NCBI GenBank assembly: GCA_030613505.1
Contig: JAUWLW010000009.1
Coordinates: forward strand, 1,110-65,109
DNA from: Candidatus Zixiibacteriota bacterium
Lineage (GTDB): Bacteria; RBG-13-66-14; B26-G2; WVWN01
DNA: 64,000 nt
Direction of reading: 5' to 3'
The notes below the pieces were generated by a model. That model was not told the DNA's origin. It did not search any database and saw nothing but the letters and a program-made list of their open reading frames with translations. The position numbers were made by a program, and so were the translations under genes. This document shows, one piece after another, positions 1 to 64,000 of this stretch (within the stretch, counting starts at the first letter, position 1; the number at the start of each line of letters is the position of its first letter).

Positions 1-3000
1 GCGACCGGCGACGTAGGCGAGCCGGAGTTGCTAATGCGCCGCGTCCACGTCGCCGCGCCGCCCGAGGCCCACGTTTCGGTCGAAGTCGAGAGGGTGTCGT
101 TCGACGTGCGGACGGGCGTCGACTTGTACCCGCGGCCTCGACTGAAGGTCGAGGAGCGCCACGGCGAGCAGACGTTGAGCGAAGAGTTTGCCTACGACGC
201 GGTGGCGTACCGCGAAGGTACGTACCCCGCCAAGTTCGCCGAGCTCGAGGGCGAAGACGTGATGCGCGGCTATCGGTTGATATCGGTCGCGGTTTACCCC
301 TATCAATACCAACCGGCCGCCGGTACGCTGCGGGTAGTCAAAAGCGTAGTCGTACGGGTATCGTTCCGGGGCGGCGTCCGCCGGCCCAACGCCCGATATC
401 CGGCCCGCCCGGCCGAGGACGGCATCTTCACCCGGGTCGTTCCGGCGGTGGTCCTCAACCACGAGGTCGCGTCGCGGTGGCCTTTCGCCGGCGGCATCGC
501 GCCCGCCCGAGACGGCGACGTTTGGCCTACGGACTTCGCCGGCAAGGCGGCGGTGAAGGTAGTAGTGGAGGAGGAGGCGTTGTACCGCCTTAGTTACGCG
601 GAGTTGAAGGCCACCGGCCTCCCGGTGGACACCCTCAACCCCGCCAACTTGCGCTTTTTCGCCGGCCCCGCCAAGCGCCTGCCCCGCGACTTCAACTACG
701 AGCCGCCGGGCTTGACCGAGCTCCCGATTTACGTAGCCGGTCAGGGCGACGGCCGCTTCGACGCGAGCGACTACGTCGAGTTCTACGGCCACGGCTGCGA
801 CTTCTTCGAGCATATCGAGCCCGGTGAAAACGGCGCGCAGAAATTCTCCAAGAATCGGTTCACGAGGTACAACTTCTATTGGCTCGTGGCGGACGCCGTG
901 CCCGGAAAGAGGATGACGGCGGCGGCCGTCGCGCCTACGGGCGGGACTAAACCCGCCTACTTCTGGGACCGATTACGCCTGGAGGAAGATAATCAAGACG
1001 TAGCCGAAACCGAGAACGCAATACTGGAAGAGGACGAGTACTGGTATTGGCGCATATTCAACGCGCCCACCGGGCCGTCGCGGATAAAATCGTTCACCTT
1101 TAAGGACCCGGTCAACGGCGCGGGCGCGCCGAAGACGTATTTACAGATAATGGTCCGCGAGCAAGAGGGCTTGGAGGGCAACGGCCCCCACCACACCATC
1201 GTTTATCTGAATTACCCGGATAAAAACCATATAATTTTCGAAGAAGATAATTACAAAGCGGACGTCGAGACGTACTTCCACCGCCGGTTCCCGAGCAGGC
1301 ACCTCATCGACGGCCAAAATCGCCTTTACTTCGAGGAGGTGGGGGACCGGGCGCCCATCGACTTCATAATGCTCGACCACTTCGAGTTCGAGTACCCGCG
1401 GCACTTCCGCGCATACCAGGACTACCTCCATTTCTCCAATCCGCCCGGTACGAACGGCAAGGTCCTCTTCGAAATCCCCGGCTTTACTACCGATGACCTG
1501 GTCGTCTACGACGTTACGCGGGGCCGGCGGCTGGCGGCTTTCGAAGTTAAGGCCGCGGGTAACGAGTACACGCTTCGGTTCACGGACGACATACCTTCGG
1601 GTCAGCGCTGGTACGTGGCGGCGTCGCCGTCGGCGGCCCGCAAGCCGCGGGACGTTTATCTGGACGCCGGCTCGAAGCTGCGCGACGTGGACGAGAACGT
1701 CGACTTGGTCGTCGTCGTTTACGACGGTTACTACGACAACGTAATGCCGCTGGTTAACCTGCGCCGGGCCGCGGGCCTCAACGTCCTCGTCGCCCGCGTT
1801 ACGGACGTCTACGACGAATACTCGTGGGGGTTGTACGACCCGGGCGCGACGCGGTTATTGGTGAAAGACGTCTACCGTAAGGCGATCTACCGCCCGGGCG
1901 GCGAGCTCCCCGACCACCTCTTCCTGGTGGGCGATGCCTATTTAGACCATCGGGATAACTACGGGAACTTTGCCAACCGCGAGCTTTGGCGCGAGTTCGG
2001 CCGCAACCAGGTCCCCACGTACTACATCAACACGTCGTCCAGCGGCCGTACCTCCTCGGATAACTATTTCGTCGCGATGAGCGCCAGCCTGGCCCCGGAC
2101 CTGGCGGTAGGCCGCTTTCCCGCCCCGTTCGACGATAACATCGACGCCATCGTGGAGAAGGTCGTGGCGTACGAGCGCCACGCGGCCAACGGCCCCTGGA
2201 ATAACCGCGTAATCCTCGTCGCCGACAACGACGACAAGACCGAGTCGGGCGGCGGCCGGGGCGACTTTACCCGGGATAACGAAAACCTGGAGGAGGAGTT
2301 TACCCCCTTGGGTTTCGAGGTCCGCAAGGAATATATCGAATGGCTGACACGCCGTTTCCCCGTCGACAGAATAGAAGAAACGGGTTTCGACTTCATGTCC
2401 CGGGGCGAGCGCCAATATTGGGTCGGTAGGATTATGAAGCCCGATTTCTTGAAGGGCTTCAACGGCATAATCATGCACTACGCCGGCCACGGCGGCCCCC
2501 AAGTTTGGTCCCACGAGAACCTCTTCCTCCACCATAAGGACCTGCCGCCGGTAGACGACGTCGACGCCCTCGAGAACGCCCCGTACTTGCCCGTCATCAT
2601 ACAATGTTCTTGTTCGACCGCCTATTTCGACCAGTGGTACGGGACGGAAAACGAGCCGCTGGATTTCGGGCAATGTATCAGCGAGTACATCTTGCAAGTG
2701 CCGCGTAAGGGCGGGGTCGCGGCGTTGGGCTCGACCCGCCTCGGGTACGAGGGCGCACAACACGCTTTCCTCCAAAGTTTCTACGGCTACGTCTTCCCCA
2801 AGAAGAAGGCGCGGTGGAGCGGCGTAACGGTGGGCGAAGCCCATCTGGTGGGTAAAATAAAAGTCGGCGAAACCATCCGCGACATGTTCGTACTGCTCGG
2901 CGACCCGTCGATGACGCTCGCCACGCCGCGGCCGGGGTTGAAGTTAACCCCCAATAAGGCTAAGGTGAAGCGGGGCGAGAAGGTCAAGGTCGCCGGTACG

Positions 3001-4137
3001 GTGCCCAACAACTTCAACGGCAAGGCCGTGGTGCAGCTTTTCGACCGGCCTTGGTACTTCTACAGCGGCGACATGGACAGGGACATCTACCGGGACCGGT
3101 TGCTCGCTACGACGGATGTCGAGGTCTTGAACGGCCGCTTCGACGCGACGTTGGTCGTGCCGACGATGCCCGTCAATCCTATCCCGAGCTTCGACGCCGG
3201 GCCTCCCGTTGCCGCGGGAGAAGCGGCTCCGGCGGGGGCGGCGTCCGCGGCGGCCGATAACGCGGCCGCGGCCGCGGAGGGGGCCGGACCGCCGGCGCCG
3301 GCCGCGGCGTCGCCGTACCGCGTCCCGTCGCTCGCGCCCGTCGCCGAGGACGGCGTAGTTCACGTTAAAGCCGTGGCTTACGGGACCGGCTTCCGCCGGG
3401 TATACGTCTGCAACGAGGACGTAACGGTCAACGTGGCAGGGGAGGTTAGCTCCGGCGACAACGTCGGCCCGGATATCGACGTCTACTTGAACGATTATTC
3501 CTTCCGCAGCGGCGACCCCACCGACCCGACCCCCACGCTTCTGGTCGACGTGCGCGACGAGAGCGGCGTCCTCGTCGCGCGCAACCTCGAGGCCATAGAT
3601 AAGGATAAGGGCGAGAGAACCTTCGTGCCCTTCTCCGCCCGCATAACTAAACCCGACCCCAAATCGACGCCGACCGTTCTGGACCTCACTTATTATTACA
3701 AGGCCAAGGTGGGCGATTACCGCGGCGGCTCGGTGGAGAAAGAGATTTCGCTGGCAGACGGCGTGAGTACAATCGCCGTGACGGCGTACGACAGCTTGGG
3801 CAATAAGAGCCAGCGGAAGGTCCAATGCGTCGTGAGCGGGGCGTTGGGCATGGCGGAAGTGATGAATTGCCCGAACCCGTTCAAGGACGATACCTACTTC
3901 ACGTTCGTAGCCTCGAGCGACGTCGACAGCCTGGTCATTAAGATCTACACCGCCACCGGGCGCTTGATCCAGAAATTGGAAACCGGCGGCCTGCCGGCGG
4001 GCTACAACCAGATCCACTGGGACGGCCGCGACGGCGACGGCGACCGCATAGCCAACGGCGTTTACTTCTATAAAATCATCGCCCGGGCCGGCGGTGAGAA
4101 GATCGTCGCCCGGCAGAAGATGTTTAAACTGAGGTAG
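1..4137 (+). CDS. Peptidase C25 (gingipain-like) family cysteine protease, 5'-partial. It has an Ala/Pro-rich linker and a C-terminal FlgD-Ig/T9SS-CTD-like sorting domain.
   Basis: The reading frame is open from nt 1, so the gene starts upstream of the window. No signal peptide is visible. C25 catalytic dyad context is present: 'HYAGHGGPQVW' (His) and 'IIQCSCSTAYFD' (Cys). The N-terminus resembles a gingipain propeptide. A low-complexity linker 'AAGEAAPAGAASAAADNAAAAAEGAGPPAPAAASP' is present. The last ~90 aa ('CPNPFKDDTYFTF...ANGVYFYKIIARAGGEKIVARQKMFKLR') match the C-terminal domain shared with the proteases at 8642, 50503 and 52348. Confidence 0.7.
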   Translation, partial: ATGDVGEPELLMRRVHVAAPPEAHVSVEVERVSFDVRTGVDLYPRPRLKVEERHGEQTLSEEFAYDAVAYREGTYPAKFAELEGEDVMRGYRLISVAVYPYQYQPAAGTLRVVKSVVVRVSFRGGVRRPNARYPARPAEDGIFTRVVPAVVLNHEVASRWPFAGGIAPARDGDVWPTDFAGKAAVKVVVEEEALYRLSYAELKATGLPVDTLNPANLRFFAGPAKRLPRDFNYEPPGLTELPIYVAGQGDGRFDASDYVEFYGHGCDFFEHIEPGENGAQKFSKNRFTRYNFYWLVADAVPGKRMTAAAVAPTGGTKPAYFWDRLRLEEDNQDVAETENAILEEDEYWYWRIFNAPTGPSRIKSFTFKDPVNGAGAPKTYLQIMVREQEGLEGNGPHHTIVYLNYPDKNHIIFEEDNYKADVETYFHRRFPSRHLIDGQNRLYFEEVGDRAPIDFIMLDHFEFEYPRHFRAYQDYLHFSNPPGTNGKVLFEIPGFTTDDLVVYDVTRGRRLAAFEVKAAGNEYTLRFTDDIPSGQRWYVAASPSAARKPRDVYLDAGSKLRDVDENVDLVVVVYDGYYDNVMPLVNLRRAAGLNVLVARVTDVYDEYSWGLYDPGATRLLVKDVYRKAIYRPGGELPDHLFLVGDAYLDHRDNYGNFANRELWREFGRNQVPTYYINTSSSGRTSSDNYFVAMSASLAPDLAVGRFPAPFDDNIDAIVEKVVAYERHAANGPWNNRVILVADNDDKTESGGGRGDFTRDNENLEEEFTPLGFEVRKEYIEWLTRRFPVDRIEETGFDFMSRGERQYWVGRIMKPDFLKGFNGIIMHYAGHGGPQVWSHENLFLHHKDLPPVDDVDALENAPYLPVIIQCSCSTAYFDQWYGTENEPLDFGQCISEYILQVPRKGGVAALGSTRLGYEGAQHAFLQSFYGYVFPKKKARWSGVTVGEAHLVGKIKVGETIRDMFVLLGDPSMTLATPRPGLKLTPNKAKVKRGEKVKVAGTVPNNFNGKAVVQLFDRPWYFYSGDMDRDIYRDRLLATTDVEVLNGRFDATLVVPTMPVNPIPSFDAGPPVAAGEAAPAGAASAAADNAAAAAEGAGPPAPAAASPYRVPSLAPVAEDGVVHVKAVAYGTGFRRVYVCNEDVTVNVAGEVSSGDNVGPDIDVYLNDYSFRSGDPTDPTPTLLVDVRDESGVLVARNLEAIDKDKGERTFVPFSARITKPDPKSTPTVLDLTYYYKAKVGDYRGGSVEKEISLADGVSTIAVTAYDSLGNKSQRKVQCVVSGALGMAEVMNCPNPFKDDTYFTFVASSDVDSLVIKIYTATGRLIQKLETGGLPAGYNQIHWDGRDGDGDRIANGVYFYKIIARAGGEKIVARQKMFKLR

Positions 4138-4150
4138 CGTGGTAAACGAT

Positions 4151-5128
4151 ATGAAACCGTTATTTATTGCCGCGGTCCTTCTCGCGATAGCGGCGGCGAG
4201 CGCAAATGCCGACGAAAATAAATACGCCGCCGATTGGATGACGTACGGCGCCGGCGCCCGGGCGCTGGGGATGGGCGGCGCGTTCGTCGCCGTGGCCGAC
4301 GACGCTACGGCCGCCTATTGGAACCCAGCCGGGATGCCCTCGGTGGAGCGGGCCGCCTTCTCCGCCATGCACTCCTACACCTTCAACGGCCTCGCCGCGT
4401 ACGACAGCATTTACGGCGCGTATAACCTCGGCAAGTACGGCGCCGTGGGCGGCGGCCTGTTGATGTGCGCCGTCGACGATATTCCCATTACGGGCTGGAA
4501 CGACCCCGAATCGCCGAACAGGAGGCCCGTGTTGAAAGGGTACGCGGATTCGGGGGATTACGCCGTATACGGCTCGTACGGCCGCGAGTTGTTGCCCAAG
4601 TTTAACGTCGGCGCGAGCGGCATCTTTATAATGGGCCGGCACCTGGAAGACTTCGAAGAAGACGCCAACTCCTCCGGCCAGGCGCTCGACGTCGCGGCCA
4701 AGGCGGGCCCGTTCGGGCCGTTCACCGTCGGCGTGAACGTCCAGAATATATATTCCAATCTGAAATGGGATACCGGTAAGAAAGAGACGATTCCCACCAA
4801 CGTCAAGTTGGGCGGAGCGTACCGGCGCGCGGTCTCGAAGTGGGACAGCGAGTTCACGCTGGCCGCGGACTGCAACGTCAAGTTCGCGGGCTACGACTTC
4901 GCCTCTCAGCTCGCCGCGGGCGACGCGAGCTTCGACTTCTGCGGCGGCGGCGAGTGGTGGTACCGGAGGACGGTAGCGGTGCGATTGGGGAGCGAGCGTT
5001 CCGCCTTGACCGGCGGCGTGGGGCTCGCGGTGAGGGCGCTGGGCGCTTCCTTCGGCATCGACTACGCTTTTCTCTCTGACACCGGGCTCGAGTCCAGCCA
5101 CCGGGCGTCGGCCTCGGCCGCCTTCTAG
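4151..5128 (+). CDS. Outer-membrane beta-barrel protein, PorV/FadL-like (candidate shuttle for CTD cargo).
   Basis: Signal peptide 'MKPLFIAAVLLAIAAASANA'. Signature motif 'GAGARALGMGGAFVAVADDATAAYWNPAGM', which I recall from PorV(LptO)/FadL-like barrels. Alternating amphipathic strands. Ends in a C-terminal Phe (beta-signal). It lies 2 nt downstream of the C25 gene stop. A GTG at 4139 is an alternative start. Confidence 0.5.
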   Translation: MKPLFIAAVLLAIAAASANADENKYAADWMTYGAGARALGMGGAFVAVADDATAAYWNPAGMPSVERAAFSAMHSYTFNGLAAYDSIYGAYNLGKYGAVGGGLLMCAVDDIPITGWNDPESPNRRPVLKGYADSGDYAVYGSYGRELLPKFNVGASGIFIMGRHLEDFEEDANSSGQALDVAAKAGPFGPFTVGVNVQNIYSNLKWDTGKKETIPTNVKLGGAYRRAVSKWDSEFTLAADCNVKFAGYDFASQLAAGDASFDFCGGGEWWYRRTVAVRLGSERSALTGGVGLAVRALGASFGIDYAFLSDTGLESSHRASASAAF

Positions 5129-5176
5129 CGCAGCGCCAGAGGACCCGCGGCCCGCAACCTACAGGGGTTGATTAAA

Positions 5177-5380
5177 ATGTTCGGTTCGATCGGCATTCAG
5201 GAAGTATTACTTATACTGCTTATCGCGCTGCTTTTATTCGGCGCCAAACGCCTGCCGGAGATAGGCCGCGGCCTGGGCAAGGGCATTCGCGAATTTAAGA
5301 AAGCCTCGCGGGATATTAGCGGTAAAATTACCGAAGAAGCGGAAGACAAGGAGCCGGGGAAGAACGAATCAACGCCGTAA
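5177..5380 (+). CDS. tatA: Twin-arginine translocase subunit TatA/E.
   Basis: '[43 protein letters not shown]' is the canonical TatA TM helix plus amphipathic helix. A GGGG RBS-like run lies ~9 nt upstream of the ATG at 5177. A TTG at 5168 is an alternative start. Confidence 0.85.
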
Positions 5381-5437
5381 ACGGGCGGCGCGGGAAATCC
5401 GGCGGGCGCCCCTTCCTCCAATTTAATTCCGTAACTT

Positions 5438-6220
5438 ATGGGCGATAAATTGCTCGCGCTCGACGTGGGCAACACGTCTATCGCCGGCGGATACTTCGTC
5501 GGCGGTCGACTCGAGTTTCACGTTGACTTCTCAAGCGACGCGTCGCGGACCGCGGACGAATACGGGGCGCAGCTGCGGCACCTGGTGGAGCTCAACGGCG
5601 GCGCCGCGGCCGCCTTGCCGTCCGTAATGTGCTCGGTGGTGCCGCCGCTCACGTCGTGCCTGGCGGCGGCGCTCGAGAAATATTTCGGCGTAGCGCCGGT
5701 GGTAGTGGGCGACGACTACGACGCGTTGGGCATCGAGGTGCGCTATGAGAACGTGGCGGAGGTGGGCCCGGATCGCGTCGTCAACGCCCTGGCGACGCGC
5801 GAGTTGTACGGCGCGCCGGCGGTGGCGGTGGATTTCGGCACGGCCACTAATTTCGACGTCGTGGCCGCCGACGGCGCGTACGTCGGGGGCGTGATAGCGC
5901 CCGGCGTCGTCGTCTCGGCCAAGAGCCTTTTCGCGGAGGCGGCCCGCCTGGGCGCGGTGGGCCTTACGATGCCGCCGCGGGTGGTGGGGCGAAACACGGA
6001 CGAGGCTTTGCGCGCGGGCATCATCCTGGGCGCGGCGGGCGCCGCCGACGGGATAGTCGAAGCCATACGGGAGGAGAGGGGGGAGCGCGGCGCGTTGGTC
6101 GCGACCGGCGGCCTGGCGAACGTCGTAGCGCCGGTTATGAAGACGGCGCCGCGCGTCGACGCGGACCTCACGTTGAAAGGGCTCGCGCTGTCGTTCGAGC
6201 GGTTGGGCGGCGCGACGTAA
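5438..6220 (+). CDS. coaX: Type III pantothenate kinase.
   Basis: 'LLALDVGNTSI', 'GPDRVVNALA' and 'AVDFGTATNFDV' are CoaX/Bvg accessory factor family motifs. Length 260 aa. Confidence 0.8.
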   Translation: MGDKLLALDVGNTSIAGGYFVGGRLEFHVDFSSDASRTADEYGAQLRHLVELNGGAAAALPSVMCSVVPPLTSCLAAALEKYFGVAPVVVGDDYDALGIEVRYENVAEVGPDRVVNALATRELYGAPAVAVDFGTATNFDVVAADGAYVGGVIAPGVVVSAKSLFAEAARLGAVGLTMPPRVVGRNTDEALRAGIILGAAGAADGIVEAIREERGERGALVATGGLANVVAPVMKTAPRVDADLTLKGLALSFERLGGAT

Positions 6221-6230
6221 AACCACGACT

Positions 6231-7013
6231 ATGAGACGTTGCGGGATTTTGTGGCTTGCGGCGGCCGTTTTTATTTTCACGGCCGCGTGCCGCCGCGGCG
6301 AAGAGGGTGCCGAGAGCGCGGCGCCGGGAGAAGGGTACACGCCGCCGCCGGTGGAGTACGTCGTCGGAAAGATGGACGTGGACGACGACGCCGCGGAACC
6401 GTCGGTGCGTATGAACATAGCCGTCGACCCGTCGACGCCGGCCAAGGATATCGAGCGACTGTTGAACTACTTCGACAAGGAGCGGTACGACGAGTACGAT
6501 ATCGTTTGGGTTAACGTCTACTTCGACGTTGCCAAAGCGCGTTCGCCCGAGGCGGATACGCTGGCGCTGGTGGCGACGCTGCGCGTAAACCGCCCCGGGT
6601 TCCGTGAGCTCAAGCTCTCGGAAGATTTACTGGACCCGGAAGGAACGTTGGGCGGCCGACCCGAAGTCACTACTCAGACCGAGGAAACCCTTTACCTCGG
6701 CCGCCGCGGTCGGATGTTCGACTCCGGCAAGCAAGCGCAAACCCTCGTCGACATGATGGAAGATAAACCCGGCCACGCCCTCTACAGAGTCGTGTGGCAG
6801 AGCCCCGGTAATGCCCAATTGACGTACAGCGTTGAACAGGAGATGTTGGTGCGCGTCCGGACCGGCGTCTCGCGTGAGACGTGGGCCGAGATGTCGTACG
6901 AGGGCTTGGAACGCGCCGCGAGGGGCGCCGGCTTCGGCGGCAAGCGGCGCCACGGCGCCAACTACGTTTACGTTCGGGAAACGGCGGACGAGGCCGAGGG
7001 CGGAGGTGAGTGA
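6231..7013 (+). CDS. Hypothetical lipoprotein.
   Basis: Signal peptide with lipobox 'FIFTAAC'. I recognise no other motif. Confidence 0.4.
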   Translation: MRRCGILWLAAAVFIFTAACRRGEEGAESAAPGEGYTPPPVEYVVGKMDVDDDAAEPSVRMNIAVDPSTPAKDIERLLNYFDKERYDEYDIVWVNVYFDVAKARSPEADTLALVATLRVNRPGFRELKLSEDLLDPEGTLGGRPEVTTQTEETLYLGRRGRMFDSGKQAQTLVDMMEDKPGHALYRVVWQSPGNAQLTYSVEQEMLVRVRTGVSRETWAEMSYEGLERAARGAGFGGKRRHGANYVYVRETADEAEGGGE

Positions 7014-7022
7014 CGCCCTAGC

Positions 7023-8021
7023 TTGCTCGCGCGCGACGTACGCGTCGGCATCACGACTACCCTTCCTATAGAGGTCCTCTGGGCGGCGGGCTATAGGCCG
7101 GTGGACCTCAATAATTTATTCATAGGCCGCGGCGACGCCGAACGCGCGGTGCAAGAGGCCGAAAGCGTAGGTTTCCCGCGTAGCACCTGCGCTTGGATAA
7201 AGGGGATCTACGCCACCGTTAAGGAGGAGGGTTTCGGCCGCGTCGTTGTCGTGACCGGGGGCGACTGTTCCAACGCCGCCGCGCTGGGCGAGGTCTTGGC
7301 GGACGAGGGCGTCGACGTCGTCGCGTTCGCGTTTCCTTCACGGCCGGACCGGGCCGCGACAACCCTCGCCGTAGAGGCGCTCGCCGGCCGATTCGAAACG
7401 ACCGTAAGCGCCGCTGAAGGAGTTTTCGCGCGCCTCTCGCGAAGCCGGGCGCTCCTGGCGGAGGTGGACGAGCTGACGTGGCGCGAGGGCATCGTGTCCG
7501 GCCGCGAGAACTTCGATTGGCTGCTGAAGGCTTGCGATTTCGGCGTCGGGGTCGAAGAATTTGAAGAAGAAGCGACGCGGTTCTTGGCGGAAGTGCGCGG
7601 CCGGCGCGGGCAAACGAAGCGCGTCCGCCTGGGCGTAGCCGGCGTTCCCCCCATCAACGACGACCTCTTTGAGTTTCTGGAGAGTTTGGGGGCCGCGGTC
7701 GTATTCAACGAGCTGCCGCGGCAATTCGCGCTCTTGGCCGGCGGCGACGACCTGGCCGACGCGTACACTCGTTATACCTACCCTTACGGCGCCGGGACCC
7801 GCATAGCCGATATATTGGAAGAGGTAGAACGCCGCGGCGTGCAGGGCTTGGTGCATTACGTCCAATCCTTCTGTTACCGCGGGATCCAGGATATTCTCGT
7901 ACGCCGCGCCGTGCCGGTCCCGGTCTTGACGCTGGAGGGCGAGCGGCCCGGGCCGCTGTCGGCGCAGCAGCGTCTGCGGCTCGAAACGTTCGTCGAGATG
8001 TTGGCCGGGGGTACTCGTTAG
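7023..8021 (+). CDS. 2-hydroxyacyl-CoA dehydratase / benzoyl-CoA reductase subunit family protein (HgdB/BcrC-like).
   Basis: Pattern 'CAWIKGIY...VVVTGGDCSN' and overall alpha/beta layout resemble HGD-D family subunits. It is shorter (332 aa) than typical subunits and no activase gene is nearby. Assignment by recall only. Confidence 0.4.
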   Translation: MLARDVRVGITTTLPIEVLWAAGYRPVDLNNLFIGRGDAERAVQEAESVGFPRSTCAWIKGIYATVKEEGFGRVVVVTGGDCSNAAALGEVLADEGVDVVAFAFPSRPDRAATTLAVEALAGRFETTVSAAEGVFARLSRSRALLAEVDELTWREGIVSGRENFDWLLKACDFGVGVEEFEEEATRFLAEVRGRRGQTKRVRLGVAGVPPINDDLFEFLESLGAAVVFNELPRQFALLAGGDDLADAYTRYTYPYGAGTRIADILEEVERRGVQGLVHYVQSFCYRGIQDILVRRAVPVPVLTLEGERPGPLSAQQRLRLETFVEMLAGGTR

Positions 8022-8092
8022 AGCGGCGGTGCGACGTCGTTAGCTTGAGCCGCGCCGCAATTATGAAAATGAGGGGGTTTCGACATTTTAAT

Positions 8093-8121
8093 TTGACAAC
8101 GGCGGCGATTTAAGTTATAAT
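8093..8121 (+). promoter_or_regulatory. Consensus sigma70 promoter: TTGACA, 17-nt spacer, TATAAT.
   Basis: TTGACA at 8093-8098, a 17-nt spacer (8099-8115) and TATAAT at 8116-8121. An AGGAGG RBS at 8144-8149 and ATG at 8155 follow. A perfect consensus promoter is conspicuous in a 65% GC genome. Confidence 0.7.
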
Positions 8122-8140
8122 GATATTAATAATCATTATC
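8122..8140 (+). promoter_or_regulatory. Fur-box-like operator.
   Basis: 'GATATTAATAATCATTATC' matches 17 of 19 positions of the Fur consensus GATAATGATAATCATTATC. It lies immediately downstream of the -10 hexamer and contains the near-palindrome TAATAATCATTATCA. Confidence 0.6.
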
Positions 8141-8154
8141 AATAGGAGGTTTCG

Positions 8155-8619
8155 ATGCGGAAAGCGTTTGTTGGGCTAGCGGCTTTACTCGCGACGTGGG
8201 TCGCGGCTGCGTCGGCGGCGATGCTGCCAATTACGACCGCTGAGCTGGCGGACCACGCGACGTTGGTCGTCGCGGGGACGGTGGAAGACGTGACGTCGTA
8301 CGCGCCCGACGCCGCCGGGATAATTTTCTCCGAGGCGAAGGTTAGGGTCGGCGATACGGCGGTAGGGTCGAACGCGGACGAGTACGTTACGGTGCGGTAC
8401 ATGGGCGGCGAATACGGCGGCCTGGCGCTCGTAATTATGGAAGAGGCGACGTTCGAGGTCGGCGAAGAGGTAGTTCTGTTCCTCGCCCCCGTAGACGGCG
8501 GCGCGTACAAGTGCCCGGACGGCGCTCAGGGTAAAATGTCGGTGGTTGACGGAACCGTTCTACCGGCCGGAAAAACGTTAAACCAATTCTTGGCCGAGGT
8601 AGCGGCCGCGGGCCGTTAG
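8155..8619 (+). CDS. Small secreted hypothetical protein (154 aa), first gene behind the Fur-box promoter.
   Basis: Signal peptide 'MRKAFVGLAALLATWVAAASAA'. Strong RBS. I recognise no domain. Confidence 0.55.
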   Translation: MRKAFVGLAALLATWVAAASAAMLPITTAELADHATLVVAGTVEDVTSYAPDAAGIIFSEAKVRVGDTAVGSNADEYVTVRYMGGEYGGLALVIMEEATFEVGEEVVLFLAPVDGGAYKCPDGAQGKMSVVDGTVLPAGKTLNQFLAEVAAAGR

Positions 8620-8641
8620 ACTTGACCGGAAGGGTGCGCAA

Positions 8642-9853
8642 ATGAAGAAGGTATTTTTAATCGCTTTGATTATAGCCATAGCGGCGCCGGCGTTCGGCTT
8701 TAAGGTCTTCTATTACGGCGGCAAGATAGTAAAGCACGGTGAGGAGCAGATCCCCTGGACGATGAGGTTCAACAACCTCGGCACGCCGGACTGCGCGAAA
8801 GAGTTCGCCGCGCTGGCTTCGTCGCTTAATACCTGGTCCAACGTTACCAAGCAGTGGTACCGCAACAAACGCGGCGTTAATACGAGCACTATCAATTACG
8901 GCTACGACGGCGTTAACCTCTGCGTTTGGTATGAGCCCGGATACTCGGGTCAGGGAGGCTGGCCGTGGGCGGCGGGCGCCATCGCCGTGAACATCTTCTG
9001 GATGACGGACGCCGGTACGTTTTATAAGGTAGTCGAAAACGACGTCTGCTTCAACGGCCATAACTTCACCTGGTCCGACAAGGGCGAGGTGTACCGGATG
9101 GATGTCCAGAACATAGCGACCCACGAATTCGGTCACAACCTCGTCCTGGCCGATTTGTACGACGCCGCCTCGCGGGATTTTACGATGTACGGTTACGCGT
9201 CTACCGGCGAGACGAAGAAGCGTACGCTGCATCAGGACGATATAAACGGCATCCGATTCTTATATCCCAACGACGAAATTACGCTGGAGTCGTTCACCGC
9301 GACGGCGCGCGAGGGCCGGGTGCTGGTGGCGTGGAAGGTCTCGCGCGAGGAGAACCACGCCGGCTACAACCTCTACCGCTTGGAGGACGTGGGGGGCGGC
9401 GCCGACTACGTGAAATTGAACGAGGCGCTGATCGTAGGGCGCTCGCCGTACGAGTTTGAAGACGGCGGCGTGAAAGCGGGCACGGCGTACAAGTACCTGC
9501 TGGAGTCCGTGGACCTGAGCGGCGGCAAGGAGCGCTTCGGGCCGGCGCGGGTGGAGGTCCCGACGGCGCAGAAGCGGGTATTCGCGCTGGCGCAGAGCTA
9601 CCCCAACCCGGCGCGGACGGCGGCGACGATAAAGTTCGCGCTGCCGGAGGCGACGACGGCCGAGCTGGAGGTATACGATTTGAGCGGCCGGCGGGTGGCT
9701 ACGCTGTACTCCGGTGCGGCGGAGGCCGGGGAACGCGAGGTGGTGTGGAACCTGGCGGGCGACGACGGCTCCGCGGTGGCGCCCGGGGTGTACATATACC
9801 GGCTGCGGACGCCGGGCGACGTCGCCGCGCGCCGGCTGGTCGTGGCCCGGTAA
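8642..9853 (+). CDS. Secreted metzincin-like zinc metalloprotease with a C-terminal FlgD-Ig/T9SS-CTD-like domain.
   Basis: Signal peptide 'MKKVFLIALIIAIAAPAFG'. Variant metzincin motif 'HEFGHNLVLAD' (HExxHxxxxxD, lacking the canonical Gly) with a downstream Met-turn candidate 'FTMYGY'. The C-terminal ~90 aa ('YPNPARTAATIKFALPEATTAELEVYDLSGRRVATLY...GVYIYRLRT') and the preceding ~100 aa domain are homologous to the C-termini of the M14 paralogs. Confidence 0.65.
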   Translation: MKKVFLIALIIAIAAPAFGFKVFYYGGKIVKHGEEQIPWTMRFNNLGTPDCAKEFAALASSLNTWSNVTKQWYRNKRGVNTSTINYGYDGVNLCVWYEPGYSGQGGWPWAAGAIAVNIFWMTDAGTFYKVVENDVCFNGHNFTWSDKGEVYRMDVQNIATHEFGHNLVLADLYDAASRDFTMYGYASTGETKKRTLHQDDINGIRFLYPNDEITLESFTATAREGRVLVAWKVSREENHAGYNLYRLEDVGGGADYVKLNEALIVGRSPYEFEDGGVKAGTAYKYLLESVDLSGGKERFGPARVEVPTAQKRVFALAQSYPNPARTAATIKFALPEATTAELEVYDLSGRRVATLYSGAAEAGEREVVWNLAGDDGSAVAPGVYIYRLRTPGDVAARRLVVAR

Positions 9854-10032
9854 ACGGTGGCTTGGTGTGTACGCGTCGGCATGGGCGGGCTCCGGCCCGC
9901 CCTTTTTCCGACTTGGGGCGTTAAACGGCTTTTTCGGCGGCACCGTCTAAAGTCGGCGCGGCGTTTGGCATTGCAAACGCGTGGCGGCGGTGTTAAAATT
10001 ATCGTGGAAATTGTAATGTTTTCCGGAAGGAA

Positions 10033-10491
10033 TTGGCCCCGATGAGGCTGTTGGTTGGGATTTTAACGGCTTTGGCTTTGGCCGGCGCGGCATGGCCCGG
10101 CGGCAAAGAAGCTTTTATCGATTACTACGCCACCGCGTCCTCCCTGATCAGTTCGCTTAACAACGCGGCCGCGGACGTGGAACGGTTGAATCTACAAAGC
10201 GGCGACTTCTCAGACGACGTCGCCGGCGACATCAAGTCCCGGCTCGTAAAAGCCCGCGAGGGTTTCAATTCCATTTTGACGTACGACGACCACACGAACG
10301 AATTGAACGAAGGGTACGTGCTCTACATAGATAAGATGTTGTTGGCGTTAATGGTAGCCAAAGAATATCGCGAAAAAGGAGAGCCTGAAAAGCGCGACCG
10401 CCTGGTCAAAATTACGGCCGAGGCCGGCGGGCTGCGGACCGAACTAAACGATAAGGTCCAGCGCGATAAAAAGAAATGGGGGCTCGACTAG
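10033..10491 (+). CDS. Hypothetical secreted protein.
   Basis: Signal peptide 'MRLLVGILTALALAGAAWPG'. The mature part is charged and helical. No recognised domain. Confidence 0.4.
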   Translation: MAPMRLLVGILTALALAGAAWPGGKEAFIDYYATASSLISSLNNAAADVERLNLQSGDFSDDVAGDIKSRLVKAREGFNSILTYDDHTNELNEGYVLYIDKMLLALMVAKEYREKGEPEKRDRLVKITAEAGGLRTELNDKVQRDKKKWGLD

Positions 10492-10512
10492 CGCCGGGGG
10501 TATTTAAAAGAT

Positions 10513-11238
10513 ATGAGGACAGTAAACGTCATAAAAAGAGTTACGGCGGCCGCCGTTCTGATATCAGTTATGATGCTGGGCTTGGCTTGCTACGAACGTT
10601 TCATCGTCATTCAGGTGAAGAAGCCGCCCGAAATCGACCCGTCGGTGTACAAGCGGGTCGGCGTGCTGCCGTTCGAGGGCGAGGAGGACGAGGGCCTTTT
10701 GGCCTCGAAGGCGGTGCGCGAGAAGATGGCGGCTGAGGAAAATTTCCTCGTCGAACCCGCCGAGACGGTCGAGGCCGCCCTCGACCGGGTCGATTTCTTC
10801 GATCCGTCGAGTAGGGACCAGGCCGTGGCTTTAGGCGCCGAGTTGGGGGTGGACGCGGTGCTCATCGGCGAAGTCGAATTTATACAGCGGACCTATAGCC
10901 CGGAGGGCGACGTCCGCAACGAGCTCTACACCGCGGATCGCCGGGCGATAGCTCCGTTCGAGCTCGGGACGTCGTACGCCACGCGGTACATGGACGTGAA
11001 TTTAAGGTATACCTTGCGGCTGACCGTCAAAGCGCTCGACGTCAGGACGGGGCGTTTGATGCGCCGGCGGGAATTCGAAGCGACGACGATGAATACCTAT
11101 AAACAACGCGAAGTTACCGAGGCCTCTTTTAAGGAAAAAGAGATCTTCGATGAGCTGCTCGAAGAAGTTGTGGATGACTTCGTATACACGCTCCAACCCC
11201 ACGACGTGGCACAGACGCGTGAAGTTGCGAGGTTTTAA
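10513..11238 (+). CDS. Lipoprotein with a TolB-N/LpoB/CsgG-like alpha/beta domain. Hypothetical.
   Basis: Lipobox 'LGLAC'. 'VGVLPFEGEEDEG...LGAELGVDAVLIGEV' resembles small periplasmic lipoprotein domains that dock on envelope machines. Its 3' end overlaps the start of the next gene by ~20 nt. Confidence 0.4.
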   Translation: MRTVNVIKRVTAAAVLISVMMLGLACYERFIVIQVKKPPEIDPSVYKRVGVLPFEGEEDEGLLASKAVREKMAAEENFLVEPAETVEAALDRVDFFDPSSRDQAVALGAELGVDAVLIGEVEFIQRTYSPEGDVRNELYTADRRAIAPFELGTSYATRYMDVNLRYTLRLTVKALDVRTGRLMRRREFEATTMNTYKQREVTEASFKEKEIFDELLEEVVDDFVYTLQPHDVAQTREVARF

Positions 11239-14200
11239 ATACAAACTGGCATGGGCCTTGGCTCTCGGGGTCGTTTTTACCGCCGCGCGCGCGGCGGCTT
11301 TCGGTAAGTCCGTCGTCCGCAACGAGAAGTTGTCCTGGCGGATCCTGCCCACCGAACATTTCGACATCTATTACTACGAGGAGGAAGATTTTCTCCTCGA
11401 TTGGGGGGCCGAGATTGCCGAGGACGCCTACATCAAGATGTCGGACGAGCTGGGGTACGATTTGAATAAGCGTATCCCGATAATAATTTTCATGTCGGCG
11501 CGCCATTTCGAACAAAACAACATAAGTCCGGTATCGGGGGAGGGCGTGGGCGGTTTTTCGGAACCGCTTAAGAGCCGCCTCGTGATGCCGTACAACGGCT
11601 CCCAGCGCCAGTTCGAGGATACCATGGTCCACGAAATGGTGCATATCTTCCAATTTAACATGCTGTTCCCGACCATGGGCGCGGTATTTACGGCCGCGGC
11701 GCCGCCGGACTGGTTTATGGAGGGGATGGCTACCTACTACGGTAACGATATCGATCCGGAAGGCGAGATGGTCTTGCGCGACGCCGTCATGAGCGAGAGC
11801 GTCCCCGACCTCGAGCGACTGAACGATTTCCGGTATTTACCCAGCCCGTACCTCGGTTATAAGCTAGGCCAGTCGGTAATGGTGTATTTAGTCGAGACGT
11901 ACGGCGACGACGCACCGGCCGAGCTACTGCGGGCGTTCGGCGGCACGACGTTGAGGAGGCCCGATACCGCTCTGGACGACGCGTTCGGCATCAAGCTCGC
12001 CGACCTCAGCGAGGATTGGAAGGTTTGGCTCCGGCGACGCTATTGGCCTCTTATAGGCGAAAAGGACCAGCTCAAGGATTTCGCGACCGAGCTGACGCCC
12101 AAAGATGACAGGCGCGATTATATTACGTATTTCAAGCCGAAGTGGTCGCCCTCGGGCGATTTGGTGGCGTGCCTAACGGTCAAGGAGCGCTTCCTGGACA
12201 TCTTCCTCGTGAACGCCGAGACCGGCGAGAGGTTCGAGAATCTCACCAAGGGTTATTCGCTGTCGAAGTACGAGTACATAATGTATTTGCAGAACGGCCT
12301 CAGCTGGTCCCCGGACGGCAACTTTATCGCTTTCGTCGGCAAAAAGGGAACCTACGACCAGATATTCATATTGAACGTTTTCAACCGCAAGATCGCTCGG
12401 CGCTATAACCCCGAGTTCGAGGATGTCCTCTCGCCGGCGTACTCGCCCGACGGGACCAAGATCGCTTTCGCCGGCATCAAACGCGCGAAGAGGGATATCT
12501 ACGTTCTGGACGTGGCGTCGGGCGCGATTACGCCCGTTACCGACGACTTCTACTCCGACGGCTATCCCAATTGGTCGCCGGACGGCGAGTACATTTACTA
12601 CGCCTCCGAACGGCAGACGTTCCACAACATATTCCGCGTACGGCCCGACGGCACGGGCCGGGAGCAGATCACCTTCGGCGATCACGAGAACGTTTCGCCC
12701 GCGGTATCCCCCGACGGCTCGCGGTTGATGTTCGTATCGGACCGCGCGGACGGCATCTTCAATATTTTCGCGATGGATTTGGAGACACGGGACTTAGGCC
12801 GGTATACCGACGTCGTGACCGGCGTTATGGACGCGGCCTGGTCCCCCGACGGCGAGACCATAGCGTTTACGTCTTTCGAGAACATGACGTATTCCATCTG
12901 GGCCATGCCGTGGCGGAACGAGCCGGTGGCGGAGGTCGCGCTCGAGCGTCCGGAGCCGGGCGACTACGGGTACGCGGAGTGGCTGGCGCGGCGCGGCGAC
13001 CGGGGCGAGGGCGGGGATGAAGTCGAACTGTCGGTCGGCGGTGAACCCGCGGGCGTTGCCGTGGCCTTCGCCGGCGAGGAGGAATCGGGGGCGGGCGCCG
13101 GCGGCGAGGAGAGCGAGGCCGGCGAGGAGGAGGAGCTCGAGCCGCCGACGGTCCGGGACCTCGTCGTTTCCGATATCGTGGCCGACTCGCGGAAGTACGG
13201 CATCAAGTTCAGCCCCGATTACCTCTACACGACGTTTTCCTATACCTCGGGCGGCATTTTGGCCAACTATACCGTATTCGGTTTGAGCGACATCCTCGGC
13301 AGCCACCGCATCGACATCCTCTTCGATTTGACAACCATCGGCTCTTTTAACGATTTAAGCCTCGCGTTGGATTACTATTACATGACGAGGCGCACGTCGT
13401 ACGTCTTCTCGGCGATAACCTGGCGGGATTGGTATGTAGCTAACGAGATCGGCTTCGACGAGCGCCTTTCGGGCGGGTCGGCGGTCGCCTATTATCCGTT
13501 GAACATGAGGAACCGGGTGGGCGTCGGCCTTTACGGTCACCACCGCCGGCGGATATACTATGACTACGAGCTGGAAAAGGAGATACCGTCCCGGGACGAC
13601 AATATGTTGGGCGCGTTGGCCAGTTTCACCCGCGATACGTCGCAGTGGGGGTACTATCACCCCACCGCGGGCACCCGTTTGGCCTATACCGTCCGCCAGA
13701 CGGTGCCGGCCACGTCGCAATCGTTGTATTATACCGAACAGATCCTCGACGCCCGGCGGTATATTAGGATATCCCGGCGGATTAGCCTGGCTTTCCGGGC
13801 CGCGGCCGGCCTCGGCTCCGGCCGCGCCCCCGAGAACTTCTTCATAGGCGGCGGCTCGACGCTGCGCGGCTACCGTTACGACGAGATCTACGGCACGCGT
13901 TTCGGCCTGGGCAGTTGCGAGTTCCGGTTCCCGATCGTCGATTACGTCGTGTGGCCCATAGAGGGTTTCGCCATCGGCGGTTTCCGCGGCCTTTTCTTCG
14001 TAGACCTCGGCTCCGCGTGGGCGGACTACGACAACGAGTCCATCTACCCCGACGACCGCCAGTGGCACACCGACGACGAGGACCTCGAATACGACCGCTT
14101 CACGTTCGCCACGTCCGAAGGCGGGTGGCACCTGGTCCACGGCAAGATGGCGTTCGGGACCGGTTTCAGGTGGTGGCTGGGGTACTTCGACCTGAAGTTC

Positions 14201-14278
14201 GATTGGGGTTGGCGCACTAACCTCCGCGACGTGGAGAAGCCGCCGCGCTTCCACTTCACGCTGGGCGCCGATTTCTAA
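11219..14278 (+). CDS. Multidomain outer-membrane protein: N-terminal gluzincin-like peptidase, TolB-like PD40 beta-propeller, acidic linker, and C-terminal Omp85-family beta-barrel.
   Basis: Start chosen at GTG 11219, giving the signal peptide 'VKLRGFKYKLAWALALGVVFTAARAAAFG'. The ORF is open from 11150. 'HEMVHIFQ' plus downstream 'FMEGMATYY' form an HExxH...E gluzincin motif. Repeated 'WSPDG/YSPDG/VSPDG' PD40 blades are present. Acidic linker 'GEEESGAGAGGEESEAGEEEELEPP'. The C-terminal ~340 aa carry Omp85 hallmarks 'GGGSTLRGYRYDEIYGTRFGLGSCEFRFPI', 'GGFRGLFFVDLGSAW' and a terminal '...FHFTLGADF' beta-signal. Confidence 0.7.
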   Translation: MKLRGFKYKLAWALALGVVFTAARAAAFGKSVVRNEKLSWRILPTEHFDIYYYEEEDFLLDWGAEIAEDAYIKMSDELGYDLNKRIPIIIFMSARHFEQNNISPVSGEGVGGFSEPLKSRLVMPYNGSQRQFEDTMVHEMVHIFQFNMLFPTMGAVFTAAAPPDWFMEGMATYYGNDIDPEGEMVLRDAVMSESVPDLERLNDFRYLPSPYLGYKLGQSVMVYLVETYGDDAPAELLRAFGGTTLRRPDTALDDAFGIKLADLSEDWKVWLRRRYWPLIGEKDQLKDFATELTPKDDRRDYITYFKPKWSPSGDLVACLTVKERFLDIFLVNAETGERFENLTKGYSLSKYEYIMYLQNGLSWSPDGNFIAFVGKKGTYDQIFILNVFNRKIARRYNPEFEDVLSPAYSPDGTKIAFAGIKRAKRDIYVLDVASGAITPVTDDFYSDGYPNWSPDGEYIYYASERQTFHNIFRVRPDGTGREQITFGDHENVSPAVSPDGSRLMFVSDRADGIFNIFAMDLETRDLGRYTDVVTGVMDAAWSPDGETIAFTSFENMTYSIWAMPWRNEPVAEVALERPEPGDYGYAEWLARRGDRGEGGDEVELSVGGEPAGVAVAFAGEEESGAGAGGEESEAGEEEELEPPTVRDLVVSDIVADSRKYGIKFSPDYLYTTFSYTSGGILANYTVFGLSDILGSHRIDILFDLTTIGSFNDLSLALDYYYMTRRTSYVFSAITWRDWYVANEIGFDERLSGGSAVAYYPLNMRNRVGVGLYGHHRRRIYYDYELEKEIPSRDDNMLGALASFTRDTSQWGYYHPTAGTRLAYTVRQTVPATSQSLYYTEQILDARRYIRISRRISLAFRAAAGLGSGRAPENFFIGGGSTLRGYRYDEIYGTRFGLGSCEFRFPIVDYVVWPIEGFAIGGFRGLFFVDLGSAWADYDNESIYPDDRQWHTDDEDLEYDRFTFATSEGGWHLVHGKMAFGTGFRWWLGYFDLKFDWGWRTNLRDVEKPPRFHFTLGADF

Positions 14279-14469
14279 TGGTCGTGGCCGGAAGTTACGT
14301 CGAAATCGACCGCCGGCGGTGCGACTTGTGCGGCGCGTGCGTCGCGGTATGCGCGCCGCTCGCGCTCCGCATCGAGGGTGAGATGCTCGCGTACGACGCC
14401 GATGCCTGTACGGCCTGCGGCGACTGCCTTATAACCTGCCCGGTGGAGGCGCTTACGGCGGGGGAGTAG
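14278..14469 (+). CDS. 2x[4Fe-4S] ferredoxin (63 aa).
   Basis: Two CxxCxxCxxxCP motifs: 'CDLCGACVAVCAP' and 'CTACGDCLITCP'. Its ATG overlaps the TAA stop of the upstream gene (TAATG). Confidence 0.7.
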   Translation: MVVAGSYVEIDRRRCDLCGACVAVCAPLALRIEGEMLAYDADACTACGDCLITCPVEALTAGE

Positions 14470-14543
14470 GTAGGCCGCGGAGCTCGGCGAGATTATTTGG
14501 GGTTGCCGCGGCGACCCCTTTTTAGTAGAATAACGTGCCTTCG

Positions 14544-14629
<86 letters not shown>

Positions 14630-14649
14630 AATTTTTCGCGGGATTCCCG

Positions 14650-14913
14650 ATGGCGTCTCGAGCCGATAAAATACGGTTGTTGGTCGCCGGCCTGGTGGCC
14701 AGGCCTCGTCTCGAGGGTTACCTCTCGAGCCGGCGCGTGCGCCTCGAGCCCCGCCAGGAGCGCTTCTTCGACCGGCCCTTCATGTGCCTGCTCGAGGAAC
14801 GCGGCGCGCTGGTGCCGGTTACGGTGGCGTTCGGCGAGGAGGAATGGGACGCGGCGGCGGCCGCCGCCGAGAGGGCCGGCGTCGAGGCCGACGCCCTCGG
14901 GATAAAAAACTGA
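14650..14913 (+). CDS. Hypothetical small protein between the two tRNA-Ser genes.
   Basis: ORF with ATG at 14650 ('MASRADKIRLLVAGLV...'). The longer version in the track would start inside the tRNA. No recognised domain. It may not be a real gene. Confidence 0.25.
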   Translation: MASRADKIRLLVAGLVARPRLEGYLSSRRVRLEPRQERFFDRPFMCLLEERGALVPVTVAFGEEEWDAAAAAAERAGVEADALGIKN

Positions 14914-14931
14914 ATACGACGCAGGTTCCGC

Positions 14932-15020
14932 GGAGAGGTGTCCGAGCGGCTTAAGGAGCACGCCTGGAGAGCGTGTGGGCCCGTTGGGCCTCGTGGGTTC
15001 GAATCCCACCCTCTCCGCCA
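14932..15020 (+). tRNA. tRNA-Ser (anticodon GGA), with encoded CCA.
   Basis: Acceptor stem GGAGAGG/CCTCTCC, identical to the first tRNA. Anticodon stem-loop 'cacgc CTGGAGA gcgtg'. Long variable arm. T-arm 'gtggg ttcgaat cccac'. 3'-GCCA. Confidence 0.8.
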
Positions 15021-15036
15021 TTCTAAAAACTCCGCT

Positions 15037-15210
15037 TTATTTCTCCAACGTTTCTCTTAATTCTTTAGCGTTTATCACCGCGTACGCCTCGGCGTCGTTG
15101 TTGAAGTACTCGTAAACGCTGTGGCTCTTCGGTACGTCTTCGGGATAGAAGCGGCCCTTCCGGTGGTCGTAGTTCCACCCGGAGGTCCCGATTAGGTATT
15201 CGGCGCTCAC
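15037..15210 (-). pseudogene. Truncated DUF72 (UPF0759) family gene remnant (56 codons).
   Basis: Its GTG start overlaps the PRTase stop (GTGA). The N-terminus 'YLIGTSGWNYDHRKGRFYPEDVPKSHSVYEYF...' matches the conserved DUF72 start 'IGTSGWSY..W.G.FYPEDLP', as I recall it. DUF72 proteins are ~250 aa, but this ORF stops after 56 aa, 17 nt from the tRNA-Ser(GGA) 3' end. Confidence 0.45.
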
Positions 15211-15830
15211 GTCGGCCTCGCCATTATTTCCAGCACTTCTTCGTCGCCGACGTCGTACCAGTTCCGATAGACTTGCGCCACCGCCTGGAAGAACGGCGGC
15301 ACCTCCAATACGACCAGCTCGTCGACCATACCCGCGATCTCGTTCGCGACCTCCCTCCCCGCGACCGGCACCGCGACGACGATCTTGGCGGCGTTCTTGT
15401 TTTTGCAGAGCATAATGGCCGCGCGCATTGTGGAGCCCATGGCGAGGCCGTCGTCGACGAGTATGACCGTTCTCCCGGATATCTCGGGTAACGGTTTCCC
15501 CTTTCGCAAAACGTCGATTCTTCTTATAATCTCGCGGAGCTGTTCTTTCTTGATTTTTTCGATTCTTTTTCGCCCGAGCCACGCGGCGGCCCGTTCGAAT
15601 ATAAAAGTGCTGCCGTCTTCGGCGACGGCGCCGAACCCGGCCTCGGGATTGTGGGGGTAGGGTAGTTTCCTGGCTACGAGCAACGAGAAATCGACGCCCA
15701 GGTATTTCGCGACTTCGTACGCCACTTCGACGCCGCCCCGCGGTATGGCCAGGACCAGAACGTCTTCGCCTTTATATTTCTCTAAAGCTCGGGCCAGTCT
15801 TTCGCCGGCGTCTTTTCTGTCCTCGAACAC
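15207..15830 (-). CDS. Phosphoribosyltransferase-domain protein.
   Basis: 'DVLVLAIPRGGVEVAYEVA' and PRPP-binding loop 'VILVDDGLAMGSTMRAA'. 207 aa. Confidence 0.65.
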   Translation of the reverse strand: MFEDRKDAGERLARALEKYKGEDVLVLAIPRGGVEVAYEVAKYLGVDFSLLVARKLPYPHNPEAGFGAVAEDGSTFIFERAAAWLGRKRIEKIKKEQLREIIRRIDVLRKGKPLPEISGRTVILVDDGLAMGSTMRAAIMLCKNKNAAKIVVAVPVAGREVANEIAGMVDELVVLEVPPFFQAVAQVYRNWYDVGDEEVLEIMARPT

Positions 15831-16054
15831 GGCGGCCTTCCGTTTGTTAATCGGGGTTACTACGCCTTTTCTCGTACGGCCTGGACCTATTGAATTATTG
15901 CGGCCTTAGGGCTTGCGCCGTCGGCTTTTTAACGTAATAATACGTTACGACGTACGATAGCATTTCGGCCCCGTTCTTACAAGGCCGGCGCCGTTTAACC
16001 CAGCACGGCGGTACGCGCCGCCGACGGTTGTTCTTTGGGCCGCCCCTATTCGAT

Positions 16055-16885
16055 ATGAGAGAGCGAAATCCCTTTGACGATCACGAATCGCCCATCAAGC
16101 TCGTCGTCGCGGACTTGGACGGGACGATAACGGCGGACGAGGTCAAGCCGCTCGACTGCCAGGGGCTGAGCGTCCTCAGGCGGTACAACGACCTCTCCCG
16201 ACGCGAAGAGGACCGGACGTTTCCGCCCATTTCCCTTGCCACCGGTAGGCCGCACTCGTACCTGGAGGCGTTCGCGCGTTTTATCGCGACGCCGCTGCCG
16301 TCGCTCTTCGAGTCCGGCTGCGGGATGCACTTGCCGACGGCGCCGCTCGGTCACGAGTACCTCTTCCACCCGGCGTTGGCGAGCCCGCGCGTTTCGGAGG
16401 CGCTCGAGCGGTTCCGCGCCTGGGCCGACGACGAGCTGGTGGCGAAGCGCGGCGCGGGCGTCATAATCGGGAAGGAGTATTCCGTCAGCCTGGCGGCGGG
16501 CGATCGTTGTTCGGTGGAGGAGCTGCTCGAGGCGACGCGGGCCATGCCCGCCGATTTAGCGCCGCTCTTCGTCGTAACGCGGTCCGTCGGCGTCGTCGAC
16601 GTCACGCCGCGGCCGGTAGACAAAGGGTCCGGGTTCGATTGGCTTATAGGGTATTTGCGGGACGAGCTCGGCCTCGACGTCGCCGCGGCCAACGTCGTGG
16701 CCGTCGGCGACTCCTATAACGATCTGCCTTTGCTGGGGAAGGTCGGGATATCCTGCGCCGTACCGGACGCCGCCCCGGCGGTGCGCGACGCCGCCGACTA
16801 CGTCGCCGCGGGGCGTACCGCCAGCGGCGTCGTGGAGATAATCGAGCTCGCCGCGGCGTTGAACCGGGGACTCGGGTACCGCTAG
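16055..16885 (+). CDS. HAD-superfamily hydrolase, subfamily IIB (Cof/MPGP-like).
   Basis: Motif I 'VVADLDGTITAD' and motif IV 'GDSYNDLPLL'. ATG at 16055. The longer track ORF starts at 16028. Confidence 0.65.
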   Translation: MRERNPFDDHESPIKLVVADLDGTITADEVKPLDCQGLSVLRRYNDLSRREEDRTFPPISLATGRPHSYLEAFARFIATPLPSLFESGCGMHLPTAPLGHEYLFHPALASPRVSEALERFRAWADDELVAKRGAGVIIGKEYSVSLAAGDRCSVEELLEATRAMPADLAPLFVVTRSVGVVDVTPRPVDKGSGFDWLIGYLRDELGLDVAAANVVAVGDSYNDLPLLGKVGISCAVPDAAPAVRDAADYVAAGRTASGVVEIIELAAALNRGLGYR

Positions 16886-16891
16886 GGAAAT

Positions 16892-18664
16892 ATGGCCAAA
16901 GTCCGGAAGCTCGACGAAGCAACGATAGCGCTCATCGCCGCGGGCGAAGTGGTGGAGGGCCCGTGGTCGGTCGTCAAGGAGCTTACCGAGAACAGCCTCG
17001 ACGCCGGCGCGGGGCGCGTCGACGTATCCGTCGACGGCGGCGGCTTCAAAGAGATAAAGGTGACGGACGACGGCTGCGGCATGGGCGAGGAGGACCTGGC
17101 GTTAGCGTTCGAGCGTTACGCGACCAGCAAAGTCGCGGGTCCCGAGGACCTCGACGCCGTCGCGACGTTGGGGTTTCGGGGCGAAGCGCTGCCGGCCATA
17201 GCCGCGGTCTCGCGGGTGACGGTCTATACGCGGGCCGAGGACGAACCGACGGGGTTGAAGGCGGAGGTCGCGGCCGGGACGGTGGCCGTTTCGCGGGAGG
17301 GCGCGCCGCCGGGGACGACGGTAATAGTCCGCGACCTTTTTTACAACGTCCCGGTGCGTCGTAAGTTCGCGGGCCGGCCGGCCAGCGAGTGGCGCCGCGC
17401 CGCGGAAGCGTTCAAGCGCCTAGCGCTCGCCCGGCTGGCGCCGGCGTTCTCGCTCACCAAGGACCGCCGCCTGCAATACACTACCTCGGCCGACGCCACC
17501 GCGCGGCAGCGCGTCGGCGAGGTCCTGGGGTGGGAGCTGTTGGACCAATTGATCCCCGTCGCCGCCCAAAGGGGCGATTTTTCTCTGGAGGCCTACCTGT
17601 CGCCGGCGTCGGCCTCGTACGGGACTACCGGCAATATTTACACCGTCGTGAACGGCAGGCCGGCTCGCGCCAAGCCGGTATTCAAGGGCGTTATGTCGGC
17701 CTACGACGGTAGGCTGGAGCGCGGCCGGTACCCCCTGGTTGTGCTCTACCTCGACGTCCCGGCGGAAGCCGTCGACGTCAACGTACACCCCCGCAAGGAG
17801 GAGGTCCGGTTCGCAGACGGGGCCGCGGCGTTCGAATTCGTAAGTCGCGCGCTACGGGAGGAGCTGGCGCGCGTGGGCGTCGTGGTGCCGTCGACTACTT
17901 TCGAGATGCCGTCGCGAAAGGCTCCATCCGGCTCGCCGGAGGTGACGGCGGCGATTCGGGAAAGCGTCCAGGGCTACCTGAAAAGACACGGCCTGTGGCC
18001 GGAAGGTATGTTCGGCGGCGTCGGAAGCGGTGAAGTGAAGGCAGAGGCCGCGGCCGCGCCGGCGGGCGTCGCCGTCGCCGAGCGCTCGCCGGATGGCGGC
18101 TCGGTGGAAGTGTTGGGCCAGCTCGATAATACGTACGTTATCGTACGCCGGGGAGGCGACCTGGTCGTCGTAGACCAGCACACCGCCCACGAGCGGGTCA
18201 TCTACGACCGCCTGGCCCGGGCCGCGGGCGACGCCGGCCGCCAGGAGCTCCTTATGCCGGTTACGGTGTCGTTGGGGGCGGCCGCGGCGGCGGATTTGCG
18301 GCCGTGTCTTCAAGCGCTCAACGACTTGGGGTTCGGGGTCGAAGAGTTCGGCGGCGACGCCTTCGTACTGCGCGGCCATCCCAACGACGTACGCGTCGGC
18401 GACGTCGAAAAGTTTTTAGCGCGCGTGGTAACAGATTTCGTTGAGGAGGGACGACCCGCGGAGCTGGAGAGACGCCGAGAGTCCGTGCTCAAGGGTGTGG
18501 CTTGCCACGGCGCCGTGAAGGCCGGCGAGCGTTTGGAGCACGCGGAGATGGCGGCGCTGGTACGCGACCTCTTCGCTTCGCCCTCGCCGGACGTCTGCCC
18601 CCACGGCCGGCCGACCATGGTCAACCTCGCGGCGCGGGATTTGGCGCGTCTATTCCGGCGTTAA
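16892..18664 (+). CDS. mutL: DNA mismatch repair protein MutL.
   Basis: N-terminal GHKL ATPase motifs 'IAAGEVVEGPWSVVKELTENSLDAGA' and 'DDGCGM'. C-terminal dimerisation region. 590 aa. Confidence 0.85.
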   Translation: MAKVRKLDEATIALIAAGEVVEGPWSVVKELTENSLDAGAGRVDVSVDGGGFKEIKVTDDGCGMGEEDLALAFERYATSKVAGPEDLDAVATLGFRGEALPAIAAVSRVTVYTRAEDEPTGLKAEVAAGTVAVSREGAPPGTTVIVRDLFYNVPVRRKFAGRPASEWRRAAEAFKRLALARLAPAFSLTKDRRLQYTTSADATARQRVGEVLGWELLDQLIPVAAQRGDFSLEAYLSPASASYGTTGNIYTVVNGRPARAKPVFKGVMSAYDGRLERGRYPLVVLYLDVPAEAVDVNVHPRKEEVRFADGAAAFEFVSRALREELARVGVVVPSTTFEMPSRKAPSGSPEVTAAIRESVQGYLKRHGLWPEGMFGGVGSGEVKAEAAAAPAGVAVAERSPDGGSVEVLGQLDNTYVIVRRGGDLVVVDQHTAHERVIYDRLARAAGDAGRQELLMPVTVSLGAAAAADLRPCLQALNDLGFGVEEFGGDAFVLRGHPNDVRVGDVEKFLARVVTDFVEEGRPAELERRRESVLKGVACHGAVKAGERLEHAEMAALVRDLFASPSPDVCPHGRPTMVNLAARDLARLFRR

Positions 18665-18685
18665 GGGTGGGGACGCCGGTATGAG

Positions 18686-18715
18686 AAAGCCGCGGCTCGG
18701 CCGCGGCGTTTTTTA
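18686..18715 (+). terminator. Rho-independent terminator after mutL.
   Basis: Palindromic stem GCCGCGGC-tcg-GCCGCGGC followed by GTTTTTT. Confidence 0.6.
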
Positions 18716-18717
18716 AT

Positions 18718-19503
18718 CTAGACGCGCGATTTGACGCGGCTTCGTCGGCGTCGGACGATTTCGCCGGCGAGGCGCATGTACGCTTGCGCACCCGCCGACC
18801 GGCCGTCGAAGGTGATGGCCGGTTTTCCGCTGGCGGGCGCTTCGGCCAAAGCTACGCTCCGGGGTATTACGGTTTTGAATACGAGCCTGCCGAAGCGGCG
18901 GCGAAGGTCGCTCTCGACTTCGTGGGCGAGTTTCGTCCGCTCGTCATACATCGTCAACAAAAACCCCTCGATTTCGAGGTCGGGATTTACGCTGAGGCGG
19001 ACTGTTTTGACGAGGCGGATAAATTGATCGAAGGCGTGGTAGGAATAAAATTCCGCTTGCACGGGGATTAGGACGGAATCGGCTGCGACGAGCGCCGATA
19101 CCATCAAATGCCCCATACTCGGCGGCGAATCCATTATTATGTATTCGTAGTCGTCGTCGAGTTCTTCCACCGAGCGGGCGAGCATAGTGCGGTTGAGGGA
19201 GGTCCGCATTATCTCGTCTTCGGCGTTGTTCGACCAGATGTTGTTGGGTATGACGTAGAGGTTGGGTATTTCGGTCTCGTGTATGCTGCCGGAGGCGGGG
19301 AAGTTGCGCATGAATATCTCGTACACGCCGCGGTAGAGCAAATCCTGGTTGAAGTCCAACGCCACGCTGGCACAGGCTTGGGGGTCGAGGTCGACGAGAA
19401 GCGTATTTTTCTCCGCGACCGCGAGCGAGGCGCTCAAGTTCACCGCGGTGGTAGTCTTCCCGACGCCGCCTTTTTGGCTGGCTACGGCGATTTTACGTGC
19501 CAT
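18718..19503 (-). CDS. ParA/Soj-family ATPase (orphan; no parB in the window).
   Basis: Deviant Walker A 'ASQKGGVGKTTTAVNLSASLA'. 261 aa. It lies immediately downstream of, and co-oriented with, the giant coiled-coil gene. Confidence 0.8.
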   Translation of the reverse strand: MARKIAVASQKGGVGKTTTAVNLSASLAVAEKNTLLVDLDPQACASVALDFNQDLLYRGVYEIFMRNFPASGSIHETEIPNLYVIPNNIWSNNAEDEIMRTSLNRTMLARSVEELDDDYEYIIMDSPPSMGHLMVSALVAADSVLIPVQAEFYSYHAFDQFIRLVKTVRLSVNPDLEIEGFLLTMYDERTKLAHEVESDLRRRFGRLVFKTVIPRSVALAEAPASGKPAITFDGRSAGAQAYMRLAGEIVRRRRSRVKSRV

Positions 19504-19534
19504 TAAGGTATAAGCTCCCGGCTCGCTGGTTGGG

Positions 19535-22500
19535 TTAGGCCGGCGGTTTGGTTTCGCTTGTGCGCTTCAGCGCTTCGTTTAAGATGACGTCGGAGCGCGC
19601 GAGTTTTTTCTGCAGGTCGTCGAGGCGGTCGCTGGTCGATTTTAAATTCGCCATTTTGGCGTCGATGTCTTTGGCGAGAAAGCTCACTTGGGCGAGCTTT
19701 TCGGCGACGGCGTCCACCCGTTTTTCTTCGTTCCGCAGCTGGCCCATTTTCTCTTCCAGGGCCGCCGCGGCGCGATTTATCTGTTCGAACCTGGCCTCGA
19801 CTTTCTTGAGGTCGGCGCGTTTGGCGTTCACGTCGCGAACGGCCGCGGCGACGTCTTTGCGCGTCTCCGAAAGTTCGCTTAGCTGGCCCCGGATCTGGTT
19901 TATGGCCTCCGCCTCGCCCTTGAGGTCCGTCATACCGTCTTGGACCAGGTCGTAATAGGCTTTGAGGTCGCGGACTTCGCGTTCGACCGCCGCCACTTCG
20001 TCCCGCCGTTGGCCCAGGACGCGCAGGCGTTCGTCGAGGTCTTCGGCCAACATGGTGAGGGCGTTCACGCGTTCGTCGACGGCGACGATGTCCTGGCTCC
20101 GCCGCTCGACGAGGGTGGCTTTGCGGGTCGCTTCCTGGGAGGCATCCAGGATCTTCTCGAGGACGCGATTGACTTCTTTCTCCGTATCAGCGGCTTGCGC
20201 GGCGTGGGAGGAGACGCGGTCGTTGACGTCCGTTACCTCGGCGCGGAGCTCTTCGATCTTTTCCACTTCGCCGGCCAGCTCGTGCCTCAACTTGCCCTGG
20301 GCCGCCAGGGCTTTTTCGACCGCGGCGGCGCTCTCCTCGAGGGTGACGACTTTTTCGGCCAGGCGGTCGATCTCCTTCTCGGATTTGAACGTTGCCCGAC
20401 GTTTGTCATCGAGAAGGGAGAGGTCTCGGTTGAGGTCGTCGAGGCGGGAGCTCAGCGCGTCGAGTTTGGCGTCCTCGCGGAGTACCGTCATCATGCGCCC
20501 GTCGATGTCTTTGAGGAGAGTGTCGATTTTTACGGTCTTGTCGTGGACGCTGGTAACCAGCTCCTCGCGGAGCCGGATCTCCTCCTGGCGTCGTTCGACT
20601 TGCTCGAGCGCTCCCTGCACGGATTTGTTCATACGGGCGAAATCTTCTTGCGTTCGGCCGCGTTCCGTCCGATATTCGCCGAGTTCGCGCGACGCGGCCT
20701 CGGATACGCGGCCAAGCTCCTCCTGCGCCTTTTGAATATTCTTGATCTCCTGCGCCGCGGCCTCGACCCTGCCTGCGTCGGCCGTTATCTCGCGGATTTT
20801 ATTTTCGACCTCGTCGAGGCGAGAGGCTCGAGCGGTGAAGGCCGCTTCGCGCGCTTTGTTCTCCGAGATTTGGTCGGCGACGGCGCGGGACATCGCGTCC
20901 GCCTCGGCCAGCCGCGTCTCGAGCATGCCGATTTTATCGTGTAATTTCTCCATCGCAGGCGCTTGGGCTTGGACTTCGGCCAGGTCCGCCTTGACGGCCC
21001 GGAGCACCTCAGCTCGGTTATCTATGGCTTCCAGGGACGCTTCGGCTTCGTCCAGTTTGCTTTCGGCGAAGCCTAGTTTGCCGACGAGGTCTTCGGCGGT
21101 GCGCGATACCTTGTCGAAGTCGGCCCGGACGGTGCGGAACTCGGCCATCTGGCGTTCGAACGTCGCCACTTCGCGTGCGAAATCCTCTTGGCGGCCTTCG
21201 ACATCGGCCAGCTTTTCCCGGATGCCTTGAACTTCGCGGAAGCGGTCGCGCGTTTCGGCCAGCGTCTCCTCCAGGTCGGCGACGCGCTTTTCGCCGTCGC
21301 GCACCATCTTCTGTTCTTCGGCCAGCTTCTTGATCCGAACGTCCATTTCCCACAGCAGGACGTCGAGCTTACCCGACTCCTCGTTGGCCTTGGTGATAAG
21401 TTCGCGTTGGTCTTCCAGCACGTGGATCTTGGTATTGATATGTTCGATAAGCGCGTTTAAGCGGTCGACGTTTTGCGACGCTTCGGTGTAGCGTTCGCGC
21501 TCGAGGCGGAGGGCGCCGAAATCCTCTTGGATTTTAGCGAGCGATTTATCGAGGGTTTGAGCTCGGTCGGCCGCGTTGTTAAGCTCCTTCTGAGCCGCTC
21601 CGAAGCGAGTGTTGAAGTCGCCGAGTTTTTCGTCGATGCCGTTCATTTTCCCGAGTACGGCGTCGGCGCGTTTTTCGGCGCCGGCGAGCTCGGCGACGCG
21701 CTTTTCGAAGCCCTCGACTTTCTGGTCGATCTTAGTCGTACGGCCGGCCAGCGCGCCCACGCGACGTGAAGCGTCACTTACGCCGGCGTCGGCGTCTTTG
21801 AGCTCTTTGTGGATGTTATCTAGCGAACTTTTTACGCCGGCTACGTCTTCGCGGTACTTTTGGGCTTCGCCGCGGACGCGATTGAGCTCGCTCTGGGCAG
21901 CTTTACCCTCGGCGGCAGCTTCTTTCGCCGCTTGGGTCGTGGTTTCGATCCGGGTTTTTATGGCGTCGATATTTTTCGCGGCCCTGGCTGCCTCGCTTAG
22001 TTTGCTCTCCAGGGGGGCGATTTTCGTGGCGACCTCTTCGGCCCGTTCGCGCAGCGTTTCCGTTTTGTTAGATAACGTCGTGATGGTTTTGGCGCGCTTC
22101 TCGAGTTGACCCAAGCCGCCCTCGATGTCCTTTAGGCGGTGTTCGATTCCGTCGCTCGAGATTTTGAGGGTACCCTTAAGGTTGGACAACGCGGTGGTTT
22201 GTTGGTCGGCAGTTTTTTTAGTATCGGCCAGCGACGATTTGATTTCGGCAAGGGTTTGTTTATTGGCTTCGTTAACCTTGGCGGTCTTTTCGGCGGCGGC
22301 ACCTGCGGCGCGGAGCTCGGCGCGGAATTCGGTCATTCGGCCGGCGGCTTTTTCAACGTTGTCCAGTTTGGCCCGGGCGGCGGCGATATCCTTTTCGACC
22401 GCTTTTAACTTCTTGGCCTGGTCGCCCACGCCTGCTACGTCTTTTTTGACGGATTTCAGCTCGGCATCGGCCCGGCCTATGCCCTGCACCGCGGTTTTGA

Positions 22501-23080
22501 CCGCTTTGTCCAGATCGACGATTTGCGTCGCCAACGACGACACGCGGTCGGCCGACTCGCGAACGCGGGCCGTAATTTTGTCCTCGGTACCTGCCAGCCT
22601 TTGGGTTATTTTAGCTATCTCCGCGTCCGTTCTCCGCAATTCGCCGAGTTTGGCCTCGAGTTTCGAAACGTCGCCGGCGGCGCGGCTTACGCTCTCGTTT
22701 AACGTACGCGCTTTTTTCTCGAGGGTAAGGAGGTCGGCCTGCTTTTCAGCCAGCGCGTTAAGTTGTTTCTCGACTTCTCCGGTTTTCGCGGCGGCCGCCG
22801 CGGTTTTTTCGGCGGTGGCGTCAACCTGCGCCGGCAGGCCTTTCGAGCTCTTGACCGCTCCGGCCAACGACGCGGCAGCAGCCTCGAACTCCTTGATTTT
22901 ATTGTCGAGTTCGTCCGCTTTTTTGAGGTCGCGTTCGACTTTGGCCGCCCGAGCCGTTAGCTTCTTTTCCTGGTCCGAGGCTTTGTCGATTAGCTTTTTA
23001 AATTCGGCCGCCCGCTTATCGAAATACTCGCCGACCAGTTCCGGCGTTAACTCCTTCTTTTTTCCAAACAAGGGGGCCAT
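19535..23080 (-). CDS. Giant coiled-coil protein (1181 aa), Ala/Glu/Lys/Leu-rich, with no ATPase head.
   Basis: Near-continuous heptad-like composition throughout ('LKKADELDNKIKEFEAAAASLAGAV...'). No Walker motif, TM segment or signal peptide. N-terminus 'MAPLFGKKKELTPELVGEYF'. A 31-nt gap separates it from the parA-like gene. Confidence 0.6.
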   Translation of the reverse strand: MAPLFGKKKELTPELVGEYFDKRAAEFKKLIDKASDQEKKLTARAAKVERDLKKADELDNKIKEFEAAAASLAGAVKSSKGLPAQVDATAEKTAAAAAKTGEVEKQLNALAEKQADLLTLEKKARTLNESVSRAAGDVSKLEAKLGELRRTDAEIAKITQRLAGTEDKITARVRESADRVSSLATQIVDLDKAVKTAVQGIGRADAELKSVKKDVAGVGDQAKKLKAVEKDIAAARAKLDNVEKAAGRMTEFRAELRAAGAAAEKTAKVNEANKQTLAEIKSSLADTKKTADQQTTALSNLKGTLKISSDGIEHRLKDIEGGLGQLEKRAKTITTLSNKTETLRERAEEVATKIAPLESKLSEAARAAKNIDAIKTRIETTTQAAKEAAAEGKAAQSELNRVRGEAQKYREDVAGVKSSLDNIHKELKDADAGVSDASRRVGALAGRTTKIDQKVEGFEKRVAELAGAEKRADAVLGKMNGIDEKLGDFNTRFGAAQKELNNAADRAQTLDKSLAKIQEDFGALRLERERYTEASQNVDRLNALIEHINTKIHVLEDQRELITKANEESGKLDVLLWEMDVRIKKLAEEQKMVRDGEKRVADLEETLAETRDRFREVQGIREKLADVEGRQEDFAREVATFERQMAEFRTVRADFDKVSRTAEDLVGKLGFAESKLDEAEASLEAIDNRAEVLRAVKADLAEVQAQAPAMEKLHDKIGMLETRLAEADAMSRAVADQISENKAREAAFTARASRLDEVENKIREITADAGRVEAAAQEIKNIQKAQEELGRVSEAASRELGEYRTERGRTQEDFARMNKSVQGALEQVERRQEEIRLREELVTSVHDKTVKIDTLLKDIDGRMMTVLREDAKLDALSSRLDDLNRDLSLLDDKRRATFKSEKEIDRLAEKVVTLEESAAAVEKALAAQGKLRHELAGEVEKIEELRAEVTDVNDRVSSHAAQAADTEKEVNRVLEKILDASQEATRKATLVERRSQDIVAVDERVNALTMLAEDLDERLRVLGQRRDEVAAVEREVRDLKAYYDLVQDGMTDLKGEAEAINQIRGQLSELSETRKDVAAAVRDVNAKRADLKKVEARFEQINRAAAALEEKMGQLRNEEKRVDAVAEKLAQVSFLAKDIDAKMANLKSTSDRLDDLQKKLARSDVILNEALKRTSETKPPA

Positions 23081-23283
23081 AACAGGACCTCCCGGCGGGC
23101 GCGACGTAACGCTCGACCGCCTACGCGCCGGCCAGACGTACGGAAGTTGAGTTTATATTATGATTTATAAAAATCCCTTAGAACTAAGAATATAGAATAA
23201 TTAGCCAATAGCGTCAACCGAAAAATATTATCTTTCGTCTATCGCCCCGCGGATAGACCGATGTAAGACGTTTAGCTCGGTTT

Positions 23284-23862
23284 TTAGAAGAACCAGTTTG
23301 TTACGCGCGACCGCACAAACGCCGCTGCCGCGACGGCGACGATTTGAATCAGTACCGCCGTTTCGCCTGCGAGAGCGACGCCGAACCGCCACCGGCTTTG
23401 GGTTCCCGCGGGGCGGCTCGTAAAGCGGGGAAGCCATATGGGAACCGTACCGCGATAGGCGCGGTATTCCCAGCTGAAGCGTCGCCCCAGGTCGCGGTCA
23501 CGCGCGCCCTGTATAAGCGAGTATAGCGCGATGAAGACTAACGCCGTCGCCAGCGGCAGCCACGGTAGAAGGCCCCCCGCCCATAGCGAGAGGCCGACGG
23601 CCACGGCGACGTTGCCGATATGCTTCGGGTTCCGCACCCAGCGGTACGGCCCGGCCGCCGAAAGATCGGCGATCGCTTCCGCCGCGTCTACACGGGCCCA
23701 CGTGCCGCCGTAACCCGAGGCCCACAGCCTCAACGCCTCGCCTGCTAAGGCAACCGCGGCGCCGAGCCACAACCAGGGGGTACGGCCTTCGGCGAAAAAC
23801 ATCACAACCGCCGTCCAAAGGACGACCGTGACGAATCGCGTCACTAAGAGAGTACGGGTCAC
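23284..23862 (-). CDS. ICMT/PEMT-family membrane methyltransferase-like protein.
   Basis: Multi-TM protein. 'GPYRWVRNPKHIGNV' (RHPxY-G-like) and 'RRFSWEYRAYRGTVP' resemble the isoprenylcysteine carboxyl methyltransferase / phospholipid methyltransferase C-terminal motif. Confidence 0.5.
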   Translation of the reverse strand: MTRTLLVTRFVTVVLWTAVVMFFAEGRTPWLWLGAAVALAGEALRLWASGYGGTWARVDAAEAIADLSAAGPYRWVRNPKHIGNVAVAVGLSLWAGGLLPWLPLATALVFIALYSLIQGARDRDLGRRFSWEYRAYRGTVPIWLPRFTSRPAGTQSRWRFGVALAGETAVLIQIVAVAAAAFVRSRVTNWFF

Positions 23863-23930
23863 GTTATTCGGTATAGCCCAAAGCGGCGGCGACCGAGCCG
23901 GCGCGGGTTAACGCCGGTTGCCTTTGCGCG

Positions 23931-24851
23931 TTACTTCCCCGCGAGGCGGCGCTGGAGGCGGTCCAGCATTTCGACCAGGCCGTCGATTACGGCGCCCGAA
24001 TCGACGACCTTCTCGGCTTCGGCCAGGGCATCCTCGTACCGGCCTTGCGCTTCCAGCGCCGCGGCGAGGTAGTAGCGCGCTTCGCCGTCGCCGGGTTTGC
24101 GCTCGAGCACTACGCGGTAGTGTTTCTCGGCGCCGGCGTAATCGCCCTGCATGAAGAGGATGCCGGCGAGGTTATAATTGGCCGTTAAGTTGGCCGGTTC
24201 GAATGCCAGCGCGTTCTCCAAGTGTGCTCGAGCCACGTCGTATTTGCGTTCGTTCATCTCCAGCAAGCCCAGGTACGACATGGCGAGCGCGTTCTCGGCG
24301 TCGGCCGTCAGCGCCCGCTCGAGCTTGGCGCGGGCTTCGCCGGCGTTACCGGCCATGAGTTCTAAATACGCGAGGCCGGTAAGGGCTCTCGATTCTCCGG
24401 GTATTTGGGCGAGGACCTGTTCGAACGTCGCCCGGGCGTCGTTGTCGCGGCCCGCGTCGAGATAAGCTTGGCCCAGCGCCAGGAGTATCGTCGCGTCGCC
24501 GGGGCGTTCTTTTAACGCCGCCCGGTAATTTACGATCGCGGCGTCGTACCGGCCAAGCGTATCCAACGCGAAGCCTTTGTAATAGAGTACCTCGACGGTA
24601 AAGGTCCCGGCGACGTCGCGGGCCATTGCGTCGTCCAACGCCTCGAGCGCTTCTTCGGCTTTGCCGCCCAGGATCAGCGCCCGAACGAATTGCAGCTTGC
24701 TCGCGAGCTCGGCTTCGCCGGGCGGGAGCTCTTCGCGCGGGACGCGCAAAAGTTCCAAATCGGCCAGCGACGGGCCGTCGCCTGTAGCGGCGGCGGCGAG
24801 CGTCGCGGCCGCAAACGCGGCCAACGCGGCGGCGAGCAGTCTTCTTCTCAC
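23931..24851 (-). CDS. Secreted TPR-repeat protein.
   Basis: Signal peptide 'MRRRLLAAALAAFAAATLAAAATG'. Multiple 34-aa TPR-like repeats ('AEALEALDDAMARDVAGTFTVEVLYYKGFALDTLGRYDAAIVNYRAA...'). Confidence 0.6.
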   Translation of the reverse strand: MRRRLLAAALAAFAAATLAAAATGDGPSLADLELLRVPREELPPGEAELASKLQFVRALILGGKAEEALEALDDAMARDVAGTFTVEVLYYKGFALDTLGRYDAAIVNYRAALKERPGDATILLALGQAYLDAGRDNDARATFEQVLAQIPGESRALTGLAYLELMAGNAGEARAKLERALTADAENALAMSYLGLLEMNERKYDVARAHLENALAFEPANLTANYNLAGILFMQGDYAGAEKHYRVVLERKPGDGEARYYLAAALEAQGRYEDALAEAEKVVDSGAVIDGLVEMLDRLQRRLAGK

Positions 24852-25050
24852 GGTATTAATTCAAACACCCCGGGGCGGCCAAGTCAAGGTCAAAGACGGG
24901 AAAAACGGGAGAAAACCGGCGTTCGGGTGGGATTTCGAAGGGGCCGGCCTAAGGGTATTCCGTTTAAGCCGTAAGCGGTGGGTGTAATAAGAGGAGGCCA
25001 GAAAAGGTTTGATATGGGACGCTTAAATGTTTTATAATAGATCTTTTAGT

Positions 25051-25617
25051 ATGAAGATACTCGTACATGCCTGCTGCGGGCCTTGTTTAGTGGCGCCGGC
25101 ACGCGCGTTAGCGGCGGAAGGGCACGAAATACTGGCATATTGGTACAACCCGAACGTCCAGCCGTACCGCGAGAACCGCAAAAGGCTCGCCGCCTTCAGG
25201 GAAGCCGCTAACCGCGACGGTTGGCCCGCCGACGTCGACGACCGCTACGACGTGGATTTTTTCCTGAAGGAGGTTGCCGTTCGCCGGGAAGGCCGTTGCC
25301 CGCGTTGCTACTACGAGCGGCTCTCGCGGGCCGCGGCGCGGGCGGCGGCGAACGGCTGCGACGCCTTCACGACGACGTTACTGATATCACGTCACCAAGA
25401 CCGTGAGGCCCTGCTGGAGGCGGGAGCGCGGGCGGGCGCAGCAGCCGGCGTCGCGTTTATGGGGAGCGACTTCAGGCCTTTGGACGGCGAGAGCCACCGC
25501 CTCGCCCGCGAGATGGGCCTTTACATCCAGGGTTACTGCGGCTGCATATATAGCGAGGAGGAACGTTACCGAAAGCGGGAGGACGTTGACTCGAGCGAAG
25601 TTCGATCTGGCGGTTAA
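25051..25617 (+). CDS. queH: Epoxyqueuosine reductase QueH (DUF208).
   Basis: 'MKILVHACCGPC', 'YWYNPNVQPYRE' and C-terminal 'CPRCYYERL' match the QueH pattern. ATG at 25051. The track ORF starts at 25027. Confidence 0.7.
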   Translation: MKILVHACCGPCLVAPARALAAEGHEILAYWYNPNVQPYRENRKRLAAFREAANRDGWPADVDDRYDVDFFLKEVAVRREGRCPRCYYERLSRAAARAAANGCDAFTTTLLISRHQDREALLEAGARAGAAAGVAFMGSDFRPLDGESHRLAREMGLYIQGYCGCIYSEEERYRKREDVDSSEVRSGG

Positions 25618-25645
25618 TGTCCCGCTGGTGTGGAAGCATCTGAGG

Positions 25646-26185
25646 ATGCCGGCGCAGGAGGCGGCGGGCGAACTCCGCCGCGAATTTGACGACGTTTACC
25701 GGCGAGCCCGGGCCGTGCTCGAGCCGAGGTATTCGTACGCTCGCGCGGCCGTCGTCGCGGCCCGCGGCCGGACGTTGGAATTGGAGGGCGTCGTCTTCGA
25801 AAGCGCGGACCTCGTAGAGATGGCGGCCGGCGCTTCCGCCGTCGTGGCCATGGCGGCGACGGTGGGCGACGGCATCGACGGGTTGGCGCGCGAGTACGAC
25901 GGCCGGGGCGAAACGTTCGCGATGACGGTGGCCGACGCCGTCGGCTCAGTGGCGGCGGAGGAGCTTATGTCGCGGCTGCACGCCTTCGTCGGCGCCGAAG
26001 CCGAGCGCGCGGGCGAGCTGGTAACGCGGCGCGTTAGTCCCGGCTACGGCGACTTTGAGCTCGCGGCCCAGGAGCGCCTGCTCCGGCTGGCCGGCGGCTT
26101 CGAGTTGGGAATCAGCTTGACCGAGAATTATATGATGGTTCCGCGCAAGAGCGTGACCGCGGTCGCGGCGGTTAAGGCGAGATGA
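25646..26185 (+). CDS. Stand-alone methionine synthase activation (AdoMet-binding, Met_synt_B12-like) domain protein.
   Basis: 'RRVSPGYGDFELAAQERLLRLAG...LTENYMMVPRKSVTAV' resembles the MetH C-terminal reactivation domain. Its stop overlaps the metH start (ATGA, 26182-26185). The start is uncertain: an ATG lies at 25646, but the ORF is open from 25403. Confidence 0.55.
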   Translation: MPAQEAAGELRREFDDVYRRARAVLEPRYSYARAAVVAARGRTLELEGVVFESADLVEMAAGASAVVAMAATVGDGIDGLAREYDGRGETFAMTVADAVGSVAAEELMSRLHAFVGAEAERAGELVTRRVSPGYGDFELAAQERLLRLAGGFELGISLTENYMMVPRKSVTAVAAVKAR

Positions 26186-28575
26186 AACTTAGGCGCGAAC
26201 AATTCAAGACTTTGGCCCGGAAGCGCGTTTTACTTCTAGACGGCGCGATGGGCACGCTGCTTCAGCGCGAAGGGTTGCCGGCCGGCGAGCCGCCGGACGG
26301 GTTCAATATACACCGCCCGGACGCGGTGCGCGCGTCGTACGCGGCCTACGTCGCGGCCGGCGCCGATATAATTTTAACCAATACCTTCGGCGCGACGAGG
26401 CGACGGCTCGCGCTCTATCGCCTCGCCTCCCGCGCCGACGAGATAAACCGCGCCGGGGTCGTGCTGGCGCGGGAGGCCGCGGCCGATAAAACCTGGGTGG
26501 CCGGCGACGTGGGCCCGTTGGGCGAGTATCCCGAGCCGTTGGGCGCGCTATCTTTCGACGAGGCGTACCGCGAATTCTACCGCCAGGCGCGGGTGCTGGC
26601 CGACGCCGGCGTGGACCTCGTCGTCGTCGAAACGATGTCGGACCTGCGCGAGGCCAAGGCCGCGGTGGTAGCGGCGCGCGCGGCTTTCGACGGCCCCGTC
26701 GTCGCCTTTATGACGTTCGACGACGGCGGCCGCGCCGTTACCGGGACGCCGCCCGAGGTGGCCGCCGTAACGCTCGTCGCCGCGGGCGCGGATGCGGTAG
26801 GGGCCAACTGTTCGGTGGGGGCGCGGGAGCTCGTGCCGGTTATTCGGGCGATGGCGGCCGCGGTGGACGTTCCGGTGTGTGCCAAGCCGAACGCCGGCCT
26901 GCCCAGACTCGTGGCGGGCAAGACGGTGTTCCGGCAGACGCCGGCCCAATTCGCGTCGTGGGTGCCGAAGCTCGTGGCTGCCGGCGCCGCGGTGGTGGGC
27001 GGTTGCTGCGGCACGACCCCCGAACACGTGCGCTTGGCGGCGAAAGCGGCCAGGGGTTTGAAGCCGCCGAGACGACGCCGGGGAGAGCGTAGGTCCACGC
27101 TTGCCAGCCGCACGCGGTTGGTTGTCGCGGGCGCGGGCGCGCCCGTCGTCGTGGGCGAACGTATTAACCCGACGGGCCGGCGCGAGCTTACGCGGGAGCT
27201 TGCGAAAGGCTCTTTCGATTTGGTAGCGAGCGAGGCCGAGGCGCAGGTGGCCGCGGGCGCGGCCGTCGTCGACGTAAACGTGGGCGACGGGGACGGCGCC
27301 GCGGGCACGATGGCGGCCGCGGTACGCGCGATTCAGGACGCCGTGGACGTGCCGGTTTCGGTAGACTCCGCCAGGCCGGAGGTGCTGGAGGCGGGCTTGA
27401 AGGCGGCGGTGGGGAAGCCGTTGTTGAACTCCTGCCCGGCGTCGGGGCGGGCGATGGCTAAGCTTCTGCCGTTGGCGCGCCGCTGGGGGGCGGCGGTCGT
27501 GGGTTTGGCGATGGACGCCCGCGGCATCCCGGCGACCTCGGCCGAACGGTTCAAATTGGCCGAAAAGTTTGTAGGCCGGGCGCTGGACGAGGGTATCGCG
27601 CTCGACGACATATACGTCGACCCGTTGATGTTGACCGCGGCGCAGGGCCGTGCGGCCCAAGCCTTCGAGACCCTGCGTGAGATAAAGAAGACCCTCGGCG
27701 TGCGGACGATTATGGGTGTGAGCAACGTGTCCCACGGCCTTCCGAGGCGAGACTTGTTGAACGCCGCGGCGTTTCTGTACGCCGCGGGCGCGGGCCTCGA
27801 CCTCGCCATCGTCGATCCCCTCGACGAGCGGATACGGGAAGCGATGGGTACGGCGTCGGCTTTGGCGGGCGGCGAGCGCGAAGTGGCTGCGTACGTCGAA
27901 GCGTTTTTGGAAAAACCTTCACGGAAAAAGGTAAGGAAGAGGAAGGTTCCGACGCCGGGCAACGAGCTGTACGAGGCGGTCGTCGACGGCCGGCGCGAGC
28001 GGGCGGCGGCCGCGGCCGCTCGAGCCGTTAAAAATTCCCCCAAGCCGTTTGCCATAAATAATAAATTTATCGTGCCGGCGCTGGAGGAAGTGGGTCGCCT
28101 TTTCGAGAGGAAAGAGTATTATCTTCCGCAGGTAATAAGGGCGGCTGAAGCGGGGCAAGCGGCGTTTAGCGTTATTGAGAAAGCAACCGATAAAGAGTCG
28201 CGCCGTCCGGCGGGCCGCGTCGTCTTCGCGACCGTGGCGGGCGACGTCCACGACATCGGAAAGAACGTCGTCGCCGCGGTGCTGCGCAGTCACGGCTTCG
28301 ACGTTTACGATTTGGGGAAGAACGTTTCCACGCCGCGCGTGGTCGAGAGCGCCAAGGCGCGGCGGGCGGACGTCGTGGCGTTGTCGGCGCTGATGACGAC
28401 GACGATGCCCGAGATGGGCAAAGTCGCGGAGGCGCTGCGGGAGCGCGGCGTCAAGGCGCGCTTGCTGGTTGGTGGCGCCGTCGTTACGGAAAAGTACGCC
28501 AAGGAGATAGGTGCCGCGTACGCGCGCGACGCCGTCGCGGCGGCGCGCGTCGCCAAACGTCTGGTTCGACGATAA
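26182..28575 (+). CDS. metH: Cobalamin-dependent methionine synthase MetH lacking the activation domain. It carries the Hcy-binding, pterin-binding, B12 cap and B12-binding modules.
   Basis: N-terminal 'LLLDGAMGTLLQ' Hcy S-methyltransferase domain. Pterin-binding barrel. 'VVFATVAGDVHDIGKNVV' DxHxxG cobalamin-binding motif. It ends after the B12 domain at 797 aa. Confidence 0.8.
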   Translation: MKLRREQFKTLARKRVLLLDGAMGTLLQREGLPAGEPPDGFNIHRPDAVRASYAAYVAAGADIILTNTFGATRRRLALYRLASRADEINRAGVVLAREAAADKTWVAGDVGPLGEYPEPLGALSFDEAYREFYRQARVLADAGVDLVVVETMSDLREAKAAVVAARAAFDGPVVAFMTFDDGGRAVTGTPPEVAAVTLVAAGADAVGANCSVGARELVPVIRAMAAAVDVPVCAKPNAGLPRLVAGKTVFRQTPAQFASWVPKLVAAGAAVVGGCCGTTPEHVRLAAKAARGLKPPRRRRGERRSTLASRTRLVVAGAGAPVVVGERINPTGRRELTRELAKGSFDLVASEAEAQVAAGAAVVDVNVGDGDGAAGTMAAAVRAIQDAVDVPVSVDSARPEVLEAGLKAAVGKPLLNSCPASGRAMAKLLPLARRWGAAVVGLAMDARGIPATSAERFKLAEKFVGRALDEGIALDDIYVDPLMLTAAQGRAAQAFETLREIKKTLGVRTIMGVSNVSHGLPRRDLLNAAAFLYAAGAGLDLAIVDPLDERIREAMGTASALAGGEREVAAYVEAFLEKPSRKKVRKRKVPTPGNELYEAVVDGRRERAAAAAARAVKNSPKPFAINNKFIVPALEEVGRLFERKEYYLPQVIRAAEAGQAAFSVIEKATDKESRRPAGRVVFATVAGDVHDIGKNVVAAVLRSHGFDVYDLGKNVSTPRVVESAKARRADVVALSALMTTTMPEMGKVAEALRERGVKARLLVGGAVVTEKYAKEIGAAYARDAVAAARVAKRLVRR

Positions 28576-28590
28576 GGGAAGGGACTGCCG

Positions 28591-29541
28591 ATGAAGATAC
28601 TGATCACGGGCGTTACCGGCTTCGCGGGCAGCCACCTGGCCGATTTCGCGCTGGCCCAGGAGGGCGTCGACGTCTACGGCACGGCGCGCTGGCGCAGCCC
28701 CAGCCAAAATATTGAACATATCGCGGATAAGATAACGGTCATAGACGCGGACTTGAGGGACGCGTCGTCGATCGAGTCCCTGGTAGCGGATATAAAGCCG
28801 GCGCGGATATTCCATTTGGCGGCTCAATCGTACGTGGTCTCGAGTTGGAAGCTGCCGTCGGAGACGATAACCACCAATATCGTGGGAACCGTCAACATAT
28901 TCGAGGCGGTCCGCCGGGCGAAGTATTCCCCCCGCATCCTGGTCGCCTGCTCCTCCGAGGAATACGGTTACGTCGAGCCCGACGAGGTCCCCATCACGGA
29001 GGAGAACCCGCTGCGGCCGTTGAGCCCGTACGGCGTGAGCAAAGTGGGCCAGGACCTGTTGTCGTACCAGTACTTTAAGTCGTACGACCTGGACGTGATC
29101 CGCACCAGGGCGTTCAACCATACCGGCCCGCGGCGAGGCAGGGTCTTCGTATGCTCCAACTTCGCGATCCAAATCGTCGAGGCGCAGAAGGGGCTCCGGC
29201 CGCACGTCAGCGTGGGCAACCTCGACGCCGTGCGCGACTTCACCGACGTACGCGACACGGTGCGCGCGTACTGGCTCGCGCTCGAGGCCGCGGAAGCGGG
29301 CGACGTCTACAATATATGCAGCGGCACGGGGTTCAGCATCCGGGAAATTTTAGAGAGGTTGATCGCGATAAGCGGCGCCGACGTCAAAGTCGAGGTCGAG
29401 CCGGATCGGCTCCGGCCCTCCGACGTGCCGCTGCTCGTGGGCGACAACGCCAAGTTCGTAAAACAAACCGGTTGGCGTCCCCAAATACCGTTCGACCAAA
29501 CCCTTTCAGACGTATTGGCTTACTGGAGAGAGAGGATATGA
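28591..29541 (+). CDS. NAD-dependent epimerase/dehydratase (extended SDR; GDP-mannose 4,6-dehydratase-like).
   Basis: 'ILITGVTGFAGSHLADFAL' Rossmann motif. 'YGVSK' YxxxK catalytic motif. The stop overlaps the ugd start. Confidence 0.6.
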   Translation: MKILITGVTGFAGSHLADFALAQEGVDVYGTARWRSPSQNIEHIADKITVIDADLRDASSIESLVADIKPARIFHLAAQSYVVSSWKLPSETITTNIVGTVNIFEAVRRAKYSPRILVACSSEEYGYVEPDEVPITEENPLRPLSPYGVSKVGQDLLSYQYFKSYDLDVIRTRAFNHTGPRRGRVFVCSNFAIQIVEAQKGLRPHVSVGNLDAVRDFTDVRDTVRAYWLALEAAEAGDVYNICSGTGFSIREILERLIAISGADVKVEVEPDRLRPSDVPLLVGDNAKFVKQTGWRPQIPFDQTLSDVLAYWRERI

Positions 29542-30866
29542 GGATAGCCGTCGTAGGAACGGGATACGTGGGCCTGGTTACCGGCGCGTGCTTCGCCGAT
29601 TTGGGGAACGCCGTTATTTGCGCCGACATAGACAGCCGTAAGATAGAGATGCTCACGCGCGGCGAAACGCCCATATTCGAGCCGGGCCTGGTGGAGAAGG
29701 TCCGCATTAACTCGCGGGTCGGGCGGCTGTCGTTTACCGACGACGTCGCCGACGCGGTAAAGAAGTCGAAGATTATTTTCGTAGCCGTCGGGACGCCGCC
29801 GGGGCCCAACGGCGAGGCGGACCTGAGCCAGGTGCGGGCCGTGGCCGAGACGGTCGGCGAGGCTATGGACGGCTACCGCTCGGTGGTCAATAAATCGACG
29901 GTCCCGGTGGGTACCGGCGACATCGTGAGCCAGATCATCGCGGAGAAGTCGGGGGGCGCTTATACCTACGACGTCGTTTCCAACCCCGAGTTCTTGCGGG
30001 AAGGTTCCGCCATCCACGACTTCATGGAGCCGGACCGCATCGTCATCGGGTGTTCGAACGCCGCCGCGGGGGAGATGGTGGCCGAGCTTTACGCGCCGCT
30101 CAACGCCCCTATTATCATTACCGACCTGCTATCGGCCGAAATGATTAAATATACCTCCAACGCTTTCCTGTCCCTTAAGATCTCGTTCATAAACGAGATT
30201 GCGAACATCTGCGAGCGGGTGGGCGCGGACGTGCGCGAGGTGGTTGAGGGCGTCACCAAAGACAGCCGCATCAACCCGGCGTTTTTCGGCGCCGGCGTCG
30301 GCTACGGCGGCTCTTGCTTCCCCAAGGATACCCTCGCGCTGGTAGATATCGCGGCAAAGGCCGGTTACGATTTCAAAGTACTCAAGGCCGTTATAGATGT
30401 CAACGATGGCCAGCGCGACCTCTTCGTGAAGAAGATTGCCGCGCGCTTAGGTAAACTAAAGGGGAAAAAGGTCGCTGTGTGGGGGTTGTCGTTTAAACCC
30501 AACACCGACGACATTCGCGAATCGCCGGCGCTGGACATTATCCAAAAACTGCTCGACGGCGGCGCCGCCGTAACGGCTTACGACCCGGTCGCGATGGACG
30601 CGGCTAAGGAAGTGCTCCCCGGCGTGGGTTACGCCGACGACCCCTACGCTGCAGCGGAAGGCGCCGACGCCTTGGCCGTAGTTACGGATTGGAACGAGTT
30701 CAAGGAAGCGGACTTCAAAGGCCTGGCCAAGGCGATGCGGCGGCCGTTGATCTTCGACGGCCGGAACATATACGACCCGGCCAAGGTCGAGGCCGCGGGC
30801 CTGGAGTACGTCGGCGTGGGCCGGCGGCCCGGCGCCGCGGCGCCGGAAGCGGATATAAAACCTTAG
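29538..30866 (+). CDS. ugd: UDP-glucose 6-dehydrogenase.
   Basis: 'MRIAVVGTGYVGLVTGACFADLGN' and the catalytic 'GGSCFPKD'. ATG at 29538 overlaps the upstream stop (ATGA). Confidence 0.85.
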   Translation: MRIAVVGTGYVGLVTGACFADLGNAVICADIDSRKIEMLTRGETPIFEPGLVEKVRINSRVGRLSFTDDVADAVKKSKIIFVAVGTPPGPNGEADLSQVRAVAETVGEAMDGYRSVVNKSTVPVGTGDIVSQIIAEKSGGAYTYDVVSNPEFLREGSAIHDFMEPDRIVIGCSNAAAGEMVAELYAPLNAPIIITDLLSAEMIKYTSNAFLSLKISFINEIANICERVGADVREVVEGVTKDSRINPAFFGAGVGYGGSCFPKDTLALVDIAAKAGYDFKVLKAVIDVNDGQRDLFVKKIAARLGKLKGKKVAVWGLSFKPNTDDIRESPALDIIQKLLDGGAAVTAYDPVAMDAAKEVLPGVGYADDPYAAAEGADALAVVTDWNEFKEADFKGLAKAMRRPLIFDGRNIYDPAKVEAAGLEYVGVGRRPGAAAPEADIKP

Positions 30867-30882
30867 CCTGAAAGGTCTGACG

Positions 30883-31824
30883 ATGACGCGTTACGTTATA
30901 ACCGGCGGCGCGGGGTTCATAGGCTCCCACCTCGCCGAACGCTTGCTGCAAGAGGGGAACGACGTCGTCGTTCTCGACAACCTCGTCACGGGCGATCCCG
31001 ATAACGTAGAAATCCTAAGCCGGTACGAGGGCTTCGAGTTCCTGGACGTCGACGTCGCCCGGCCGTACGAGCTGGACGGCCCGGCCGATTACGTTTTACA
31101 CGTCGCGAGCCCGGCCAGCCCCGACGACTTCGGGCGGCTGCCGTTCGAGATCATGGCCGTTAACTCGGAGGGGACGCGCCTCGCCGCGGAGTTGGCGCTC
31201 GAGCGCGGGGCGCGGTTTCTGTTCGCGTCGACGAGCGAGGTCTACGGCGACCCGGAGGTCCACCCCCAGGGCGAAGATTATTGGGGCCACGTCAACGCCT
31301 TCGGCCCCCGCGCCGTATACGACGAGTCGAAGCGTTTCGGCGAGGCTTTGGTCGCGGCCTTTAAACGCCACCGCGACCTGGACGTGAGGGTAGTGCGGAT
31401 CTTCAACACCTACGGCCCCCGCATGCGTCCCTCCGACGGCCGCCTGGTACCCAATTTGATATCGCAGGCGCTGGCCGGGAGGCCGCTGACGATTTACGGC
31501 GACGGTTCGCAGACGCGCTCGTTCTGCTACGTGAGCGATATGGTGGATGGGATTCTGGCTCTCCTCTATTCCGACGTAGCGGAGCCGGTCAACGTCGGCA
31601 TGCCGGAGGAGATAACCATTCTCGAGATGGCGGAGATGATACGGGACGCCGTCGACGGCGATTTGGAAATCGTATATCGGCCGCTTCCCGTTGACGACCC
31701 CCGCCGCCGCCGGCCCGATATCACCCGTGCTACCGAGCTGTTGGGTTGGCGGCCCCAAGTGCCCGTCTCGGAGGGTTTGCCCAAGGCGATCGAGTGGTTT
31801 CGCGAAAAATTGGGTAAAGCTTAA
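30883..31824 (+). CDS. uxs: UDP-glucuronate decarboxylase (UDP-xylose synthase).
   Basis: 'YVITGGAGFIGSHLAERLL'. 313 aa. Typical UXS/ArnA-decarboxylase-like sequence directly after ugd. Confidence 0.7.
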   Translation: MTRYVITGGAGFIGSHLAERLLQEGNDVVVLDNLVTGDPDNVEILSRYEGFEFLDVDVARPYELDGPADYVLHVASPASPDDFGRLPFEIMAVNSEGTRLAAELALERGARFLFASTSEVYGDPEVHPQGEDYWGHVNAFGPRAVYDESKRFGEALVAAFKRHRDLDVRVVRIFNTYGPRMRPSDGRLVPNLISQALAGRPLTIYGDGSQTRSFCYVSDMVDGILALLYSDVAEPVNVGMPEEITILEMAEMIRDAVDGDLEIVYRPLPVDDPRRRRPDITRATELLGWRPQVPVSEGLPKAIEWFREKLGKA

Positions 31825-32252
31825 TCGGGATAATCTTCGGGGAGAGCTTTTTTGCTGACGTCGAGATAGGTTTGGAGGATTAGGGCCGCCGCGGCCGCGT
31901 CGGCCGTTTTTTTTATTTTTTTAGCGGAGGCGCCGGCGGCGCGCAGTTTTTCTTCCGCGCGTTTGGTGGTGAACCGTTCGTCTATCAACTTCACCGGGAC
32001 CGAGACCCGGCGCTGTACGTCGCGGGCGAATTCCTGGACCCGCTCCGTTGCGGGCCCCTCTTGGCCGGTGAGCGTCAGCGGGTAGCCGACGACGATCTCC
32101 ACGGCGCCGGTTATCGAGGCGGCGTTGACGATGTTCGCCGCGGCTTTATCGTCGTTTTTTATAACCTTATAAGGCGAAGCGATGGTCCCGGTTTCGTCGG
32201 ATACGGCCAGGCCGATGCGCTCCTCGCCCCAGTCTACGCCTAAAGCTCGCAT
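31821..32252 (-). CDS. ruvX: Putative pre-16S rRNA nuclease / Holliday-junction resolvase-like protein YqgF.
   Basis: 'MRALGVDWGEERIGLAVSD' RNase H-like fold start. 143 aa. Confidence 0.75.
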   Translation of the reverse strand: MRALGVDWGEERIGLAVSDETGTIASPYKVIKNDDKAAANIVNAASITGAVEIVVGYPLTLTGQEGPATERVQEFARDVQRRVSVPVKLIDERFTTKRAEEKLRAAGASAKKIKKTADAAAAALILQTYLDVSKKALPEDYPD

Positions 32253-32311
32253 TAAAGTGTATTATACATAAAAAGAGCAGCCGGTTCAACGTCGTGCTGC
32301 GGCCATTTCGC

Positions 32312-32340
32312 TTGATTGTGGCATCGTCTTACTTTATAAT
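32312..32340 (+). promoter_or_regulatory. Sigma70-like promoter (TTGATT, 17 nt, TATAAT) upstream of mtnP.
   Basis: TTGATT at 32312-32317, a 17-nt spacer and TATAAT at 32335-32340. A ~120-nt leader separates it from the TTG start at 32461. Confidence 0.5.
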
Positions 32341-32460
32341 ATGCGGACGCCGGGCCGAGGAGTATCGGCTATCGGTATTGGCGGCGGCTTACTATTCCGG
32401 CGTCGCAATGTTGTCTTCCCCGGATGGTAATCTTCGTTCTCGTCCAAGGAGGTTCGAAAC

Positions 32461-33318
32461 TTGAGTAAGGCGGCGACGGCCGTTATCGGCGGCTCCGGCC
32501 TTTACGAAATTGAGGGCTTCGACGTCGACGAGCGGCGCCGGCTCGAGACGCCGTACGGCCCTCCCTCGGACGACTTGATAATCGGCACGTTCGCCGGCGG
32601 GCCGGCGGTCTTCCTTCCGCGCCACGGCGCGGGCCACCGCCTCCCCCCGGGCGGCGTTAACTTCCGCGCCAATATTTGGGCGCTCAAGTCGTTAGGCGTG
32701 GAGCGTATCTTGAGCGTGTCCGCGGTGGGCAGCCTGAAGACGGAGGTCAAGCCCCGCGACTTCGTCATACCCGACCAGCTGTACGATAACACGAAGCATC
32801 GCGCGTCGACCTTCTTCGATGCCGGGTTGGCGGTCCACGTGTCGCTGGCGGACCCGTACTGCCCCCGGGTGCGGGAACTGGCGACGGCGGCCTGCGAGCG
32901 CCGGGGCGTGGCGGTGCACGGCCGGGGTACGTACGTTTGTATGGAGGGGCCGCAATTTTCGACCCGCGCCGAATCCAACGTCTACCGCCATCTCGGCTTC
33001 GACGTCATCGGCATGACCAGCGCCACGGAAGCCAAGTTGGCGCGCGAGGCCGAAATGTGTTACGCCACGGTAGCGCTCGTAACCGACTACGACGTGTGGT
33101 TCGAGGCCGAGGACGTTACCATAGGTATGATTTTGGATAATATGAGGGCCAACGTCGCCAACGTCAAGGCCGTAGTCGAAGAGGTCCTGCCGGAGCTCGC
33201 CGCGGCCGGCGCGTGCGACTGCCAGCGGGCGCTCGAGGGTGCGATCGTGACGGACCTCGAGCTCGTGCCGGACGAGGTCAAGGAGCGGTTGCGGCCTATC
33301 CTGGCGAAGTACTTATGA
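32461..33318 (+). CDS. mtnP: S-methyl-5'-thioadenosine phosphorylase.
   Basis: 'AVIGGSGLYEIEGF' and purine nucleoside phosphorylase family II motifs. TTG start preceded by AGGAGG. Confidence 0.75.
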   Translation: MSKAATAVIGGSGLYEIEGFDVDERRRLETPYGPPSDDLIIGTFAGGPAVFLPRHGAGHRLPPGGVNFRANIWALKSLGVERILSVSAVGSLKTEVKPRDFVIPDQLYDNTKHRASTFFDAGLAVHVSLADPYCPRVRELATAACERRGVAVHGRGTYVCMEGPQFSTRAESNVYRHLGFDVIGMTSATEAKLAREAEMCYATVALVTDYDVWFEAEDVTIGMILDNMRANVANVKAVVEEVLPELAAAGACDCQRALEGAIVTDLELVPDEVKERLRPILAKYL

Positions 33319-33331
33319 GGTTCCGCCCCTA

Positions 33332-34405
33332 ATGACGCCGCGTCCTGTCGAAGTAATCCTACGTAACGTCTTGGAGGAAGTCGAGCCCTTCTTCGAGGTG
33401 GAGAAGTTTTACGGCCGGCCGCCGGGCGTGGTTCTGGTGGGGAAATTCAAGGCCGGCGGTCACGACGCCGTCGCCCGGCACTTCGAACCGCTCGGTTATT
33501 ATACGAAGGCGACGCCGCTCGCGGGAGAGCGGTGGTTGGTGGAGGTCAGCCCGCGGCGATTAGAGCGGCCGCGCCGGCGGATACTCGTCAACGTGCTTCT
33601 GTTCGTCGCGACCATAGGGACGACGCTCGGCGCCGGGACGTGGCAACGAGGCGGCAACCTGCTCCGGCCGGAGGATTGGCTTTTGGGGGTCCCTTTCTCG
33701 GCCTCGATTATGGCCATCCTGTTGTGCCACGAGATGGCGCATTTCTTCGCCTCGATGAGACATCGGGTGCGCGCGACGTTGCCCTATTTTCTGCCTGTAC
33801 CGCACCCGTTATTGGGGACCTTCGGCGCGGTGATTAAGATAGAGTCGCCCATCCCGGACCGTCGGGCGCTATTGGACATCGGCGCTGCCGGGCCGCTGGC
33901 GGGCTTCCTGGTCGCGGTTCCGTTGACGGTCATAGGCCTCCATTATTCGGCGGTGGTCTCGCCGGGGGCGGCCGGCGCCGGCACCGTTATCTTCGGCGAC
34001 TCATTGATATTCAAGTTTTTAACGTACGTCGTAAAAGGGCCGCTCGGCAGCATGGACGTATCGCTTCACCCGCTGGCGCTCGCCGGGTGGATCGGCCTGT
34101 GGGTCACGTCCGTCAACCTGCTTCCCATAGGCCAGCTCGACGGCGGCCACGTATCGTACGCGTTGTTCGGCAAGTATAGCGTCTGGGTGGCGCGCGCGGC
34201 GTTCCTGGCGCTAATCCCGCTCGGCTTCGTCTGGACGGGGTGGTTCTTCTGGGCTTTTTTAATTATACTATTCGTCCGGCTGAGGCACCCGCCCCCCATA
34301 GACGACGCCGTCCCGCTCACGCCGCTGAGGCGGCTCGTGGCGTGGGTCGTCTTCGCGATCGCGGTCCTGACGTTCATCCCGGCGCCGATAAATATATTAT
34401 CTTAG
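33332..34405 (+). CDS. Site-2 protease family (M50) membrane metalloprotease.
   Basis: 'HEMAHFFAS' HExxH in a TM helix. Downstream 'LLPIGQLDGGHV' LDG motif. Polytopic. Confidence 0.75.
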   Translation: MTPRPVEVILRNVLEEVEPFFEVEKFYGRPPGVVLVGKFKAGGHDAVARHFEPLGYYTKATPLAGERWLVEVSPRRLERPRRRILVNVLLFVATIGTTLGAGTWQRGGNLLRPEDWLLGVPFSASIMAILLCHEMAHFFASMRHRVRATLPYFLPVPHPLLGTFGAVIKIESPIPDRRALLDIGAAGPLAGFLVAVPLTVIGLHYSAVVSPGAAGAGTVIFGDSLIFKFLTYVVKGPLGSMDVSLHPLALAGWIGLWVTSVNLLPIGQLDGGHVSYALFGKYSVWVARAAFLALIPLGFVWTGWFFWAFLIILFVRLRHPPPIDDAVPLTPLRRLVAWVVFAIAVLTFIPAPINILS

Positions 34406-34420
34406 TAATTAGGAGATACT

Positions 34421-35314
34421 ATGCCCAACGACGACGGACCCGAAAAGGAACCTCCGGCTGAGGAGGCGGCGAAGCTCGAGCGCTTCAAGCAGCGCCTCGA
34501 GCTCGAAAAGCGCATCGCCGAGCGGATGAAGCTCATCCGCCACAAGATCTTAGTGGCGTCCGGCAAGGGCGGCGTCGGTAAGACGACGGCGGCCGTAAAC
34601 CTGGCGCTCGCGTTGGTCCAAGCGGGGGACAGCGTGGCGCTGCTGGACGCGGATATCCACGGCCCGGGCGTACCGCTGATGCTCGGCATGGCGGACGTCA
34701 AACCCATCGGCGGTAAGGGCGGCATAAACCCGACGGCGTACGATGAGAAGCTGGTCGTGATGAGCATGGCTTTCCTCGTCGCGGGCGAGGCCGACGCCGT
34801 CATATGGCGCGGGCCGCTCAAGATGGCGATGATAGACAACTTCCTGGCCGACATTAATTGGGGCGAGCGCGATTGGCTCGTGGTGGATACGCCGCCCGGA
34901 ACCGGCGACGAGATTTTATCACTGGCGCAGCGGATTAAGGATGCCGACGGCCTGATAATGGTGACGACGCCCCAGGTGGCCGCGGTGGCGTCGGCGCGCA
35001 AGAGCCTGACGTTCGCCGTAAAAACAAAAATGCCGGTTTTGGGCGTGATCGAGAACATGGGCCCTTTTCCCTGTCCGGCGTGCGGGCATAAAATCGAATT
35101 GTTCGGCGGCGGCGGCGGCGAGCGCGTCGCGGCCGACTTCGGCGCCCGTTTCCTGGGGGCTGTTCCCTTCGACCCCGACGTCGTCCCGGAGTCGGACCGC
35201 GGCCAACCTGTTATGGTGGCCCGTCCCGAGAGCGCGACCGCGCGGGCTTGGAGAGAGATCGCCGTGAAGGTTCGGGAAGCGGTCGCGGGGTCGGCTAAGG
35301 AAACGCAGAAATAA
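34421..35314 (+). CDS. apbC: Mrp/NBP35-family Fe-S cluster carrier ATPase.
   Basis: Walker A 'ILVASGKGGVGKTTAAVNLALAL'. C-terminal 'CPACGHKIELFG' CxxC. Confidence 0.8.
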   Translation: MPNDDGPEKEPPAEEAAKLERFKQRLELEKRIAERMKLIRHKILVASGKGGVGKTTAAVNLALALVQAGDSVALLDADIHGPGVPLMLGMADVKPIGGKGGINPTAYDEKLVVMSMAFLVAGEADAVIWRGPLKMAMIDNFLADINWGERDWLVVDTPPGTGDEILSLAQRIKDADGLIMVTTPQVAAVASARKSLTFAVKTKMPVLGVIENMGPFPCPACGHKIELFGGGGGERVAADFGARFLGAVPFDPDVVPESDRGQPVMVARPESATARAWREIAVKVREAVAGSAKETQK

Positions 35315-35361
35315 CGTGCAAGCTTGGTCAGAGGTCATACGGCGTAAACGTTACGCGCGAG

Positions 35362-36486
35362 GTGAACGTCTTGGCGGCGAAAGATAAAGAAAAAACGAAA
35401 CTAGCCGTCCTGTTCGGCGGGCGGTCCGGCGAGCACGAGGTATCCATTATTTCGGCGCGCTCAATGATGGCCGCGGTGGACGGCAAGAGGTTTGAGGTAC
35501 TGCCGATTTACATATCGCCCGAGGGTAGTTGGTACTTCTGGGCCGGCTTCATGCAGGGCGTCGCGCGCCCGGACGCGAGCGAGCCGTCGTACACGCCCGT
35601 CGCGGACCCGCAGCGGCGCGCTTTTCTGGTACGCCTCGACGGCGGCGGCGAGTTGGAGGCCGACGTCGTCTTCCCGCTGTTGCACGGCCCGTACGGCGAG
35701 GACGGGACGATTCAGGGCTTGCTAGAGTTAGCGGCGATGCCGCACGTAGGGTCCGGGCCGCTGGCCGCGGCCCTCGCCATGGACAAGGAAATGTCCAAGG
35801 ACGTCTTACGGGCGAAAGGCATATCGACGGTGGACTACTTCGCGGTCGCGCGGCGGCGCTTCGAGGAGGAGCCGGACCGGGTTACGCTGGAGGTCGAGCA
35901 GAGGTTGCGGTATCCTTTATTCGTGAAGCCCGCGAACCTCGGCTCGAGCATCGGTATATATAAGGTCAAGGACCGCGACTCCTTGAAGAAGGCGCTGGCC
36001 GACGCGGCGCGTTACGACGCCAAGATCCTTTGCGAGCAGGCGGCCAAAGGCCGCGAGTTCGAATGCGCGGTCTTGGGCAACTACGCGCCGGAGGCGTCGC
36101 CGGTGGGCGAGATCGTGCCGGCGGGGGAGTTCTACGACTACGAGGCCAAGTACGTCCGCGACGACGCCGAGCTCCACGCCCCGGCGGCCGTGGACCAAGA
36201 GCTCGCGCGACGGGTGCAGGACTTGGCGCTGCGCGCGTTCCACAGCCATGGCTGCGCCGGCCTCGCGCGCGTCGACTTCTTCTACTTGCCGGACCGCGAC
36301 CTCTTGTTGGTCAACGAGTTAAACACCATGCCCGGCTTTACGCCCATAAGTATGTACCCCAAGTTGTGGGAAGTGGGCGGCCTTAAGTACGCCAAGCTCA
36401 TCGAGCGCCTGGTGGATTTGGCGTTCGAGCGCCACGCCGAACTTATGCGTAATCTCATAAAGTACGAAGACGCGGTAGAAATTTAA
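35362..36486 (+). CDS. ddl: D-alanine--D-alanine ligase.
   Basis: 'KLAVLFGGRSGEHEVSIISA' and ATP-grasp motifs ('FVKPANLGSSIGI', 'ELNTMPGFT'). GTG start at 35362. A TTG at 35371 is an alternative. Confidence 0.85.
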   Translation: MNVLAAKDKEKTKLAVLFGGRSGEHEVSIISARSMMAAVDGKRFEVLPIYISPEGSWYFWAGFMQGVARPDASEPSYTPVADPQRRAFLVRLDGGGELEADVVFPLLHGPYGEDGTIQGLLELAAMPHVGSGPLAAALAMDKEMSKDVLRAKGISTVDYFAVARRRFEEEPDRVTLEVEQRLRYPLFVKPANLGSSIGIYKVKDRDSLKKALADAARYDAKILCEQAAKGREFECAVLGNYAPEASPVGEIVPAGEFYDYEAKYVRDDAELHAPAAVDQELARRVQDLALRAFHSHGCAGLARVDFFYLPDRDLLLVNELNTMPGFTPISMYPKLWEVGGLKYAKLIERLVDLAFERHAELMRNLIKYEDAVEI

Positions 36487-36510
36487 AGACGAAACGGAAG
36501 AGGTGGCGAA

Positions 36511-36936
36511 TTGTTATTCTTATTAACTTCGACGGCTCACGCGATGGGCGGGGCCGGCGGCGGCGAAGGACAGGGCGGCGGCTTCTCCATCATCCTGCCG
36601 CTCCTCCTGATCATGGTCATCTTTTACTTCCTGCTGATCCGGCCTCAACAGCGCTCCGAGAAACGCAAAAAGGAAATGATCTCCTCGGTTAAGAAAGGCT
36701 ATCGCGTGATAACCGCGGGCGGCATCCGCGGCACGGTGGCGAAGGTCTACGAGAAAGACAAGATCGTGGTGGTGACCGTCGCGAAAGGCGTCGACATCGA
36801 AGTAGCGTTGGCGAAGATCGAAGCCGCGGCACCGCCTGGGGAAGACATCGCCGTCGGCGGAGCCGAGCGCAGAGAGGATAAGTCGGCCGCCAGGCCCAAG
36901 GAGCGCAAGGGGCTTCGGCGCCCTCGCCGTAGGTAG
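36511..36936 (+). CDS. yajC: Preprotein translocase subunit YajC.
   Basis: 'IILPLLLIMVIFYFLLIRPQQRSEKRKKEMISSVKKGYRVITAGGIRGTV' is the YajC signature. The start is uncertain: the N-terminal extension is Gly-rich. Confidence 0.75.
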   Translation: MLFLLTSTAHAMGGAGGGEGQGGGFSIILPLLLIMVIFYFLLIRPQQRSEKRKKEMISSVKKGYRVITAGGIRGTVAKVYEKDKIVVVTVAKGVDIEVALAKIEAAAPPGEDIAVGGAERREDKSAARPKERKGLRRPRRR

Positions 36937-36938
36937 AA

Positions 36939-37649
36939 GTGGTTGAGCACCGGAAAGAAGCGGGCGCCGGCGCCGGTGGCGCGCGGCGGCTGGTCACGGT
37001 CGGCACTTTGAAGGCCGACGCCGAGGTCGCGGCGTACCTCGCCGAGGCGGACCGGGTCCTCGCGGTGTTGGGCTTTACGGAGCACGGCGAAAGACACGCC
37101 GCCATGGTGGCCGATCGCGCGCGCTCTATAATATCAGCGTTCGGTTACAAGGAACGGCGGGCCGAACTCGCGGCCGTCGCCGGCCACCTTCACGATATCG
37201 GAAACGTCGTCAACCGCCACAACCACGAGGCGCTGTCGGCGCTGTTGGCCCACGATATCCTGGGGCGGCTCGGTATGGACATCGCCGAGACGCTGCAGGT
37301 TATGACGGCCATCGGCAATCACGACGAGGGCTCGGGGGTCCCGGCTAGCGTTATAAGCGCGGCGCTAATCATTGCCGACAAGTCGGACGTGCGACGGGAC
37401 CGCGTTCGGAACCCGTCTATGATATCCTTCGACATCCACGACCGCGTGAACTACGCCGTGAAGCGCAGCGAACTGGAGGTAGACGGCGAGGCCAAGGTAA
37501 TTACGCTCAGGCTCGATATCGATACGTCGATATCGCAAGTCATGGAGTACTTCGAGACTTTCCTCTCGCGGATGATAATGTGCCGGCGGGCGGCGAGGCG
37601 GCTGGGGTGCAACTTCGGCCTTATCATTAACGACGTTCAAATGTTGTAG
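36939..37649 (+). CDS. HD-domain phosphohydrolase.
   Basis: 'HGERHAAMVADRA' H..H motif and 'AGHLHDIGN' HD motif. Confidence 0.65.
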   Translation: MVEHRKEAGAGAGGARRLVTVGTLKADAEVAAYLAEADRVLAVLGFTEHGERHAAMVADRARSIISAFGYKERRAELAAVAGHLHDIGNVVNRHNHEALSALLAHDILGRLGMDIAETLQVMTAIGNHDEGSGVPASVISAALIIADKSDVRRDRVRNPSMISFDIHDRVNYAVKRSELEVDGEAKVITLRLDIDTSISQVMEYFETFLSRMIMCRRAARRLGCNFGLIINDVQML

Positions 37650-37672
37650 GAGTAGTCTGACGGGGTGATGTT

Positions 37673-38410
37673 ATGCGACGCGTATTTAGGGTGCCGTTGC
37701 TCGCCTGGGCCTTGTGTTTGGCGGCCGGGTGCGGCGGCGCGGCCGAGAAAGAGGCGCGCGTGAACGACGACGCCGAAATGTGGCGCCGCCTTAACGCGAT
37801 GGTGGACAGCCAGATCGAGGGTCGGGGAGTGTCGGACCCCGCGACGCTGGCGGCCATGCGCAAGGTCCCGCGCTGGGAATTCGTCCCGGCGGGTATCAAA
37901 GACCGCGCGTTCGAAGATAACCCGTTAGCCATAGGCGAAGGACAGACGATATCGCAGCCGTACATTGTCGCCTACATGACCGAGGCGTTGAAACTGGAGG
38001 CCGACGATAAAGTGCTGGAGGTCGGGACCGGCTCGGGATACCAGGCGGCGATCCTCGGCGTAATCGCCGCCGAGGTCTATACTATAGAGATCGTACCGCC
38101 GCTGGCCGAGGACGCCCGGGCGACGCTGGAACGCTTGGGTTACGATAACGTCCACGTCCTTGTCGGCGACGGTTACCGCGGTTGGCCCGAGGAAGCACCA
38201 TTCGACGCCATTATCGTAACCTGCGCTCCCGACCACGTCCCGCAGCCGTTGCTGAACCAGCTCGCCGACGGCGGCCGGCTGGTTTTGCCGCTCGGGGGCC
38301 GGTATCCGCAGATGCTCAAGTGCTATACGAGACGTGGCGATACTTTCGAGGAAGAAAACCTCGAGCCGGTACTGTTCGTCCCCATGACGGGGGAAGCGCA
38401 AGAGAAATAA
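37673..38410 (+). CDS. pcm: Protein-L-isoaspartate O-methyltransferase with an N-terminal lipoprotein-type signal peptide.
   Basis: 'GEGQTISQPYIVAYMTEAL' and AdoMet motif 'VLEVGTGSGYQAAIL'. N-terminus 'MRRVFRVPLLAWALCLAAGCGG' (lipobox). Confidence 0.8.
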   Translation: MRRVFRVPLLAWALCLAAGCGGAAEKEARVNDDAEMWRRLNAMVDSQIEGRGVSDPATLAAMRKVPRWEFVPAGIKDRAFEDNPLAIGEGQTISQPYIVAYMTEALKLEADDKVLEVGTGSGYQAAILGVIAAEVYTIEIVPPLAEDARATLERLGYDNVHVLVGDGYRGWPEEAPFDAIIVTCAPDHVPQPLLNQLADGGRLVLPLGGRYPQMLKCYTRRGDTFEEENLEPVLFVPMTGEAQEK

Positions 38411-38450
38411 CCGTTCTAACCGCGTTGGGCCGTCGGGCCGGCGCGCGGAG

Positions 38451-38852
38451 GTGTTCCGCATGGCGAACGAGAGAGACTTGGAAAGGTTTTTCGAGGACCT
38501 GGGGTACGACTTCGAAATGCTGGGCCCGCAGATGTGGGTCGTGGACGCCGGGGCCGAGGGCGGCTTCGGCAAAGTCGTCGTGAGCTATAGCCCGCCGCTG
38601 GTCGTGCTGCGGCTCAAGGTGGTGGAGCTGGCCAAAGGCGGGGAAGACGCCAAGCTCTTCCGGATGCTGCTGGAGGCGAACGCCCGCGACGTCGTTCACG
38701 GCGCTTTCGGCCTGGAAGACAAGGCCATCGTAGTGGTCGATACGTTGGAGGCGGAATACCTGGACGCCGTCGAACTTCAAGCGTCGGTGGATGGAATGGC
38801 GTTCGCCGCGGCGACGGTTTTACCTCGCCTTAAAGAGTTCGGCCTGAAGTAA
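38451..38852 (+). CDS. YbjN-like (putative sensory transduction regulator / T3SS-chaperone-fold) protein.
   Basis: 133 aa, acidic. Pattern consistent with the YbjN family. It lies directly upstream of pspA. Confidence 0.4.
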   Translation: MFRMANERDLERFFEDLGYDFEMLGPQMWVVDAGAEGGFGKVVVSYSPPLVVLRLKVVELAKGGEDAKLFRMLLEANARDVVHGAFGLEDKAIVVVDTLEAEYLDAVELQASVDGMAFAAATVLPRLKEFGLK

Positions 38853-38865
38853 GGAGGAGGCCGCT

Positions 38866-39615
38866 ATGGGTGTTTTGGAACGGATCGCGAAGATCATCGA
38901 AGCGAATCTAAACGCGATGCTCTCGTCGGCGGAAAACCCCGAGAAGATGCTCGAGCAGTTAATGGTGGACATGCGCGAGCAATACCGCGAGGCCCAACGG
39001 CAGGTTACGGTCGCGATCGCCGACGAAAAGCGTCTCGAGGCGAAGTACCGCAAAGCCAAGGACGGGGCGGACGAGTGGCAGCGGCGCGCCGTCTTGGCGC
39101 TGCAGAAGGGCCGCGAAGATTTAGCGCGCGAGGCGTTGCTCCGCAAGCAGGAAGGAGCGGCGGCCGCGACGGAATACCTAACCCAACTCGAGCAGCAGAG
39201 TATCCTCGTCGAACGCTTGAAACGGGGGCTCGTCGCGCTCGACCGGAAGATAGACGAGGCGACGCGCAAGAAGGACCTCATCATCGCTCGCCAGAAGCGC
39301 GCCGAGGCCGCCCGGACCATCAATCGCGCCGTTTCCTCCATCGACGACCGGAGCGCCTTCGAGGCGTTGGCTCGGGTGGAGGAAAAAGTGGCCCGCCTCG
39401 AGGCGACCACCGAAGCCGAGGCGGAAGTCGCCGCGCTCGAAAGCGTCAAGAACCTGGAGGAAGAGTTTAAAAAACTCGAAACCGGCGACGTAGACGTCGA
39501 GCTCAAGGCGCTGAAGGCGTCGCTGGGCCTGGCGTTGGCGGCGGGCGAGATGCCCCAGGCCCTCCCGGAGGGCGACGAGGACGAAAGTGAGGAAAAGGCC
39601 GACGCCGACGCCTGA
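38866..39615 (+). CDS. pspA: PspA/IM30/Vipp1 family protein.
   Basis: 'MGVLERIAKIIEANLNAMLSSAENPEKMLEQLMVDMREQYREAQRQV' is the canonical PspA N-terminus. Coiled coil throughout. 249 aa. Confidence 0.85.
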   Translation: MGVLERIAKIIEANLNAMLSSAENPEKMLEQLMVDMREQYREAQRQVTVAIADEKRLEAKYRKAKDGADEWQRRAVLALQKGREDLAREALLRKQEGAAAATEYLTQLEQQSILVERLKRGLVALDRKIDEATRKKDLIIARQKRAEAARTINRAVSSIDDRSAFEALARVEEKVARLEATTEAEAEVAALESVKNLEEEFKKLETGDVDVELKALKASLGLALAAGEMPQALPEGDEDESEEKADADA

Positions 39616-39624
39616 GCCGCGCCT

Positions 39625-40284
39625 ATGAACTGGAAGGTAATACTCCGCCCTATAAGCCTGCCGGTTTTTCTGGCTAGTCTCATCTTCTTGCCGTTCTTCC
39701 CGGTCGTGACGGCGGCGGGCGCCGTTTTCTACGGCGGCGCGTTGTATTGGGCTTACCACCGCGAACGCAACAAAGCGCTCCCGCGGGGGACGGTGGACGA
39801 GGTCAGCAAGCTGCCGTATCGGCGCCGCAAGCTCGCGAATCACGCCATCGCCGCGGCCCGCGATATCGAGCGTCGCCTGTCGCGCCTCCCCAAAGATATG
39901 GTGGAGCGGATGCCGCTCCGGGCGGAGGATGCCGGCCGCCTCGCGGCCGCGGTCGTCTACTACCTGCGCGAGGAAGGCGAGGCCCGGAAGCTGGTGAAGG
40001 CCGGCGCGGGCGGCGAAGCCGGGGAGCTCGCCAAAAAAGCCGCGGCCGACGCTGAACGGACATTCTCGAAAATGCAGGAATTGCAGAATGCGCTGACGGC
40101 GCTTGCTCTGGCCAGCGCGCACGTCGACCGCGAAATGCTGGCCGCCGAGGCGGACGACGCCGCGGAAGAGATAAAAGGACTGCGGCGAGCCATGGAGGAA
40201 GCTCGAGCCGAGCTCGGCGCCGCCCCCGAAAGGCCCGCGCTCGAGGGCGGCTCGGGGCGTTGGCAAGGCGGCGAGGGCGATTAG
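39625..40284 (+). CDS. PspA-associated membrane protein (two N-terminal TM helices plus a cytoplasmic helical domain). Hypothetical.
   Basis: TM1 'ISLPVFLASLIFLPFFPVV' and TM2 'AGAVFYGGALYWAY', followed by a charged helical domain. It lies 9 nt after pspA. Confidence 0.45.
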   Translation: MNWKVILRPISLPVFLASLIFLPFFPVVTAAGAVFYGGALYWAYHRERNKALPRGTVDEVSKLPYRRRKLANHAIAAARDIERRLSRLPKDMVERMPLRAEDAGRLAAAVVYYLREEGEARKLVKAGAGGEAGELAKKAAADAERTFSKMQELQNALTALALASAHVDREMLAAEADDAAEEIKGLRRAMEEARAELGAAPERPALEGGSGRWQGGEGD

Positions 40285-40303
40285 CGCCGCGGCGCGGCGG
40301 GTA

Positions 40304-41344
40304 TTGTTTTGCCTTTGCGCGGCCGCGGCGGCCGCGAACGGCCGGTCCCTCGAGGCCGTAAACTATTGGAACGGCGTCCTCGGCGCGTCGGGCGAATTCC
40401 GCACCGTCTTCGACAATACCGAGTATTCAACCGTCCGTTTGGAGAAGTTGGACGAACGGACGTATTTCTTTTCGGACCTGACGCTGTATGCCGATTTCCA
40501 CGTGGCCGAGGGCGTATTGGTGCAGGCGGGGGGAAAAGTCCGCTACGATTTCGGCGACGACGTCGCCGACGGCCCGGGCCCCCGCGCGTACCTCCGCTTG
40601 CGCGGCACTCTTGACACCGAGCACCACCACTGGACCTTCGGCCACTTCCGCGATTCGACGTCGCCGCTCACTTTCGAACAACGCGACTACGACGACGAGC
40701 TGGCCGGCATGCGGTACCGCCTTACGTGGGGGCCCAGCGACAGCCGGCTCTTCCTCGCGCGGACGTCGACAGTGGGCGAGGAGAGGTACGAGACGTTCGC
40801 CGGCGGCGGTCGCTTTTCGCTGCGGCCGTGGGAGAAAACCGTCCTGGCGGCCAACCTGGGCGGCATCCACCAGGGCGGCTTCGACGCCGGGAGGGGTTCG
40901 GCCCCGCTCGGCGGCCGTAAGCGTGAGGCGGGCGTGGGTTCGCTCGATTTCGAACAGGGGATAATATGGGGCCTTTTCGCGTCCGGCGAGGCCGCCCTCT
41001 CTATGGACCGGGGCGACAGGGAAGAGGGTTCGCTGCGGGACAACGCCTTTTGGGCCGGCGGCGGATGGCGGCGTGGCCCGTTCGAGGTGAGCGGCCGCTT
41101 CTACCGCGTGGGGTGGGCGTTCGCGACGCCGTGGGGCGTGAGGTTTCTGCGAAACGAGGAGGGGTCGATTATATTGAGCGACTTTTACGCGTGGACCGCG
41201 CGCGGCGCCGCCTCGTTCGACGTCTTCGAAACCGCCAGGCTTACGTTGGCGCTCGAGGGGGGCGTCAAATATAAAGAGGAGAACTTCGCCGAGCAGGATT
41301 ACAATTTCAACATCGAGTTAATCAAGTTCGAGGTTTACTTATAG
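40304..41344 (+). CDS. Hypothetical exported/outer-membrane-like protein.
   Basis: TTG start with a short hydrophobic N-terminus. Gly/aromatic-rich. Ends '...IELIKFEVYL'. No recognised domain. The start is uncertain. Confidence 0.35.
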   Translation: MFCLCAAAAAANGRSLEAVNYWNGVLGASGEFRTVFDNTEYSTVRLEKLDERTYFFSDLTLYADFHVAEGVLVQAGGKVRYDFGDDVADGPGPRAYLRLRGTLDTEHHHWTFGHFRDSTSPLTFEQRDYDDELAGMRYRLTWGPSDSRLFLARTSTVGEERYETFAGGGRFSLRPWEKTVLAANLGGIHQGGFDAGRGSAPLGGRKREAGVGSLDFEQGIIWGLFASGEAALSMDRGDREEGSLRDNAFWAGGGWRRGPFEVSGRFYRVGWAFATPWGVRFLRNEEGSIILSDFYAWTARGAASFDVFETARLTLALEGGVKYKEENFAEQDYNFNIELIKFEVYL

Positions 41345-41360
41345 AGGTCGTTTCTCCGAT

Positions 41361-41404
41361 AAAAACGCCGCCCGCCCGGGCGGCTTTATTCTTCTCTTGG
41401 CGGT
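41361..41404. terminator. Bidirectional hairpin terminator between the convergent genes.
   Basis: AAAAAC-GCCGCCCG-cc-CGGGCGGC-TTTATTCTTCTCTT. Confidence 0.55.
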
Positions 41405-41424
41405 TTCTTTAGGCCCGTGTGAAC

Positions 41425-42762
41425 TTAGGTTCGTCCGAGTATGTTAGCGACTACCGCGGCCAGGTCCGCGCGCGGTACCTCCACTTGTTCCCGTTTCGCC
41501 AGGTCCTTCAATTGAACGACGCCCTTTGCGACCTCGTCAGGGCCGACGACGACGACGAAAGGGATCCCTTTGGCATCCGCGTAGCCGAACTGCTTGGCGA
41601 GTTTGGCGGAGGGCTCGAGGTAAACCTCGCAAGTCGCGCCGGCCGCTCTTATCTCCGCGGCGACTTCCAATGCGTCTTGCAGGACGCTCTTGTCATATAC
41701 CGCGACGAGTACGTTCGCGGCGTCGCCGCCGGCGGTTTCGCGGTCCGCGAGGAGCGTTATGATGCGCTCCAGACCGAACGACGTTCCGGTCGCGGGGAGG
41801 TCCGGTCCTCCCAGCTGCGCGATTAGCTGGTCGTAGCGGCCTCCCCCCGCCACCGAGCCTACGCCCCCCTCGACGACGAACGCCTCGTAGATGGGGCCGG
41901 TGTAGTAGTCCAGGCCGCGGGCCATATGGAGGTCGAAGCTCACGACGTCGTCGGGGACGCCGAAGTGATGGACGTATTCGGCCAAATTATGCATATCGGC
42001 GACGCCCTCGCGGCCTTCGTCGTAGTCGCCGGCGAACGCCTGAGCCGCAGTTAGATAATAATTGAAGCGGCCGCTGTTCTTCGGGTCGAATAACACATTC
42101 ATAATTTCGTCGGCTGCGGGTTCCGGTACGTCGCTCGCCGCAAGCTCGGCCTCGACGCCGTCGCGGCCTACTTTGTCGAGTTTGTCCATAGCTCGGATAG
42201 CCGCGAATTTAAGCTCGGCCGGGACGCCGGCATAATCCATGAAGGCCGACAGTATTTTGCGGTGATTTACGCTTATGCGATAATTTTTAAAACCCAAAGC
42301 CGCGAGCGTTTCGTGCATGACGGCGACCATCTCGGCGTCGGCGAGTACGGACGCCGTCCCGACGCAGTCGACGTCGCATTGGACGAACTCGCGGAAGCGG
42401 CCTTTTTGCGGCCTCTCGGCGCGCCACACGGGCTGGATCTGGTAACGCTTGAACGGTTTGGGAAGGTCTTGGTTCGCGGCCATAACGCGCGCCAGCGGGA
42501 CGGTGAGGTCGTAGCGCAGGCCCAGGTCGGCCTCGCCGCGCTCGCCGGCGGCGCCGCGCTTCAGGATGCGGAAGATGAGTTGGTCCGCCTCGTCGCCGTA
42601 CTTGCCGGTCAGGACGTCGAGGCGCTCGAGCGCCGGCGTCTCCAGCGGCGCGTAGCCGAAGCTCTCGAAGACGCGCTTGACGGTCTCGATCACGCCGGCG
42701 CGGGTGCGGATCTGCGCCGGCAGGTAGTCGCGCGTTCCTTTGGGCGGTAGGGGTTTCATCAC
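41425..42762 (-). CDS. hisS: Histidine--tRNA ligase.
   Basis: 'KPLPPKGTRDYLPAQIRTRAGVIETVKRVFESFGYAPLETPALE' class II aaRS motif 1. HisRS-specific motifs. 445 aa. Confidence 0.9.
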   Translation of the reverse strand: MMKPLPPKGTRDYLPAQIRTRAGVIETVKRVFESFGYAPLETPALERLDVLTGKYGDEADQLIFRILKRGAAGERGEADLGLRYDLTVPLARVMAANQDLPKPFKRYQIQPVWRAERPQKGRFREFVQCDVDCVGTASVLADAEMVAVMHETLAALGFKNYRISVNHRKILSAFMDYAGVPAELKFAAIRAMDKLDKVGRDGVEAELAASDVPEPAADEIMNVLFDPKNSGRFNYYLTAAQAFAGDYDEGREGVADMHNLAEYVHHFGVPDDVVSFDLHMARGLDYYTGPIYEAFVVEGGVGSVAGGGRYDQLIAQLGGPDLPATGTSFGLERIITLLADRETAGGDAANVLVAVYDKSVLQDALEVAAEIRAAGATCEVYLEPSAKLAKQFGYADAKGIPFVVVVGPDEVAKGVVQLKDLAKREQVEVPRADLAAVVANILGRT

Positions 42763-42797
42763 CTGTAGTTGTGCGCGGTCCCGTGGAGCGGTCGGCG

Positions 42798-44330
42798 TTA
42801 TTCCAACTCCCCCGCGACCTTCTCGGCCGCGGCCAGGACCTCACCCGACTTCACGAGCTCGGCCACGCGGTTGATGTCGTATTGCGTCGGCCGGTCCTTC
42901 TCCATAAAGTCGACGTGCTGGCGGACCAGCTTGTGCACCGCCCCCGCGGCGGCGCCGCCCTTGAGCGGCCGCCGGTGGTCCATCGCCTGGCACGCCGCTA
43001 TAAGCTCAATCGCTATGATGTACCAGGCGTTGCGCAATATCTGCTTCGTCTTGATAGCGGTGTTCATCCCCATGGAGACGAAGTCCTCCTGGTCCGCGGC
43101 GGCGGGTATGGAGCCGGTGGCCGCGGGGTGGCATAGGACGCGGTTCTCGTTGACCAGCATGCCGGCGGTGTACTGCGTGAGCATCAGGCCGCTGAACATG
43201 CCGGCGCCGTGTATCAGGAACGCCGGGAGCCCCTCGCTCAGGTTGGGGTTCATCAGGCGGTTGAGGCGCCGCTCCGAGAGGACGCATACCGTAGTCGCCG
43301 CGGTGCCGACCAGCTCGAGGGCGAAGGCCAGCGGCGTCCCCTGGAAGTTGGCCCCGGTGACCACTTCGTCGTCGTCGGGGAAGAAGAGCGGGTTGTCGCC
43401 GGCGCCGTTGAATTCGATCTCGAACATTTGCCGCGCCCAGTCGAAGGCGTCCTTGGCCGAGCCGACTACCTGGGGCGTGGAGCGGAGGCTATACGCGTTC
43501 TGGACTTTCTTCTTGCCCATCTTGCCGGGGATGAGCATCTCGGAGCCGTCGACCAGGCGGCGGATGTTGCTCGCGCATTTGACGGCGCCCGGGTAGCCGC
43601 GGGCTTTGTGAAGGCGTTCGTCCAGGCAAAGCGTATTGAGGTTCAGGACCTCGAACGTCATGGCGGCGATGACTTCCTGCGTCTTGGCCCAACGGTAGGC
43701 GTCGTGGACCTCGAGGGCGCCCATGCCGGCGATGACGTTGGAGCCGTTGATGGTGGCGAGGCCGTCGCGGGCCTCGAAGACGATGGTGGGTACGCCGGCG
43801 GCATCCATGGCCTTTTTACCTTCCATTCGCTTGCCGCCGAAGAAAGCCTCGCCCTCGCCTATGAGCACGAGCGCCACCTGGCTCATGGGCGAGAGGTCGC
43901 CGGAGGCGCCCACCGAGCCGTACCGGAATACGACCGGCGTAACGCCCTTATTGAGCATGTCGACGAGGGTCTCTACCACTACCGGCCTGAGCCCCGAAAA
44001 GCCGACGCAGTGACAGTTGACGCGGGTGGCCATCGCGGCGCGGATGTCGTCGACGTCGCAGGGCTCACCGCAGCCCGCGGAGTGGGAGTACACGAGGTAG
44101 CGTTGGAATTCCTGCGTTTGCTCGGGCGTGAGGACTACTTCCGAAAACTCGCCGATGCCGGTCGTCACGCCGTACATGACCTCGCGCTTCTCCAATTTGT
44201 CGTCCAGCATCGCGCGGCATTTACGAATCCGTTCCCACGCGTCCTCGGTCACCTCGACCGGCTCGCCGCCGCGCGCGATTTTAACTAGACTCTCGATCGT
44301 AAGCGATTTACCGTCGAGTTTAGCCGTCAT
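42798..44330 (-). CDS. hutH: Histidine ammonia-lyase family (MIO-dependent ammonia-lyase/aminomutase).
   Basis: MIO-forming 'GSVGASGDLSPMSQVAL' (Ala-Ser-Gly). Overall HAL/PAL architecture. 510 aa. Substrate assignment tentative. No hutU/hutI in the window. Confidence 0.75.
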   Translation of the reverse strand: MTAKLDGKSLTIESLVKIARGGEPVEVTEDAWERIRKCRAMLDDKLEKREVMYGVTTGIGEFSEVVLTPEQTQEFQRYLVYSHSAGCGEPCDVDDIRAAMATRVNCHCVGFSGLRPVVVETLVDMLNKGVTPVVFRYGSVGASGDLSPMSQVALVLIGEGEAFFGGKRMEGKKAMDAAGVPTIVFEARDGLATINGSNVIAGMGALEVHDAYRWAKTQEVIAAMTFEVLNLNTLCLDERLHKARGYPGAVKCASNIRRLVDGSEMLIPGKMGKKKVQNAYSLRSTPQVVGSAKDAFDWARQMFEIEFNGAGDNPLFFPDDDEVVTGANFQGTPLAFALELVGTAATTVCVLSERRLNRLMNPNLSEGLPAFLIHGAGMFSGLMLTQYTAGMLVNENRVLCHPAATGSIPAAADQEDFVSMGMNTAIKTKQILRNAWYIIAIELIAACQAMDHRRPLKGGAAAGAVHKLVRQHVDFMEKDRPTQYDINRVAELVKSGEVLAAAEKVAGELE

Positions 44331-44726
44331 CTAAGGGCCTCCTGTAAAGCAGCCGTCGAGCCGGGCCGCCGGGGCCCGACGTAAAGGGCTCTCGGCGATT
44401 TTTCGTGGTAGATGCTACGGCTTCCGCCGCGGGGTTTATCGATATTTAACTTAAACGGCCAACATTGTGGCTTGGCGGTAAACTAATCGGCGGTGATTCT
44501 ATCACTTACGAGCCGGAGTCGCAATATATTATTAAATATCCGGGCGACTTTTTTACGCGTTTTAGAGCTCATAGTTAACCTTTTCAACATTATCGTATTT
44601 ATGTTAATATAAAGGGTGGTAACAGGGCGTCGGCGGCGAGGCCGGGAGGGCTTCGCGTAACTTGTCGTGTAGTAGTAATAGTAAGGAGATACCGTACCGG
44701 TTTTTAGCAAGCGGTTCGAGCGGCGG

Positions 44727-46493
44727 ATGTGGGCCGCGGCTCCCGAAATAAAGGCGCTTTTGAAGGCGGCGCCGACGTTTGAGGAAGCCCGGCTGGCCGT
44801 TTTCGATTACCTCGAGGCGCGGAAGCGCGAAGTCCGGGCCGAGGAAGTCGACCTTCCCAGCTGGGAGTGGGAAGTCGTCGACGATTGTATCGACGTACTG
44901 AAAAACATTTTTTCGGCTTATTACGAAAAGTCGGCGAAATTCAGCGGCCTGCGGACCCTTTGGCAGCTGGCGCGGGGCAAGTATTCGGGGAGGCGCAAGG
45001 AGCTGTCGCCCGGGTTATTTGAGGAATTCCGACACCTTTTCCTGGGGATAGCGGGTAGGTCGCCGATCTACGAAGGCAAGGAGCTGCCGACGTATGCCGG
45101 ACTGCACGGCCGCAAGGCCGCGCTCGCGCGTTCACGGGACCTCGACCTCCTCGCGGGCGAATTGGAGGAGGGCCTGGCGCGGTATCCGTCGGGCCTCGAT
45201 GAAGATTTAATTGCAGAACGACGACGCAACGCAACGCGCGTAAGGAAACTCTTCGGCGCCACGGACGACGAGTGGGACGATTGGCATTGGCAGTTCGGTA
45301 ACGTCATTCGCGACCGCAAGACGCTACAGAAAATAATTACGCTCTCGCGCGAGGAGGCGAAGGCCGTCGACCTCGCCGCCGAGAAGGGCGTACCGTTCGG
45401 CATCACGCCGTACTACGCGTCGCTGATGCGGCGCCGTGTATCGCGGTCCCGCGTCCACGCCACCCGGGCGCAGGTGATCCCGCCGCTGGCGTACGTCCAA
45501 AGTATGGTTAAGTTCCGCGGCCGGCTCGAGTTCGAATGCGACTTCATGCTCGAGCGCGATACGTCGCCCGTGGACCTCGTGACGAGGCGTTATCCCACCA
45601 TCGCGATCTTAAAGCCCTACAGCGGTTGCTTTCAAATCTGCGTTTATTGCCAGCGCAACTGGGAGGTCACCGGGACCGACCGCGTCGGGGCCGCGGCGCC
45701 CAAGAGGAAGCTCGACGCCGCCCTCGATTGGCTCGAGGCCACGCCTGCGGTCAACGAGGTCCTGGTTACCGGCGGCGACCCGCTCGCGCTGAGTGACGAC
45801 CGCCTGGAGTACATTATGGACCGGCTGGCGGCTATGTCCTCCATAGCAAGGGTGCGCCTCGGGACGCGGGCGCTGGTCGTCGCGCCCATGCGCGTTACGC
45901 AGGACCTGGCCGACCTCATAGCCCGTTATAACGAGCCCGGGCGGCGCGAGGTCGTCGTCGTGACCCATTTCGAACATTCCGCGGAGGTCACGCCGGAGGC
46001 GATGCGCGCGGTGCGGCGGTTCGGCCGGCGGGGCATCGCGGTTTACAATCAGGCGGTATTCACTTTCGCCAACTGCCGCCGCTTCGAGATGTGTAAGTTG
46101 AGATTCGACCTAAGGCGCATCGGCATCGACCCGTACTACCTCTTCAACGCCAAGGCCAAGGAGGAGCTCGACGTCTACCGCGTGCCGCTAGCGCGCCTGG
46201 AGCAGGAGCGCAAGGAGGAGGCGCGGCTGCAGTCGGGCGTCGTGCGGACCGACGCGCCGGTGTACAACATCCCGCGCCTCGGCAAGCACAACGTCATCGC
46301 CTGGCAGCATCACCGCGTCATCGCCGTCCTTCCGGACGGTCGCCGCGTGTACGAGTTCCAGCCATGGGAGAAGAATATCTCGCCGGAGGAGGTTTTCGTC
46401 GAGGCCGACGTCTCGATTTACGACTTTTTAGAATACCTCAAAGGCCGTGGCGAAAACGTAGACGAGTACAAGACGATTTGGTATTATTTCTAG
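44727..46493 (+). CDS. KamA-family radical-SAM aminomutase (lysine 2,3-aminomutase-like) with a ~170-aa N-terminal extension.
   Basis: 'WDDWHWQFGNVIRDRKTLQKII...GVPFGITPYYASLM' parallels the KamA N-terminus ('WNDWLWQL...ITPYYASLM'). Radical-SAM 'CFQICVYCQRNW' (Cx3Cx2C). 'VTGGDPLALSDDRLEYIM'. The first ~170 aa have no KamA counterpart. Confidence 0.7.
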   Translation: MWAAAPEIKALLKAAPTFEEARLAVFDYLEARKREVRAEEVDLPSWEWEVVDDCIDVLKNIFSAYYEKSAKFSGLRTLWQLARGKYSGRRKELSPGLFEEFRHLFLGIAGRSPIYEGKELPTYAGLHGRKAALARSRDLDLLAGELEEGLARYPSGLDEDLIAERRRNATRVRKLFGATDDEWDDWHWQFGNVIRDRKTLQKIITLSREEAKAVDLAAEKGVPFGITPYYASLMRRRVSRSRVHATRAQVIPPLAYVQSMVKFRGRLEFECDFMLERDTSPVDLVTRRYPTIAILKPYSGCFQICVYCQRNWEVTGTDRVGAAAPKRKLDAALDWLEATPAVNEVLVTGGDPLALSDDRLEYIMDRLAAMSSIARVRLGTRALVVAPMRVTQDLADLIARYNEPGRREVVVVTHFEHSAEVTPEAMRAVRRFGRRGIAVYNQAVFTFANCRRFEMCKLRFDLRRIGIDPYYLFNAKAKEELDVYRVPLARLEQERKEEARLQSGVVRTDAPVYNIPRLGKHNVIAWQHHRVIAVLPDGRRVYEFQPWEKNISPEEVFVEADVSIYDFLEYLKGRGENVDEYKTIWYYF

Positions 46494-46553
46494 GGGCTAG
46501 CGCGCCCGCGTCGGCCGGCCCGATTAAAGCGTTGTACATAAAGACATTTTAAG

Positions 46554-46589
46554 ATAAAAAAGCCGCCCCGCCGGGCGGCCGTTTGCTTT
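46554..46589. terminator. Bidirectional rho-independent terminator.
   Basis: AAAAAAA-GCCGCCC-cgcc-GGGCGGC-CGTTTGCTTT, between the convergent KamA-like and porin genes. Confidence 0.65.
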
Positions 46590-46601
46590 CCATAAAACGT
46601 C

Positions 46602-47663
46602 TTAGAACCTGACCTGGAACTGCGCGGAAATTTTGTCGTTGTCTATCTCGTCGCCCTCTTCTGTGAAGTGCTGGTAGTTGGCCATGAGCTTGCAGTGGTG
46701 GCCCGGGTCGAAGTGCAGGTTCACGCCGCCGGTGACGGCGTCCGCGGCGTCGTCCGGTATGTTACGGGCGGCGTCGTAGCGTTCCCAACGCGCCGCCGGT
46801 TCTACGATCTGGAGCCAGGGCCAGGGGAGCGGGTGCTTATAACTCCCATGGAGGTAACACCCGGCGTCCGAAAGGTCTACGGTGCCGCCGCCGGCGGGCT
46901 GCTGGAAGGTTTGCTCGCGGTAGAGGAGTTCTCCCTGGAAGGTGAAGCGCTCGTGGTCGAAGGCGACGCAGCCGCCGTAGCGGGCGCCGTCGCCGGTCCC
47001 GTAGGGGGCCGTGTACGGCTTACCCAGGTAGTAGTATCCCTCAAACGTTAGGCCCTTTGTCGTCGCCCAGGGAAGCGGGTTGCCGGCGACGCGGACGGCG
47101 ACGTCCTTGGCGACGTTCTCGTCGACGCGGTTCGGGCCGGAGCCGTTTACGGCCGCGACCGCCAACGATACCCAGTCCGGCCTGTCGTGGGATTGGAGTT
47201 TGAACTCGAGCTGGGCGCCGACGTCGCGCCCGAGCGGCGGCGCGACGTTTAACGTTACCATGGAGCGGTCGATTAAGAGCAACTTCGACGTCGACGTGTA
47301 CGACTCGCGGCTGAACGGCACCAAGAATTGCCCCGCCCGGAATTCTGTATACGGGATAACGTCAAGCGTACCGTACGCGTCCATTAGGGGCTTGGCACAG
47401 GCGACGTCGAAGTATATGGAGTATCCGGCGTACTTGAAGACGTCGCCCCGGAAAATAAGGCTGGCCGACCTGAGGCTGAAGGTGCTCACGGTCGGCGCGC
47501 CGACCGCGAGCTCGTCGCCGTTTTGGTACGCGTACCGGCCTATGGCGTAGCCGGATATTATCAGGTTGCCGTGGGTGGATTTGACTACTTCGTAATCGGC
47601 AGCGGCGCCGGCGACCGATATTAGAAGGATCGATATGAGATAAGGTGCGGACCTTCGAGCCAT
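46602..47663 (-). CDS. Outer-membrane porin-like beta-barrel protein.
   Basis: Signal peptide 'MARRSAPYLISILLISVAGAAA'. Alternating beta-strand pattern. C-terminal '...ISAQFQVRF'. Confidence 0.55.
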   Translation of the reverse strand: MARRSAPYLISILLISVAGAAADYEVVKSTHGNLIISGYAIGRYAYQNGDELAVGAPTVSTFSLRSASLIFRGDVFKYAGYSIYFDVACAKPLMDAYGTLDVIPYTEFRAGQFLVPFSRESYTSTSKLLLIDRSMVTLNVAPPLGRDVGAQLEFKLQSHDRPDWVSLAVAAVNGSGPNRVDENVAKDVAVRVAGNPLPWATTKGLTFEGYYYLGKPYTAPYGTGDGARYGGCVAFDHERFTFQGELLYREQTFQQPAGGGTVDLSDAGCYLHGSYKHPLPWPWLQIVEPAARWERYDAARNIPDDAADAVTGGVNLHFDPGHHCKLMANYQHFTEEGDEIDNDKISAQFQVRF

Positions 47664-47677
47664 AAATTATCATCCCG

Positions 47678-49246
47678 TTATATTGTCCAGAGCAACGTCA
47701 AGAGGGCGCAGAGGGCCGTAATGCTTAGGGAGACGAAGATAGTCTTGCGGAGGACGTTGCTTTCTTCGCCTATGGCGTCAATGATGGCTGCGGCGTTCTG
47801 GAGCTTGGCCGGGCTTATGACGGAGGCGAGGCCGCCGCCGATGCCGGAGGCCGCCGCCCAGACGAGGCCGACTATTTTTATTTTTTCCGCGAACGTCGCG
47901 GTGTCGACGTGCAGTTTGGTGAGCATCGCGATAGACGACGTCTCCGAGCCCGAGATGAAGCCGCCCAGGAGACCCAGGAAGGGGGCGACGAGGCCGTAGA
48001 GGTCGCCGAAGGTCGAGGCCGCGCCGTGGGCCAAGACGAAGACCATATTATGAAAAGGAACGGGCAATTCCCACCCCGTGGGGCCGGCGACTTTCCCTGA
48101 ATGATTGATGACGTAGGCCACGGCGAAGTATACGGCCGCGGCTATCGCCGGGCGCCAGGATCGGCGTACCCATTTCCGCGCCGCCCGGGAGAACTCTTCC
48201 CGCGTCGGCCTGAGGAACGGTAGCGCGAGGAACGTGGTTACCGTGACCCAGAAGTACGCCTGCCAGAAGAAGCGGATTTTGACCGGGGCCCCCGGTACGA
48301 CCTCGAGCGGCATGGCGAGCTTTTTGAATACGAGATCGAAGAACGGCAGGCTCGGCGTATTGGTCAGCGCCGCGGCAACGACTAGTATTATCCAGGGCGA
48401 GACGGCCGCGGCCAGCGACATGCGCGCCCGCGCCGCGCTATCCGCTTCGGTCGGTTCGCCGCGCTCGTAGAACTTTTGCCCCCGCAGAGATACGTACGCC
48501 GCCATGACGACGACGACCGCGGCGCCGGCAGCCACGCCGGTAAGCGTCGTCATGCCGACGCGGTTCATCCCTATGGCGACGAAACCCGCGGTGAGGCCGG
48601 CCACGAGCGTCGGTACGGCCCCCTTCAGCATAAGCTTGAATCGGCCCACGAGGTAGAGCATGCCGAACGCGATGCCGGTGGACATGACGGGCATGAAACG
48701 CGCGAAGTACCAGCCCGCCTCGTTGGGTTCCATGCCGGTGAGCGAGGCGAATACTACGACCGGGATGCCGAGCAGCGCGTACGTGCAGAGGGCGTCGTAA
48801 CCGAGAGCCGGCAAGGCGATGGCGACGAAGGAGGAATAGCCGAGCGCGATCATAATGGGCGGCAGTATCGACACCGGCGTGGCGCCCAGGGAGGCGAGCA
48901 GGGTCCCGAAGCCGATGTTGATGATGAGGATCTGGACGACGCGGTCGTTGCGCGCGATCCCCTTTAGCGTCGCCACCAGTCGCGTCACCGCGCCGCACTC
49001 CAACATGACGCCCATTTGAAACAACGACGCCACGACCATGAGCGTAATGGGTAGCGACTCGACTACGCCTGCGACGCTCGCGACCAAGCAGACGCGGGGA
49101 GACGTTTTGAAATAGAAAATGGCGACGGCGAGCGTGAAGAACCAGCCTATAACGCCGGCCGTATCCGCGGCCTTTTTCAGGAACGCGATGAGGCAGAAGA
49201 TAACTATTACGGGCGATAACGCAAAAAGGACGGCGAGCCACGACAT
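47678..49246 (-). CDS. lctP: L-lactate permease (LctP family).
   Basis: Polytopic protein of ~520 aa with LctP-like helices. Start set at ATG 49246, preceded by GGAGG. The track ORF extends to 49339. Confidence 0.6.
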   Translation of the reverse strand: MSWLAVLFALSPVIVIFCLIAFLKKAADTAGVIGWFFTLAVAIFYFKTSPRVCLVASVAGVVESLPITLMVVASLFQMGVMLECGAVTRLVATLKGIARNDRVVQILIINIGFGTLLASLGATPVSILPPIMIALGYSSFVAIALPALGYDALCTYALLGIPVVVFASLTGMEPNEAGWYFARFMPVMSTGIAFGMLYLVGRFKLMLKGAVPTLVAGLTAGFVAIGMNRVGMTTLTGVAAGAAVVVVMAAYVSLRGQKFYERGEPTEADSAARARMSLAAAVSPWIILVVAAALTNTPSLPFFDLVFKKLAMPLEVVPGAPVKIRFFWQAYFWVTVTTFLALPFLRPTREEFSRAARKWVRRSWRPAIAAAVYFAVAYVINHSGKVAGPTGWELPVPFHNMVFVLAHGAASTFGDLYGLVAPFLGLLGGFISGSETSSIAMLTKLHVDTATFAEKIKIVGLVWAAASGIGGGLASVISPAKLQNAAAIIDAIGEESNVLRKTIFVSLSITALCALLTLLWTI

Positions 49247-49376
49247 CGGCGCGAGACCTCCGGAAAAATAAATTAAATTAAAACTAACACGGCCGGACGA
49301 CCTAGGCAAGGCAAATAATATTGCTACGTACGTTGCCAAGTTAACCTAATATCGAAGCCGATACCGGCCCAAATGG

Positions 49377-49402
49377 AAAACCGCCCCCGAGAGGGCGGCG
49401 TT
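49377..49402 (-). terminator. Hairpin terminator after the proline dehydrogenase gene.
   Basis: CCGCCC-ccgaga-GGGCGG, with a UUUUCC run on the minus-strand transcript. Confidence 0.4.
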
Positions 49403-49421
49403 TATAGGGGGCCTTTCCGGG

Positions 49422-50330
49422 TTATGTAAGTTCGTATTTAACGAAGATGTTGCGGAAGATTTGACCGGCGAGGCGGGGATTTTCCTTCAGGCGACGGGTG
49501 GAGTACGCGTACCAGGCGGTCCCGAAGGGGACGTAGATGCGGAGCTTGTGGCCCGCTGCCACGATTGTATCGCGGAGTTTGGCGTCCACGCCCAGGAGCA
49601 TCTGGAATTCATATTGATCGCGCTCGAGGCCGTACTCGTAGACCGCGCGCAACCCCTCCCAGACCATCTTCTCGTCGTGGGTAGCGATGCCGACGTAGCA
49701 CCCGCCGTCCAGAAGGACGTCGAGCAGGAGGCTGAAGTTGGCGTTTACTACGGCTTTGTCCTTGTAGGCCAGTTCCCGCGGCTCGTTGTAGATACCCTTG
49801 CACAGGCGAAGGTTGGCCTTGGCCGCGGCGAGCCCCGCGCAATCGGCCAGGCTGCGACGGAGGTACGATTGGATAACGGTGCCGACGTTGTCGTACCTCT
49901 CGCGAAGGGCGTAATATACGTCGAGGGTATCCTGGGTGCAAGAAGAGTCTTCCATGTCGACGCGGACGAAGTTGCCGTAGCGCTTAACCTCGTCGCAAAT
50001 GGCGGCGACGTTTTCCCGGCAGAACGCCTTGTCTATTTTTAAGCCTAACATAGTCGGTTTGAGGGAGATATTCGAGTCGAGTTTTTCGGCGTCTATAGCC
50101 GCGAGGACTTTCTTGTAGGCCTCCACCGCGGCCAACGCTTCGTCGCGGTCGTCGATTTCCTCGCCAAGGATGTCTATCGTGGCGCATATTCCGCGATTGT
50201 TTAACGCTTTGACAACGCGGACGGCGTCTTCCAGTTTGTCGCCGGCGATGTAGCGGCCGGCGAAGCGCCGCACCAGCGGCCGTGGAACGAGCGGCAGCGT
50301 CGCGACGATGGCTTTGTTGAACAAGCTCAT
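49422..50330 (-). CDS. Proline dehydrogenase (monofunctional PRODH).
   Basis: TIM-barrel PRODH pattern 'ATIDILGEEI...LSIKPTALG'-like and 'RLCKGIYNEP'. 302 aa. Confidence 0.7.
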   Translation of the reverse strand: MSLFNKAIVATLPLVPRPLVRRFAGRYIAGDKLEDAVRVVKALNNRGICATIDILGEEIDDRDEALAAVEAYKKVLAAIDAEKLDSNISLKPTMLGLKIDKAFCRENVAAICDEVKRYGNFVRVDMEDSSCTQDTLDVYYALRERYDNVGTVIQSYLRRSLADCAGLAAAKANLRLCKGIYNEPRELAYKDKAVVNANFSLLLDVLLDGGCYVGIATHDEKMVWEGLRAVYEYGLERDQYEFQMLLGVDAKLRDTIVAAGHKLRIYVPFGTAWYAYSTRRLKENPRLAGQIFRNIFVKYELT

Positions 50331-50502
50331 CCGGTGCTCCTCCTGCGACGGTAGAATGAACGTTAAGTCCGTACTTTACGGCGGCGTTGTACCCGCCGAC
50401 GGCATCCACTTAATATATCGTAACGAAGGCCGGCTATCAAGCCCCGGTAACGATAGACGGGGCCCGAGCCTTCCGATAGCCGTTAGCGTACGTAGGCGAA
50501 TT

Positions 50503-52254
50503 TTAACGAGTGATTACCAATCGCCGGTTTAGCGTTCCGTTGGCCGTTCGGAGGCGGTAGACGTAAACGCCGGGCGCCAGCGGCCGGCCCGCCTCGTCGG
50601 CTACGTTCCAGGCGATCTCTTTGGCGCCGGCGGCGGCGTGGCCTTCGTAGAGGGTCCGTATTTTGCGGCCGGCGTAGTCGTAGACCTCGAGCGCGACGGC
50701 CCCGGGTTGGGCCAGCTCGAACTTGATGGTCGTGGCGTCTCGGGCCGGGTTAGGCCGGTTCTGATAAAGGGCCGCGCCTTTCGGCAGCGCCTTGCCCGAC
50801 GCCCGCCCCTTGACCGGGCCGAAGGTCGACGTTTCCCCCTTCAAGTCCACGCCCTCGAGCAGGTACTCGTAATCGCGGCCCGCTTCGACGCCCCGGTCGA
50901 CGTAGTTATATGGCGAGCGGCCGGCGACGAGGTTCTCGTTGAGCTTCGCGTAATCGACCGTCGCCGGTCCTTCCGCGGTCGGCCGGCGGTAGAGGTTGAA
51001 GCCCGCCACGTCGCGTTCGTTCGCGACTTCCCAATGAAGCGTTACGCCGCCGGCGGCGGCCTCGGCCCGGAACGACGTTACGTTTACGGGTAACTCCGAA
51101 AAGCCGAGCTTAAGGAGTTTGAGAAGCACCGGATATTGTTCGGCGCAGGTGATGGGGATTTGGTAGGCCGGCGGTTGTTGGGAGGTATCGATCTCGAACG
51201 TGAAGCCCCAGCACTTGTCGTGGCCTTTACCGTCGTATTCCCAATCGCACGCCGTCCCGCTCCCCAGGTAGCGCAACGTTTCCCAGAAATTGCCGTGCCG
51301 CCACCCCGATAAAGTTTCTATGAGATATAACGAGACGTTTTTGAAGTACGTATAATCGGGCTCGGGGGGATGGCCGTAATCGTGGTTCCAGGGATACATG
51401 CAATATCGGCCGGACGAGTGATAATTTAGGGCGTAATTAAACTGGTGTTCGTTGCTATTGACGAGGTCGCGGATAGCTTGGGTTTCCGGTTCCGAAAAGG
51501 CGTAGGGGCCGCAATAGGTAGAGGCGTTCGGGTTGTGACTGCACCCCGGTACTTTACCCCACTCGTAGTCGTAATTACGGTTGAGGTCGACGCCGTAGCT
51601 CCCGCCGCCGTTGTCTCGGCGGTTTTTTCGCCACCTGTTGTAAACCTTGAAGACGTGGTTGTGGCCGTCAGGGTTAAGCATGGGGATTATCCAGGTCTCG
51701 ACGTTATCGACTATCAGCTTGACGTCGGGATCGGTCGGGTATTTCTCGCATAATTTCTTGGCGAGGTAAAGCGGCACCTCGACCGTCATGATCTCGTTGG
51801 CGTGGTGGTTGCCGTCTATGAGGATATCCTTTTCGGCTGCCTCGTGCGTCGCGACGTTGTCTGATATCTTCAGCGCCCAGATTTCGCGTTTCTCCCACGT
51901 ATCGCCGACGTCGTAGAGCCTGCAGATATTCGGGTAGGTGCTGGCGAGCCCTTGTAATATGGAAACCATCTCGTCGTACTCGGTATACTCGGAGGGCGGC
52001 GCGTCGGCGGTATCGATTTCGTCCAGAACGTCGTAGGAGATACTTTTAAGGCCAAGGACGGCGAGGTCGTCGGCCGACGCGTATAGGTCAAAGTGACCGG
52101 CGGCGTCCGCCCCGGCGACGTCGAAATCGTAGCGTCGCAGGTCGGCCATAAGGCGAGCCGGGTCGGCGTACGCGCGCGTTAAGTAAACGGTATCCGCGGC
52201 GGCTCCCGCGGCCAACGCAGCGACCACGGTTACAAATAATACTACGCTTTTCAC
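50503..52254 (-). CDS. Secreted M14 zinc carboxypeptidase with a C-terminal FlgD-Ig/T9SS-CTD-like domain (paralog 1).
   Basis: Signal peptide. 'GNHHANEIMT' HxxE zinc site. 'MLNPDGHNHV'. The C-terminal '...YQNRPNPARDATTIKFELAQPGAVALEVYDYAGRKIRTLY...GVYVYRLRTANG' domain is present. Confidence 0.8.
   Translation of the reverse strand: MKSVVLFVTVVAALAAGAAADTVYLTRAYADPARLMADLRRYDFDVAGADAAGHFDLYASADDLAVLGLKSISYDVLDEIDTADAPPSEYTEYDEMVSILQGLASTYPNICRLYDVGDTWEKREIWALKISDNVATHEAAEKDILIDGNHHANEIMTVEVPLYLAKKLCEKYPTDPDVKLIVDNVETWIIPMLNPDGHNHVFKVYNRWRKNRRDNGGGSYGVDLNRNYDYEWGKVPGCSHNPNASTYCGPYAFSEPETQAIRDLVNSNEHQFNYALNYHSSGRYCMYPWNHDYGHPPEPDYTYFKNVSLYLIETLSGWRHGNFWETLRYLGSGTACDWEYDGKGHDKCWGFTFEIDTSQQPPAYQIPITCAEQYPVLLKLLKLGFSELPVNVTSFRAEAAAGGVTLHWEVANERDVAGFNLYRRPTAEGPATVDYAKLNENLVAGRSPYNYVDRGVEAGRDYEYLLEGVDLKGETSTFGPVKGRASGKALPKGAALYQNRPNPARDATTIKFELAQPGAVALEVYDYAGRKIRTLYEGHAAAGAKEIAWNVADEAGRPLAPGVYVYRLRTANGTLNRRLVITR
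50556..51204. repeat. ~650-bp segment ~97% identical to 52401..53049 (3' third of the tandem M14 genes).
   Basis: Direct comparison of the two stretches shows only scattered single-nucleotide differences at a constant offset of 1845 nt. Additional short identical blocks occur near 51780-51900 and 53620-53740. Confidence 0.8.
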
Positions 52255-52280
52255 GCCGTCACCTCCTCGGGGTAACCGTT

Positions 52281-52317
52281 AAAAAAGCCCGGTTCGGCGC
52301 GAGCGCCGCCGGGCTTT
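52281..52317 (-). terminator. Rho-independent terminator of M14 paralog 2.
   Basis: On the minus strand: GCCCGGCGGCGCTCGCGCCGAACCGGGC followed by TTTTTT. Confidence 0.65.
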
Positions 52318-52347
52318 CGTCATTATTATCTGTTAGGTCGTCTCAAG

Positions 52348-54096
52348 TTAACGGGTTACGACCAAGCGCCGACTGAGCGTTTCGGCGCTCGTCCGCAGCC
52401 GGTAGACGTAAACGCCGGGCGCCAGCGGCCGGCCCGCCTCGTCGGCTACGTTCCAGGCGACCTCTGTGGCGCCGGCGTCGGCGTGGCCTTCAAAAAGCGG
52501 CCGTATTTTGCGGCCGGCGTAGTCGTAGACCTCGAGCGCGACGGCCCCGGGTTGGGCCAGCTCGAACTTGATGGTCGTGGCGTCTCGAGCCGGGTTAGGC
52601 CGGTTCTGATAAAGGGCCGCGCCTTTCGGCAGCGCCTTGCCCGACGCCCGTCCCTTGACCGGGCCGAAGGTCGACGTGCCCCCCTTCAAGTCCACGCCCT
52701 CGAGCAGGTATTCGTAGTCGCGGCCCGCCTCGGCGCCGCGGTCGACGTAGTTATACGGCGAGCGGCCGGCGATGAGGTTTTTGTTGAGCTTCGCGTAATC
52801 GACCGGCGCCGGCCCTTCCGCGGTCGGCCGGCGGTAGAGGTTGAAGCCCGCCACGTCGCGTTCGTTGGCGACTTCCCAGTGAAGCGCTACGCCGCCGGCG
52901 GCGGCCTCGGCCCGGAACGACGTTACGTTTACGGGTAACTCCGAAAAGCCGAGCTTAAGGAGTTTGAGGAGCACCGGATATTGTTCGGCGCAGGTGATGG
53001 GGATTTGGTAGGCCGGCGGTTGTTGGGAGGTATCGATCTCGAACGTGAAACCCCAATCTTTGGGGTGGCCTTTACCGTCGTATTCCCAGTCTACGGCGTT
53101 GCCGGAGGCCAAGTAGCGAAGGATTTCCCAGTCGTTGCCGTGCCGCCAGCCTGGCAAGGTCTCGAGCAGGTACGTCGCGACGTTCTTGTAATACGTGTAA
53201 TGGGGCTCCGGCGGGTGGCCGTAGGTATAAGCCCACGGGTAGAGCATGGCCCGGCCGGAGGAGTGGTAGTTTAACGTATACGCGAATTGGTGGTTAACGT
53301 CGTTGATGAGGTCCCGGATCGCCTGGTTCTCCGGTTCGGAAAAAGGGGAGGGGCCGCAGTAAGTCCTATCATTGGGGTTATGGCTCGCGCCGGATTCGCC
53401 CCAGTGATAGTCGTAGTTGCGGTTGAGGTCGACGCCGTAGATGCCGCCGCCGTTGTCGCGGCGGTTCTTACGCCACCTGTTATCCTCCGTGAAAACCCAG
53501 TTGTGGCCGTCCGGGTTGAGCATGGGGATTATCCATGTCTCGACGTTATCGACTATCAGCTTCACGCCGGGGTCGGTCGCGTATTTCTCGCACAAGTTCT
53601 TGGCGAGGTAAAGCGGCACCTCGACCGTCATGATCTCGTTGGCGTGGTGGCAACCGTTTATAAGGATGTCTTTCTCCGCCGTCTCGTGCGTCGCGACGTT
53701 GTCTGATATCTTCAGCGCCCAGATTTCACGCTTCTCCCAGGTGTCGCCGACGTCGTAAAGTTTACAAATATTGGGGTAGGTATTCGCGAACCCTTGCAAT
53801 ATCGGTACCATCTCATGGTACTCAGTGTACTCCGGAGGAGGTGCGTCGGAGGTATCGATTTCGTCCAGAACGTCGTAGGAGATACCTTTAAGGCCAAGGA
53901 CGGCGAGGTCGTCGGCCGACGCGTATAGGTCGAAGTGGTCGCCGGGTACGGCGCCGTCTACGTCGAAGTCGTACTCCGCCAGATCGGTCATAAGGCGGGA
54001 CGGGTCCGCGTAGGCGCGCGTCCAATAAAGCGTGTCCGCGGACGCGCCGGCGGCCAGGGCGGTTCCTAAGATTGTGACAACTACTATAGCTCTCAT
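52348..54096 (-). CDS. Secreted M14 zinc carboxypeptidase with a C-terminal FlgD-Ig/T9SS-CTD-like domain (paralog 2).
   Basis: Same motifs as paralog 1 ('NGCHHANEIMT', 'MLNPDGHNWV'). ~75% aa identity over the catalytic domain. Near-identical C-terminal third. Confidence 0.8.
   Translation of the reverse strand: MRAIVVVTILGTALAAGASADTLYWTRAYADPSRLMTDLAEYDFDVDGAVPGDHFDLYASADDLAVLGLKGISYDVLDEIDTSDAPPPEYTEYHEMVPILQGFANTYPNICKLYDVGDTWEKREIWALKISDNVATHETAEKDILINGCHHANEIMTVEVPLYLAKNLCEKYATDPGVKLIVDNVETWIIPMLNPDGHNWVFTEDNRWRKNRRDNGGGIYGVDLNRNYDYHWGESGASHNPNDRTYCGPSPFSEPENQAIRDLINDVNHQFAYTLNYHSSGRAMLYPWAYTYGHPPEPHYTYYKNVATYLLETLPGWRHGNDWEILRYLASGNAVDWEYDGKGHPKDWGFTFEIDTSQQPPAYQIPITCAEQYPVLLKLLKLGFSELPVNVTSFRAEAAAGGVALHWEVANERDVAGFNLYRRPTAEGPAPVDYAKLNKNLIAGRSPYNYVDRGAEAGRDYEYLLEGVDLKGGTSTFGPVKGRASGKALPKGAALYQNRPNPARDATTIKFELAQPGAVALEVYDYAGRKIRPLFEGHADAGATEVAWNVADEAGRPLAPGVYVYRLRTSAETLSRRLVVTR
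52401..53049. repeat. Second copy of the ~650-bp near-identical segment (see 50556..51204).
   Basis: As above. Confidence 0.8.
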
Positions 54097-54359
54097 CTGA
54101 GCTCCTCGTTCAGGTTTACAGGGCGGGCCTTTATACGTTTACTAAATAACGCCATCGTGGCGCAACGTATCGCTTTACCTATAGCGTTACCCCAAGCTTA
54201 TTAATAAATAATCCTCATTGTCAACAATTAATATATTAGGCGCTCGGAAGCCCTAAACCTTTATTATTCAATAAGATACGTGTGTTAAGCAAGTTTTTTT
54301 CCACATACTATTAACATAGTCGTTATTTGGCGGAAGCGCCTTATTTCTTTGGGGTTGCG

Positions 54360-55964
54360 CTAATTATTCGTTAATGATGAAACCTTGTCAGGACGTAATA
54401 TCGTATCCTTGGCACACCTTTCGTCGTCGCGGTTCGGGTGGTCCAAATTGAAGTGAAGGCCGCGGCTTTCGGGGCGGGCTTGCGCGGAATGTACGATTAA
54501 TTGGGCCACCGTTACTATGTTATGGAGCTCGACCAGGTCGTGGTTCAGGTTGGCGGTGGCGATAAGCTTATCCACGTTGCGACGGATGACCGCCAGCCGT
54601 TCCGCCGCCATCTCGAGACGGCGGTCACTCCGCACGATGCCGACGAAGTCCCTCATCGTTCGCCGCACCAGGTACCAGTCGTGAGAGACCGCTACCGGCT
54701 CGTGGTCGTTGACGCGCTTGCCGTTCCACGCCACGGCCGCTTCCGCCTCCGGAGCGAGGCCTATTTCTTCCGCCGCGGCATCGGCGGCCCGTTTGGCGAA
54801 GACGACCGCCTCCAGGAGAGAGTTCGAGGCCAGGCGGTTGGCGCCGTGAAGGCCGGTGCAGGCGACTTCTCCCACGGCGTAGAGCCCCGGCAATTCCGTA
54901 CGGCCGGAGAGGTCCGTCAGTACGCCGCCGCAGCAATAATGGGCCGAAGGGGCTACCGGCGCGGGTTCCACCGCCAGGTCGATGCCGTATTCGAGGCATT
55001 TGGAATAAATATACGGAAATCTTTTCTCCAATTTCTCCTTGCCCATATCCGTGACGTCGAGAAAGACGTGGTCCGTCCCGGCCTTCTTCGTCTCCTGGTC
55101 GATAGCGCGAGCCACGACGTCGCGCGGTCCCAGGTCCGCATCCTGATGATAATTTACCATGAACCGTTCGCCGTTTTTATTGAGTAAAACGCCCCCCTCG
55201 CCGCGAAGCGATTCCGAGAGAAGGAATGACCGTTCGGGAAGCGTTTTGGCGCCCGGGCGGAAGAGGCAGGTGGGGTGGAACTGGAAGAACTCCATATTGG
55301 CTACGGCGACGCCGGCGCGCCAGGCCGCGGCGATGCCGTCGCCGGTGCTCACGTCCGGGTTCGAGGTGATGAGGTAGACTTTACCGGCGCCGCCGGTCGC
55401 GAGGACCGTCGCTCGCGCGGCGAACGACATTACGTTGCCGTCGGCGCTCAGGACGTACGCCCCCCGGCACCGGCGGCCTTCGCCGTCCCCCCTCACGACT
55501 AAGTCGAGCGCGAGGTGGTTTTCGAAAATGTCGACGTTGGCCCGTCGACTCAGCGTGTCTATCAGCGCATCTTCTATCGCTTTACCGGTCAAGTCCGCGG
55601 CGTGCAGGATGCGCCGGCGCGAGTGCCCGCCCTCCATCCCCAGGTCGTAGCCGCCGTCCTGTTCTTTGGTGAACTCGACGCCCAGTTGGGCGAGTTCCAC
55701 CACCCGCCGGGGCCCTTCGCGCACTACCGTTTCGACCACGTCTTCGTGGCACAGGCCCGCGCCGGCTCGGATGGTGTCCTGGGCGTGGAGATTTACGTCG
55801 TCGTCGGGCGACGTGACGGCGGCGATGCCGCCCTGGGCGAGTGCGGTGGAGCTGTCCGTAAGGCCGCGTTTGGTGACCAGGCCCACGCGGCCGCGGTCGC
55901 CGAATTCCAACGCCGTATATAGGCCCGCCAGCCCCGAGCCGATTACGAGAAGGTCGAAATCCAT
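54360..55964 (-). CDS. nadB: L-aspartate oxidase.
   Basis: 'MDFDLLVIGSGLAGLYTALEF' FAD-binding. 'RPESRGLHFNLDHP' fumarate reductase/succinate dehydrogenase flavoprotein family C-terminus. ATG at 55964. Confidence 0.85.
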   Translation of the reverse strand: MDFDLLVIGSGLAGLYTALEFGDRGRVGLVTKRGLTDSSTALAQGGIAAVTSPDDDVNLHAQDTIRAGAGLCHEDVVETVVREGPRRVVELAQLGVEFTKEQDGGYDLGMEGGHSRRRILHAADLTGKAIEDALIDTLSRRANVDIFENHLALDLVVRGDGEGRRCRGAYVLSADGNVMSFAARATVLATGGAGKVYLITSNPDVSTGDGIAAAWRAGVAVANMEFFQFHPTCLFRPGAKTLPERSFLLSESLRGEGGVLLNKNGERFMVNYHQDADLGPRDVVARAIDQETKKAGTDHVFLDVTDMGKEKLEKRFPYIYSKCLEYGIDLAVEPAPVAPSAHYCCGGVLTDLSGRTELPGLYAVGEVACTGLHGANRLASNSLLEAVVFAKRAADAAAEEIGLAPEAEAAVAWNGKRVNDHEPVAVSHDWYLVRRTMRDFVGIVRSDRRLEMAAERLAVIRRNVDKLIATANLNHDLVELHNIVTVAQLIVHSAQARPESRGLHFNLDHPNRDDERCAKDTILRPDKVSSLTNN

Positions 55965-56066
55965 AATCCCGTAATTATAACATTCGTTATCATAAAACGC
56001 AAAAATAATCAAAAAGGGCGGCCGCGAGGCCGCCCTAGGGAATGCCGGTTTCGCAGCGATTAAACG

Positions 56067-56867
56067 CTACAACGTAATACGTATGCCGCCTTCGAAGACA
56101 AACGCGGTTCTAATTTCCTGATCTTCCTCGATTCCCCGGTACTCCCCGCCGCCGAAGAAGATTAAAGTGGTCCAATCGAAATACGGTACGAAGCGGCTCT
56201 CGGCGATCCTTACGTCGAGACCGCCCCCGGGCCGGACGTACCACCGTTCGATTGTTTCCGAATACCAACGGGTGAGTTCGTAGTCTTCGTACGCGTAGCC
56301 AAACCCAACGGTAGCGTGCGGTTTTAAGAAATACGACCGCGAGTAGGGTATTATATAAGGCCTTAATTCCAAGCCGACCAAGAAACCCAAACCATCCCCG
56401 TGGAAAAAACCTGATAGTTCCGGCCCGAATGCGAAATAGTCGCTGACGTTAAAGACAAGGTCCGCGGTTGGGGCCACGCAGGTTCTACTACCGAACCAAC
56501 CGCCTACCCCCAACGATAGCGTAAGTAGGCTGCGTTCCCAACGACTTTCCGCGGGTCGCGTTTCTGCTATTTCGGTTAACCTAAACCGGCAATACGCGCA
56601 ATAGACGTCGCCCTGCTCGGTTTTTTCGCCGCATTTAGGACAGTAGTTATAATCCGTCCTTAACTCCGGTAGTTTTTTACCGCAATTCGCGCAATAAATC
56701 GCGCCCGTCGCGTTTTTCGCGCCGCACGCGGGGCACGTTTGGGTTTCGTCTGCGGCGGCCGTTAATGTAAGCGCTTTGGCTTCAGTACTGGCGGATCCCG
56801 GCGCGAAAGCCCCGAAGCAGGTTAAACAAACTGTTGTTACGAATAGTAATAGCGTCTTCGTATTCAC
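56067..56867 (-). CDS. Exported double-zinc-ribbon protein with a C-terminal beta-rich domain. Hypothetical.
   Basis: GTG start at 56867 after GGAGGG. Signal peptide 'VNTKTLLLFVTTVCLTCFGAFA'. Two CxxC-N10-CxxC ribbons: 'CPACGAKNATGAIYCANCG' and 'CPKCGEKTEQGDVYCAYC'. Confidence 0.5.
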   Translation of the reverse strand: MNTKTLLLFVTTVCLTCFGAFAPGSASTEAKALTLTAAADETQTCPACGAKNATGAIYCANCGKKLPELRTDYNYCPKCGEKTEQGDVYCAYCRFRLTEIAETRPAESRWERSLLTLSLGVGGWFGSRTCVAPTADLVFNVSDYFAFGPELSGFFHGDGLGFLVGLELRPYIIPYSRSYFLKPHATVGFGYAYEDYELTRWYSETIERWYVRPGGGLDVRIAESRFVPYFDWTTLIFFGGGEYRGIEEDQEIRTAFVFEGGIRITL

Positions 56868-57142
56868 GTACACCCTCCGTATCTTTTTGTATTGAAGTAC
56901 CTTGGAGGAGTTACACAACCTCCGACGTTATACGCCGCAGTCCCGGTTGTGGAACCCTTATCCTATCGCCCGCATAAAACCCCTTTAGAAGCTAAATAGC
57001 GGGACCTCTATTTTAACGGCGAATCTTTCCCGTTCCAAGGATCTCCGGGCGCATGGCAAACGTATTTGAGTATCGTCGTCATGGCCCGGACGCGACGCGT
57101 AGACCGGCTCGGTTTTGACCGCGAGGCCGACGATAAACACAA

Positions 57143-57775
57143 CTAAACCCCCAGGCACATAACGCCGCCCGCGATATAAATCGCCTTCGAATCTTCGCCG
57201 ATACCCAAGGCCGTGATGCCGGGGCCGATTACGAGCCACATCACGAGGCCGGCAACCCACAATCCCGTCCTCGCGTGGCCCGGCTCGATCATCGTCCCCT
57301 TGGGGATATAACCTCTCCCCGGTACGTAAACCAATTCCAGTTCGGCGGTTCGGGCCCCGGCGGCGGAGAAGCCGTACCCGCAATCGCCGCAGAACCTCGC
57401 CCCCTTCTCGTTGACGAAACCGCACGTAGGGCACACCCTTGCGTACGTTAAGCCTGCGTCGGACGCACCCGTTCCTTTATTCGTTCCGCATTGCGAACAG
57501 TATTTCGCGTCGGCCGGGTTTACGTAGCGGCAGTTAACGCACGTCCAAGTCTCTCCGGCCGCGGCGACGTCGGATATCCCCGCCAATATCTCGTCGTACG
57601 TAATTTGCGCGTACGTCAGCGGATCGTATTCGATTATGGGGAGTTCTTCGGTGACTGTCGCCCCGCGCTCTTCGCTGAGACGGTTCCACGGTACGGCCCA
57701 CGCGATATTAGCCCACAAAAGCGCTGACGCAAGGATAAGAACGAACGCGCCGTTAACCTTTAAAATGCGACCCAT
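57143..57775 (-). CDS. Exported/membrane-anchored double-zinc-ribbon protein, paralogous in architecture to 56067..56867.
   Basis: Hydrophobic N-terminus 'VNGAFVLILASALLWANIAWA'. 'CVNCRYVNPADAKYCSQCG' and 'CPTCGFVNEKGARFCGDCG'. C-terminal TM 'GLWVAGLVMWLVIGPGITALGIG'. Confidence 0.5.
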   Translation of the reverse strand: MGRILKVNGAFVLILASALLWANIAWAVPWNRLSEERGATVTEELPIIEYDPLTYAQITYDEILAGISDVAAAGETWTCVNCRYVNPADAKYCSQCGTNKGTGASDAGLTYARVCPTCGFVNEKGARFCGDCGYGFSAAGARTAELELVYVPGRGYIPKGTMIEPGHARTGLWVAGLVMWLVIGPGITALGIGEDSKAIYIAGGVMCLGV

Positions 57776-58036
57776 CCAAGTAGCCTCCTCTCTAAATAAA
57801 CTAATTTCGTAATTATTTCAAAATACCTAACACTCTTCCGAATGTCAAGAACTTTCCTATATATGATACGTTTTGTTAAGATTGAGGGGGGTGTTAAGCG
57901 GTATTCTCGGTTTAATGGCTGTAGCGTTTCGAAAACTTCGCGTCGAAGACCTCCGGCCGATGTGGCTTCCGTAATATTCCATAAAAGAACGGGCGGCCTC
58001 GCGGCCGCCCGAAAGAACGATTGCGCGTACGGGGTG

Positions 58037-59023
58037 CTACAAATTAATGAATCCGCCGTACGTGAGCGTGATGTACATACCCTGCGGCGAGTTGTTGCCC
58101 ATTACCGGGTACATAAACTTCAAACCGAGGGCGCTGCTTTCGTCGAGCTGATATTTCGGGTAAAGGCCCAGGTATAGGGTCGAGTGGTCTACGCCTTCGG
58201 GTTTGGGCTCCGTTTCCGGCCAGTTATCCGGGTACGCGAGATCGTCCTTCATCGACATCTCGTAACCGATGGGCACGTAGATCTGGAAAGCCTGGTCGCG
58301 GCTAACGGCAATACCCGGCTCGGCGTGCAGATATATCATCAAGCCCGGCGTGACGTCGTAGTCTCTCCAATCGAGTTCGGGAAAGGGTCCTGGTTTGACT
58401 ATTACGTAGTCTGCAACAGTTTTCTTCATGCGGTAGCGGAAGCCGGCCTGGCCGCTCATTACGAACTTCGTCGATTCGCCGTACTTGCCGGCGACGAGCG
58501 CCACGTCGATATCCATTTGGTCGTCGCCCAGGTTGGGTTTTTCGTCCTTGTAGTCTACTTTGCCGACCGGAATCTTAACGGCTAAGCGGGGCCCGAGGTA
58601 GAAGTCGGTGGCCGTTTCCCAAAGGCCGCGGGCTTTGACCCAGATGTCGCCTAGTCCCATGGCGTTTACGGTTTTCTCCTCGGTTGTACCGGGTTTCCAA
58701 GTCTCGCTCGGCCGTAGAATCTGGAGCGTGACGTCCGCCATGATGTGCTCGTTAAACGCGTAGCCGACGTCGAGCGGGACGAGGAGTGCGTTGGGTTTGC
58801 TCTTCCAATCGTCGCTATCGCCGGCGTCGTCGAAGCCTTTACTAGCCGCCCAGTACCCGGCGCCGGCGTTAATGTGGAGCGTTTCGGGTACGATGGGCAG
58901 GCCGCCCGGGTCAATGGAGATGAGGCCGTCGTACGGTGCGTATTCCGGCATGGTGTAGCCGAAGGCCGCGCCCACGGCTATAAAGGGTACGGCTGACAGT
59001 AGAACTAAGCGCGATAATTTCAT
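58037..59023 (-). CDS. Hypothetical outer-membrane/exported beta-rich protein.
   Basis: ATG at 59023 after GGAGGAAAG. Signal peptide 'MKLSRLVLLSAVPFIAVGAAFG'. Alternating Tyr/Gly-rich strands. Confidence 0.45.
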   Translation of the reverse strand: MKLSRLVLLSAVPFIAVGAAFGYTMPEYAPYDGLISIDPGGLPIVPETLHINAGAGYWAASKGFDDAGDSDDWKSKPNALLVPLDVGYAFNEHIMADVTLQILRPSETWKPGTTEEKTVNAMGLGDIWVKARGLWETATDFYLGPRLAVKIPVGKVDYKDEKPNLGDDQMDIDVALVAGKYGESTKFVMSGQAGFRYRMKKTVADYVIVKPGPFPELDWRDYDVTPGLMIYLHAEPGIAVSRDQAFQIYVPIGYEMSMKDDLAYPDNWPETEPKPEGVDHSTLYLGLYPKYQLDESSALGLKFMYPVMGNNSPQGMYITLTYGGFINL

Positions 59024-59294
59024 GCTTTCCTCCTTCTCGTTTGAGGTTAGCTTTCTTACGGACATATTATGAAATCGATTGCTTAAAAGCAAGTTTTTTT
59101 TAGGTTAAAATCCGCGGCGGCGTGCGGCCCGCCGAAAAGCCTTGACATGGAAGCTATACGTTATTAGAATTTAAGGCGCTGGCTGGCGTGCGCGGCTGTT
59201 AATAATTAGCGAGTTTCGGTTGTTTCAAGCGAACGCAAACGGTAAAAAACGACCGTCCTACGACGGGTTTTTTTTTCGCGGGTAGTATCCGAAC

Positions 59295-60278
59295 GTGTCG
59301 ACAATAACGAAGGTAATTTTCGTCTCGTTCGCGGCTGCGGCCTTGATCGGTTGCGGCCGCGGCGCGCGCGACGCGGAGTGCTTCGACGTAGCGGTAGTGA
59401 TGGACGCCGGCGGCTTGGGGGATAAGGGAAAAAACGACATGGTCTGGCGGGGGTGCCAGCGTTTCGCGGAGGAGAGCGGCGTCGCGGCCAGGGTTGGTAG
59501 CTACGAACCCGTTACGGAGGCCGAAGGTCGCGCGTACCTACGCGAAGCGAGCGATGGCGGCGCCGACGTAATAATCGTCGCGGCCCCGATATGGGAGGAT
59601 TACGTCCACGGCTTGGCCCGAGAATACCCCCGTATAGTTTACGTCGTCGTGGACGGCGAGAGAGGCGCGTCCAACGTTAAGTCGTTGAGCTTTCCGGCCG
59701 CCGACGCCGGGTACTTGATGGGGGTGGCCGCCGCGGCCGCGGTCCCGGCGGGGAATTACGCGTTCCTGGGGGGTCGTAAAGACGCCTCCACCGAGAAACT
59801 TGCCGGCGGGTACCGCAAGGGGATTATGTCCGAGAACCCGTCGTCGGCGGTAGCCGTGGTTTATGCCGGCGACGATTTCGCCGCCCCGGTCGCACGCGGT
59901 CGGGTTCGCGCCCTCGCGGGGGAGCTTTTCGACGACGGCGCCGCGGTGATTTTCGCCGCCGCGGGCGTGGCCAACGCCGACGTCGCCGCTGTCGCCAAAG
60001 AAAGGGATAAACTATTAATCGGTTACGAGTCGAATCAGAATTACCTCGAGCCGGGATACGTCATAACGTCGTTGAATATCAGGTGGGATAACGTCGTATT
60101 CGAGGAGCTGCGCAAAACCGCGTCCGGCGATTTCAAAGGGGGCGAGCGCGAGATCAGCATCGCGAGCGAGCACATCTCTTATCCCATCGACGACAACAAC
60201 CGCTCGTTAATCCCGGCCGAAGCGGTGCGAAAAATAGAGGCCGCGCGCCAGCGGCTGGCGGCCGGGACGGTTGAGTAG
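59295..60278 (+). CDS. BMP-family (PnrA/Med-like) ABC transporter substrate-binding lipoprotein.
   Basis: Lipobox 'ALIGCG'. 'VAVVMDAGGLGDKGKND', 'DVIIVAA' and 'LIGYESNQN' match the basic-membrane-protein family pattern. Confidence 0.6.
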   Translation: MSTITKVIFVSFAAAALIGCGRGARDAECFDVAVVMDAGGLGDKGKNDMVWRGCQRFAEESGVAARVGSYEPVTEAEGRAYLREASDGGADVIIVAAPIWEDYVHGLAREYPRIVYVVVDGERGASNVKSLSFPAADAGYLMGVAAAAAVPAGNYAFLGGRKDASTEKLAGGYRKGIMSENPSSAVAVVYAGDDFAAPVARGRVRALAGELFDDGAAVIFAAAGVANADVAAVAKERDKLLIGYESNQNYLEPGYVITSLNIRWDNVVFEELRKTASGDFKGGEREISIASEHISYPIDDNNRSLIPAEAVRKIEAARQRLAAGTVE

Positions 60279-60289
60279 AGCGGTTTCCC

Positions 60290-60961
60290 GTGGCGGCGAC
60301 GAAAGGCGTGGATATAGCCGGGTCCGAGGTGGAAGGGGTAGCCCGGGACGGCGGCGCGGCTCTCGTCGGCGTCGCTGCGGTAGGCGGCGGCGTACCCGGC
60401 GAGTTCGCCGGTTTCCCGCGGGCCGTTGTGGCGGCGGTGCCTTTATCGCGGGGCGTGGTAGCGACGTGCGTAACGGCGCCGACGCGTATCTATGCGTATC
60501 ATTATCGCGTCGTGAACGCCGTCCTCGACAACGTCGCGTGCCGGCTGGCGTCGTTTTTGGAAAGCAGCGGTTATGCGACGTTGGCCGTTCCGGCGTCGCA
60601 AATTGTCGACAGGGACCGCGTCGTCGGCTCGGTAAGCCATCCCCGCCTGGCGCAGCTCGCCGGGCTTGGATTTATAGGCCGCCACAACTTGCTCGTTACG
60701 CCGCGGTTCGGCGCCGCGGTGCGGCTGGTAAGCGTTTTCACGAACGCGCCGCTCGAAGCGGACGAACCGGCCGCGGGCGGTTGCGGCGATTGCGACGCGT
60801 GCCGGCTCGCGTGCCCGGCGGGCGCCGTAGGCGAGGGGCCGGAGCTTTGGGACCGCGCCCGTTGCCTCGAGAAGTTGCGCGATTTTAAAAAGCGGATTAC
60901 GAACCAGTACATATGCGGCGTATGCGTCCGCGTGTGCACCGGCGCCGGGGCCATTTTTTGA
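60290..60961 (+). CDS. QueG-like 4Fe-4S protein (short, epoxyqueuosine-reductase-like).
   Basis: 'LAGLGFIGRHNLLVTPRFGAAVRLVSVFTNAPLEADEP...CGDCDACRLACPAGA' parallels the QueG core ('AGLGWIGKH...CGxCxxCxxxCP'). A second partial 'CGVCVRVC' is present. At 223 aa it is much shorter than canonical QueG. Confidence 0.45.
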   Translation: MAATKGVDIAGSEVEGVARDGGAALVGVAAVGGGVPGEFAGFPRAVVAAVPLSRGVVATCVTAPTRIYAYHYRVVNAVLDNVACRLASFLESSGYATLAVPASQIVDRDRVVGSVSHPRLAQLAGLGFIGRHNLLVTPRFGAAVRLVSVFTNAPLEADEPAAGGCGDCDACRLACPAGAVGEGPELWDRARCLEKLRDFKKRITNQYICGVCVRVCTGAGAIF

Positions 60962-60964
60962 TGT

Positions 60965-62440
60965 ATGTCTCCTGAGACCGCCATCGCAGGGCAAAGGATT
61001 TACCACCGCGTCGTCGGCATCGTCAAACTGGTGGTGGATTTCCTACTGCTCAATCTCTCGACCTTGGTCGTCCTCTTATTTCAGGAAAGGATATTGGGGG
61101 TGGCCGATTTCTTGCGCGAGCCGATGTCCGATCCCGCCGTCGGCCAATTCTTCGGCCTGGCCACCTACCTCAAAGTCTCCCTGGTCTATAGTTTCGTGAC
61201 CGTCGCGGTTTTTTTCAACCGCGGTTTGTACGTCCGCCAACGTTCGATGGCGCGGCTCGACGAGCTATACCTCGTAATGAAATCGCTGATCATCTCGGCC
61301 TTTTTGATGATGGCGATTTCGGTTTTATTTCCCCAACTGCCGTATGCCCGCGCTATTATCGTAAGCAATTTTTTCCTGAGCCTCGTCCTCATCGACCTAT
61401 GGCGCATCACTTTGCGTAAAGTCGTAGGTTTTCTCGCGGAACGCGGCGTGGGGTTGATACGCGCCGTAATCTACGGCGCCGGTAAGAGCGGTCGTATACT
61501 CTCCAATCAAATCAAATTGCACTCCGAGTTCGGTTATTCCATTGTGGGCTATATAGACGACGACCCGGCCAAGAAGGGCCAAGTCTACGAAGACATCGGG
61601 GTTCTGGGGGCGTTTGAGAAGCTACCCGAAATTATAGTCTCCCACGACGTCGACGAAGTTTTGGTGGCTATTCCCTCCGCGGCGCACCGCCATCTGCTGC
61701 ACGTCGTCTTCGAGCTTCGCGAGAGGCGGATACCGTTTATGGTTATCGCCGACCTCTTCGAGCTGGTAACGCGCCGCGTCTCCGTAATGCAAATCGGCTC
61801 CATCCCCCTCTTGCGCTTGTGGCGCTCGCCGCTCGAGGGCTGGCAGGGATACATAAAACGGGCCATAGACATCGCGGGGGCCCTCGCCGGCATTATTATA
61901 TTTTTACCTTTTTGGCTTTTGATAATTATACTCATAAAGCTCGACTCCAGAGGCCCCATGTTCTACCGCCAGGAGCGCCTGGGTAAGGGCGGCCGGCCGT
62001 TCAAAATTTTCAAGTTCCGCTCCATGGTCGTCGGCGCCGACGAAATGCTGCCGGAGCTCGCCGAGTTCAACGAGATGGACGGGCCTATATTCAAGATTAA
62101 AAAGGACCCGCGCATCACCCACGTTGGGCGCCTATTGCGCAAGTTTAGCATCGACGAGTTCCCTCAGCTTATCAACGTTTTGAAGGGGGATATGTCGCTT
62201 GTGGGGCCGCGGCCCCCTATACCGGATGAGGTCGAGGAATACGAGCGTTGGCAGATGAAGCGCTTGACGGTCCCGCAAGGCGTCACTGGCTTGTGGCAGG
62301 TCAGCGGCCGCAACCTGTTAACGTTCGAGGAGATGGTCCGCCTCGACATTTATTACATCGAGAACTGGTCGCTGTGGCTCGACCTCAAGCTCCTCCTCAA
62401 GACGATCCCGGTGGTGGTTTTGATGCGGGGGGCTTATTAA
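60965..62440 (+). CDS. Polyprenyl-phosphate sugar phosphotransferase (WbaP/exopolysaccharide 'bacterial sugar transferase' family).
   Basis: Multi-TM N-terminus. Central NAD-binding-like 'VIYGAGKSGR'. C-terminal 'KRAIDIAGALAGIIIFLPFWLLIIILIKLDSRGPMFYRQERLGKGGRPFKIFKFRSM...PRPP' signature. Confidence 0.8.
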   Translation: MSPETAIAGQRIYHRVVGIVKLVVDFLLLNLSTLVVLLFQERILGVADFLREPMSDPAVGQFFGLATYLKVSLVYSFVTVAVFFNRGLYVRQRSMARLDELYLVMKSLIISAFLMMAISVLFPQLPYARAIIVSNFFLSLVLIDLWRITLRKVVGFLAERGVGLIRAVIYGAGKSGRILSNQIKLHSEFGYSIVGYIDDDPAKKGQVYEDIGVLGAFEKLPEIIVSHDVDEVLVAIPSAAHRHLLHVVFELRERRIPFMVIADLFELVTRRVSVMQIGSIPLLRLWRSPLEGWQGYIKRAIDIAGALAGIIIFLPFWLLIIILIKLDSRGPMFYRQERLGKGGRPFKIFKFRSMVVGADEMLPELAEFNEMDGPIFKIKKDPRITHVGRLLRKFSIDEFPQLINVLKGDMSLVGPRPPIPDEVEEYERWQMKRLTVPQGVTGLWQVSGRNLLTFEEMVRLDIYYIENWSLWLDLKLLLKTIPVVVLMRGAY

Positions 62441-62462
62441 ACCTCTGCTGTTTTTAATTTTA

Positions 62463-62486
62463 ACCCGCCTGGCGGCGGGTTTTTTA
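62463..62486 (+). terminator. Rho-independent terminator after the sugar transferase gene.
   Basis: ACCCGCC-tggc-GGCGGGT followed by TTTTTTATT. Confidence 0.65.
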
Positions 62487-63467
62487 TTGCGTTTGAATAT
62501 CTTTAGCGGAGGGCCCGTCCCGTGCCGCGCGGGCCTCCGTTTTCGAGCCGGCGCCCGCGGCCGCCGCCGCCAGGAGGAGTTCCGCCGCCACCGCGACTAT
62601 CCGGCTCGCCACCGCCAGGAACGCCGCGTCGCCCGGCGGCATGTAACGCTGCAGCAGTATTACGAGCAAACCTTCTCGCACACCCAGGCCCGAGGGCGCG
62701 AAGACGGCGACGTACCCTAGGACCGCGGCCGCGACGTACGCCGCCCCCACTTGGGCCGCCGCGGCCGCCCCGAGCGGGACGAAGGCCGCGGCGAAGAACG
62801 CGAAGAAGACGCCGAGCGAGACACAATAGGCCGCGTACGCGAGGGCGAACGCCGCCGACCCGCGCCGGCCTATGAACATCTCCGTCCCTAATTCCCCCAG
62901 CCGCATCTTTTTAAGGGGCCATGCGAGGAGGCGTCGCAGGACCGCCGGTTGGATTAACATAGCGAGCGCTAAGGCCCCCGCCGCGGCGAGCCCGAGCCCT
63001 GCCCAAGAGAACGCGCCCGTCAAGAGAGCCGCCGCCAAAGCGAGCGCTACCGCCACGCCGCCGACGGCGGCGAAGACGTTCTCGTAGGCCACCGCGAGCG
63101 CGGCCGTCAACCGCGGAACGCCCCGCCGTTCGTACATGTATATTTTACCGACGATGACCGCGAAGCGGCCCGGGACGTACCGGCCGAGGAGGCTGTAGAA
63201 GAAGGGGCGGAGGCCGGCGCGAAAGCTGAGGCGGTACCCGACGCGGCGCAGTACGGCCAGCGAGACCTTGTAGAGGTAGAAGTACGAGCCGAGCAGCGCG
63301 AGGGCGGCGGCGACGAGTGAACCCGCTCGCGGCGGCTGCCAACCCGCCCGTACGTCCGGCCAATTGTCGACCAGCACTTTTCCGACGAAGAAGACGGCCG
63401 CGGCGACGAGTATTAATTTAGCCGCCGTCCAAAGGGCCCGCCGCCAACTGCGGTTATTAGTTGTCAT
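62484..63467 (-). CDS. Lysylphosphatidylglycerol-synthase-TM-like (UPF0104) flippase-like membrane protein.
   Basis: Polytopic. 'WRRALWTAAKLILVAAAVFFVGKVL' and 'LLGRYVPG' are typical of UPF0104 proteins found beside glycosyltransferases. Confidence 0.5.
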   Translation of the reverse strand: MTTNNRSWRRALWTAAKLILVAAAVFFVGKVLVDNWPDVRAGWQPPRAGSLVAAALALLGSYFYLYKVSLAVLRRVGYRLSFRAGLRPFFYSLLGRYVPGRFAVIVGKIYMYERRGVPRLTAALAVAYENVFAAVGGVAVALALAAALLTGAFSWAGLGLAAAGALALAMLIQPAVLRRLLAWPLKKMRLGELGTEMFIGRRGSAAFALAYAAYCVSLGVFFAFFAAAFVPLGAAAAAQVGAAYVAAAVLGYVAVFAPSGLGVREGLLVILLQRYMPPGDAAFLAVASRIVAVAAELLLAAAAAGAGSKTEARAARDGPSAKDIQTQ

Positions 63468-64000
63468 GTTCTCGCCGCCGGAGTATAAATATCCTCGTCG
63501 GCGCGGCCGCGGGTACGACGCGGGTCAAGGCCGCCAGTAAACGCCGGAGCGGCCGCCACCGCGGCACGACGTCGTCCGCGGCGAATTTACGGGGGTCCGC
63601 GACCAACGCGGCTGTGTATTCCCGCACGCCGAACGGCTCAAGTAATTGAAAGAGTTTACGGTAGCTCAAAAGGTCCACGTCGTATTCCTCGGCCCGCCCG
63701 GCCGCGCGTAAATACGCGTTCGCGGCGCGCCGCGGCAGCCAGGAGAGGAACGGCAAATGGTAGTGAGGCTCGAGTAATTGGTACTTGCCGGCCGCCGCTA
63801 AGTAAACCACGGCGTTCGGCTTGAGCAGGCGGCGGACTTCGGCGAAGAACGTCCCGACGTCGCGGACGTGCTCGTAGACGTGGTTGACGATTATCAAATC
63901 GAAAGCGCCGTCGTCGAAAGGAAGGCGCGGCGACGCGTGGCGTACGAATTCAAGGTTGGAGTAACGGAAGCGGCGCGCGGCGTCGATAGCGACGGCGTCG
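63457..64000 (-). CDS. Class I SAM-dependent methyltransferase, 5'-partial (continues beyond the window end).
   Basis: 'PFDDGAFDLIIVNHVYEHVRDVGTFFAEVRRLLKPNAVVYLAA' is the methyltransferase-type-11 post-I/II motif. The frame is open to nt 64000. Confidence 0.55.
   Translation of the reverse strand, partial: DAVAIDAARRFRYSNLEFVRHASPRLPFDDGAFDLIIVNHVYEHVRDVGTFFAEVRRLLKPNAVVYLAAAGKYQLLEPHYHLPFLSWLPRRAANAYLRAAGRAEEYDVDLLSYRKLFQLLEPFGVREYTAALVADPRKFAADDVVPRWRPLRRLLAALTRVVPAAAPTRIFILRRREHDN

Follow-up and report, generated by a model that had tools for sequence, protein, structure and literature searches.

[quoted passage not shown]

Introduction

Does a C25 peptidase gene that directly precedes an outer-membrane barrel gene in a high-GC genome encode an exported cargo next to its shuttle, or a part of the export machinery itself? 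[quoted passage not shown] PorV binds the cargo CTD, docks at SprA and anchors PorU (PMC10202324, PMC5445135). The T9SS also exports PorU, which retains its CTD (PMC11285876, PMC10202324). In Porphyromonas gingivalis (PG0026/PG0027) and Flavobacterium johnsoniae (Fjoh_1556/Fjoh_1555) porU is followed by porV (PMC5445135). Reviews have already extended the T9SS to other FCB phyla (PMC11285876, PMC11205867). Searches for literature on the T9SS in Coatesbacteria, Poribacteria or similar phyla yielded nothing relevant among the papers listed.

In this study, we analysed a window of 64 kb, the whole stretch of DNA available to us, whose first two genes had been described in an earlier note as a gingipain-like cargo peptidase and its PorV-type shuttle. 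From sequence comparisons and structure models we consider it highly probable that positions 1..5128 hold porU and then porV, which encode the part of a T9SS that processes and attaches cargo.

Results

The locus and its lineage

The features of the locus are as follows.

1..4137, plus strand: porU, predicted T9SS sortase and C-terminal signal peptidase, MEROPS family C25 (NF033707; sequence and fold matches to 6za2)
7..372, plus strand: gingipain-type N-terminal prodomain, Propeptide_C25 (PF08126, 45.5 bits), with its start upstream of the window
1708..2919, plus strand: Peptidase_C25 catalytic domain (PF01364, 4e-65)
3850..4134, plus strand: T9SS type-A C-terminal sorting domain of PorU (TIGR04183, 29.3 bits)
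4138..4150, plus strand: porU-porV spacer of 13 nt, no terminator-like site
4151..5128, plus strand: porV, 325 aa, a 14-stranded outer-membrane beta-barrel of the PorV/PorQ family, predicted cargo shuttle and PorU anchor (NF033709; AF2/Foldseek)

Since both reading frames (1..4137 and 4151..5128) have a GC3 of 0.82-0.84 and either hundreds of homologues or high scores with family models, neither is a product of chance. The porU frame (frame 1) runs from nt 1 to a TAG stop at 4135-4137; its start codon is absent from the window, as its first 107 codons lie beyond the 5' end, and the full protein has 1485 aa. The upstream sequence, whose recovery the earlier note had advised, was supplied by the near-identical contigs L001-L003, and the full-length protein begins with the signal peptide MRKVLLAVF(T/I)FGAAAWAAAP. 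ERZ25748748 NODE_47 and SRR12623517_68767 are near-identical to the contig of the window.

The first possible start of porV is GTG 4139, 1 nt past the porU stop. ATG 4151 is conserved in all homologues and chosen by gene callers, and an exact-protein look-up gave a match from this start and none from GTG 4139. The gap of 2 nt proposed previously is therefore to be corrected to a spacer of 13 nt. No terminator-like site was found between the two genes, which are probably co-transcribed.

In all loci of the Coatesbacteria lineage, over a range of PorV identities of 92% to 43%, porU stands directly upstream of porV, and the same order occurs in about ten loci of Poribacteria; among the individual loci, L005-L009, L085 and L088 keep the pair. 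GT4 glycosyltransferase genes lie immediately upstream of porU throughout the lineage, so that a GT4-porU-porV synteny is conserved in Candidatus Coatesbacteria MAGs. The order porU-porV-tatA-coaX is common to the window and its closest Ca. Coatesbacteria relative. Ca. Coatesbacteria (RBG-13-66-14) MAGs are the nearest labelled relatives of the window (PorV identity 74%), which bears out the suspicion that the host lies outside Bacteroidota. We take it to be a high-GC, Coatesbacteria-like (RBG-13-66-14) uncultured anaerobe. In NCBI taxonomy Coatesbacteria stand outside the FCB group, and likewise Poribacteria.

Proteins with a sorting domain and the T9SS core genes

Besides PorU, three secreted peptidases in the same 64 kb carry the same lineage-specific CTD.

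8642..9853, plus strand: predicted T9SS cargo, secreted matrixin-like (M10) metallopeptidase with type-A CTD (Peptidase_M10, 30 bits; Por_Secre_tail/TIGR04183, 43 bits)
50503..52254, minus strand: predicted T9SS cargo, M14 zinc carboxypeptidase with signal peptide and type-A CTD (Peptidase_M14, 6.8e-71; TIGR04183, 34.5 bits)
52348..54096, minus strand: predicted T9SS cargo, tandem paralogue M14 carboxypeptidase with type-A CTD (Peptidase_M14, 8.3e-72; TIGR04183, 31.1 bits)

These proteins, one M10 and two M14 peptidases, combine a Sec signal with a type-A CTD (TIGR04183, 31-43 bits), and together with PorU (29.3 bits against a cut-off of 23) all four pass TIGR04183. PNP[FA], GVY.Y and a C-terminal R are common to the four CTDs. 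That of PorU (FlgD_ig/CTD in Pfam, window aa 1297-1362) contains PNPF and GVYFYKI, ends in ...KLR and can be aligned with the CTDs of the three predicted cargo proteins. The exact-protein look-up of one of the M14 peptidases (M14b) gave no match, probably since the called start differs.

Pfam or NCBIfam searches of all plausible candidates among the approximately 53 genes of the window revealed no sprA/sov, porK/L/M/N, porP, porT, porW, porZ or porQ. Likewise, 85 related loci contained no ORF of SprA size and no FGE-sulfatase motif, a weak test as far as the motif is concerned. The FGE-sulfatase motif is typical of GldK.

The absence of such core genes from these loci raises the possibility that PorU and PorV sort CTD proteins in Coatesbacteria and Poribacteria without canonical SprA/GldKLMN machinery, as a module that receives its cargo from another outer-membrane translocon in a non-Bacteroidota lineage. 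In its favour, porU and porV are the only T9SS core genes seen in the 64 kb and in related loci amounting to about 200 kb, both gene products diverge from the equivalog models of Bacteroidota, and Coatesbacteria are outside the FCB group. However, T9SS genes are normally scattered (PMC5445135), so their absence from one window is to be expected and says little; in Bacteroidota as a whole, T9SS core genes are found together with CTD proteins (PMC11285876), and the CTDs of the window bear classical type-A motifs. We therefore regard this alternative as improbable. If it were true, a T9SS-type attachment system would be coupled to a different translocon in phyla outside the FCB group as defined by NCBI taxonomy.

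The C25 protein is very probably PorU by sequence and predicted fold

The earlier note was right to recognise a C25 peptidase here, and also its His/Cys dyad and C-terminal sorting domain. Peptidase_C25 covers window aa 570-973, with the catalytic His830 in HYAGHGG (nt 2488-2490) and the catalytic Cys871 in IIQCSCS (nt 2611-2613). The aligned counterparts of these segments in P. gingivalis PorU (6za2) are NYAGHGG and ITATCDF, and both catalytic residues are invariant in an alignment of 28 sequences.

The question is whether this protein is a gingipain-like secreted protease, a T9SS cargo encoded beside its PorV shuttle, or the T9SS sortase PorU. A gingipain-type prodomain speaks for the former. 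Propeptide_C25 occupies window aa 3-124; the prodomain matches that of Kgp in a sequence search of the PDB (5mun, 1.3e-10) and the folds of the RgpB and Kgp prodomains (4ief_A/C, 5mun; TMt ~0.6) in Foldseek. The type-A CTD would suit a cargo as well, and the PorU model NF033707 scores slightly under its curated cut-off of 420, with 416.8 bits for the part in the window and 417.6 bits, 2.4 below, for the full-length protein. The match spans model positions 6-834 and the CTD. With the same model, the syntenic Coatesbacteria orthologue next to porV (L008, CP070755.1) reaches 443.4 bits (model positions 7-1092) and a Poribacteria orthologue next to porV 408 bits.

Against a gingipain stands the likeness to PorU beyond the catalytic core. 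In a phmmer search of the PDB, PorU 6za2 was the best match (9.6e-32), and no gingipain catalytic domain was matched at E <= 0.01. The predicted model (pLDDT 86.3) is most similar in fold to 6za2 (1.6e-36) over 971-981 columns, including non-catalytic domains that gingipains are without, whereas Kgp and RgpB match the catalytic and Ig part over about 520 columns at ~1e-17, 19 orders weaker. Gingipain likeness is thus limited to prodomain and catalytic core, with PorU the better match throughout. As in Bacteroidota (PMC5445135), the gene keeps its place upstream of porV, and a prodomain also occurs in unambiguous PorUs such as P0142 (838 bits as PorU), for which reason we rejected it as a novelty. 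Taken together, a gingipain-like cargo is very unlikely; on these comparisons and models the C25 protein is very probably PorU, and porU, which was to be sought elsewhere in the genome, would be the first gene of the window. What had been read as a cargo-plus-shuttle pair is accordingly the canonical porU-porV attachment-complex pair, even if PorU, exported by the T9SS with a CTD (PMC11285876, PMC10202324), is technically a cargo too.

An assignment to PorU2/PorV2 was rejected, as the scores are far below the cut-offs of those families: 148 bits for the C25 protein with the PorU2 model, and 100.9 bits against a cut-off of 325 for the barrel with the PorV2 model, which its N-terminal half matches somewhat better than PorV.

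The barrel is a divergent member of the PorV/PorQ family

The second protein has the signal peptide MKPLFIAAVLLAIAAASANA, the motif GARALGMGGAFVAVADDATAAYWNPAGM pointed out in the earlier note and a C-terminal Phe (...SASAAF). It passes the PorV/PorQ family model NF033709 (130.6 bits against a cut-off of 90, residues 30-326) and marginally the Pfam PorV family PF19572 (28 against 27). With the PorV equivalog NF033710 it obtains 59.3 bits, far below the cut-off of 250, and with the PorQ model 34.9 bits; as a PorV it thus scores only slightly better than as a PorQ (59 vs 35). By sequence, the barrel is a divergent family member, which we call PorV because of its synteny with porU and its fold. 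Its PDB sequence match is PorV 6h3i_F. The AF2 model (pLDDT 92.7) has 14 long strands, and its top fold matches in Foldseek are PorV 8gl6_F (8e-14, TMq 0.71) and 6h3i_F, with TbuX, FadL and TodX behind (~1e-7, TMq ~0.5). A tblastn search of plasmids with PorV gave no match.

PorV/PorQ-family barrels also exist away from any porU, for example in an Eisenbacteria locus (L087). Since such barrels occur without porU nearby, family membership alone is no proof of T9SS function.

That the barrel is a FadL/TodX-type channel for hydrophobic substrates or a BAM-associated FadL-like barrel, beside the peptidase by chance, can practically be dismissed: FadL, TbuX, TodX and the FadL-like chains of Bacteroidota BAM complexes (9hiv_F, 9n2d_B, 9hjm_F) are fold matches at E 1e-7 to 1e-5, and some homologues bear precomputed Pfam labels of Toluene_X and UPF0164, but PorV structures are clearly best (TMq 0.71 vs 0.5-0.57, E-values 6 orders better), the curated PorV/PorQ model is passed, PF03349 (FadL/Toluene_X) gives no match to the window barrel at E <= 0.01, and the barrel gene stays next to porU in at least two candidate phyla. 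The earlier view of the barrel as PorV-type rather than generic FadL holds.

Discussion

How the pair might work can be outlined by analogy, with all functional steps taken from Bacteroidota systems (PMC10202324, PMC5445135, PMC11285876). Sec would carry the cargo over the inner membrane, and the cargo would fold in the periplasm and then, while PorV binds its CTD, leave via the SprA/Sov translocon. PorV would bring it to surface-exposed PorU, which would stay attached to PorV through its own, uncleaved CTD. PorU would cut off the cargo CTD via a thioester intermediate and then release the cargo or transfer it to a surface glycolipid; the GT4 genes upstream of porU may provide the glycan acceptor. 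The prodomain suggests that the PorU of the window is additionally kept latent as a zymogen. In P. gingivalis, latency of PorU is achieved by dimerisation (PMC10202324), a role that the prodomain may take over here. The system probably exports peptidases for amino-acid fermentation, which suggests peptidase export as a way of feeding in these anaerobes.

The locus is of an ordinary and already annotated kind, in a little-studied lineage. No new mechanism comes to light: the order of the two genes is that of the textbooks, and the barrel is already labelled by public annotation pipelines, with NCBI naming such barrels in Coatesbacteria, Zixibacteria, Eisenbacteria, KSB1 and Latescibacteria MAGs 'PorV/PorQ family protein'. 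The locus does point to T9SS-type sorting outside the usual phylum, as supposed before; the novelty is weaker than supposed, since reviews (PMC11285876, PMC11205867) and the NCBI names precede it. With Coatesbacteria (RBG-13-66-14), a poorly characterised candidate phylum joins the lineages that have a T9SS attachment module and CTD-tagged peptidases, and Poribacteria, met in passing, are a second such phylum. The range thereby becomes slightly wider than the FCB phyla listed in current reviews.

Among known systems, P. gingivalis PorU (PG0026; 6ZA2) is likewise a multidomain C25 peptidase encoded immediately upstream of porV; the motifs that hold its His/Cys dyad are the same, and towards the C-terminus it has Ig-like domains and a type-A CTD. 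Identity is only ~18-25%, and the PorU of the window has approximately 290 extra N-terminal residues, including a Pro/Ala-rich linker and the gingipain-type prodomain (the alignment begins at residue 39 of 6za2 and residue 291 of the window protein), as well as a second Ala/Pro-rich linker ahead of the C-terminal domains. The gingipains RgpB and Kgp (1CVR, 4RBM, 4IEF, 5MUN) have in common with the window protein the catalytic fold, the fold of the N-terminal prodomain and a T9SS CTD. Unlike the window protein and PorU, they are without the large N- and C-terminal beta-sandwich domains; their matches are much weaker, and their genes do not adjoin porV.

The hydrophobic-compound channels FadL, TodX and TbuX resemble the barrel as 14-stranded barrels with an N-terminal plug-like segment, but differ in lower structural scores, the lack of a Toluene_X Pfam match in the window protein and another genomic context. 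Closest are the PorV proteins of F. johnsoniae (Fjoh_1555; 6H3I, 8GL6 chain F) and P. gingivalis (PorV/LptO, PG0027). Like them, the window PorV is a signal-peptide-bearing, 14-stranded FadL-like barrel with the conserved N-terminal G-x-G-A-R-A-x-G-M-G-G...Y-W-N-P-A-G segment, encoded downstream of porU; at 17% identity and with 325 aa compared to ~390-400 aa, it would have shorter loops.

A porU-porV gene pair

Frame 1 of the window (GC content ~62%) runs unbroken from nt 1 until a TAG stop (4135-4137) and has no start codon within the window; the barrel ORF behind it ends at 5128, with GTG 4139 as its earliest possible start. GC3 amounts to 0.82-0.84 in both ORFs, which show strong coding signatures. 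Because ATG 4151 is the barrel start kept in all homologues and used by the gene callers, we set the spacer at 13 nt; from GTG 4139 it would be 1 nt. The genes do adjoin as stated in the earlier note, but not at the 2-nt gap given there. Its description of the sequence features was correct: a C25 peptidase with a sorting domain, and a barrel with a signal peptide, a GARALGMGG...YWNPAGM segment and a C-terminal Phe. We conclude that the locus is a canonical T9SS attachment pair, sortase PorU and shuttle PorV, in a Coatesbacteria-like MAG.

The C25 protein is PorU with an added prodomain

Pfam domains of the C25 protein (window part):
aa 3-124: Propeptide_C25
aa 570-973: Peptidase_C25 (4e-65)
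third domain: FlgD_ig/CTD domain

The C25 protein is PorU plus a gingipain-type prodomain at the N-terminus, since P. gingivalis PorU (6ZA2) is its top match in sequence and fold, gingipains match more weakly and their prodomains are matched separately. The N-terminus absent from the window was taken from near-identical metagenome contigs (L003 mismatches at 4 of 14,589 bases), giving a full-length protein of 1485 aa with a Sec signal peptide. The top NCBIfam match is T9SS sortase PorU (NF033707), with 416.8 bits for the window part and 417.6 bits for the full-length protein, just under the 420-bit cut-off; a syntenic orthologue on Ca. Coatesbacteria chromosome CP070755.1 reaches 443 bits over the entire model. 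On TIGR04183 (T9SS type-A sorting domain) the score of 29.3 bits exceeds the cut-off of 23. In a sequence search of solved structures 6ZA2 ranked first (9.6e-32); the Kgp prodomain (5mun, 1.3e-10) was the sole gingipain match, gingipain catalytic chains giving none. Window residues 1-1093 were modelled with AlphaFold (pLDDT 86.3), and Foldseek with this model returned three tiers: 6ZA2 at 1.6e-36 over ~975 columns, Kgp and RgpB at ~1e-17 over ~520 columns, and the RgpB and Kgp prodomains at ~3e-6 (TMt ~0.6). The motifs 'HYAGHGG' and 'IIQCSCS' align with 'NYAGHGG' and 'ITATCDF' of 6ZA2 and therefore identify the dyad as window His830 and Cys871, both invariant in a 28-sequence alignment. What had been read as gingipain-like cargo is thus the sortase itself, and the pair is one of sortase and shuttle, not of cargo and shuttle.

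The barrel belongs to the PorV/PorQ family

The barrel passes the curated PorV/PorQ family model (130.6 bits, cut-off 90) and falls below the narrower equivalog models (PorV 59 versus 250, PorV2 101 versus 325, PorQ 35); no Toluene_X/FadL Pfam match was found. F. johnsoniae PorV (6h3i_F) is its sole PDB sequence match. The model (pLDDT 92.7) has an N-terminal segment of short helices followed by 14 long strands, and Foldseek ranks PorV of SprA translocon complexes first (8gl6_F, 8e-14, TMq 0.71; then 6h3i_F), with TbuX, FadL and TodX well behind (~1e-7, TMq ~0.5). Family model, PDB sequence match and fold ranking agree on the PorV-type barrel proposed earlier, which is not a generic FadL lacking PorV features.

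Recently solved FadL/PorV-like chains of Bacteroidota BAM complexes also match the fold (9hiv_F, 9n2d_B, 9hjm_F; TMq ~0.5-0.57; ranks 12, 27 and 32), so that PorV-like barrels are common to T9SS and BAM accessory roles. An Eisenbacteria MAG (L087:10001-11044) carries a PorV-family homologue of 38% identity among PilZ, RNase R and a microcompartment cluster, without an adjoining C25 gene, so membership of the PorV/PorQ family extends beyond porU-linked PorV.

Host lineage and gene neighbourhood

The closest labelled PorV homologue (74% identity) lies on the 2.35-Mb Ca. Coatesbacteria chromosome CP070633.1, followed by one Zixibacteria-labelled MAG (67%) and Coatesbacteria MAGs (47% and 43%); remoter homologues occur in Eisenbacteria, KSB1, Latescibacteria, Poribacteria and Gemmatimonadota. 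In several candidate phyla the NCBI pipeline already annotates such barrels as 'PorV/PorQ family protein'. Coatesbacteria correspond to the poorly characterised GTDB phylum RBG-13-66-14 (PMC12343361). Reviews place T9SS in Bacteroidota and possibly other FCB phyla, the genes being absent elsewhere, and do not name Poribacteria as a T9SS-bearing phylum (PMC11285876, PMC11205867); in NCBI taxonomy both Coatesiibacteriota and Poribacteria come under 'Bacteria candidate phyla', outside the FCB group.

The porU-porV pair is present in every Coatesbacteria-lineage locus examined (PorV identities 92% down to 43%) and in about ten Poribacteria loci. In Poribacteria L056, L060, L066, L068, L072, L074, L076, L082 and L084 (~3500-11000 each) a PorU-like protein of ~2,100 aa, prodomain included, is encoded directly 5' of a PorV-family gene; the Poribacteria orthologue scores 408 bits on NF033707.

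Genes flanking the pair:
L001:1-2413, L007:4089-5471, L008:2716-5384, L088:4139-5509: GT4 glycosyltransferase genes 5' of porU, corresponding to just upstream of window nt 1
window 5177-5380, + strand: tatA, 3' of porV
window 5438-6220, + strand: coaX (type III pantothenate kinase), 3' of tatA

One or two GT4 orthologues (34-69% identity) stand directly 5' of porU in every Coatesbacteria-lineage locus; none was seen adjoining the Poribacteria pairs. Speculatively, they might supply a glycan acceptor for PorU-attached cargo. L008 (CP070755.1) has two further GT4 genes 3' of porV. No terminator-like site was found between porU, porV and tatA. Both tatA and coaX follow porV in the window and on CP070633.1 (L085), where the series porU-porV-tatA-coaX is conserved together with the unknown lipoprotein-like gene (254-260 aa) that comes next. 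There the gene 5' of porV (L085:7481-9987) is called at just 834 aa (C25 plus FlgD_ig), behind a short H+-PPase fragment; possible explanations are truncation or a frameshift of porU and an error in the assembly.

Candidate cargo and other genes of the window

8642-9853: M10 peptidase, candidate T9SS cargo (signal peptide, CTD)
50503-54096: two tandem M14 carboxypeptidases, candidate T9SS cargo (signal peptide and CTD each)
7023-8021: 2-hydroxyacyl-CoA dehydratase-family protein
42801-44330: aromatic/histidine ammonia-lyase
49425-50330: proline dehydrogenase
47681-49339: lactate permease
28700-31821 and 60965-62437, + strand: UDP-glucose/GDP-mannose dehydrogenase, two NAD-dependent epimerases, WbaP-type initiating sugar transferase
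11150-14275, + strand: 1042-aa protein with Peptidase_MA_2, PD40/TolB/Tricorn-like beta-propeller repeats and a C-terminal Omp85-family barrel
14544-14629 and 14932-15020, + strand: tRNA-Ser (anticodons CGA, GGA)
56070-56918 and 57146-57775, - strand: two neighbouring double-zinc-ribbon proteins
58040-59092: 351-aa putative outer-membrane barrel without family match, adjoining the double-zinc-ribbon pair

The CTDs of the M10 and both M14 proteins align with that of PorU (PNP[FA], GVY.Y, terminal Arg), and a profile built from these CTDs matched the three peptidase ORFs and porU and no others in the window. The CTD-tagged peptidases and the four metabolic genes are consistent with a host that degrades protein and ferments amino acids. 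The dehydrogenase, epimerase and WbaP-type genes belong to surface-glycan synthesis; their P. gingivalis counterparts UgdA and WbaP are presumably required for the A-LPS by which T9SS cargo is anchored. The 1042-aa protein, in which no POTRA domains were detected, has an unusual architecture also found in L001-L003. The double-zinc-ribbon pair sits in the lowest-GC stretch (~54% versus 62%), and an ORF-like stretch at 14587-14910, overlapping the tRNA-Ser genes, is probably not a gene.

Neither the ~53 window genes nor the related loci examined include sprA/sov, porK/L/M/N, porP, porT, porW, porZ or porQ, as is expected since T9SS genes are dispersed around the genome (PMC5445135). It is unlikely that PorU and PorV work here as a module with a translocon other than the canonical one.

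Comparison with known systems

To the protein identities, dyad, CTDs and synteny found here, export and processing steps may be added, which we infer from Bacteroidota. Cargo would be exported by Sec, fold in the periplasm and exit through SprA/Sov with its CTD bound to PorV; it would then be handed to PorU, tethered to PorV by its own uncleaved CTD, which would take off the cargo CTD by way of a thioester intermediate before the cargo is released or transferred to a glycolipid (PMC10202324, PMC5445135, PMC11285876). The order of porU directly 5' of porV is known from PG0026/PG0027 (75-bp gap) and Fjoh_1556/Fjoh_1555, and PorV serves as the surface anchor of PorU (PMC5445135). The prodomain on PorU is already known: all members of the lineage have PF08126, and P0142, a database protein with such a prodomain, reaches 838 bits as PorU. 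P. gingivalis PorU lacks it, residue 39 of that protein being aligned with residue 291 of the C25 protein. One may speculate that the prodomain confers zymogen-type latency, replacing or adding to the dimer latency of P. gingivalis PorU.

Follow-up and report, generated by a model that had tools for sequence, protein, structure and literature searches.

Predicted type IX secretion tails on three zinc proteases and a PorU-like protein, next to a PorV-family gene, in an uncultured bacterium

When proteins with unrelated catalytic domains end in the same short domain, it may be a sorting signal for one export route or a generic structural module. This question is raised by four ORFs in the window (the whole stretch of DNA analysed, 64 kb), with stop codons at 4137 and 9853 on the plus strand and at 50503 and 52348 on the minus strand. 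They encode a C25-family protein, a metzincin/M10-like protein and two M14 carboxypeptidases (M14a and M14b), and each ends in a homologous domain of ~85 aa. The preliminary description had reported that the four C-termini align, and this was borne out: the ORFs were confirmed, and 22 columns of the alignment do not vary, among them PNP, the β3-β4 loop G-R, a W, GVY.Y and the terminal R. The C25 tail is 29% identical to the M10 tail over 69 aa (BLASTP, E 1e-11). It was also found by an HMM built from the other three tails only, with a domain E of 1.4e-8 and 37.6 bits, when 1000 shuffles of the C25 tail scored at most 6.3 bits. When all six frames of the 64 kb window were searched with an HMM of the four tails, no further copy came up. 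The region from 3865 to 54096 had been given as one span for four tailed proteases. The tails do lie in that span and the ORFs are four in number, but the tail-bearing genes form two groups ~40 kb apart with housekeeping genes between them. The M14 genes are tandem paralogues, 84% identical, and thus count as one occurrence, so that the tail occurs independently three times and not four.

[quoted passage not shown] With TIGR04183 the M10-like protein scored 43 bits (residues 320–401; CTD at 9599..9850, plus strand), M14a 34.5 (50506..50754, minus strand), M14b 31.1 (residues 500–580; 52351..52599, minus strand) and the C25 protein 29.4 (residues 1282–1353; 3871..4134, plus strand), all above the cutoff of 23. 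On these scores the four tails are T9SS type A CTDs. The matches end 0–16 residues before the stop codon, at the extreme C-terminus of every protein. The modelled tail adopts a seven-strand Ig-like β-sandwich, and its best structural matches are the CTDs of PorU and mirolase. The invariant G-R lies in YD.(S/A)GR and YTATGR, which align with YDFTGR of P. gingivalis PorU. The last strands read RRLVVAR, RRLVITR and QKMFKLR; the basic residue is present, with Arg instead of Lys in the cargo tails.

The tail could instead be a generic FlgD-type Ig-like domain whose role on surface enzymes is adhesion, binding or structure, and not to signal secretion. Pfam leans this way, as FlgD_ig outscores Por_Secre_tail (PF18962) on all four tails, with 50.4 (the C25 tail), 33.1, 29.6 and 25.9 bits against 15.4, 26.8, 23.4 and 21.7 for the same tails in order, the latter all under the gathering score of 27. 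FlgD structures occur among the sequence matches, and many tail homologues are labelled 'FlgD' by JGI. Against this reading, the TIGR04183 cutoff is exceeded by every tail, and the domain is in every case the very last part of a protein with a signal peptide. The N-terminal domain of FlgD and a flagellar gene context are both absent. A profile of the tail with the domain preceding it matched the CTD of P. gingivalis PorU (6za2, residues 1061–1136) at E 1.7e-4, with FlgD structures ranking lower, and the structural matches of the model also favour PorU and mirolase. The nearest homologue is named by NCBI 'T9SS type A sorting domain-containing protein', and relatives in Eisenbacteria and Gemmatimonadetes MAGs carry T9SS domain names; in this CTD-only profile search the 120 matches listed were short fragments of up to 165 aa, from which names could be used and architectures could not. 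With PorU-like and PorV-like genes in the same window as well, a generic Ig-like role appears extremely improbable. FlgD proper was considered separately and rejected: only the Ig-like PF13860 matches, the NCBIfam FlgD equivalogs reach at most 39 bits against cutoffs of at least 230, and the domains are found on C25, M10 and M14 enzymes.

A further ~100-aa domain had been noted in the metzincin and M14 proteins. The three zinc proteases do share such a domain, of ~95 aa, directly upstream of the type A CTD, at 9278..9562 (plus strand) in the M10-like protein, where it was aligned with the M14 copies, and at 50797..51093 and 52642..52938 (minus strand) in M14a and M14b, whose copies are 94% identical. 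The M10-like protein and M14a have only their last 194 aa in common (49% identity, E 6e-53), with no similarity between the catalytic parts; the domain and the CTD appear to have been shuffled as a single cassette among unrelated catalytic domains. The M10 copy has no Pfam match, and for it we infer a fibronectin type III (Fn3) fold from the predicted model of the homologous M14a segment. In the model the spacer contacts the CTD, at a middling pTM. The search profile was built from the three window copies; P0007 was left out (136 match states against ~97, flanking residues included). The domain was found in ~18,000 representative proteins, often in long tandem arrays. It is therefore a generic structural spacer, neither pathway-specific nor part of any special sorting module. 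The proposal that one common module marks a dedicated export pathway is supported for the CTD and not for the domain upstream of it.

The C25 protein (1..4137, plus strand) had been listed as a fourth tailed protease. Its ORF is cut at the 5′ end by the window edge, the frame being open from base 1 with the first in-frame start a TTG at 28, and ~125 N-terminal residues are absent from this copy. Pfam Peptidase_C25 scores 220.9 bits. The T9SS sortase model NF033707 gives 416.8 bits (E 1.6e-124) over profile positions 6–834, narrowly missing its cutoff of 420; the full-length orthologues of two related MAGs, L001 and L002, score 411.6 and 386.8 bits, also below 420, so the low score is not due to the missing 5′ end. 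The best PDB sequence match is P. gingivalis PorU (6za2, E 3.4e-30). The His/Cys dyad is kept, HYAGHGGPQVW corresponding to NYAGHGGPAGW, and the second Cys of IIQCSCS to the Cys of ITATCDF in 6za2. The orthologue in L002 is a protein of 1494 aa with an N-terminal signal peptide.

A gingipain-like secreted protease, and hence a fourth cargo, would account for the gingipain-type propeptide at the N-terminus (Pfam Propeptide_C25, 37.8 bits; Kgp propeptide 5mun_A, E 3e-4) and for the slightly sub-threshold PorU scores of this protein and its orthologues. This reading seems very unlikely beside a PorU-model match of ~830 profile positions. PorU is the sole C25 catalytic-domain structure matched, and the sole gingipain entry is the Kgp propeptide. 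PorU homologues in Cytophagia, Gemmatimonadetes and Stahlbacteria MAGs have alignments starting at query residues 78, 8 and 56, which indicates that they share some or all of the N-terminal extension. The gene also lies directly 5′ of a PorV-family gene, the order of porU and porV in P. gingivalis. Together with the dyad, these features indicate that the 'C25 protease' is most likely a PorU-like T9SS C-terminal signal peptidase/sortase, the enzyme that would remove the tails, rather than ordinary cargo. In a fifth relative, L005 (a Ca. Coatesbacteria chromosome), the match is limited to residues 1–571 of the PorU-like protein, and neither the tail HMM nor the mid-domain HMM gave a score.

The downstream ORF (4139..5128, plus strand), with a likely start at ATG 4151, begins 1–13 nt past the PorU stop codon as read from the junction sequence, and the two genes therefore probably form one operon. 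It matches NF033709 (PorV_fam) at 130.6 bits, above the cutoff of 90, and F. johnsoniae PorV (6h3i_F) in the PDB sequence search at E 6.5e-7. By these matches it is a member of the PorV/PorQ family of outer-membrane β-barrels, and a presumed CTD shuttle. The equivalog cutoffs were missed: 59.3 against 250 for PorV (NF033710), 100.9 against 325 for PorV2 (NF052325) and 34.9 against 220 for PorQ (NF033711). The PorU-PorV adjacency, and the order PorU-PorV-...-M10, are kept in four related MAGs (L001–L004).

Each of the three remaining tailed proteins has the architecture signal peptide, catalytic domain, Fn3-like spacer and CTD. The first putative cargo, a metzincin/M10-like zinc protease of 403 aa (8642..9853, plus strand), matches Peptidase_M10 at 30 bits (gathering score 24) and carries the motif HEFGHNLVLAD; its orthologues occupy the equivalent position in L002 and L003 with 73–75% identity. 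The second and third are zinc carboxypeptidases, M14a (583 aa; 50503..52254, minus strand; Peptidase_M14 239.6 bits) and M14b (582 aa; 52348..54096, minus strand; 242.6 bits), which from their sequences are recent duplicates. On inspection, the N-termini of all three proteins, MKKVFLIALIIAIAAPAFGF for the M10-like protein, MKSVVLFVTVVAALAAGAAAD for M14a and MRAIVVVTILGTALAAGASAD for the third cargo, are typical Sec signal peptides. The linkers before the CTD were compared with the P. gingivalis cleavage rule, T/E/D/N|G/A/S. The M10 linker contains PT|AQ, which agrees with the rule; nothing obvious matching it was seen in the M14 linker. A 'protease secretome' had also been proposed for these enzymes. 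Peptidases make up >20% of the GO-annotated TIGR04183 proteins (PMC11205867), so three proteases in one window are unremarkable and within expectation.

Neither the 64 kb window nor, in L002, the 10 kb on the 5′ side of PorU showed any of the core components PorK/L/M/N, Sov/SprA, PorZ, PorW and PorT. When nearly every gene of the window, and the seven genes 5′ of PorU in L002, were scanned with Pfam or NCBIfam, all other assignments were to housekeeping functions. This absence, the sub-threshold scores of the PorU model and of the PorV, PorV2 and PorQ equivalogs, and a top equivalog score of the barrel with the NCBI 'putative PorV2' model would be expected if the PorU/PorV-like pair and the tails belonged to a reduced or different sorting system, lacking canonical PorKLMN/Sov, in a non-Bacteroidota lineage. 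T9SS genes are normally scattered over the genome, so their absence from 64 kb tells little. T9SS is, moreover, reported across the Fibrobacteres-Chlorobi-Bacteroidetes (FCB) superphylum (PMC11205867, PMC12421860), and the T9SS names of tail relatives in Eisenbacteria and Gemmatimonadetes also speak against such a system, which we regard as distinctly improbable.

The labels of the relatives suggest that the host probably belongs to an uncultured high-GC lineage outside Bacteroidota; the nearest labelled MAGs are named 'bacterium', Ca. Zixiibacteriota and Ca. Coatesbacteria. HisS falls in a tight clade down to ~58% identity, below which matches of ~50% to Zixibacteria, Acidobacteria and Myxococcales are mixed and uninformative. 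A literature search for Coatesbacteria with type IX secretion returned no paper, and one for T9SS distribution in candidate phyla returned nothing specific.

The window thus very probably encodes three T9SS cargo proteins, the M10-like and the two M14 proteases, and two parts of the machine, the PorU-like and PorV-like proteins, in a pathway drawn by homology to Porphyromonas and Flavobacterium. The proteases would enter the periplasm through the Sec system, and the folded CTD would be recognised by the T9SS translocon. The PorV-like barrel would then receive the CTD and bring the cargo to PorU, which would cleave the linker separating the Fn3-like domain from the CTD. The cleaved enzyme could be released, or its new C-terminus joined to a surface glycolipid. 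These steps and the seven-strand Ig-like fold of the CTD are described for known systems (PMC10202324, PMC11285876). The PorU-like protein should keep its own CTD uncut, which would tether PorU to PorV; P. gingivalis PorU likewise has a CTD that is kept uncleaved (PMC10202324). A larger claim, which we hold to be unlikely, is that the lineage has a divergent T9SS attachment module, with a prodomain-bearing PorU, a barrel distinct from PorV, PorV2 and PorQ, and FlgD_ig-like CTDs with Arg-rich ends, and perhaps a reduced or altered core machine. In such a module, the gingipain-type N-terminal prodomain of PorU would suggest intramolecular latency, whereas P. gingivalis PorU is kept latent as a dimer.

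For annotation, 'C25 protease' is here better read as a PorU-like sortase, and pipeline labels of 'FlgD' on such tails are misleading. The window adds one more uncultured lineage, probably non-Bacteroidota, with PorU/PorV and type A CTD cargo, in keeping with the FCB spread, and suggests the export of zinc peptidases for extracellular protein degradation. M14- and M10-type T9SS cargo and the architecture of an Ig-like domain followed by a CTD are already documented, and no new secretion question is opened.

Compared with known type A CTD systems, the host is of an uncultured high-GC lineage and, going by its relatives' labels, non-Bacteroidota. Relative to the type A CTDs known from RgpB and PorZ (P. 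gingivalis) and mirolase (T. forsythia), the window tails fall below the PF18962 threshold and lie nearer to FlgD_ig in Pfam, and the cargo tails finish in RRLV(V/I)(A/T)R, in which Arg takes the place of the conserved Lys of Bacteroidota CTDs. As in P. gingivalis PorU (6za2) and PorV, a multi-domain protein that has a C25 domain, its His/Cys dyad and a CTD of its own is encoded directly upstream of a PorV-family gene; unlike P. gingivalis PorU, the window-type protein has ~290 additional N-terminal residues, including the propeptide domain, and with its orthologues scores 387–417 bits against the cutoff of 420, and the barrel, unlike P. gingivalis PorV, is an equivalog of none of PorV, PorV2 and PorQ. 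In RgpB an Ig-like domain packs directly before the CTD, and breaking the contact blocks secretion (PMC11285876). The window spacer is likewise a predicted β-sandwich before the CTD; it differs from the RgpB domain in being of predicted Fn3 type, from a very large repeat family, with a CTD contact seen in the model only. Among the KLIKK peptidases of T. forsythia, karilysin is an M10-like member. These peptidases, some of them metallopeptidases, and CPG70, the M14 carboxypeptidase of P. gingivalis, are T9SS cargo (PMC11285876). Like them, the window enzymes are zinc peptidases with a type A CTD; their catalytic domains are family-level relatives only, and, unlike CPG70 and the KLIKK peptidases, they carry an Fn3-like spacer before the CTD, in a cassette common to M10 and M14 enzymes at 49% identity.

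Four ORFs possess C-termini that align with one another, as the preliminary description had proposed, and 22 columns of the alignment are invariant. The C25-family protein (Peptidase_C25 220.9 bits, Pfam; + strand) occupies a frame open from base 1 and ending at 4137; counted from position 28, its earliest in-frame start, it has 1369 aa. The M10/metzincin-like protein of 403 aa (8642..9853, +) matched Pfam Peptidase_M10 with 30 bits, and two M14 carboxypeptidases of 583 aa (M14a, 50503..52254, −) and 582 aa (M14b, 52348..54096, −) matched Peptidase_M14 (Pfam; 239.6 and 242.6 bits for the two genes). The C25 and M10 tails are 29% identical over 69 aa (BLASTP, E 1e-11). When an HMM was built from the three zinc-protease tails only, the C25 tail was recovered (domain E 1.4e-8, 37.6 bits), and 1000 shuffles of the same tail scored at most 6.3 bits. 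The tail similarity on which the preliminary description depended is thus significant and, judged from sequence, far exceeds chance. M10 and M14 proteins have only the last 194 residues in common (49% identity, E 6e-53); no relationship between their catalytic parts was seen in this comparison. The M14 genes are tandem duplicates (84% aa identity, 93 nt apart) and hence their tails were treated as one occurrence. Six-frame translation of the whole window yielded no fifth tail copy. The region 3865-54096 is not a single locus; the tail-bearing genes form two groups ~40 kb apart, with housekeeping genes (among them MutL, MetH, Ddl, HisS and HutH) in between.

[quoted passage not shown] All the four tails passed NCBIfam TIGR04183 (T9SS type A sorting domain; cutoff 23 bits) with 43, 34.5, 31.1 and 29.4 bits. 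With Pfam, in which the gathering score is 27 for both families, FlgD_ig (50.4, 33.1, 29.6 and 25.9 bits) outscored Por_Secre_tail on every tail (15.4-26.8 bits, all four under the gathering score). When a profile was made of the C-terminal region common to these proteins, P. gingivalis PorU ranked ahead of every FlgD structure, the match lying in its CTD (6za2, residues 1061-1136, E 1.7e-4). The functional landmarks of a T9SS CTD are a Gly at the start of strand β4 and a basic last strand (PMC11285876; PMC10202324). In these tails, the former is the invariant G-R of 'YD.SGR', and the latter has the sequence RRLVVAR or RRLVITR in the zinc proteases and QKMFKLR in the C25 protein. Since the PorU CTD match ranks first and the published landmarks are present, a T9SS identity is favoured over FlgD. 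The three zinc proteases also have typical signal peptides at their N-termini, as required of T9SS cargo. The nearest database homologue is named 'T9SS type A sorting domain-containing protein' by NCBI, and similar fragments are named 'FlgD' by JGI. Many metagenomic CTD fragments among the listed matches of a CTD-only profile search (P0281-P0400) carry the JGI name 'flagellar hook assembly protein FlgD'. The JGI names look like a systematic mis-annotation due to the Pfam FlgD_ig match.

The further conserved domain of ~95 aa ahead of the tail is indeed shared by the M10 and M14 proteins, but it appears to be a general-purpose Fn3-like spacer rather than a specialised component of the sorting signal. 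Out of 1.84 billion, a profile of its three window copies matched 18,067 representative proteins (E <= 1e-3), and giant proteins with 5-31 tandem copies are common among these. When ten such proteins were scanned with Pfam, the calls were mixed: fn3 in one, RGI_lyase (one) or Ig_J_second (two) over the cutoff in others, and DUF4959 under its cutoff; Por_Secre_tail was located at the end of several. The number of matched proteins, the tandem arrays and the mixed calls all point to a spacer. The 49% identity of this C-terminal region between the M10 and M14 proteins suggests that Fn3 and CTD were shuffled as a single cassette.

All four proteins had been considered secreted cargo. This probably holds for the three zinc proteases, and the C25 protein is most likely the sortase rather than merely a further cargo. 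It matched NCBIfam NF033707 ('type IX secretion system sortase PorU') with 416.8 bits (E 1.6e-124, profile positions 6-834), narrowly missing the curated cutoff of 420 bits. Truncation at the window edge was ruled out as the cause, as full-length orthologues scored 411.6 and 386.8 bits, both under 420. Among solved structures, P. gingivalis PorU is the closest to it in sequence (E 3.4e-30); the His of AGHGGP in PorU is matched by the 'AGHGGP' of the C25 protein, and the Cys of TATC by the second Cys of its 'QCSC'. In P. gingivalis, PorU and PorZ are CTD proteins with unprocessed CTDs, and the PorU CTD remains bound to PorV (PMC10202324), which would explain why the C25 tail diverges more than the other three. 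About 290 residues precede the PorU profile start in these PorU-like proteins (window 1-900, +; L002:9626-10500 in a related MAG contig). This extension holds a gingipain-type propeptide domain (Propeptide_C25 37.8 bits, Pfam; Kgp propeptide 5mun_A, E 3e-4), and the prodomain may be an intramolecular latency device.

The gene 1-13 nt downstream (4139..5128, +) encodes a barrel protein that scored 130.6 bits with the PorV/PorQ family model (cutoff 90) and matched the Flavobacterium PorV structure 6h3i_F (E 6.5e-7); it reached none of the equivalog cutoffs for PorV, PorV2 and PorQ. Because these and the PorU cutoff were missed and the N-terminal extension is present, the two proteins are best termed PorV-family and PorU-like. 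The earlier idea of one dedicated export pathway appears to be right. Four related MAG contigs (L001-L004; PorU identity 68-92%) keep the gene order PorU, PorV, CoaX, ..., small secreted protein, M10 protease, ..., Omp85/TolB-like protein. JAZGGY01 SCS5bin.27 is among the close relatives, with 92% PorU identity. The small protein (8155-8619, +; 154 aa, with signal peptide) ends 22 nt upstream of the M10-like gene and matched no Pfam or NCBIfam family. The pair is kept in L002 and L003 (66-67% identity), and the small protein may serve as chaperone, inhibitor or partner for the protease. The 1042-aa protein (11150-14278, +), whose gene follows that of the M10 protease in L002 and L003 too (75-81% identity), has an unusual architecture. 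Its N-terminal region carries an HExxH motif (MVHEMVH), a TolB-like β-propeller comes next (TIGR02800 141 bits, residues 385-586), and the C-terminal part is an Omp85/BamA-like barrel (TIGR03303 51.7 bits). At a Ca. Coatesbacteria chromosome locus (L005:10001-11710, CP070633.1), the match of an 854-aa ORF to the PorU-like protein is confined to residues 1-571 of the latter (67% identity), the tail and mid-domain HMMs scored nowhere in the locus, and the next long ORF listed lies on the opposite strand. This could reflect a different architecture or an assembly problem.

Elsewhere in the window, a 1181-aa protein (18718-23080, −) directly upstream of a ParA/MinD-like ATPase (AAA_31 170.9 bits) gave only sub-threshold Pfam matches to assorted families (BLOC1_2, Laminin_II and similar), from which it is read as a putative coiled-coil; the two may be a cytoskeletal or partitioning pair. 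Two tRNA-Ser genes with anticodons CGA and GGA (14544-14629 and 14932-15020, +) were found, and a 108-aa ORF overlapping the first (14587-14913) is probably not a gene. A WbaP-like polyprenyl glycosylphosphotransferase (TIGR03025 438 bits) is encoded at 60965-62440 (+); P. gingivalis has a WbaP-type enzyme that supplies A-LPS, to which T9SS cargo is anchored.

Neither in the window nor, for L002, in the 10 kb that precede PorU were further T9SS genes found, which says little since T9SS genes are usually scattered over the genome. The source bacterium is uncultured and has a G+C content of 62%; the genomes closest to it at species level bear the labels 'bacterium', Ca. Zixiibacteriota and Ca. 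Coatesbacteria. HisS gave no phylum assignment: its matches form a tight clade down to ~58% identity, followed at ~50% by mixed phyla (Zixibacteria, Acidobacteria, Myxococcales). NCBI taxonomy places Ca. Zixiibacteriota in the FCB group and Ca. Coatesbacteria among candidate phyla; T9SS is a described feature of the FCB superphylum (PMC11205867, PMC12421860). The genes most likely represent a conventional T9SS arrangement, with PorU and PorV as neighbours and three ordinary protease cargoes. What is new is minor, namely the divergence of PorU and PorV in this poorly classified lineage.

By homology, the proteases would be exported to the periplasm by Sec, the folded CTD would be recognised by the T9SS, and the cargo would be passed to the PorV-like barrel and brought to PorU. 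PorU would then cut in the flexible linker ahead of 'PNPAR', where the pLDDT minimum of the modelled C-terminal fragment of M14a is located (residues 102-104), and the enzyme would be freed or surface-attached (PMC10202324).

TIGR04183 occurs in >238,000 UniProt proteins, and among those with GO annotation metallopeptidases account for ~10% and serine endopeptidases for ~12%, peptidase terms as a whole exceeding 20% (PMC11205867). Known T9SS cargo include the KLIKK peptidases and CPG70 (PMC11285876), the latter an M14 carboxypeptidase like M14a and M14b. [quoted passage not shown] P. gingivalis and T. forsythia are reported to be incompatible with each other in T9SS secretion (PMC11285876). 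For P. gingivalis PorU, dimer latency has been reported, whereas latency of the PorU-like protein may be intramolecular.

Follow-up and report, generated by a model that had tools for sequence, protein, structure and literature searches.

A matrixin-type metzincin and a protein with a predicted TIMP-like fold encoded in one operon behind a Fur-box-like element in an uncultured bacterium

TIMPs are usually regarded as an animal invention, and MMP-like enzymes of bacteria as oddities. Serralysin and aeruginolysin have periplasmic inhibitors (Inh/AprI), which place their N-terminal amino group on the catalytic zinc, and expression of aprA in Pseudomonas is iron-responsive. The potempins of Tannerella forsythia form a system with the KLIKK peptidases, in which PotA, an OB-fold inhibitor that protects the producer, pairs with the MMP-like M10 enzyme karilysin, described as the only characterized member of the MMP family outside mammals (PMC9890683). 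In Listeria monocytogenes, a secreted metzincin (Mtz) and an exported protein with a predicted TIMP-like fold (Tim, AEO06250.1) are encoded by adjacent, co-transcribed genes, and no earlier record of TIMP-like bacterial proteins was known to the authors of that study (Boichis et al. 2021, PMC8235301). We found no precedent for the locus described here other than this Mtz-Tim pair.

The locus lies in a 64-kb stretch of DNA, the whole of which was analyzed and is referred to as the window. It was singled out by an original prediction that proposed an iron-regulated operon in a genome of 65% GC; the GC content of the window was measured at 62%. The host has been described as a Coatesbacteria-like uncultured bacterium. 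We consider the two-gene operon, its promoter and a TIMP-like fold linked to M10 proteases each to be very likely. The features are listed in Table 1.

Promoter, leader and terminator of the two-gene operon

The original prediction had read TTGACA-17-TATAAT as an exact consensus promoter, and it is indeed the single 12/12 match across the whole 64-kb window. When up to one mismatch was allowed, the scan of the 64 kb returned two matches, where 0.08 were expected. The 30-mer with the highest AT content in the window (27/30) is located within positions 8108-8144, in the same region. Downstream follow the predicted genes for a 154-aa signal-peptide protein (gene 1) and an HExxH protease (gene 2, with HEFGH at residue 161), separated by an intergenic gap of 22 nt and sharing one promoter and one terminator. 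The two genes are syntenic at every locus that extends far enough to include both.

Table 1. Positions of the features of the operon within the window.
Feature	Position	Strand	Remarks
-35 hexamer TTGACA	8093..8098	+	Promoter match 12/12
-10 hexamer TATAAT, spacer 17 nt	8116..8121	+	Promoter match 12/12
Fur-box-like 19-mer GATATTAATAATCATTATC	8122..8140	+	17/19 against consensus GATAATGATAATCATTATC, 2 positions differ
Dyad TTAATAAT-C-ATTATCAA	8126..8142		8-1-8, one asymmetry; presumed site of a dimeric Fur-family repressor
7-1-7 site TAATAATCATTATCA inside the dyad	8127-8141		1 mismatch to TGATAATNATTATCA
Shine-Dalgarno sequence AGGAGG of gene 1	8144..8149	+	Direct reading; conserved at all loci
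Gene 1, 154-aa predicted exported TIMP/NTR-fold protein	8155..8619	+	
Gene 1, predicted signal peptide	residues 1-21 (nt 8155-8217)	+	Mature start A22-M23 (nt 8218)
Gene 2, 403-aa matrixin-type metzincin, T9SS cargo	8642..9853	+	PF00413, TIGR04183, MMP alignment
Gene 2, signal peptide	residues 1-19		
Gene 2, catalytic domain	residues about 20-212 (nt 8699-9277)	+	
Gene 2, zinc-binding motif HEFGHNLVLAD	residues 161-171 (nt 9122..9154)	+	Asp is the third ligand
Gene 2, Met-turn segment FTMYGY	residues 180-185 (nt 9179..9196)	+	Aligned to ALMYP of MMP-8
Gene 2, beta-sandwich domain	residues about 214-316		
Gene 2, T9SS type A CTD	residues 320-403 (nt 9599-9850)	+	
Strong intrinsic terminator, 8 G-C pairs then TTTTT	9883..9907 (9883-9902 plus a T-run)	+	Operon end, after gene 2

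The anatomy of this region is conserved. In a set of 13 distinct orthologous promoters, whose proteins are 57-96% identical, the flanks and the spacer have diverged, but the hexamers, their spacing and the box that follows them are preserved. The TTGAC of the -35 hexamer is invariant in these orthologous promoters (n = 13), and the -10 hexamer is retained in 16 of 17 promoters despite divergent spacer sequences. A search of the leader against Rfam for a riboswitch or leader RNA gave no match. A modest hairpin sequestering the Shine-Dalgarno sequence (dG -10.9, z -2.7) was considered and set aside, as the leader 3' of the box is not conserved.

A Fur-box-like dyad at the promoter

The Fur box that had been predicted directly after the promoter, with 17 of 19 positions matching, is present and is the sole site in the window with three or fewer mismatches to the Fur consensus (0.00 in shuffles). 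Its first base follows immediately on the -10 hexamer and its last base lies 3 nt upstream of the Shine-Dalgarno sequence. The 7-1-7 site within the dyad reads TAATAAT-C-ATTATCA and differs, by inspection, at one position from Fur and at two from PerR. Of 17 promoters from orthologues or paralogues, 13 retain a Fur-box-like dyad between the -10 hexamer and the Shine-Dalgarno sequence, and the consensus of the 13 orthologous boxes, GATAATAATAATCATTATC, agrees with the Fur box at 18 of 19 positions. Perfect 7-1-7 palindromes occur at locus L008 (TTGATAATCATTATCAA, a perfect Fur 7-1-7 site), at locus L020 (TGGTAATTATTACCA, in the same register to the Shine-Dalgarno sequence as in L008) and at locus L009, and all three include symmetric G/C positions. 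Between L008 and L020, the two half-sites of the palindrome have changed symmetrically, the pattern to be expected of an operator that is bound by a dimer. Conservation of the box in 13 promoters, together with palindromes that are perfect but different, suggests that the dyad is probably an operator of the Fur family.

The box is not universal. It is degenerate in L005, L006, L007, L014 and L016, absent from L011, L017, L018 and the second tandem copy in CP070633.1, and in three lineages the leader has been replaced by GC-rich sequence with the promoter and the Shine-Dalgarno sequence retained. CP070633.1 is a complete Coatesbacteria genome of 2.35 Mb, in which the gene pair with the box is located at about 2.037 Mb. 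In the 281 kb examined no other such box was found, and only this promoter carries one. Sites resembling the 7-1-7 pattern at positions 11478, 61920 and 59197 were considered as further regulon members and rejected, since they lie inside genes or are weak and badly placed.

The original prediction of induction by iron starvation is supported as regards a conserved dyad of the Fur-family type; as the site fits the Fur family generally (Fur, Zur, PerR), iron is proposed here as signal metal only tentatively. Searches with Fur, Zur and PerR by tblastn gave no match in the window or in 27 loci. The operator could be real and belong to Zur, PerR, a Mur/Nur-like protein or an unrelated repressor of AT-rich dyads, with zinc, peroxide or another signal, which we regard as rather improbable. 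In Bacillus subtilis work, the Fur, PerR and Zur 7-1-7 boxes are only 1-2 positions per half-site apart, and this closeness, like the mismatch counts of the window site, speaks for such a regulator. So does the half-site TGGTAAT of L020, one step from both Fur and Zur; we take this half-site, shared by L010, L019 and L020, to be intermediate between those of Fur and Zur. The regulated product is moreover a zinc enzyme, and there are no iron genes within the 64-kb window. Against a different regulator stand the near-complete agreement of the 13-site consensus with the classical Fur box and the perfect Fur site of L008, and it would make little physiological sense for zinc starvation to induce a zinc-dependent protease.

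Less probable still, in our judgment, is that no repressor is involved and that the AT-rich stretch is a signal for strong expression, acting as an initial transcribed region that melts easily and as a leader whose A/U-richness enhances translation; the likeness to a Fur box would then be, with equally low probability, a by-product of AT-rich hexamers beside TATAAT. The position of the box agrees with this explanation, as it keeps a constant distance to the Shine-Dalgarno sequence and not to the -10 hexamer, from which it is separated in places by insertions of 5-6 nt; a role in the leader RNA would fit this spacing as well. Moreover, L005, L007 and L016 keep the AT-richness without the dyad, and pure A/T sequence yields short palindromes easily. 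However, shuffled sequences are expected to contain no box matches, and the symmetric G/C positions of the three perfect palindromes are not accounted for by AT-richness. As to the concern raised beforehand, that many similar AT-rich promoter sequences might occur without iron association, the other very AT-rich intergenic spots of the window do not match the box. The GC-rich leaders of three lineages imply that AT-richness is not needed for expression, and the negative Rfam search likewise argues against an RNA element. A Fur-family operator thus remains the reading that we prefer.

A matrixin-type metzincin and its predicted TIMP-like partner

Gene 2 encodes a prodomain-less metzincin of the matrixin type with a T9SS type A sorting domain. 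Pfam model PF00413 matches residues 143-208 with 30.0 bits (cut-off 24), and phmmer matches the protein to the catalytic domains of MMP-8, MMP-13, MMP-9 and MMP-3; the alignment with MMP-8 spans the HExxH motif, the Met-turn and QDDIxGI. Compared to the extended motif HExxHxxGxxH/D, Val replaces Gly and the third ligand is Asp. The pattern HExxHxxxxxD is found in all 94 gene 2 homologues with a catalytic domain. At the C-terminus, TIGR04183 matches residues 320-401 with 43 bits (cut-off 23), FlgD_ig scores 33.1 (cut-off 27), and PF18962 scores 26.8 against a cut-off of 27. The original prediction of a secreted metzincin-like protease is thus well founded, and so is its mention of a shared CTD: the FlgD_ig/Por_Secre_tail domain of gene 2 also ends a C25 peptidase and two M14 peptidases of the window. 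The only T9SS machinery in the window is a PorV-like gene (4139-5128; 28 bits, cut-off 27); PorU, PorK-N and SprA lie outside it. No cysteine-switch prodomain (PRCGxPD), nor any PRCG motif, is found in gene 2. In the fused protein P0203, the M10 domain begins at the position to which residue 24 of gene 2 aligns; since the mature N-terminus thus coincides with the start of the catalytic domain, gene 2 lacks a prodomain.

Gene 1 is devoid of recognizable sequence relatives outside its own family. There was no match in NCBIfam, PHROGs or phage genomes, none in Pfam at E<=0.1, and none when its profile was compared with PDB sequences; hhalign against the N-domains of TIMPs gave E 0.02-0.17 and a probability below 3%. 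A structure prediction of the 154-aa protein had been suggested at the outset, and its answer, a TIMP/NTR fold, had not been foreseen. With close relatives only as input, AF2 reached a pLDDT of 53; distant representatives were added for the final model, which has a pLDDT of 95.1 and a pTM of 0.84. The predicted structure has an NTR-type OB fold, and top matches of the fold search include NtA, PCOLCE and C345C. A search of BFVD returned nothing significant, and no structural similarity to PotA, PotC or PotD was found. Counted from the N-terminus, the first strand lies within one residue of its place in TIMPs. No further NTR-like ORF was found in the window.

The mature N-terminus of gene 1 reads A-M-L-P. 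Across 149 representatives of the family, conservation covers the AxA cleavage site and the hydrophobic character of the mature N-terminus, with Met at position +2 in 52% and Met, Val or Leu in 84%. Signal peptidase does not call for such an N-terminus. Gene 1 has neither a sorting domain nor a lipobox. Its single cysteine, Cys120, is clade-specific; there is no N-terminal Cys and there are no disulfides, and 83 of 122 stand-alone family members contain no Cys at all. Two candidate features were rejected. A cysteine switch through YKCPDG at Cys120, which resembles PRCGxPD, is contradicted by the restriction of this residue to the clade, as it is Val in the wider family. A lipoprotein is suggested by L-A-A-C in some orthologues; in the window protein, however, the Cys is replaced by Trp, and AxA is the site that is conserved.

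The profile of gene 1 retrieved 9118 clusters (50% identity), defining a very large and unnamed bacterial family without a model in Pfam, NCBIfam or PHROGs. As judged from the sequences, adjacency to and fusion with M10 proteases is a family-wide property. Peptidase_M10 follows the N-terminal domain in eight of ten long family members, HExxHxxxxx[HD] is present in 20 of 27, and P0203 is collinear with gene 1 and gene 2. The four distant stand-alone members that were examined are all located directly upstream of an M10 gene. In the fusions, the predicted TIMP-like domain is found at the extreme N-terminus, the position of a metzincin prodomain.

Proposed function of the pair and comparison with known systems

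For the small protein, the original prediction had listed a chaperone, an inhibitor or a substrate-binding partner. The predicted TIMP/NTR fold, in a family genetically locked to matrixins, favors an inhibitor or prodomain-like partner and disfavors a substrate-binding one, and we therefore think that gene 1 probably encodes an inhibitor or a prodomain acting in trans. We propose that a near-ideal sigma70-type promoter would be held in check by a dimeric metalloregulator of the Fur family, with a dyad operator that extends from the edge of the -10 hexamer over the start of transcription and the short leader. Depletion of the corepressor metal, which is most likely iron, would lead to strong transcription of the operon, and gene 1 would be translated first, from the same mRNA as gene 2. 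Both products would be exported by Sec, and gene 2, as its T9SS type A sorting domain indicates, would cross the outer membrane through the type IX system. In the periplasm, gene 1 would bind the protease 1:1, and we infer that its conserved mature N-terminus would block the active-site cleft, the alpha-amino group of residue 1 sitting on the zinc and Met at position 2 entering the S1' pocket, like Cys1-Thr2 of TIMPs, whose activity is abolished when the N-terminus is extended by Ala or acetylated. It would thus be a prodomain supplied in trans, conferring latency and possibly acting as a folding factor until export of the protease. For the chain as a whole, from a metal-repressed operon to a T9SS matrixin with its TIMP-fold partner, we see the balance as slightly favorable. 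An iron-scavenging or haemophore module, as also suggested originally, found no support.

Gene 1 could instead be a substrate, effector, adaptor, activity enhancer or targeting module, or a folding chaperone only, which seems to us fairly unlikely. Many NTR modules have functions other than inhibition (enhancement in PCPE, laminin binding in NtA), matches of this kind are among those of gene 1, and the Cys1 and the disulfides of TIMPs are missing from it. In Listeria, the metzincin cleaves Tim, and it is the released TIMP-like fragment that causes the phenotype (PMC8235301). Against a non-inhibitory role stand a domain that in fusions always takes the prodomain position, a partner protease that lacks any prodomain, and a conserved mature N-terminus with Met at +2; in addition, the inhibitor-first gene order is that of the potempins (PMC9890683).

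If gene 1 inhibits as proposed, its family would supply a general means of latency for bacterial metzincins that lack a prodomain, a rich natural source of small scaffolds that bind MMPs and need no disulfides, and a concrete test of whether the MMP-TIMP pair predates animals. The wider idea is speculative and, in our estimate, doubtful: that the family corresponds in bacteria to the TIMPs and NTR modules of animals and may even be ancestral to them, and that the pairing of a matrixin with a TIMP fold inhibiting through its N-terminus is both old and widely distributed among bacteria, as a two-gene module or as a single chain with a TIMP-like prodomain, here placed under a metal-sensing switch of the Fur type. 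If true, the MMP-TIMP system would be older than animals, and bacteria would generally use inhibition of the TIMP type to keep metzincins without a prodomain latent. The conserved operator, if of the Fur type, would tie secreted proteolysis to metal status in this uncultured, protein-degrading lineage, a connection that is open to experiment.

The promoter resembles classical Fur-repressed promoters in its 19-bp box and in a 7-1-7 dyad that overlaps the -10/+1 region of a strong sigma70 promoter; it differs from them in that the cargo is not a recognizable iron-acquisition gene and that the box is missing from some orthologues. As in the serralysin/AprI systems, an M10 metzincin is encoded together with a small periplasmic inhibitor (here predicted), but those enzymes use type I secretion, and iron acts through PvdS without a Fur box on the promoter. 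Gene 1 has no detectable similarity in sequence to animal TIMPs (MEROPS I35) and NTR proteins; it lacks Cys1, disulfides and a C-terminal domain, and where TIMPs begin with Cys-Thr/Ser-Cys, the gene 1 family has [LVAI]-Met; the likeness in the predicted fold may reflect either homology or convergence. Gene 1 resembles the potempins in being a small reading frame that directly precedes the gene of a T9SS peptidase and is transcribed together with it. The potempins are however outer-membrane lipoproteins with a lipobox Cys, where gene 1 has Trp and an AxA site. In the Listeria pair, the order of the genes is mtz then tim, whereas here the TIMP-like gene comes first. Tim is a lipoprotein of which the first ~50 residues are cut by Mtz; gene 1 has no lipoprotein feature and, unlike Tim, has a signal-peptidase-I site directly before the domain. 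The Listeria pair belongs to a Gram-positive, phage-associated context, and a phage CI/Cro switch controls it, as opposed to the Fur-like operator here, and gene 2 is T9SS cargo, unlike Mtz. Common to both is an adjacent pair of metzincin and TIMP-like protein that is conserved as a unit and placed under a dedicated repressor, which in the present locus is predicted.

Operon layout and genomic neighbourhood

The promoter, Fur box, small secreted protein and HExxH protease listed in the original prediction are all present in the sequence, within a two-gene operon that has a single promoter and a single terminator (table below). In the predicted mRNA leader (8128-8175, +), the Shine-Dalgarno (SD) region can pair with codons 5-8 of gene 1 (dG -10.9 kcal/mol, z -2.7).

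Features of the operon (window positions)
Feature	Position	Strand	Remark
-35 hexamer TTGACA	8093-8098	+	17-nt spacer to -10
-10 hexamer TATAAT	8116-8121	+	
Fur-box-like 19-mer GATATTAATAATCATTATC	8122-8140	+	starts at base after -10
SD AGGAGG	8144-8149	+	5' of gene 1 ATG
Gene 1, 154-codon ORF	8155-8619	+	
Gene 2, 403-codon ORF	8642-9853	+	22 bases after gene 1
Terminator, 8-bp G-C stem and T-run	9883-9907	+	

The exact proteins of both genes were found on metagenome contigs (e.g., ENA ERZ25748748 NODE_47 at 66.5 kb). Relatives are labeled 'bacterium', Candidatus Zixiibacteriota or Candidatus Coatesbacteria, and one lies on the complete 2.35-Mb Coatesbacteria chromosome CP070633.1. The block C25 peptidase, PorV-like, TatA, PanK, hypothetical, HGD-D-like, operon, two hypotheticals, peptidase-propeller-Omp85 is syntenic in all related loci. 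The last of these genes (11150-14278, +) encodes a 1042-aa protein comprising Peptidase_MA_2, a PD40/tricorn-type beta-propeller and a C-terminal Omp85 barrel, and is found 3' of the operon at every syntenic locus; a peptidase and an Omp85 outer-membrane barrel in one protein is unusual. Elsewhere the window encodes housekeeping functions and several peptidases that share the C-terminal sorting region of gene 2. At 28-5128 (+), only 1 nt separates the gene of a C25 (gingipain-like) peptidase with this region from the PorV-like gene downstream of it (28 bits, cut-off 27). Two tandem M14 carboxypeptidases (50503-54096, -), each with the same two-domain C-terminal region including the T9SS sorting domain, are among the partial matches of the gene 2 protease.

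A matrixin-type protease and a predicted TIMP-like partner

Gene 2 encodes a protease with a Sec signal peptide and a catalytic domain that matches the Pfam matrixin model (30 bits, threshold 24). It can be aligned to MMP-8, MMP-13, MMP-9 and MMP-3 through HEFGHNLVLAD, the Met-turn FTMYGY and QDDINGI, and Asp is the third zinc ligand in all 94 homologues having the domain. The T9SS type A sorting domain at residues 320-401 (TIGR04183, 43 bits, cut-off 23) is preceded by a beta-sandwich domain that also occurs in this lineage's M14 and S8 peptidases. A prodomain is absent, and the mature N-terminus matches the first residues of the M10 domain in a fused relative.

For structure prediction, suggested earlier as a check on the 154-aa protein, AlphaFold gave a pLDDT of 53 with close relatives only, and 95.1 (pTM 0.84) with 64 diverse sequences. 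As the top Foldseek matches of this model in the PDB are agrin NtA, TIMP-2, TIMP-1 and N-TIMP-3, we conclude that gene 1 has an NTR/TIMP fold. At the sequence level no link between gene 1 and TIMP/NTR proteins was detectable. Gene 1 lacks Cys1 and the disulfides that mark TIMPs. The spacing between its predicted N-terminus and the first strand differs from that in TIMPs by at most one residue.

The close relatives of gene 1 form a tight clade of approximately 63 hypothetical proteins. A profile search of 1.84 billion representatives yielded 9118 clusters at E<=1e-3 (1321 at E<=1e-10), and no model in Pfam, NCBIfam or PHROGs covers the domain. Among the best 149 of the 9118 clusters, stand-alone proteins of 135-230 aa with a signal peptide account for 122, and longer proteins for the remaining 27. 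Ten of the long members were tested, and in 8 of them the gene-1-like domain is located at the extreme N-terminus and followed by Peptidase_M10; HExxHxxxxx[HD] occurs in 20 of the 27, and the 450-aa relative P0203 follows the order gene 1, gene 2, sorting domain along its length. Each of the four distant stand-alone members examined on long contigs (25-34% identity) has an M10 gene immediately downstream in the same orientation. The AxA signal-peptidase site is conserved family-wide (149 representatives), and is immediately followed by a hydrophobic N-terminus with Met at +2 in 52% and Met, Val or Leu in 84%; GG (residues 84-85) and QGK (residues 125-127) are invariant. In a distant genome (GCA_973788605.1, locus L025, 1260-6418), a TIMP-like gene lies between a reprolysin/ADAM-type metzincin gene and an M10 gene, so the family might serve more than one metzincin type.

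Promoter and Fur-like box

Within the first 20 kb, no sigma70-type match other than TTGACA-17-TATAAT reaches 12/12, and this sequence occurs exactly once in the whole window, where two matches with at most one mismatch were found versus 0.08 expected. Downstream of the second-best match (11/12; 59142-59295, +), a ~125-nt leader that contains a terminator-like hairpin and T9 run (~59246-59278) precedes a PnrA/Bmp-type ABC substrate-binding gene. This leader has no Rfam match and could be an undescribed attenuator or riboswitch.

The claimed match to the Fur box holds, as GATATTAATAATCATTATC scores 17/19 against the classical box. It is the only site with at most three mismatches in 64 kb (none in 100 shuffles), and boxes with at most four mismatches occurred solely at this promoter in 281 kb of DNA scanned. 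It contains the dyad TTAATAAT-C-ATTATCAA, whose 7-1-7 core has one mismatch to TGATAATNATTATCA. The AT-richest 30-mer of the window (62% GC) maps to 8108-8144, and the box has no match at the window's other very AT-rich intergenic spots. Neither Fur-family nor metal-uptake genes are present within the window. At 57790-57850 (-), in front of the gene for a double zinc-ribbon protein (57143-57775), TTGACA-17-TATTTT precedes GAAATAATTACGAAA, one half of which equals the Bacillus Zur half-site, TCGTAAT; the likeness is weak and may be due to chance.

From 20 related loci with aligned upstream regions, 13 distinct orthologous promoters were compared (gene 1 identity 57-96%). Almost no variation is seen in TTGAC, TATAAT, their 17-nt spacing or the SD, whereas the spacer sequence and upstream flank diverge freely, a phylogenetic footprint of a functional promoter. 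An AT-rich element lies between -10 and SD in 13/13, and its consensus, GATAATAATAATCATTATC, scores 18/19 against the Fur box. Locus L008 has a perfect palindrome, TTGATAATCATTATCAA, and L009 has GTAATGATAATCATTAC; the L020 site, TGGTAATTATTACCA, keeps the L008 register with a symmetric change in both half-sites, the pattern expected of a site read by a dimer. Three observations count against an operator. L005, L006, L007, L014 and L016 have only a degenerate form of the element; GC-rich sequence replaces it in L011, L017, L018 and the second tandem pair of CP070633.1, with the promoter kept; and insertions of 5-6 nt fall between -10 and the box, so that the box holds its position relative to the SD. 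On balance, a Fur-family operator at this promoter is likely, with iron the best single guess for its effector.

Some genomes carry two TIMP-like/M10 pairs (L023, 9515-13083, on CP070633.1; L010 and L011 in MAG DATKXQ01), where one pair only has the Fur-like box and the other is preceded by a separate promoter and a leader of unrelated sequence. In L017 (4457-6408; a lineage on a 908-kb contig), which has a GC-rich leader in place of the box, the TIMP-like and M10 genes are separated by an extra, inserted gene of ~1.9 kb whose C-terminus resembles a sorting domain.

Proposed mechanism and known systems

The best reading is that gene 1 encodes a TIMP-like inhibitor acting in trans, which would take the role that the prodomain has in other metzincins; in the fused relatives the same domain would have this role in cis. 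Translation of gene 1 first from the shared mRNA would ensure that the inhibitor is at hand when the protease folds. As gene 1 has a signal peptide and neither a sorting domain nor a lipobox, it should remain periplasmic, while gene 2 would exit the cell by means of its T9SS domain. By analogy with TIMPs and AprI, we infer that the alpha-amino group of gene 1 binds the zinc, with Met-2 in the S1' pocket. That gene 1 is instead a substrate or effector, as in Listeria, an enhancer, or a chaperone only is a less likely reading.

A full-text search of open-access papers returned one report of a bacterial TIMP-like protein, the Listeria Mtz-Tim pair, whose authors state that no prior record of such a protein had come to their notice (PMC8235301). 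New here are the size of the TIMP-fold family, its steady coupling and fusion to matrixins, and the placement of such a gene set under a predicted Fur-type operator. The operon differs from the Listeria pair in gene order, lipoprotein anchoring, regulation and secretion route.
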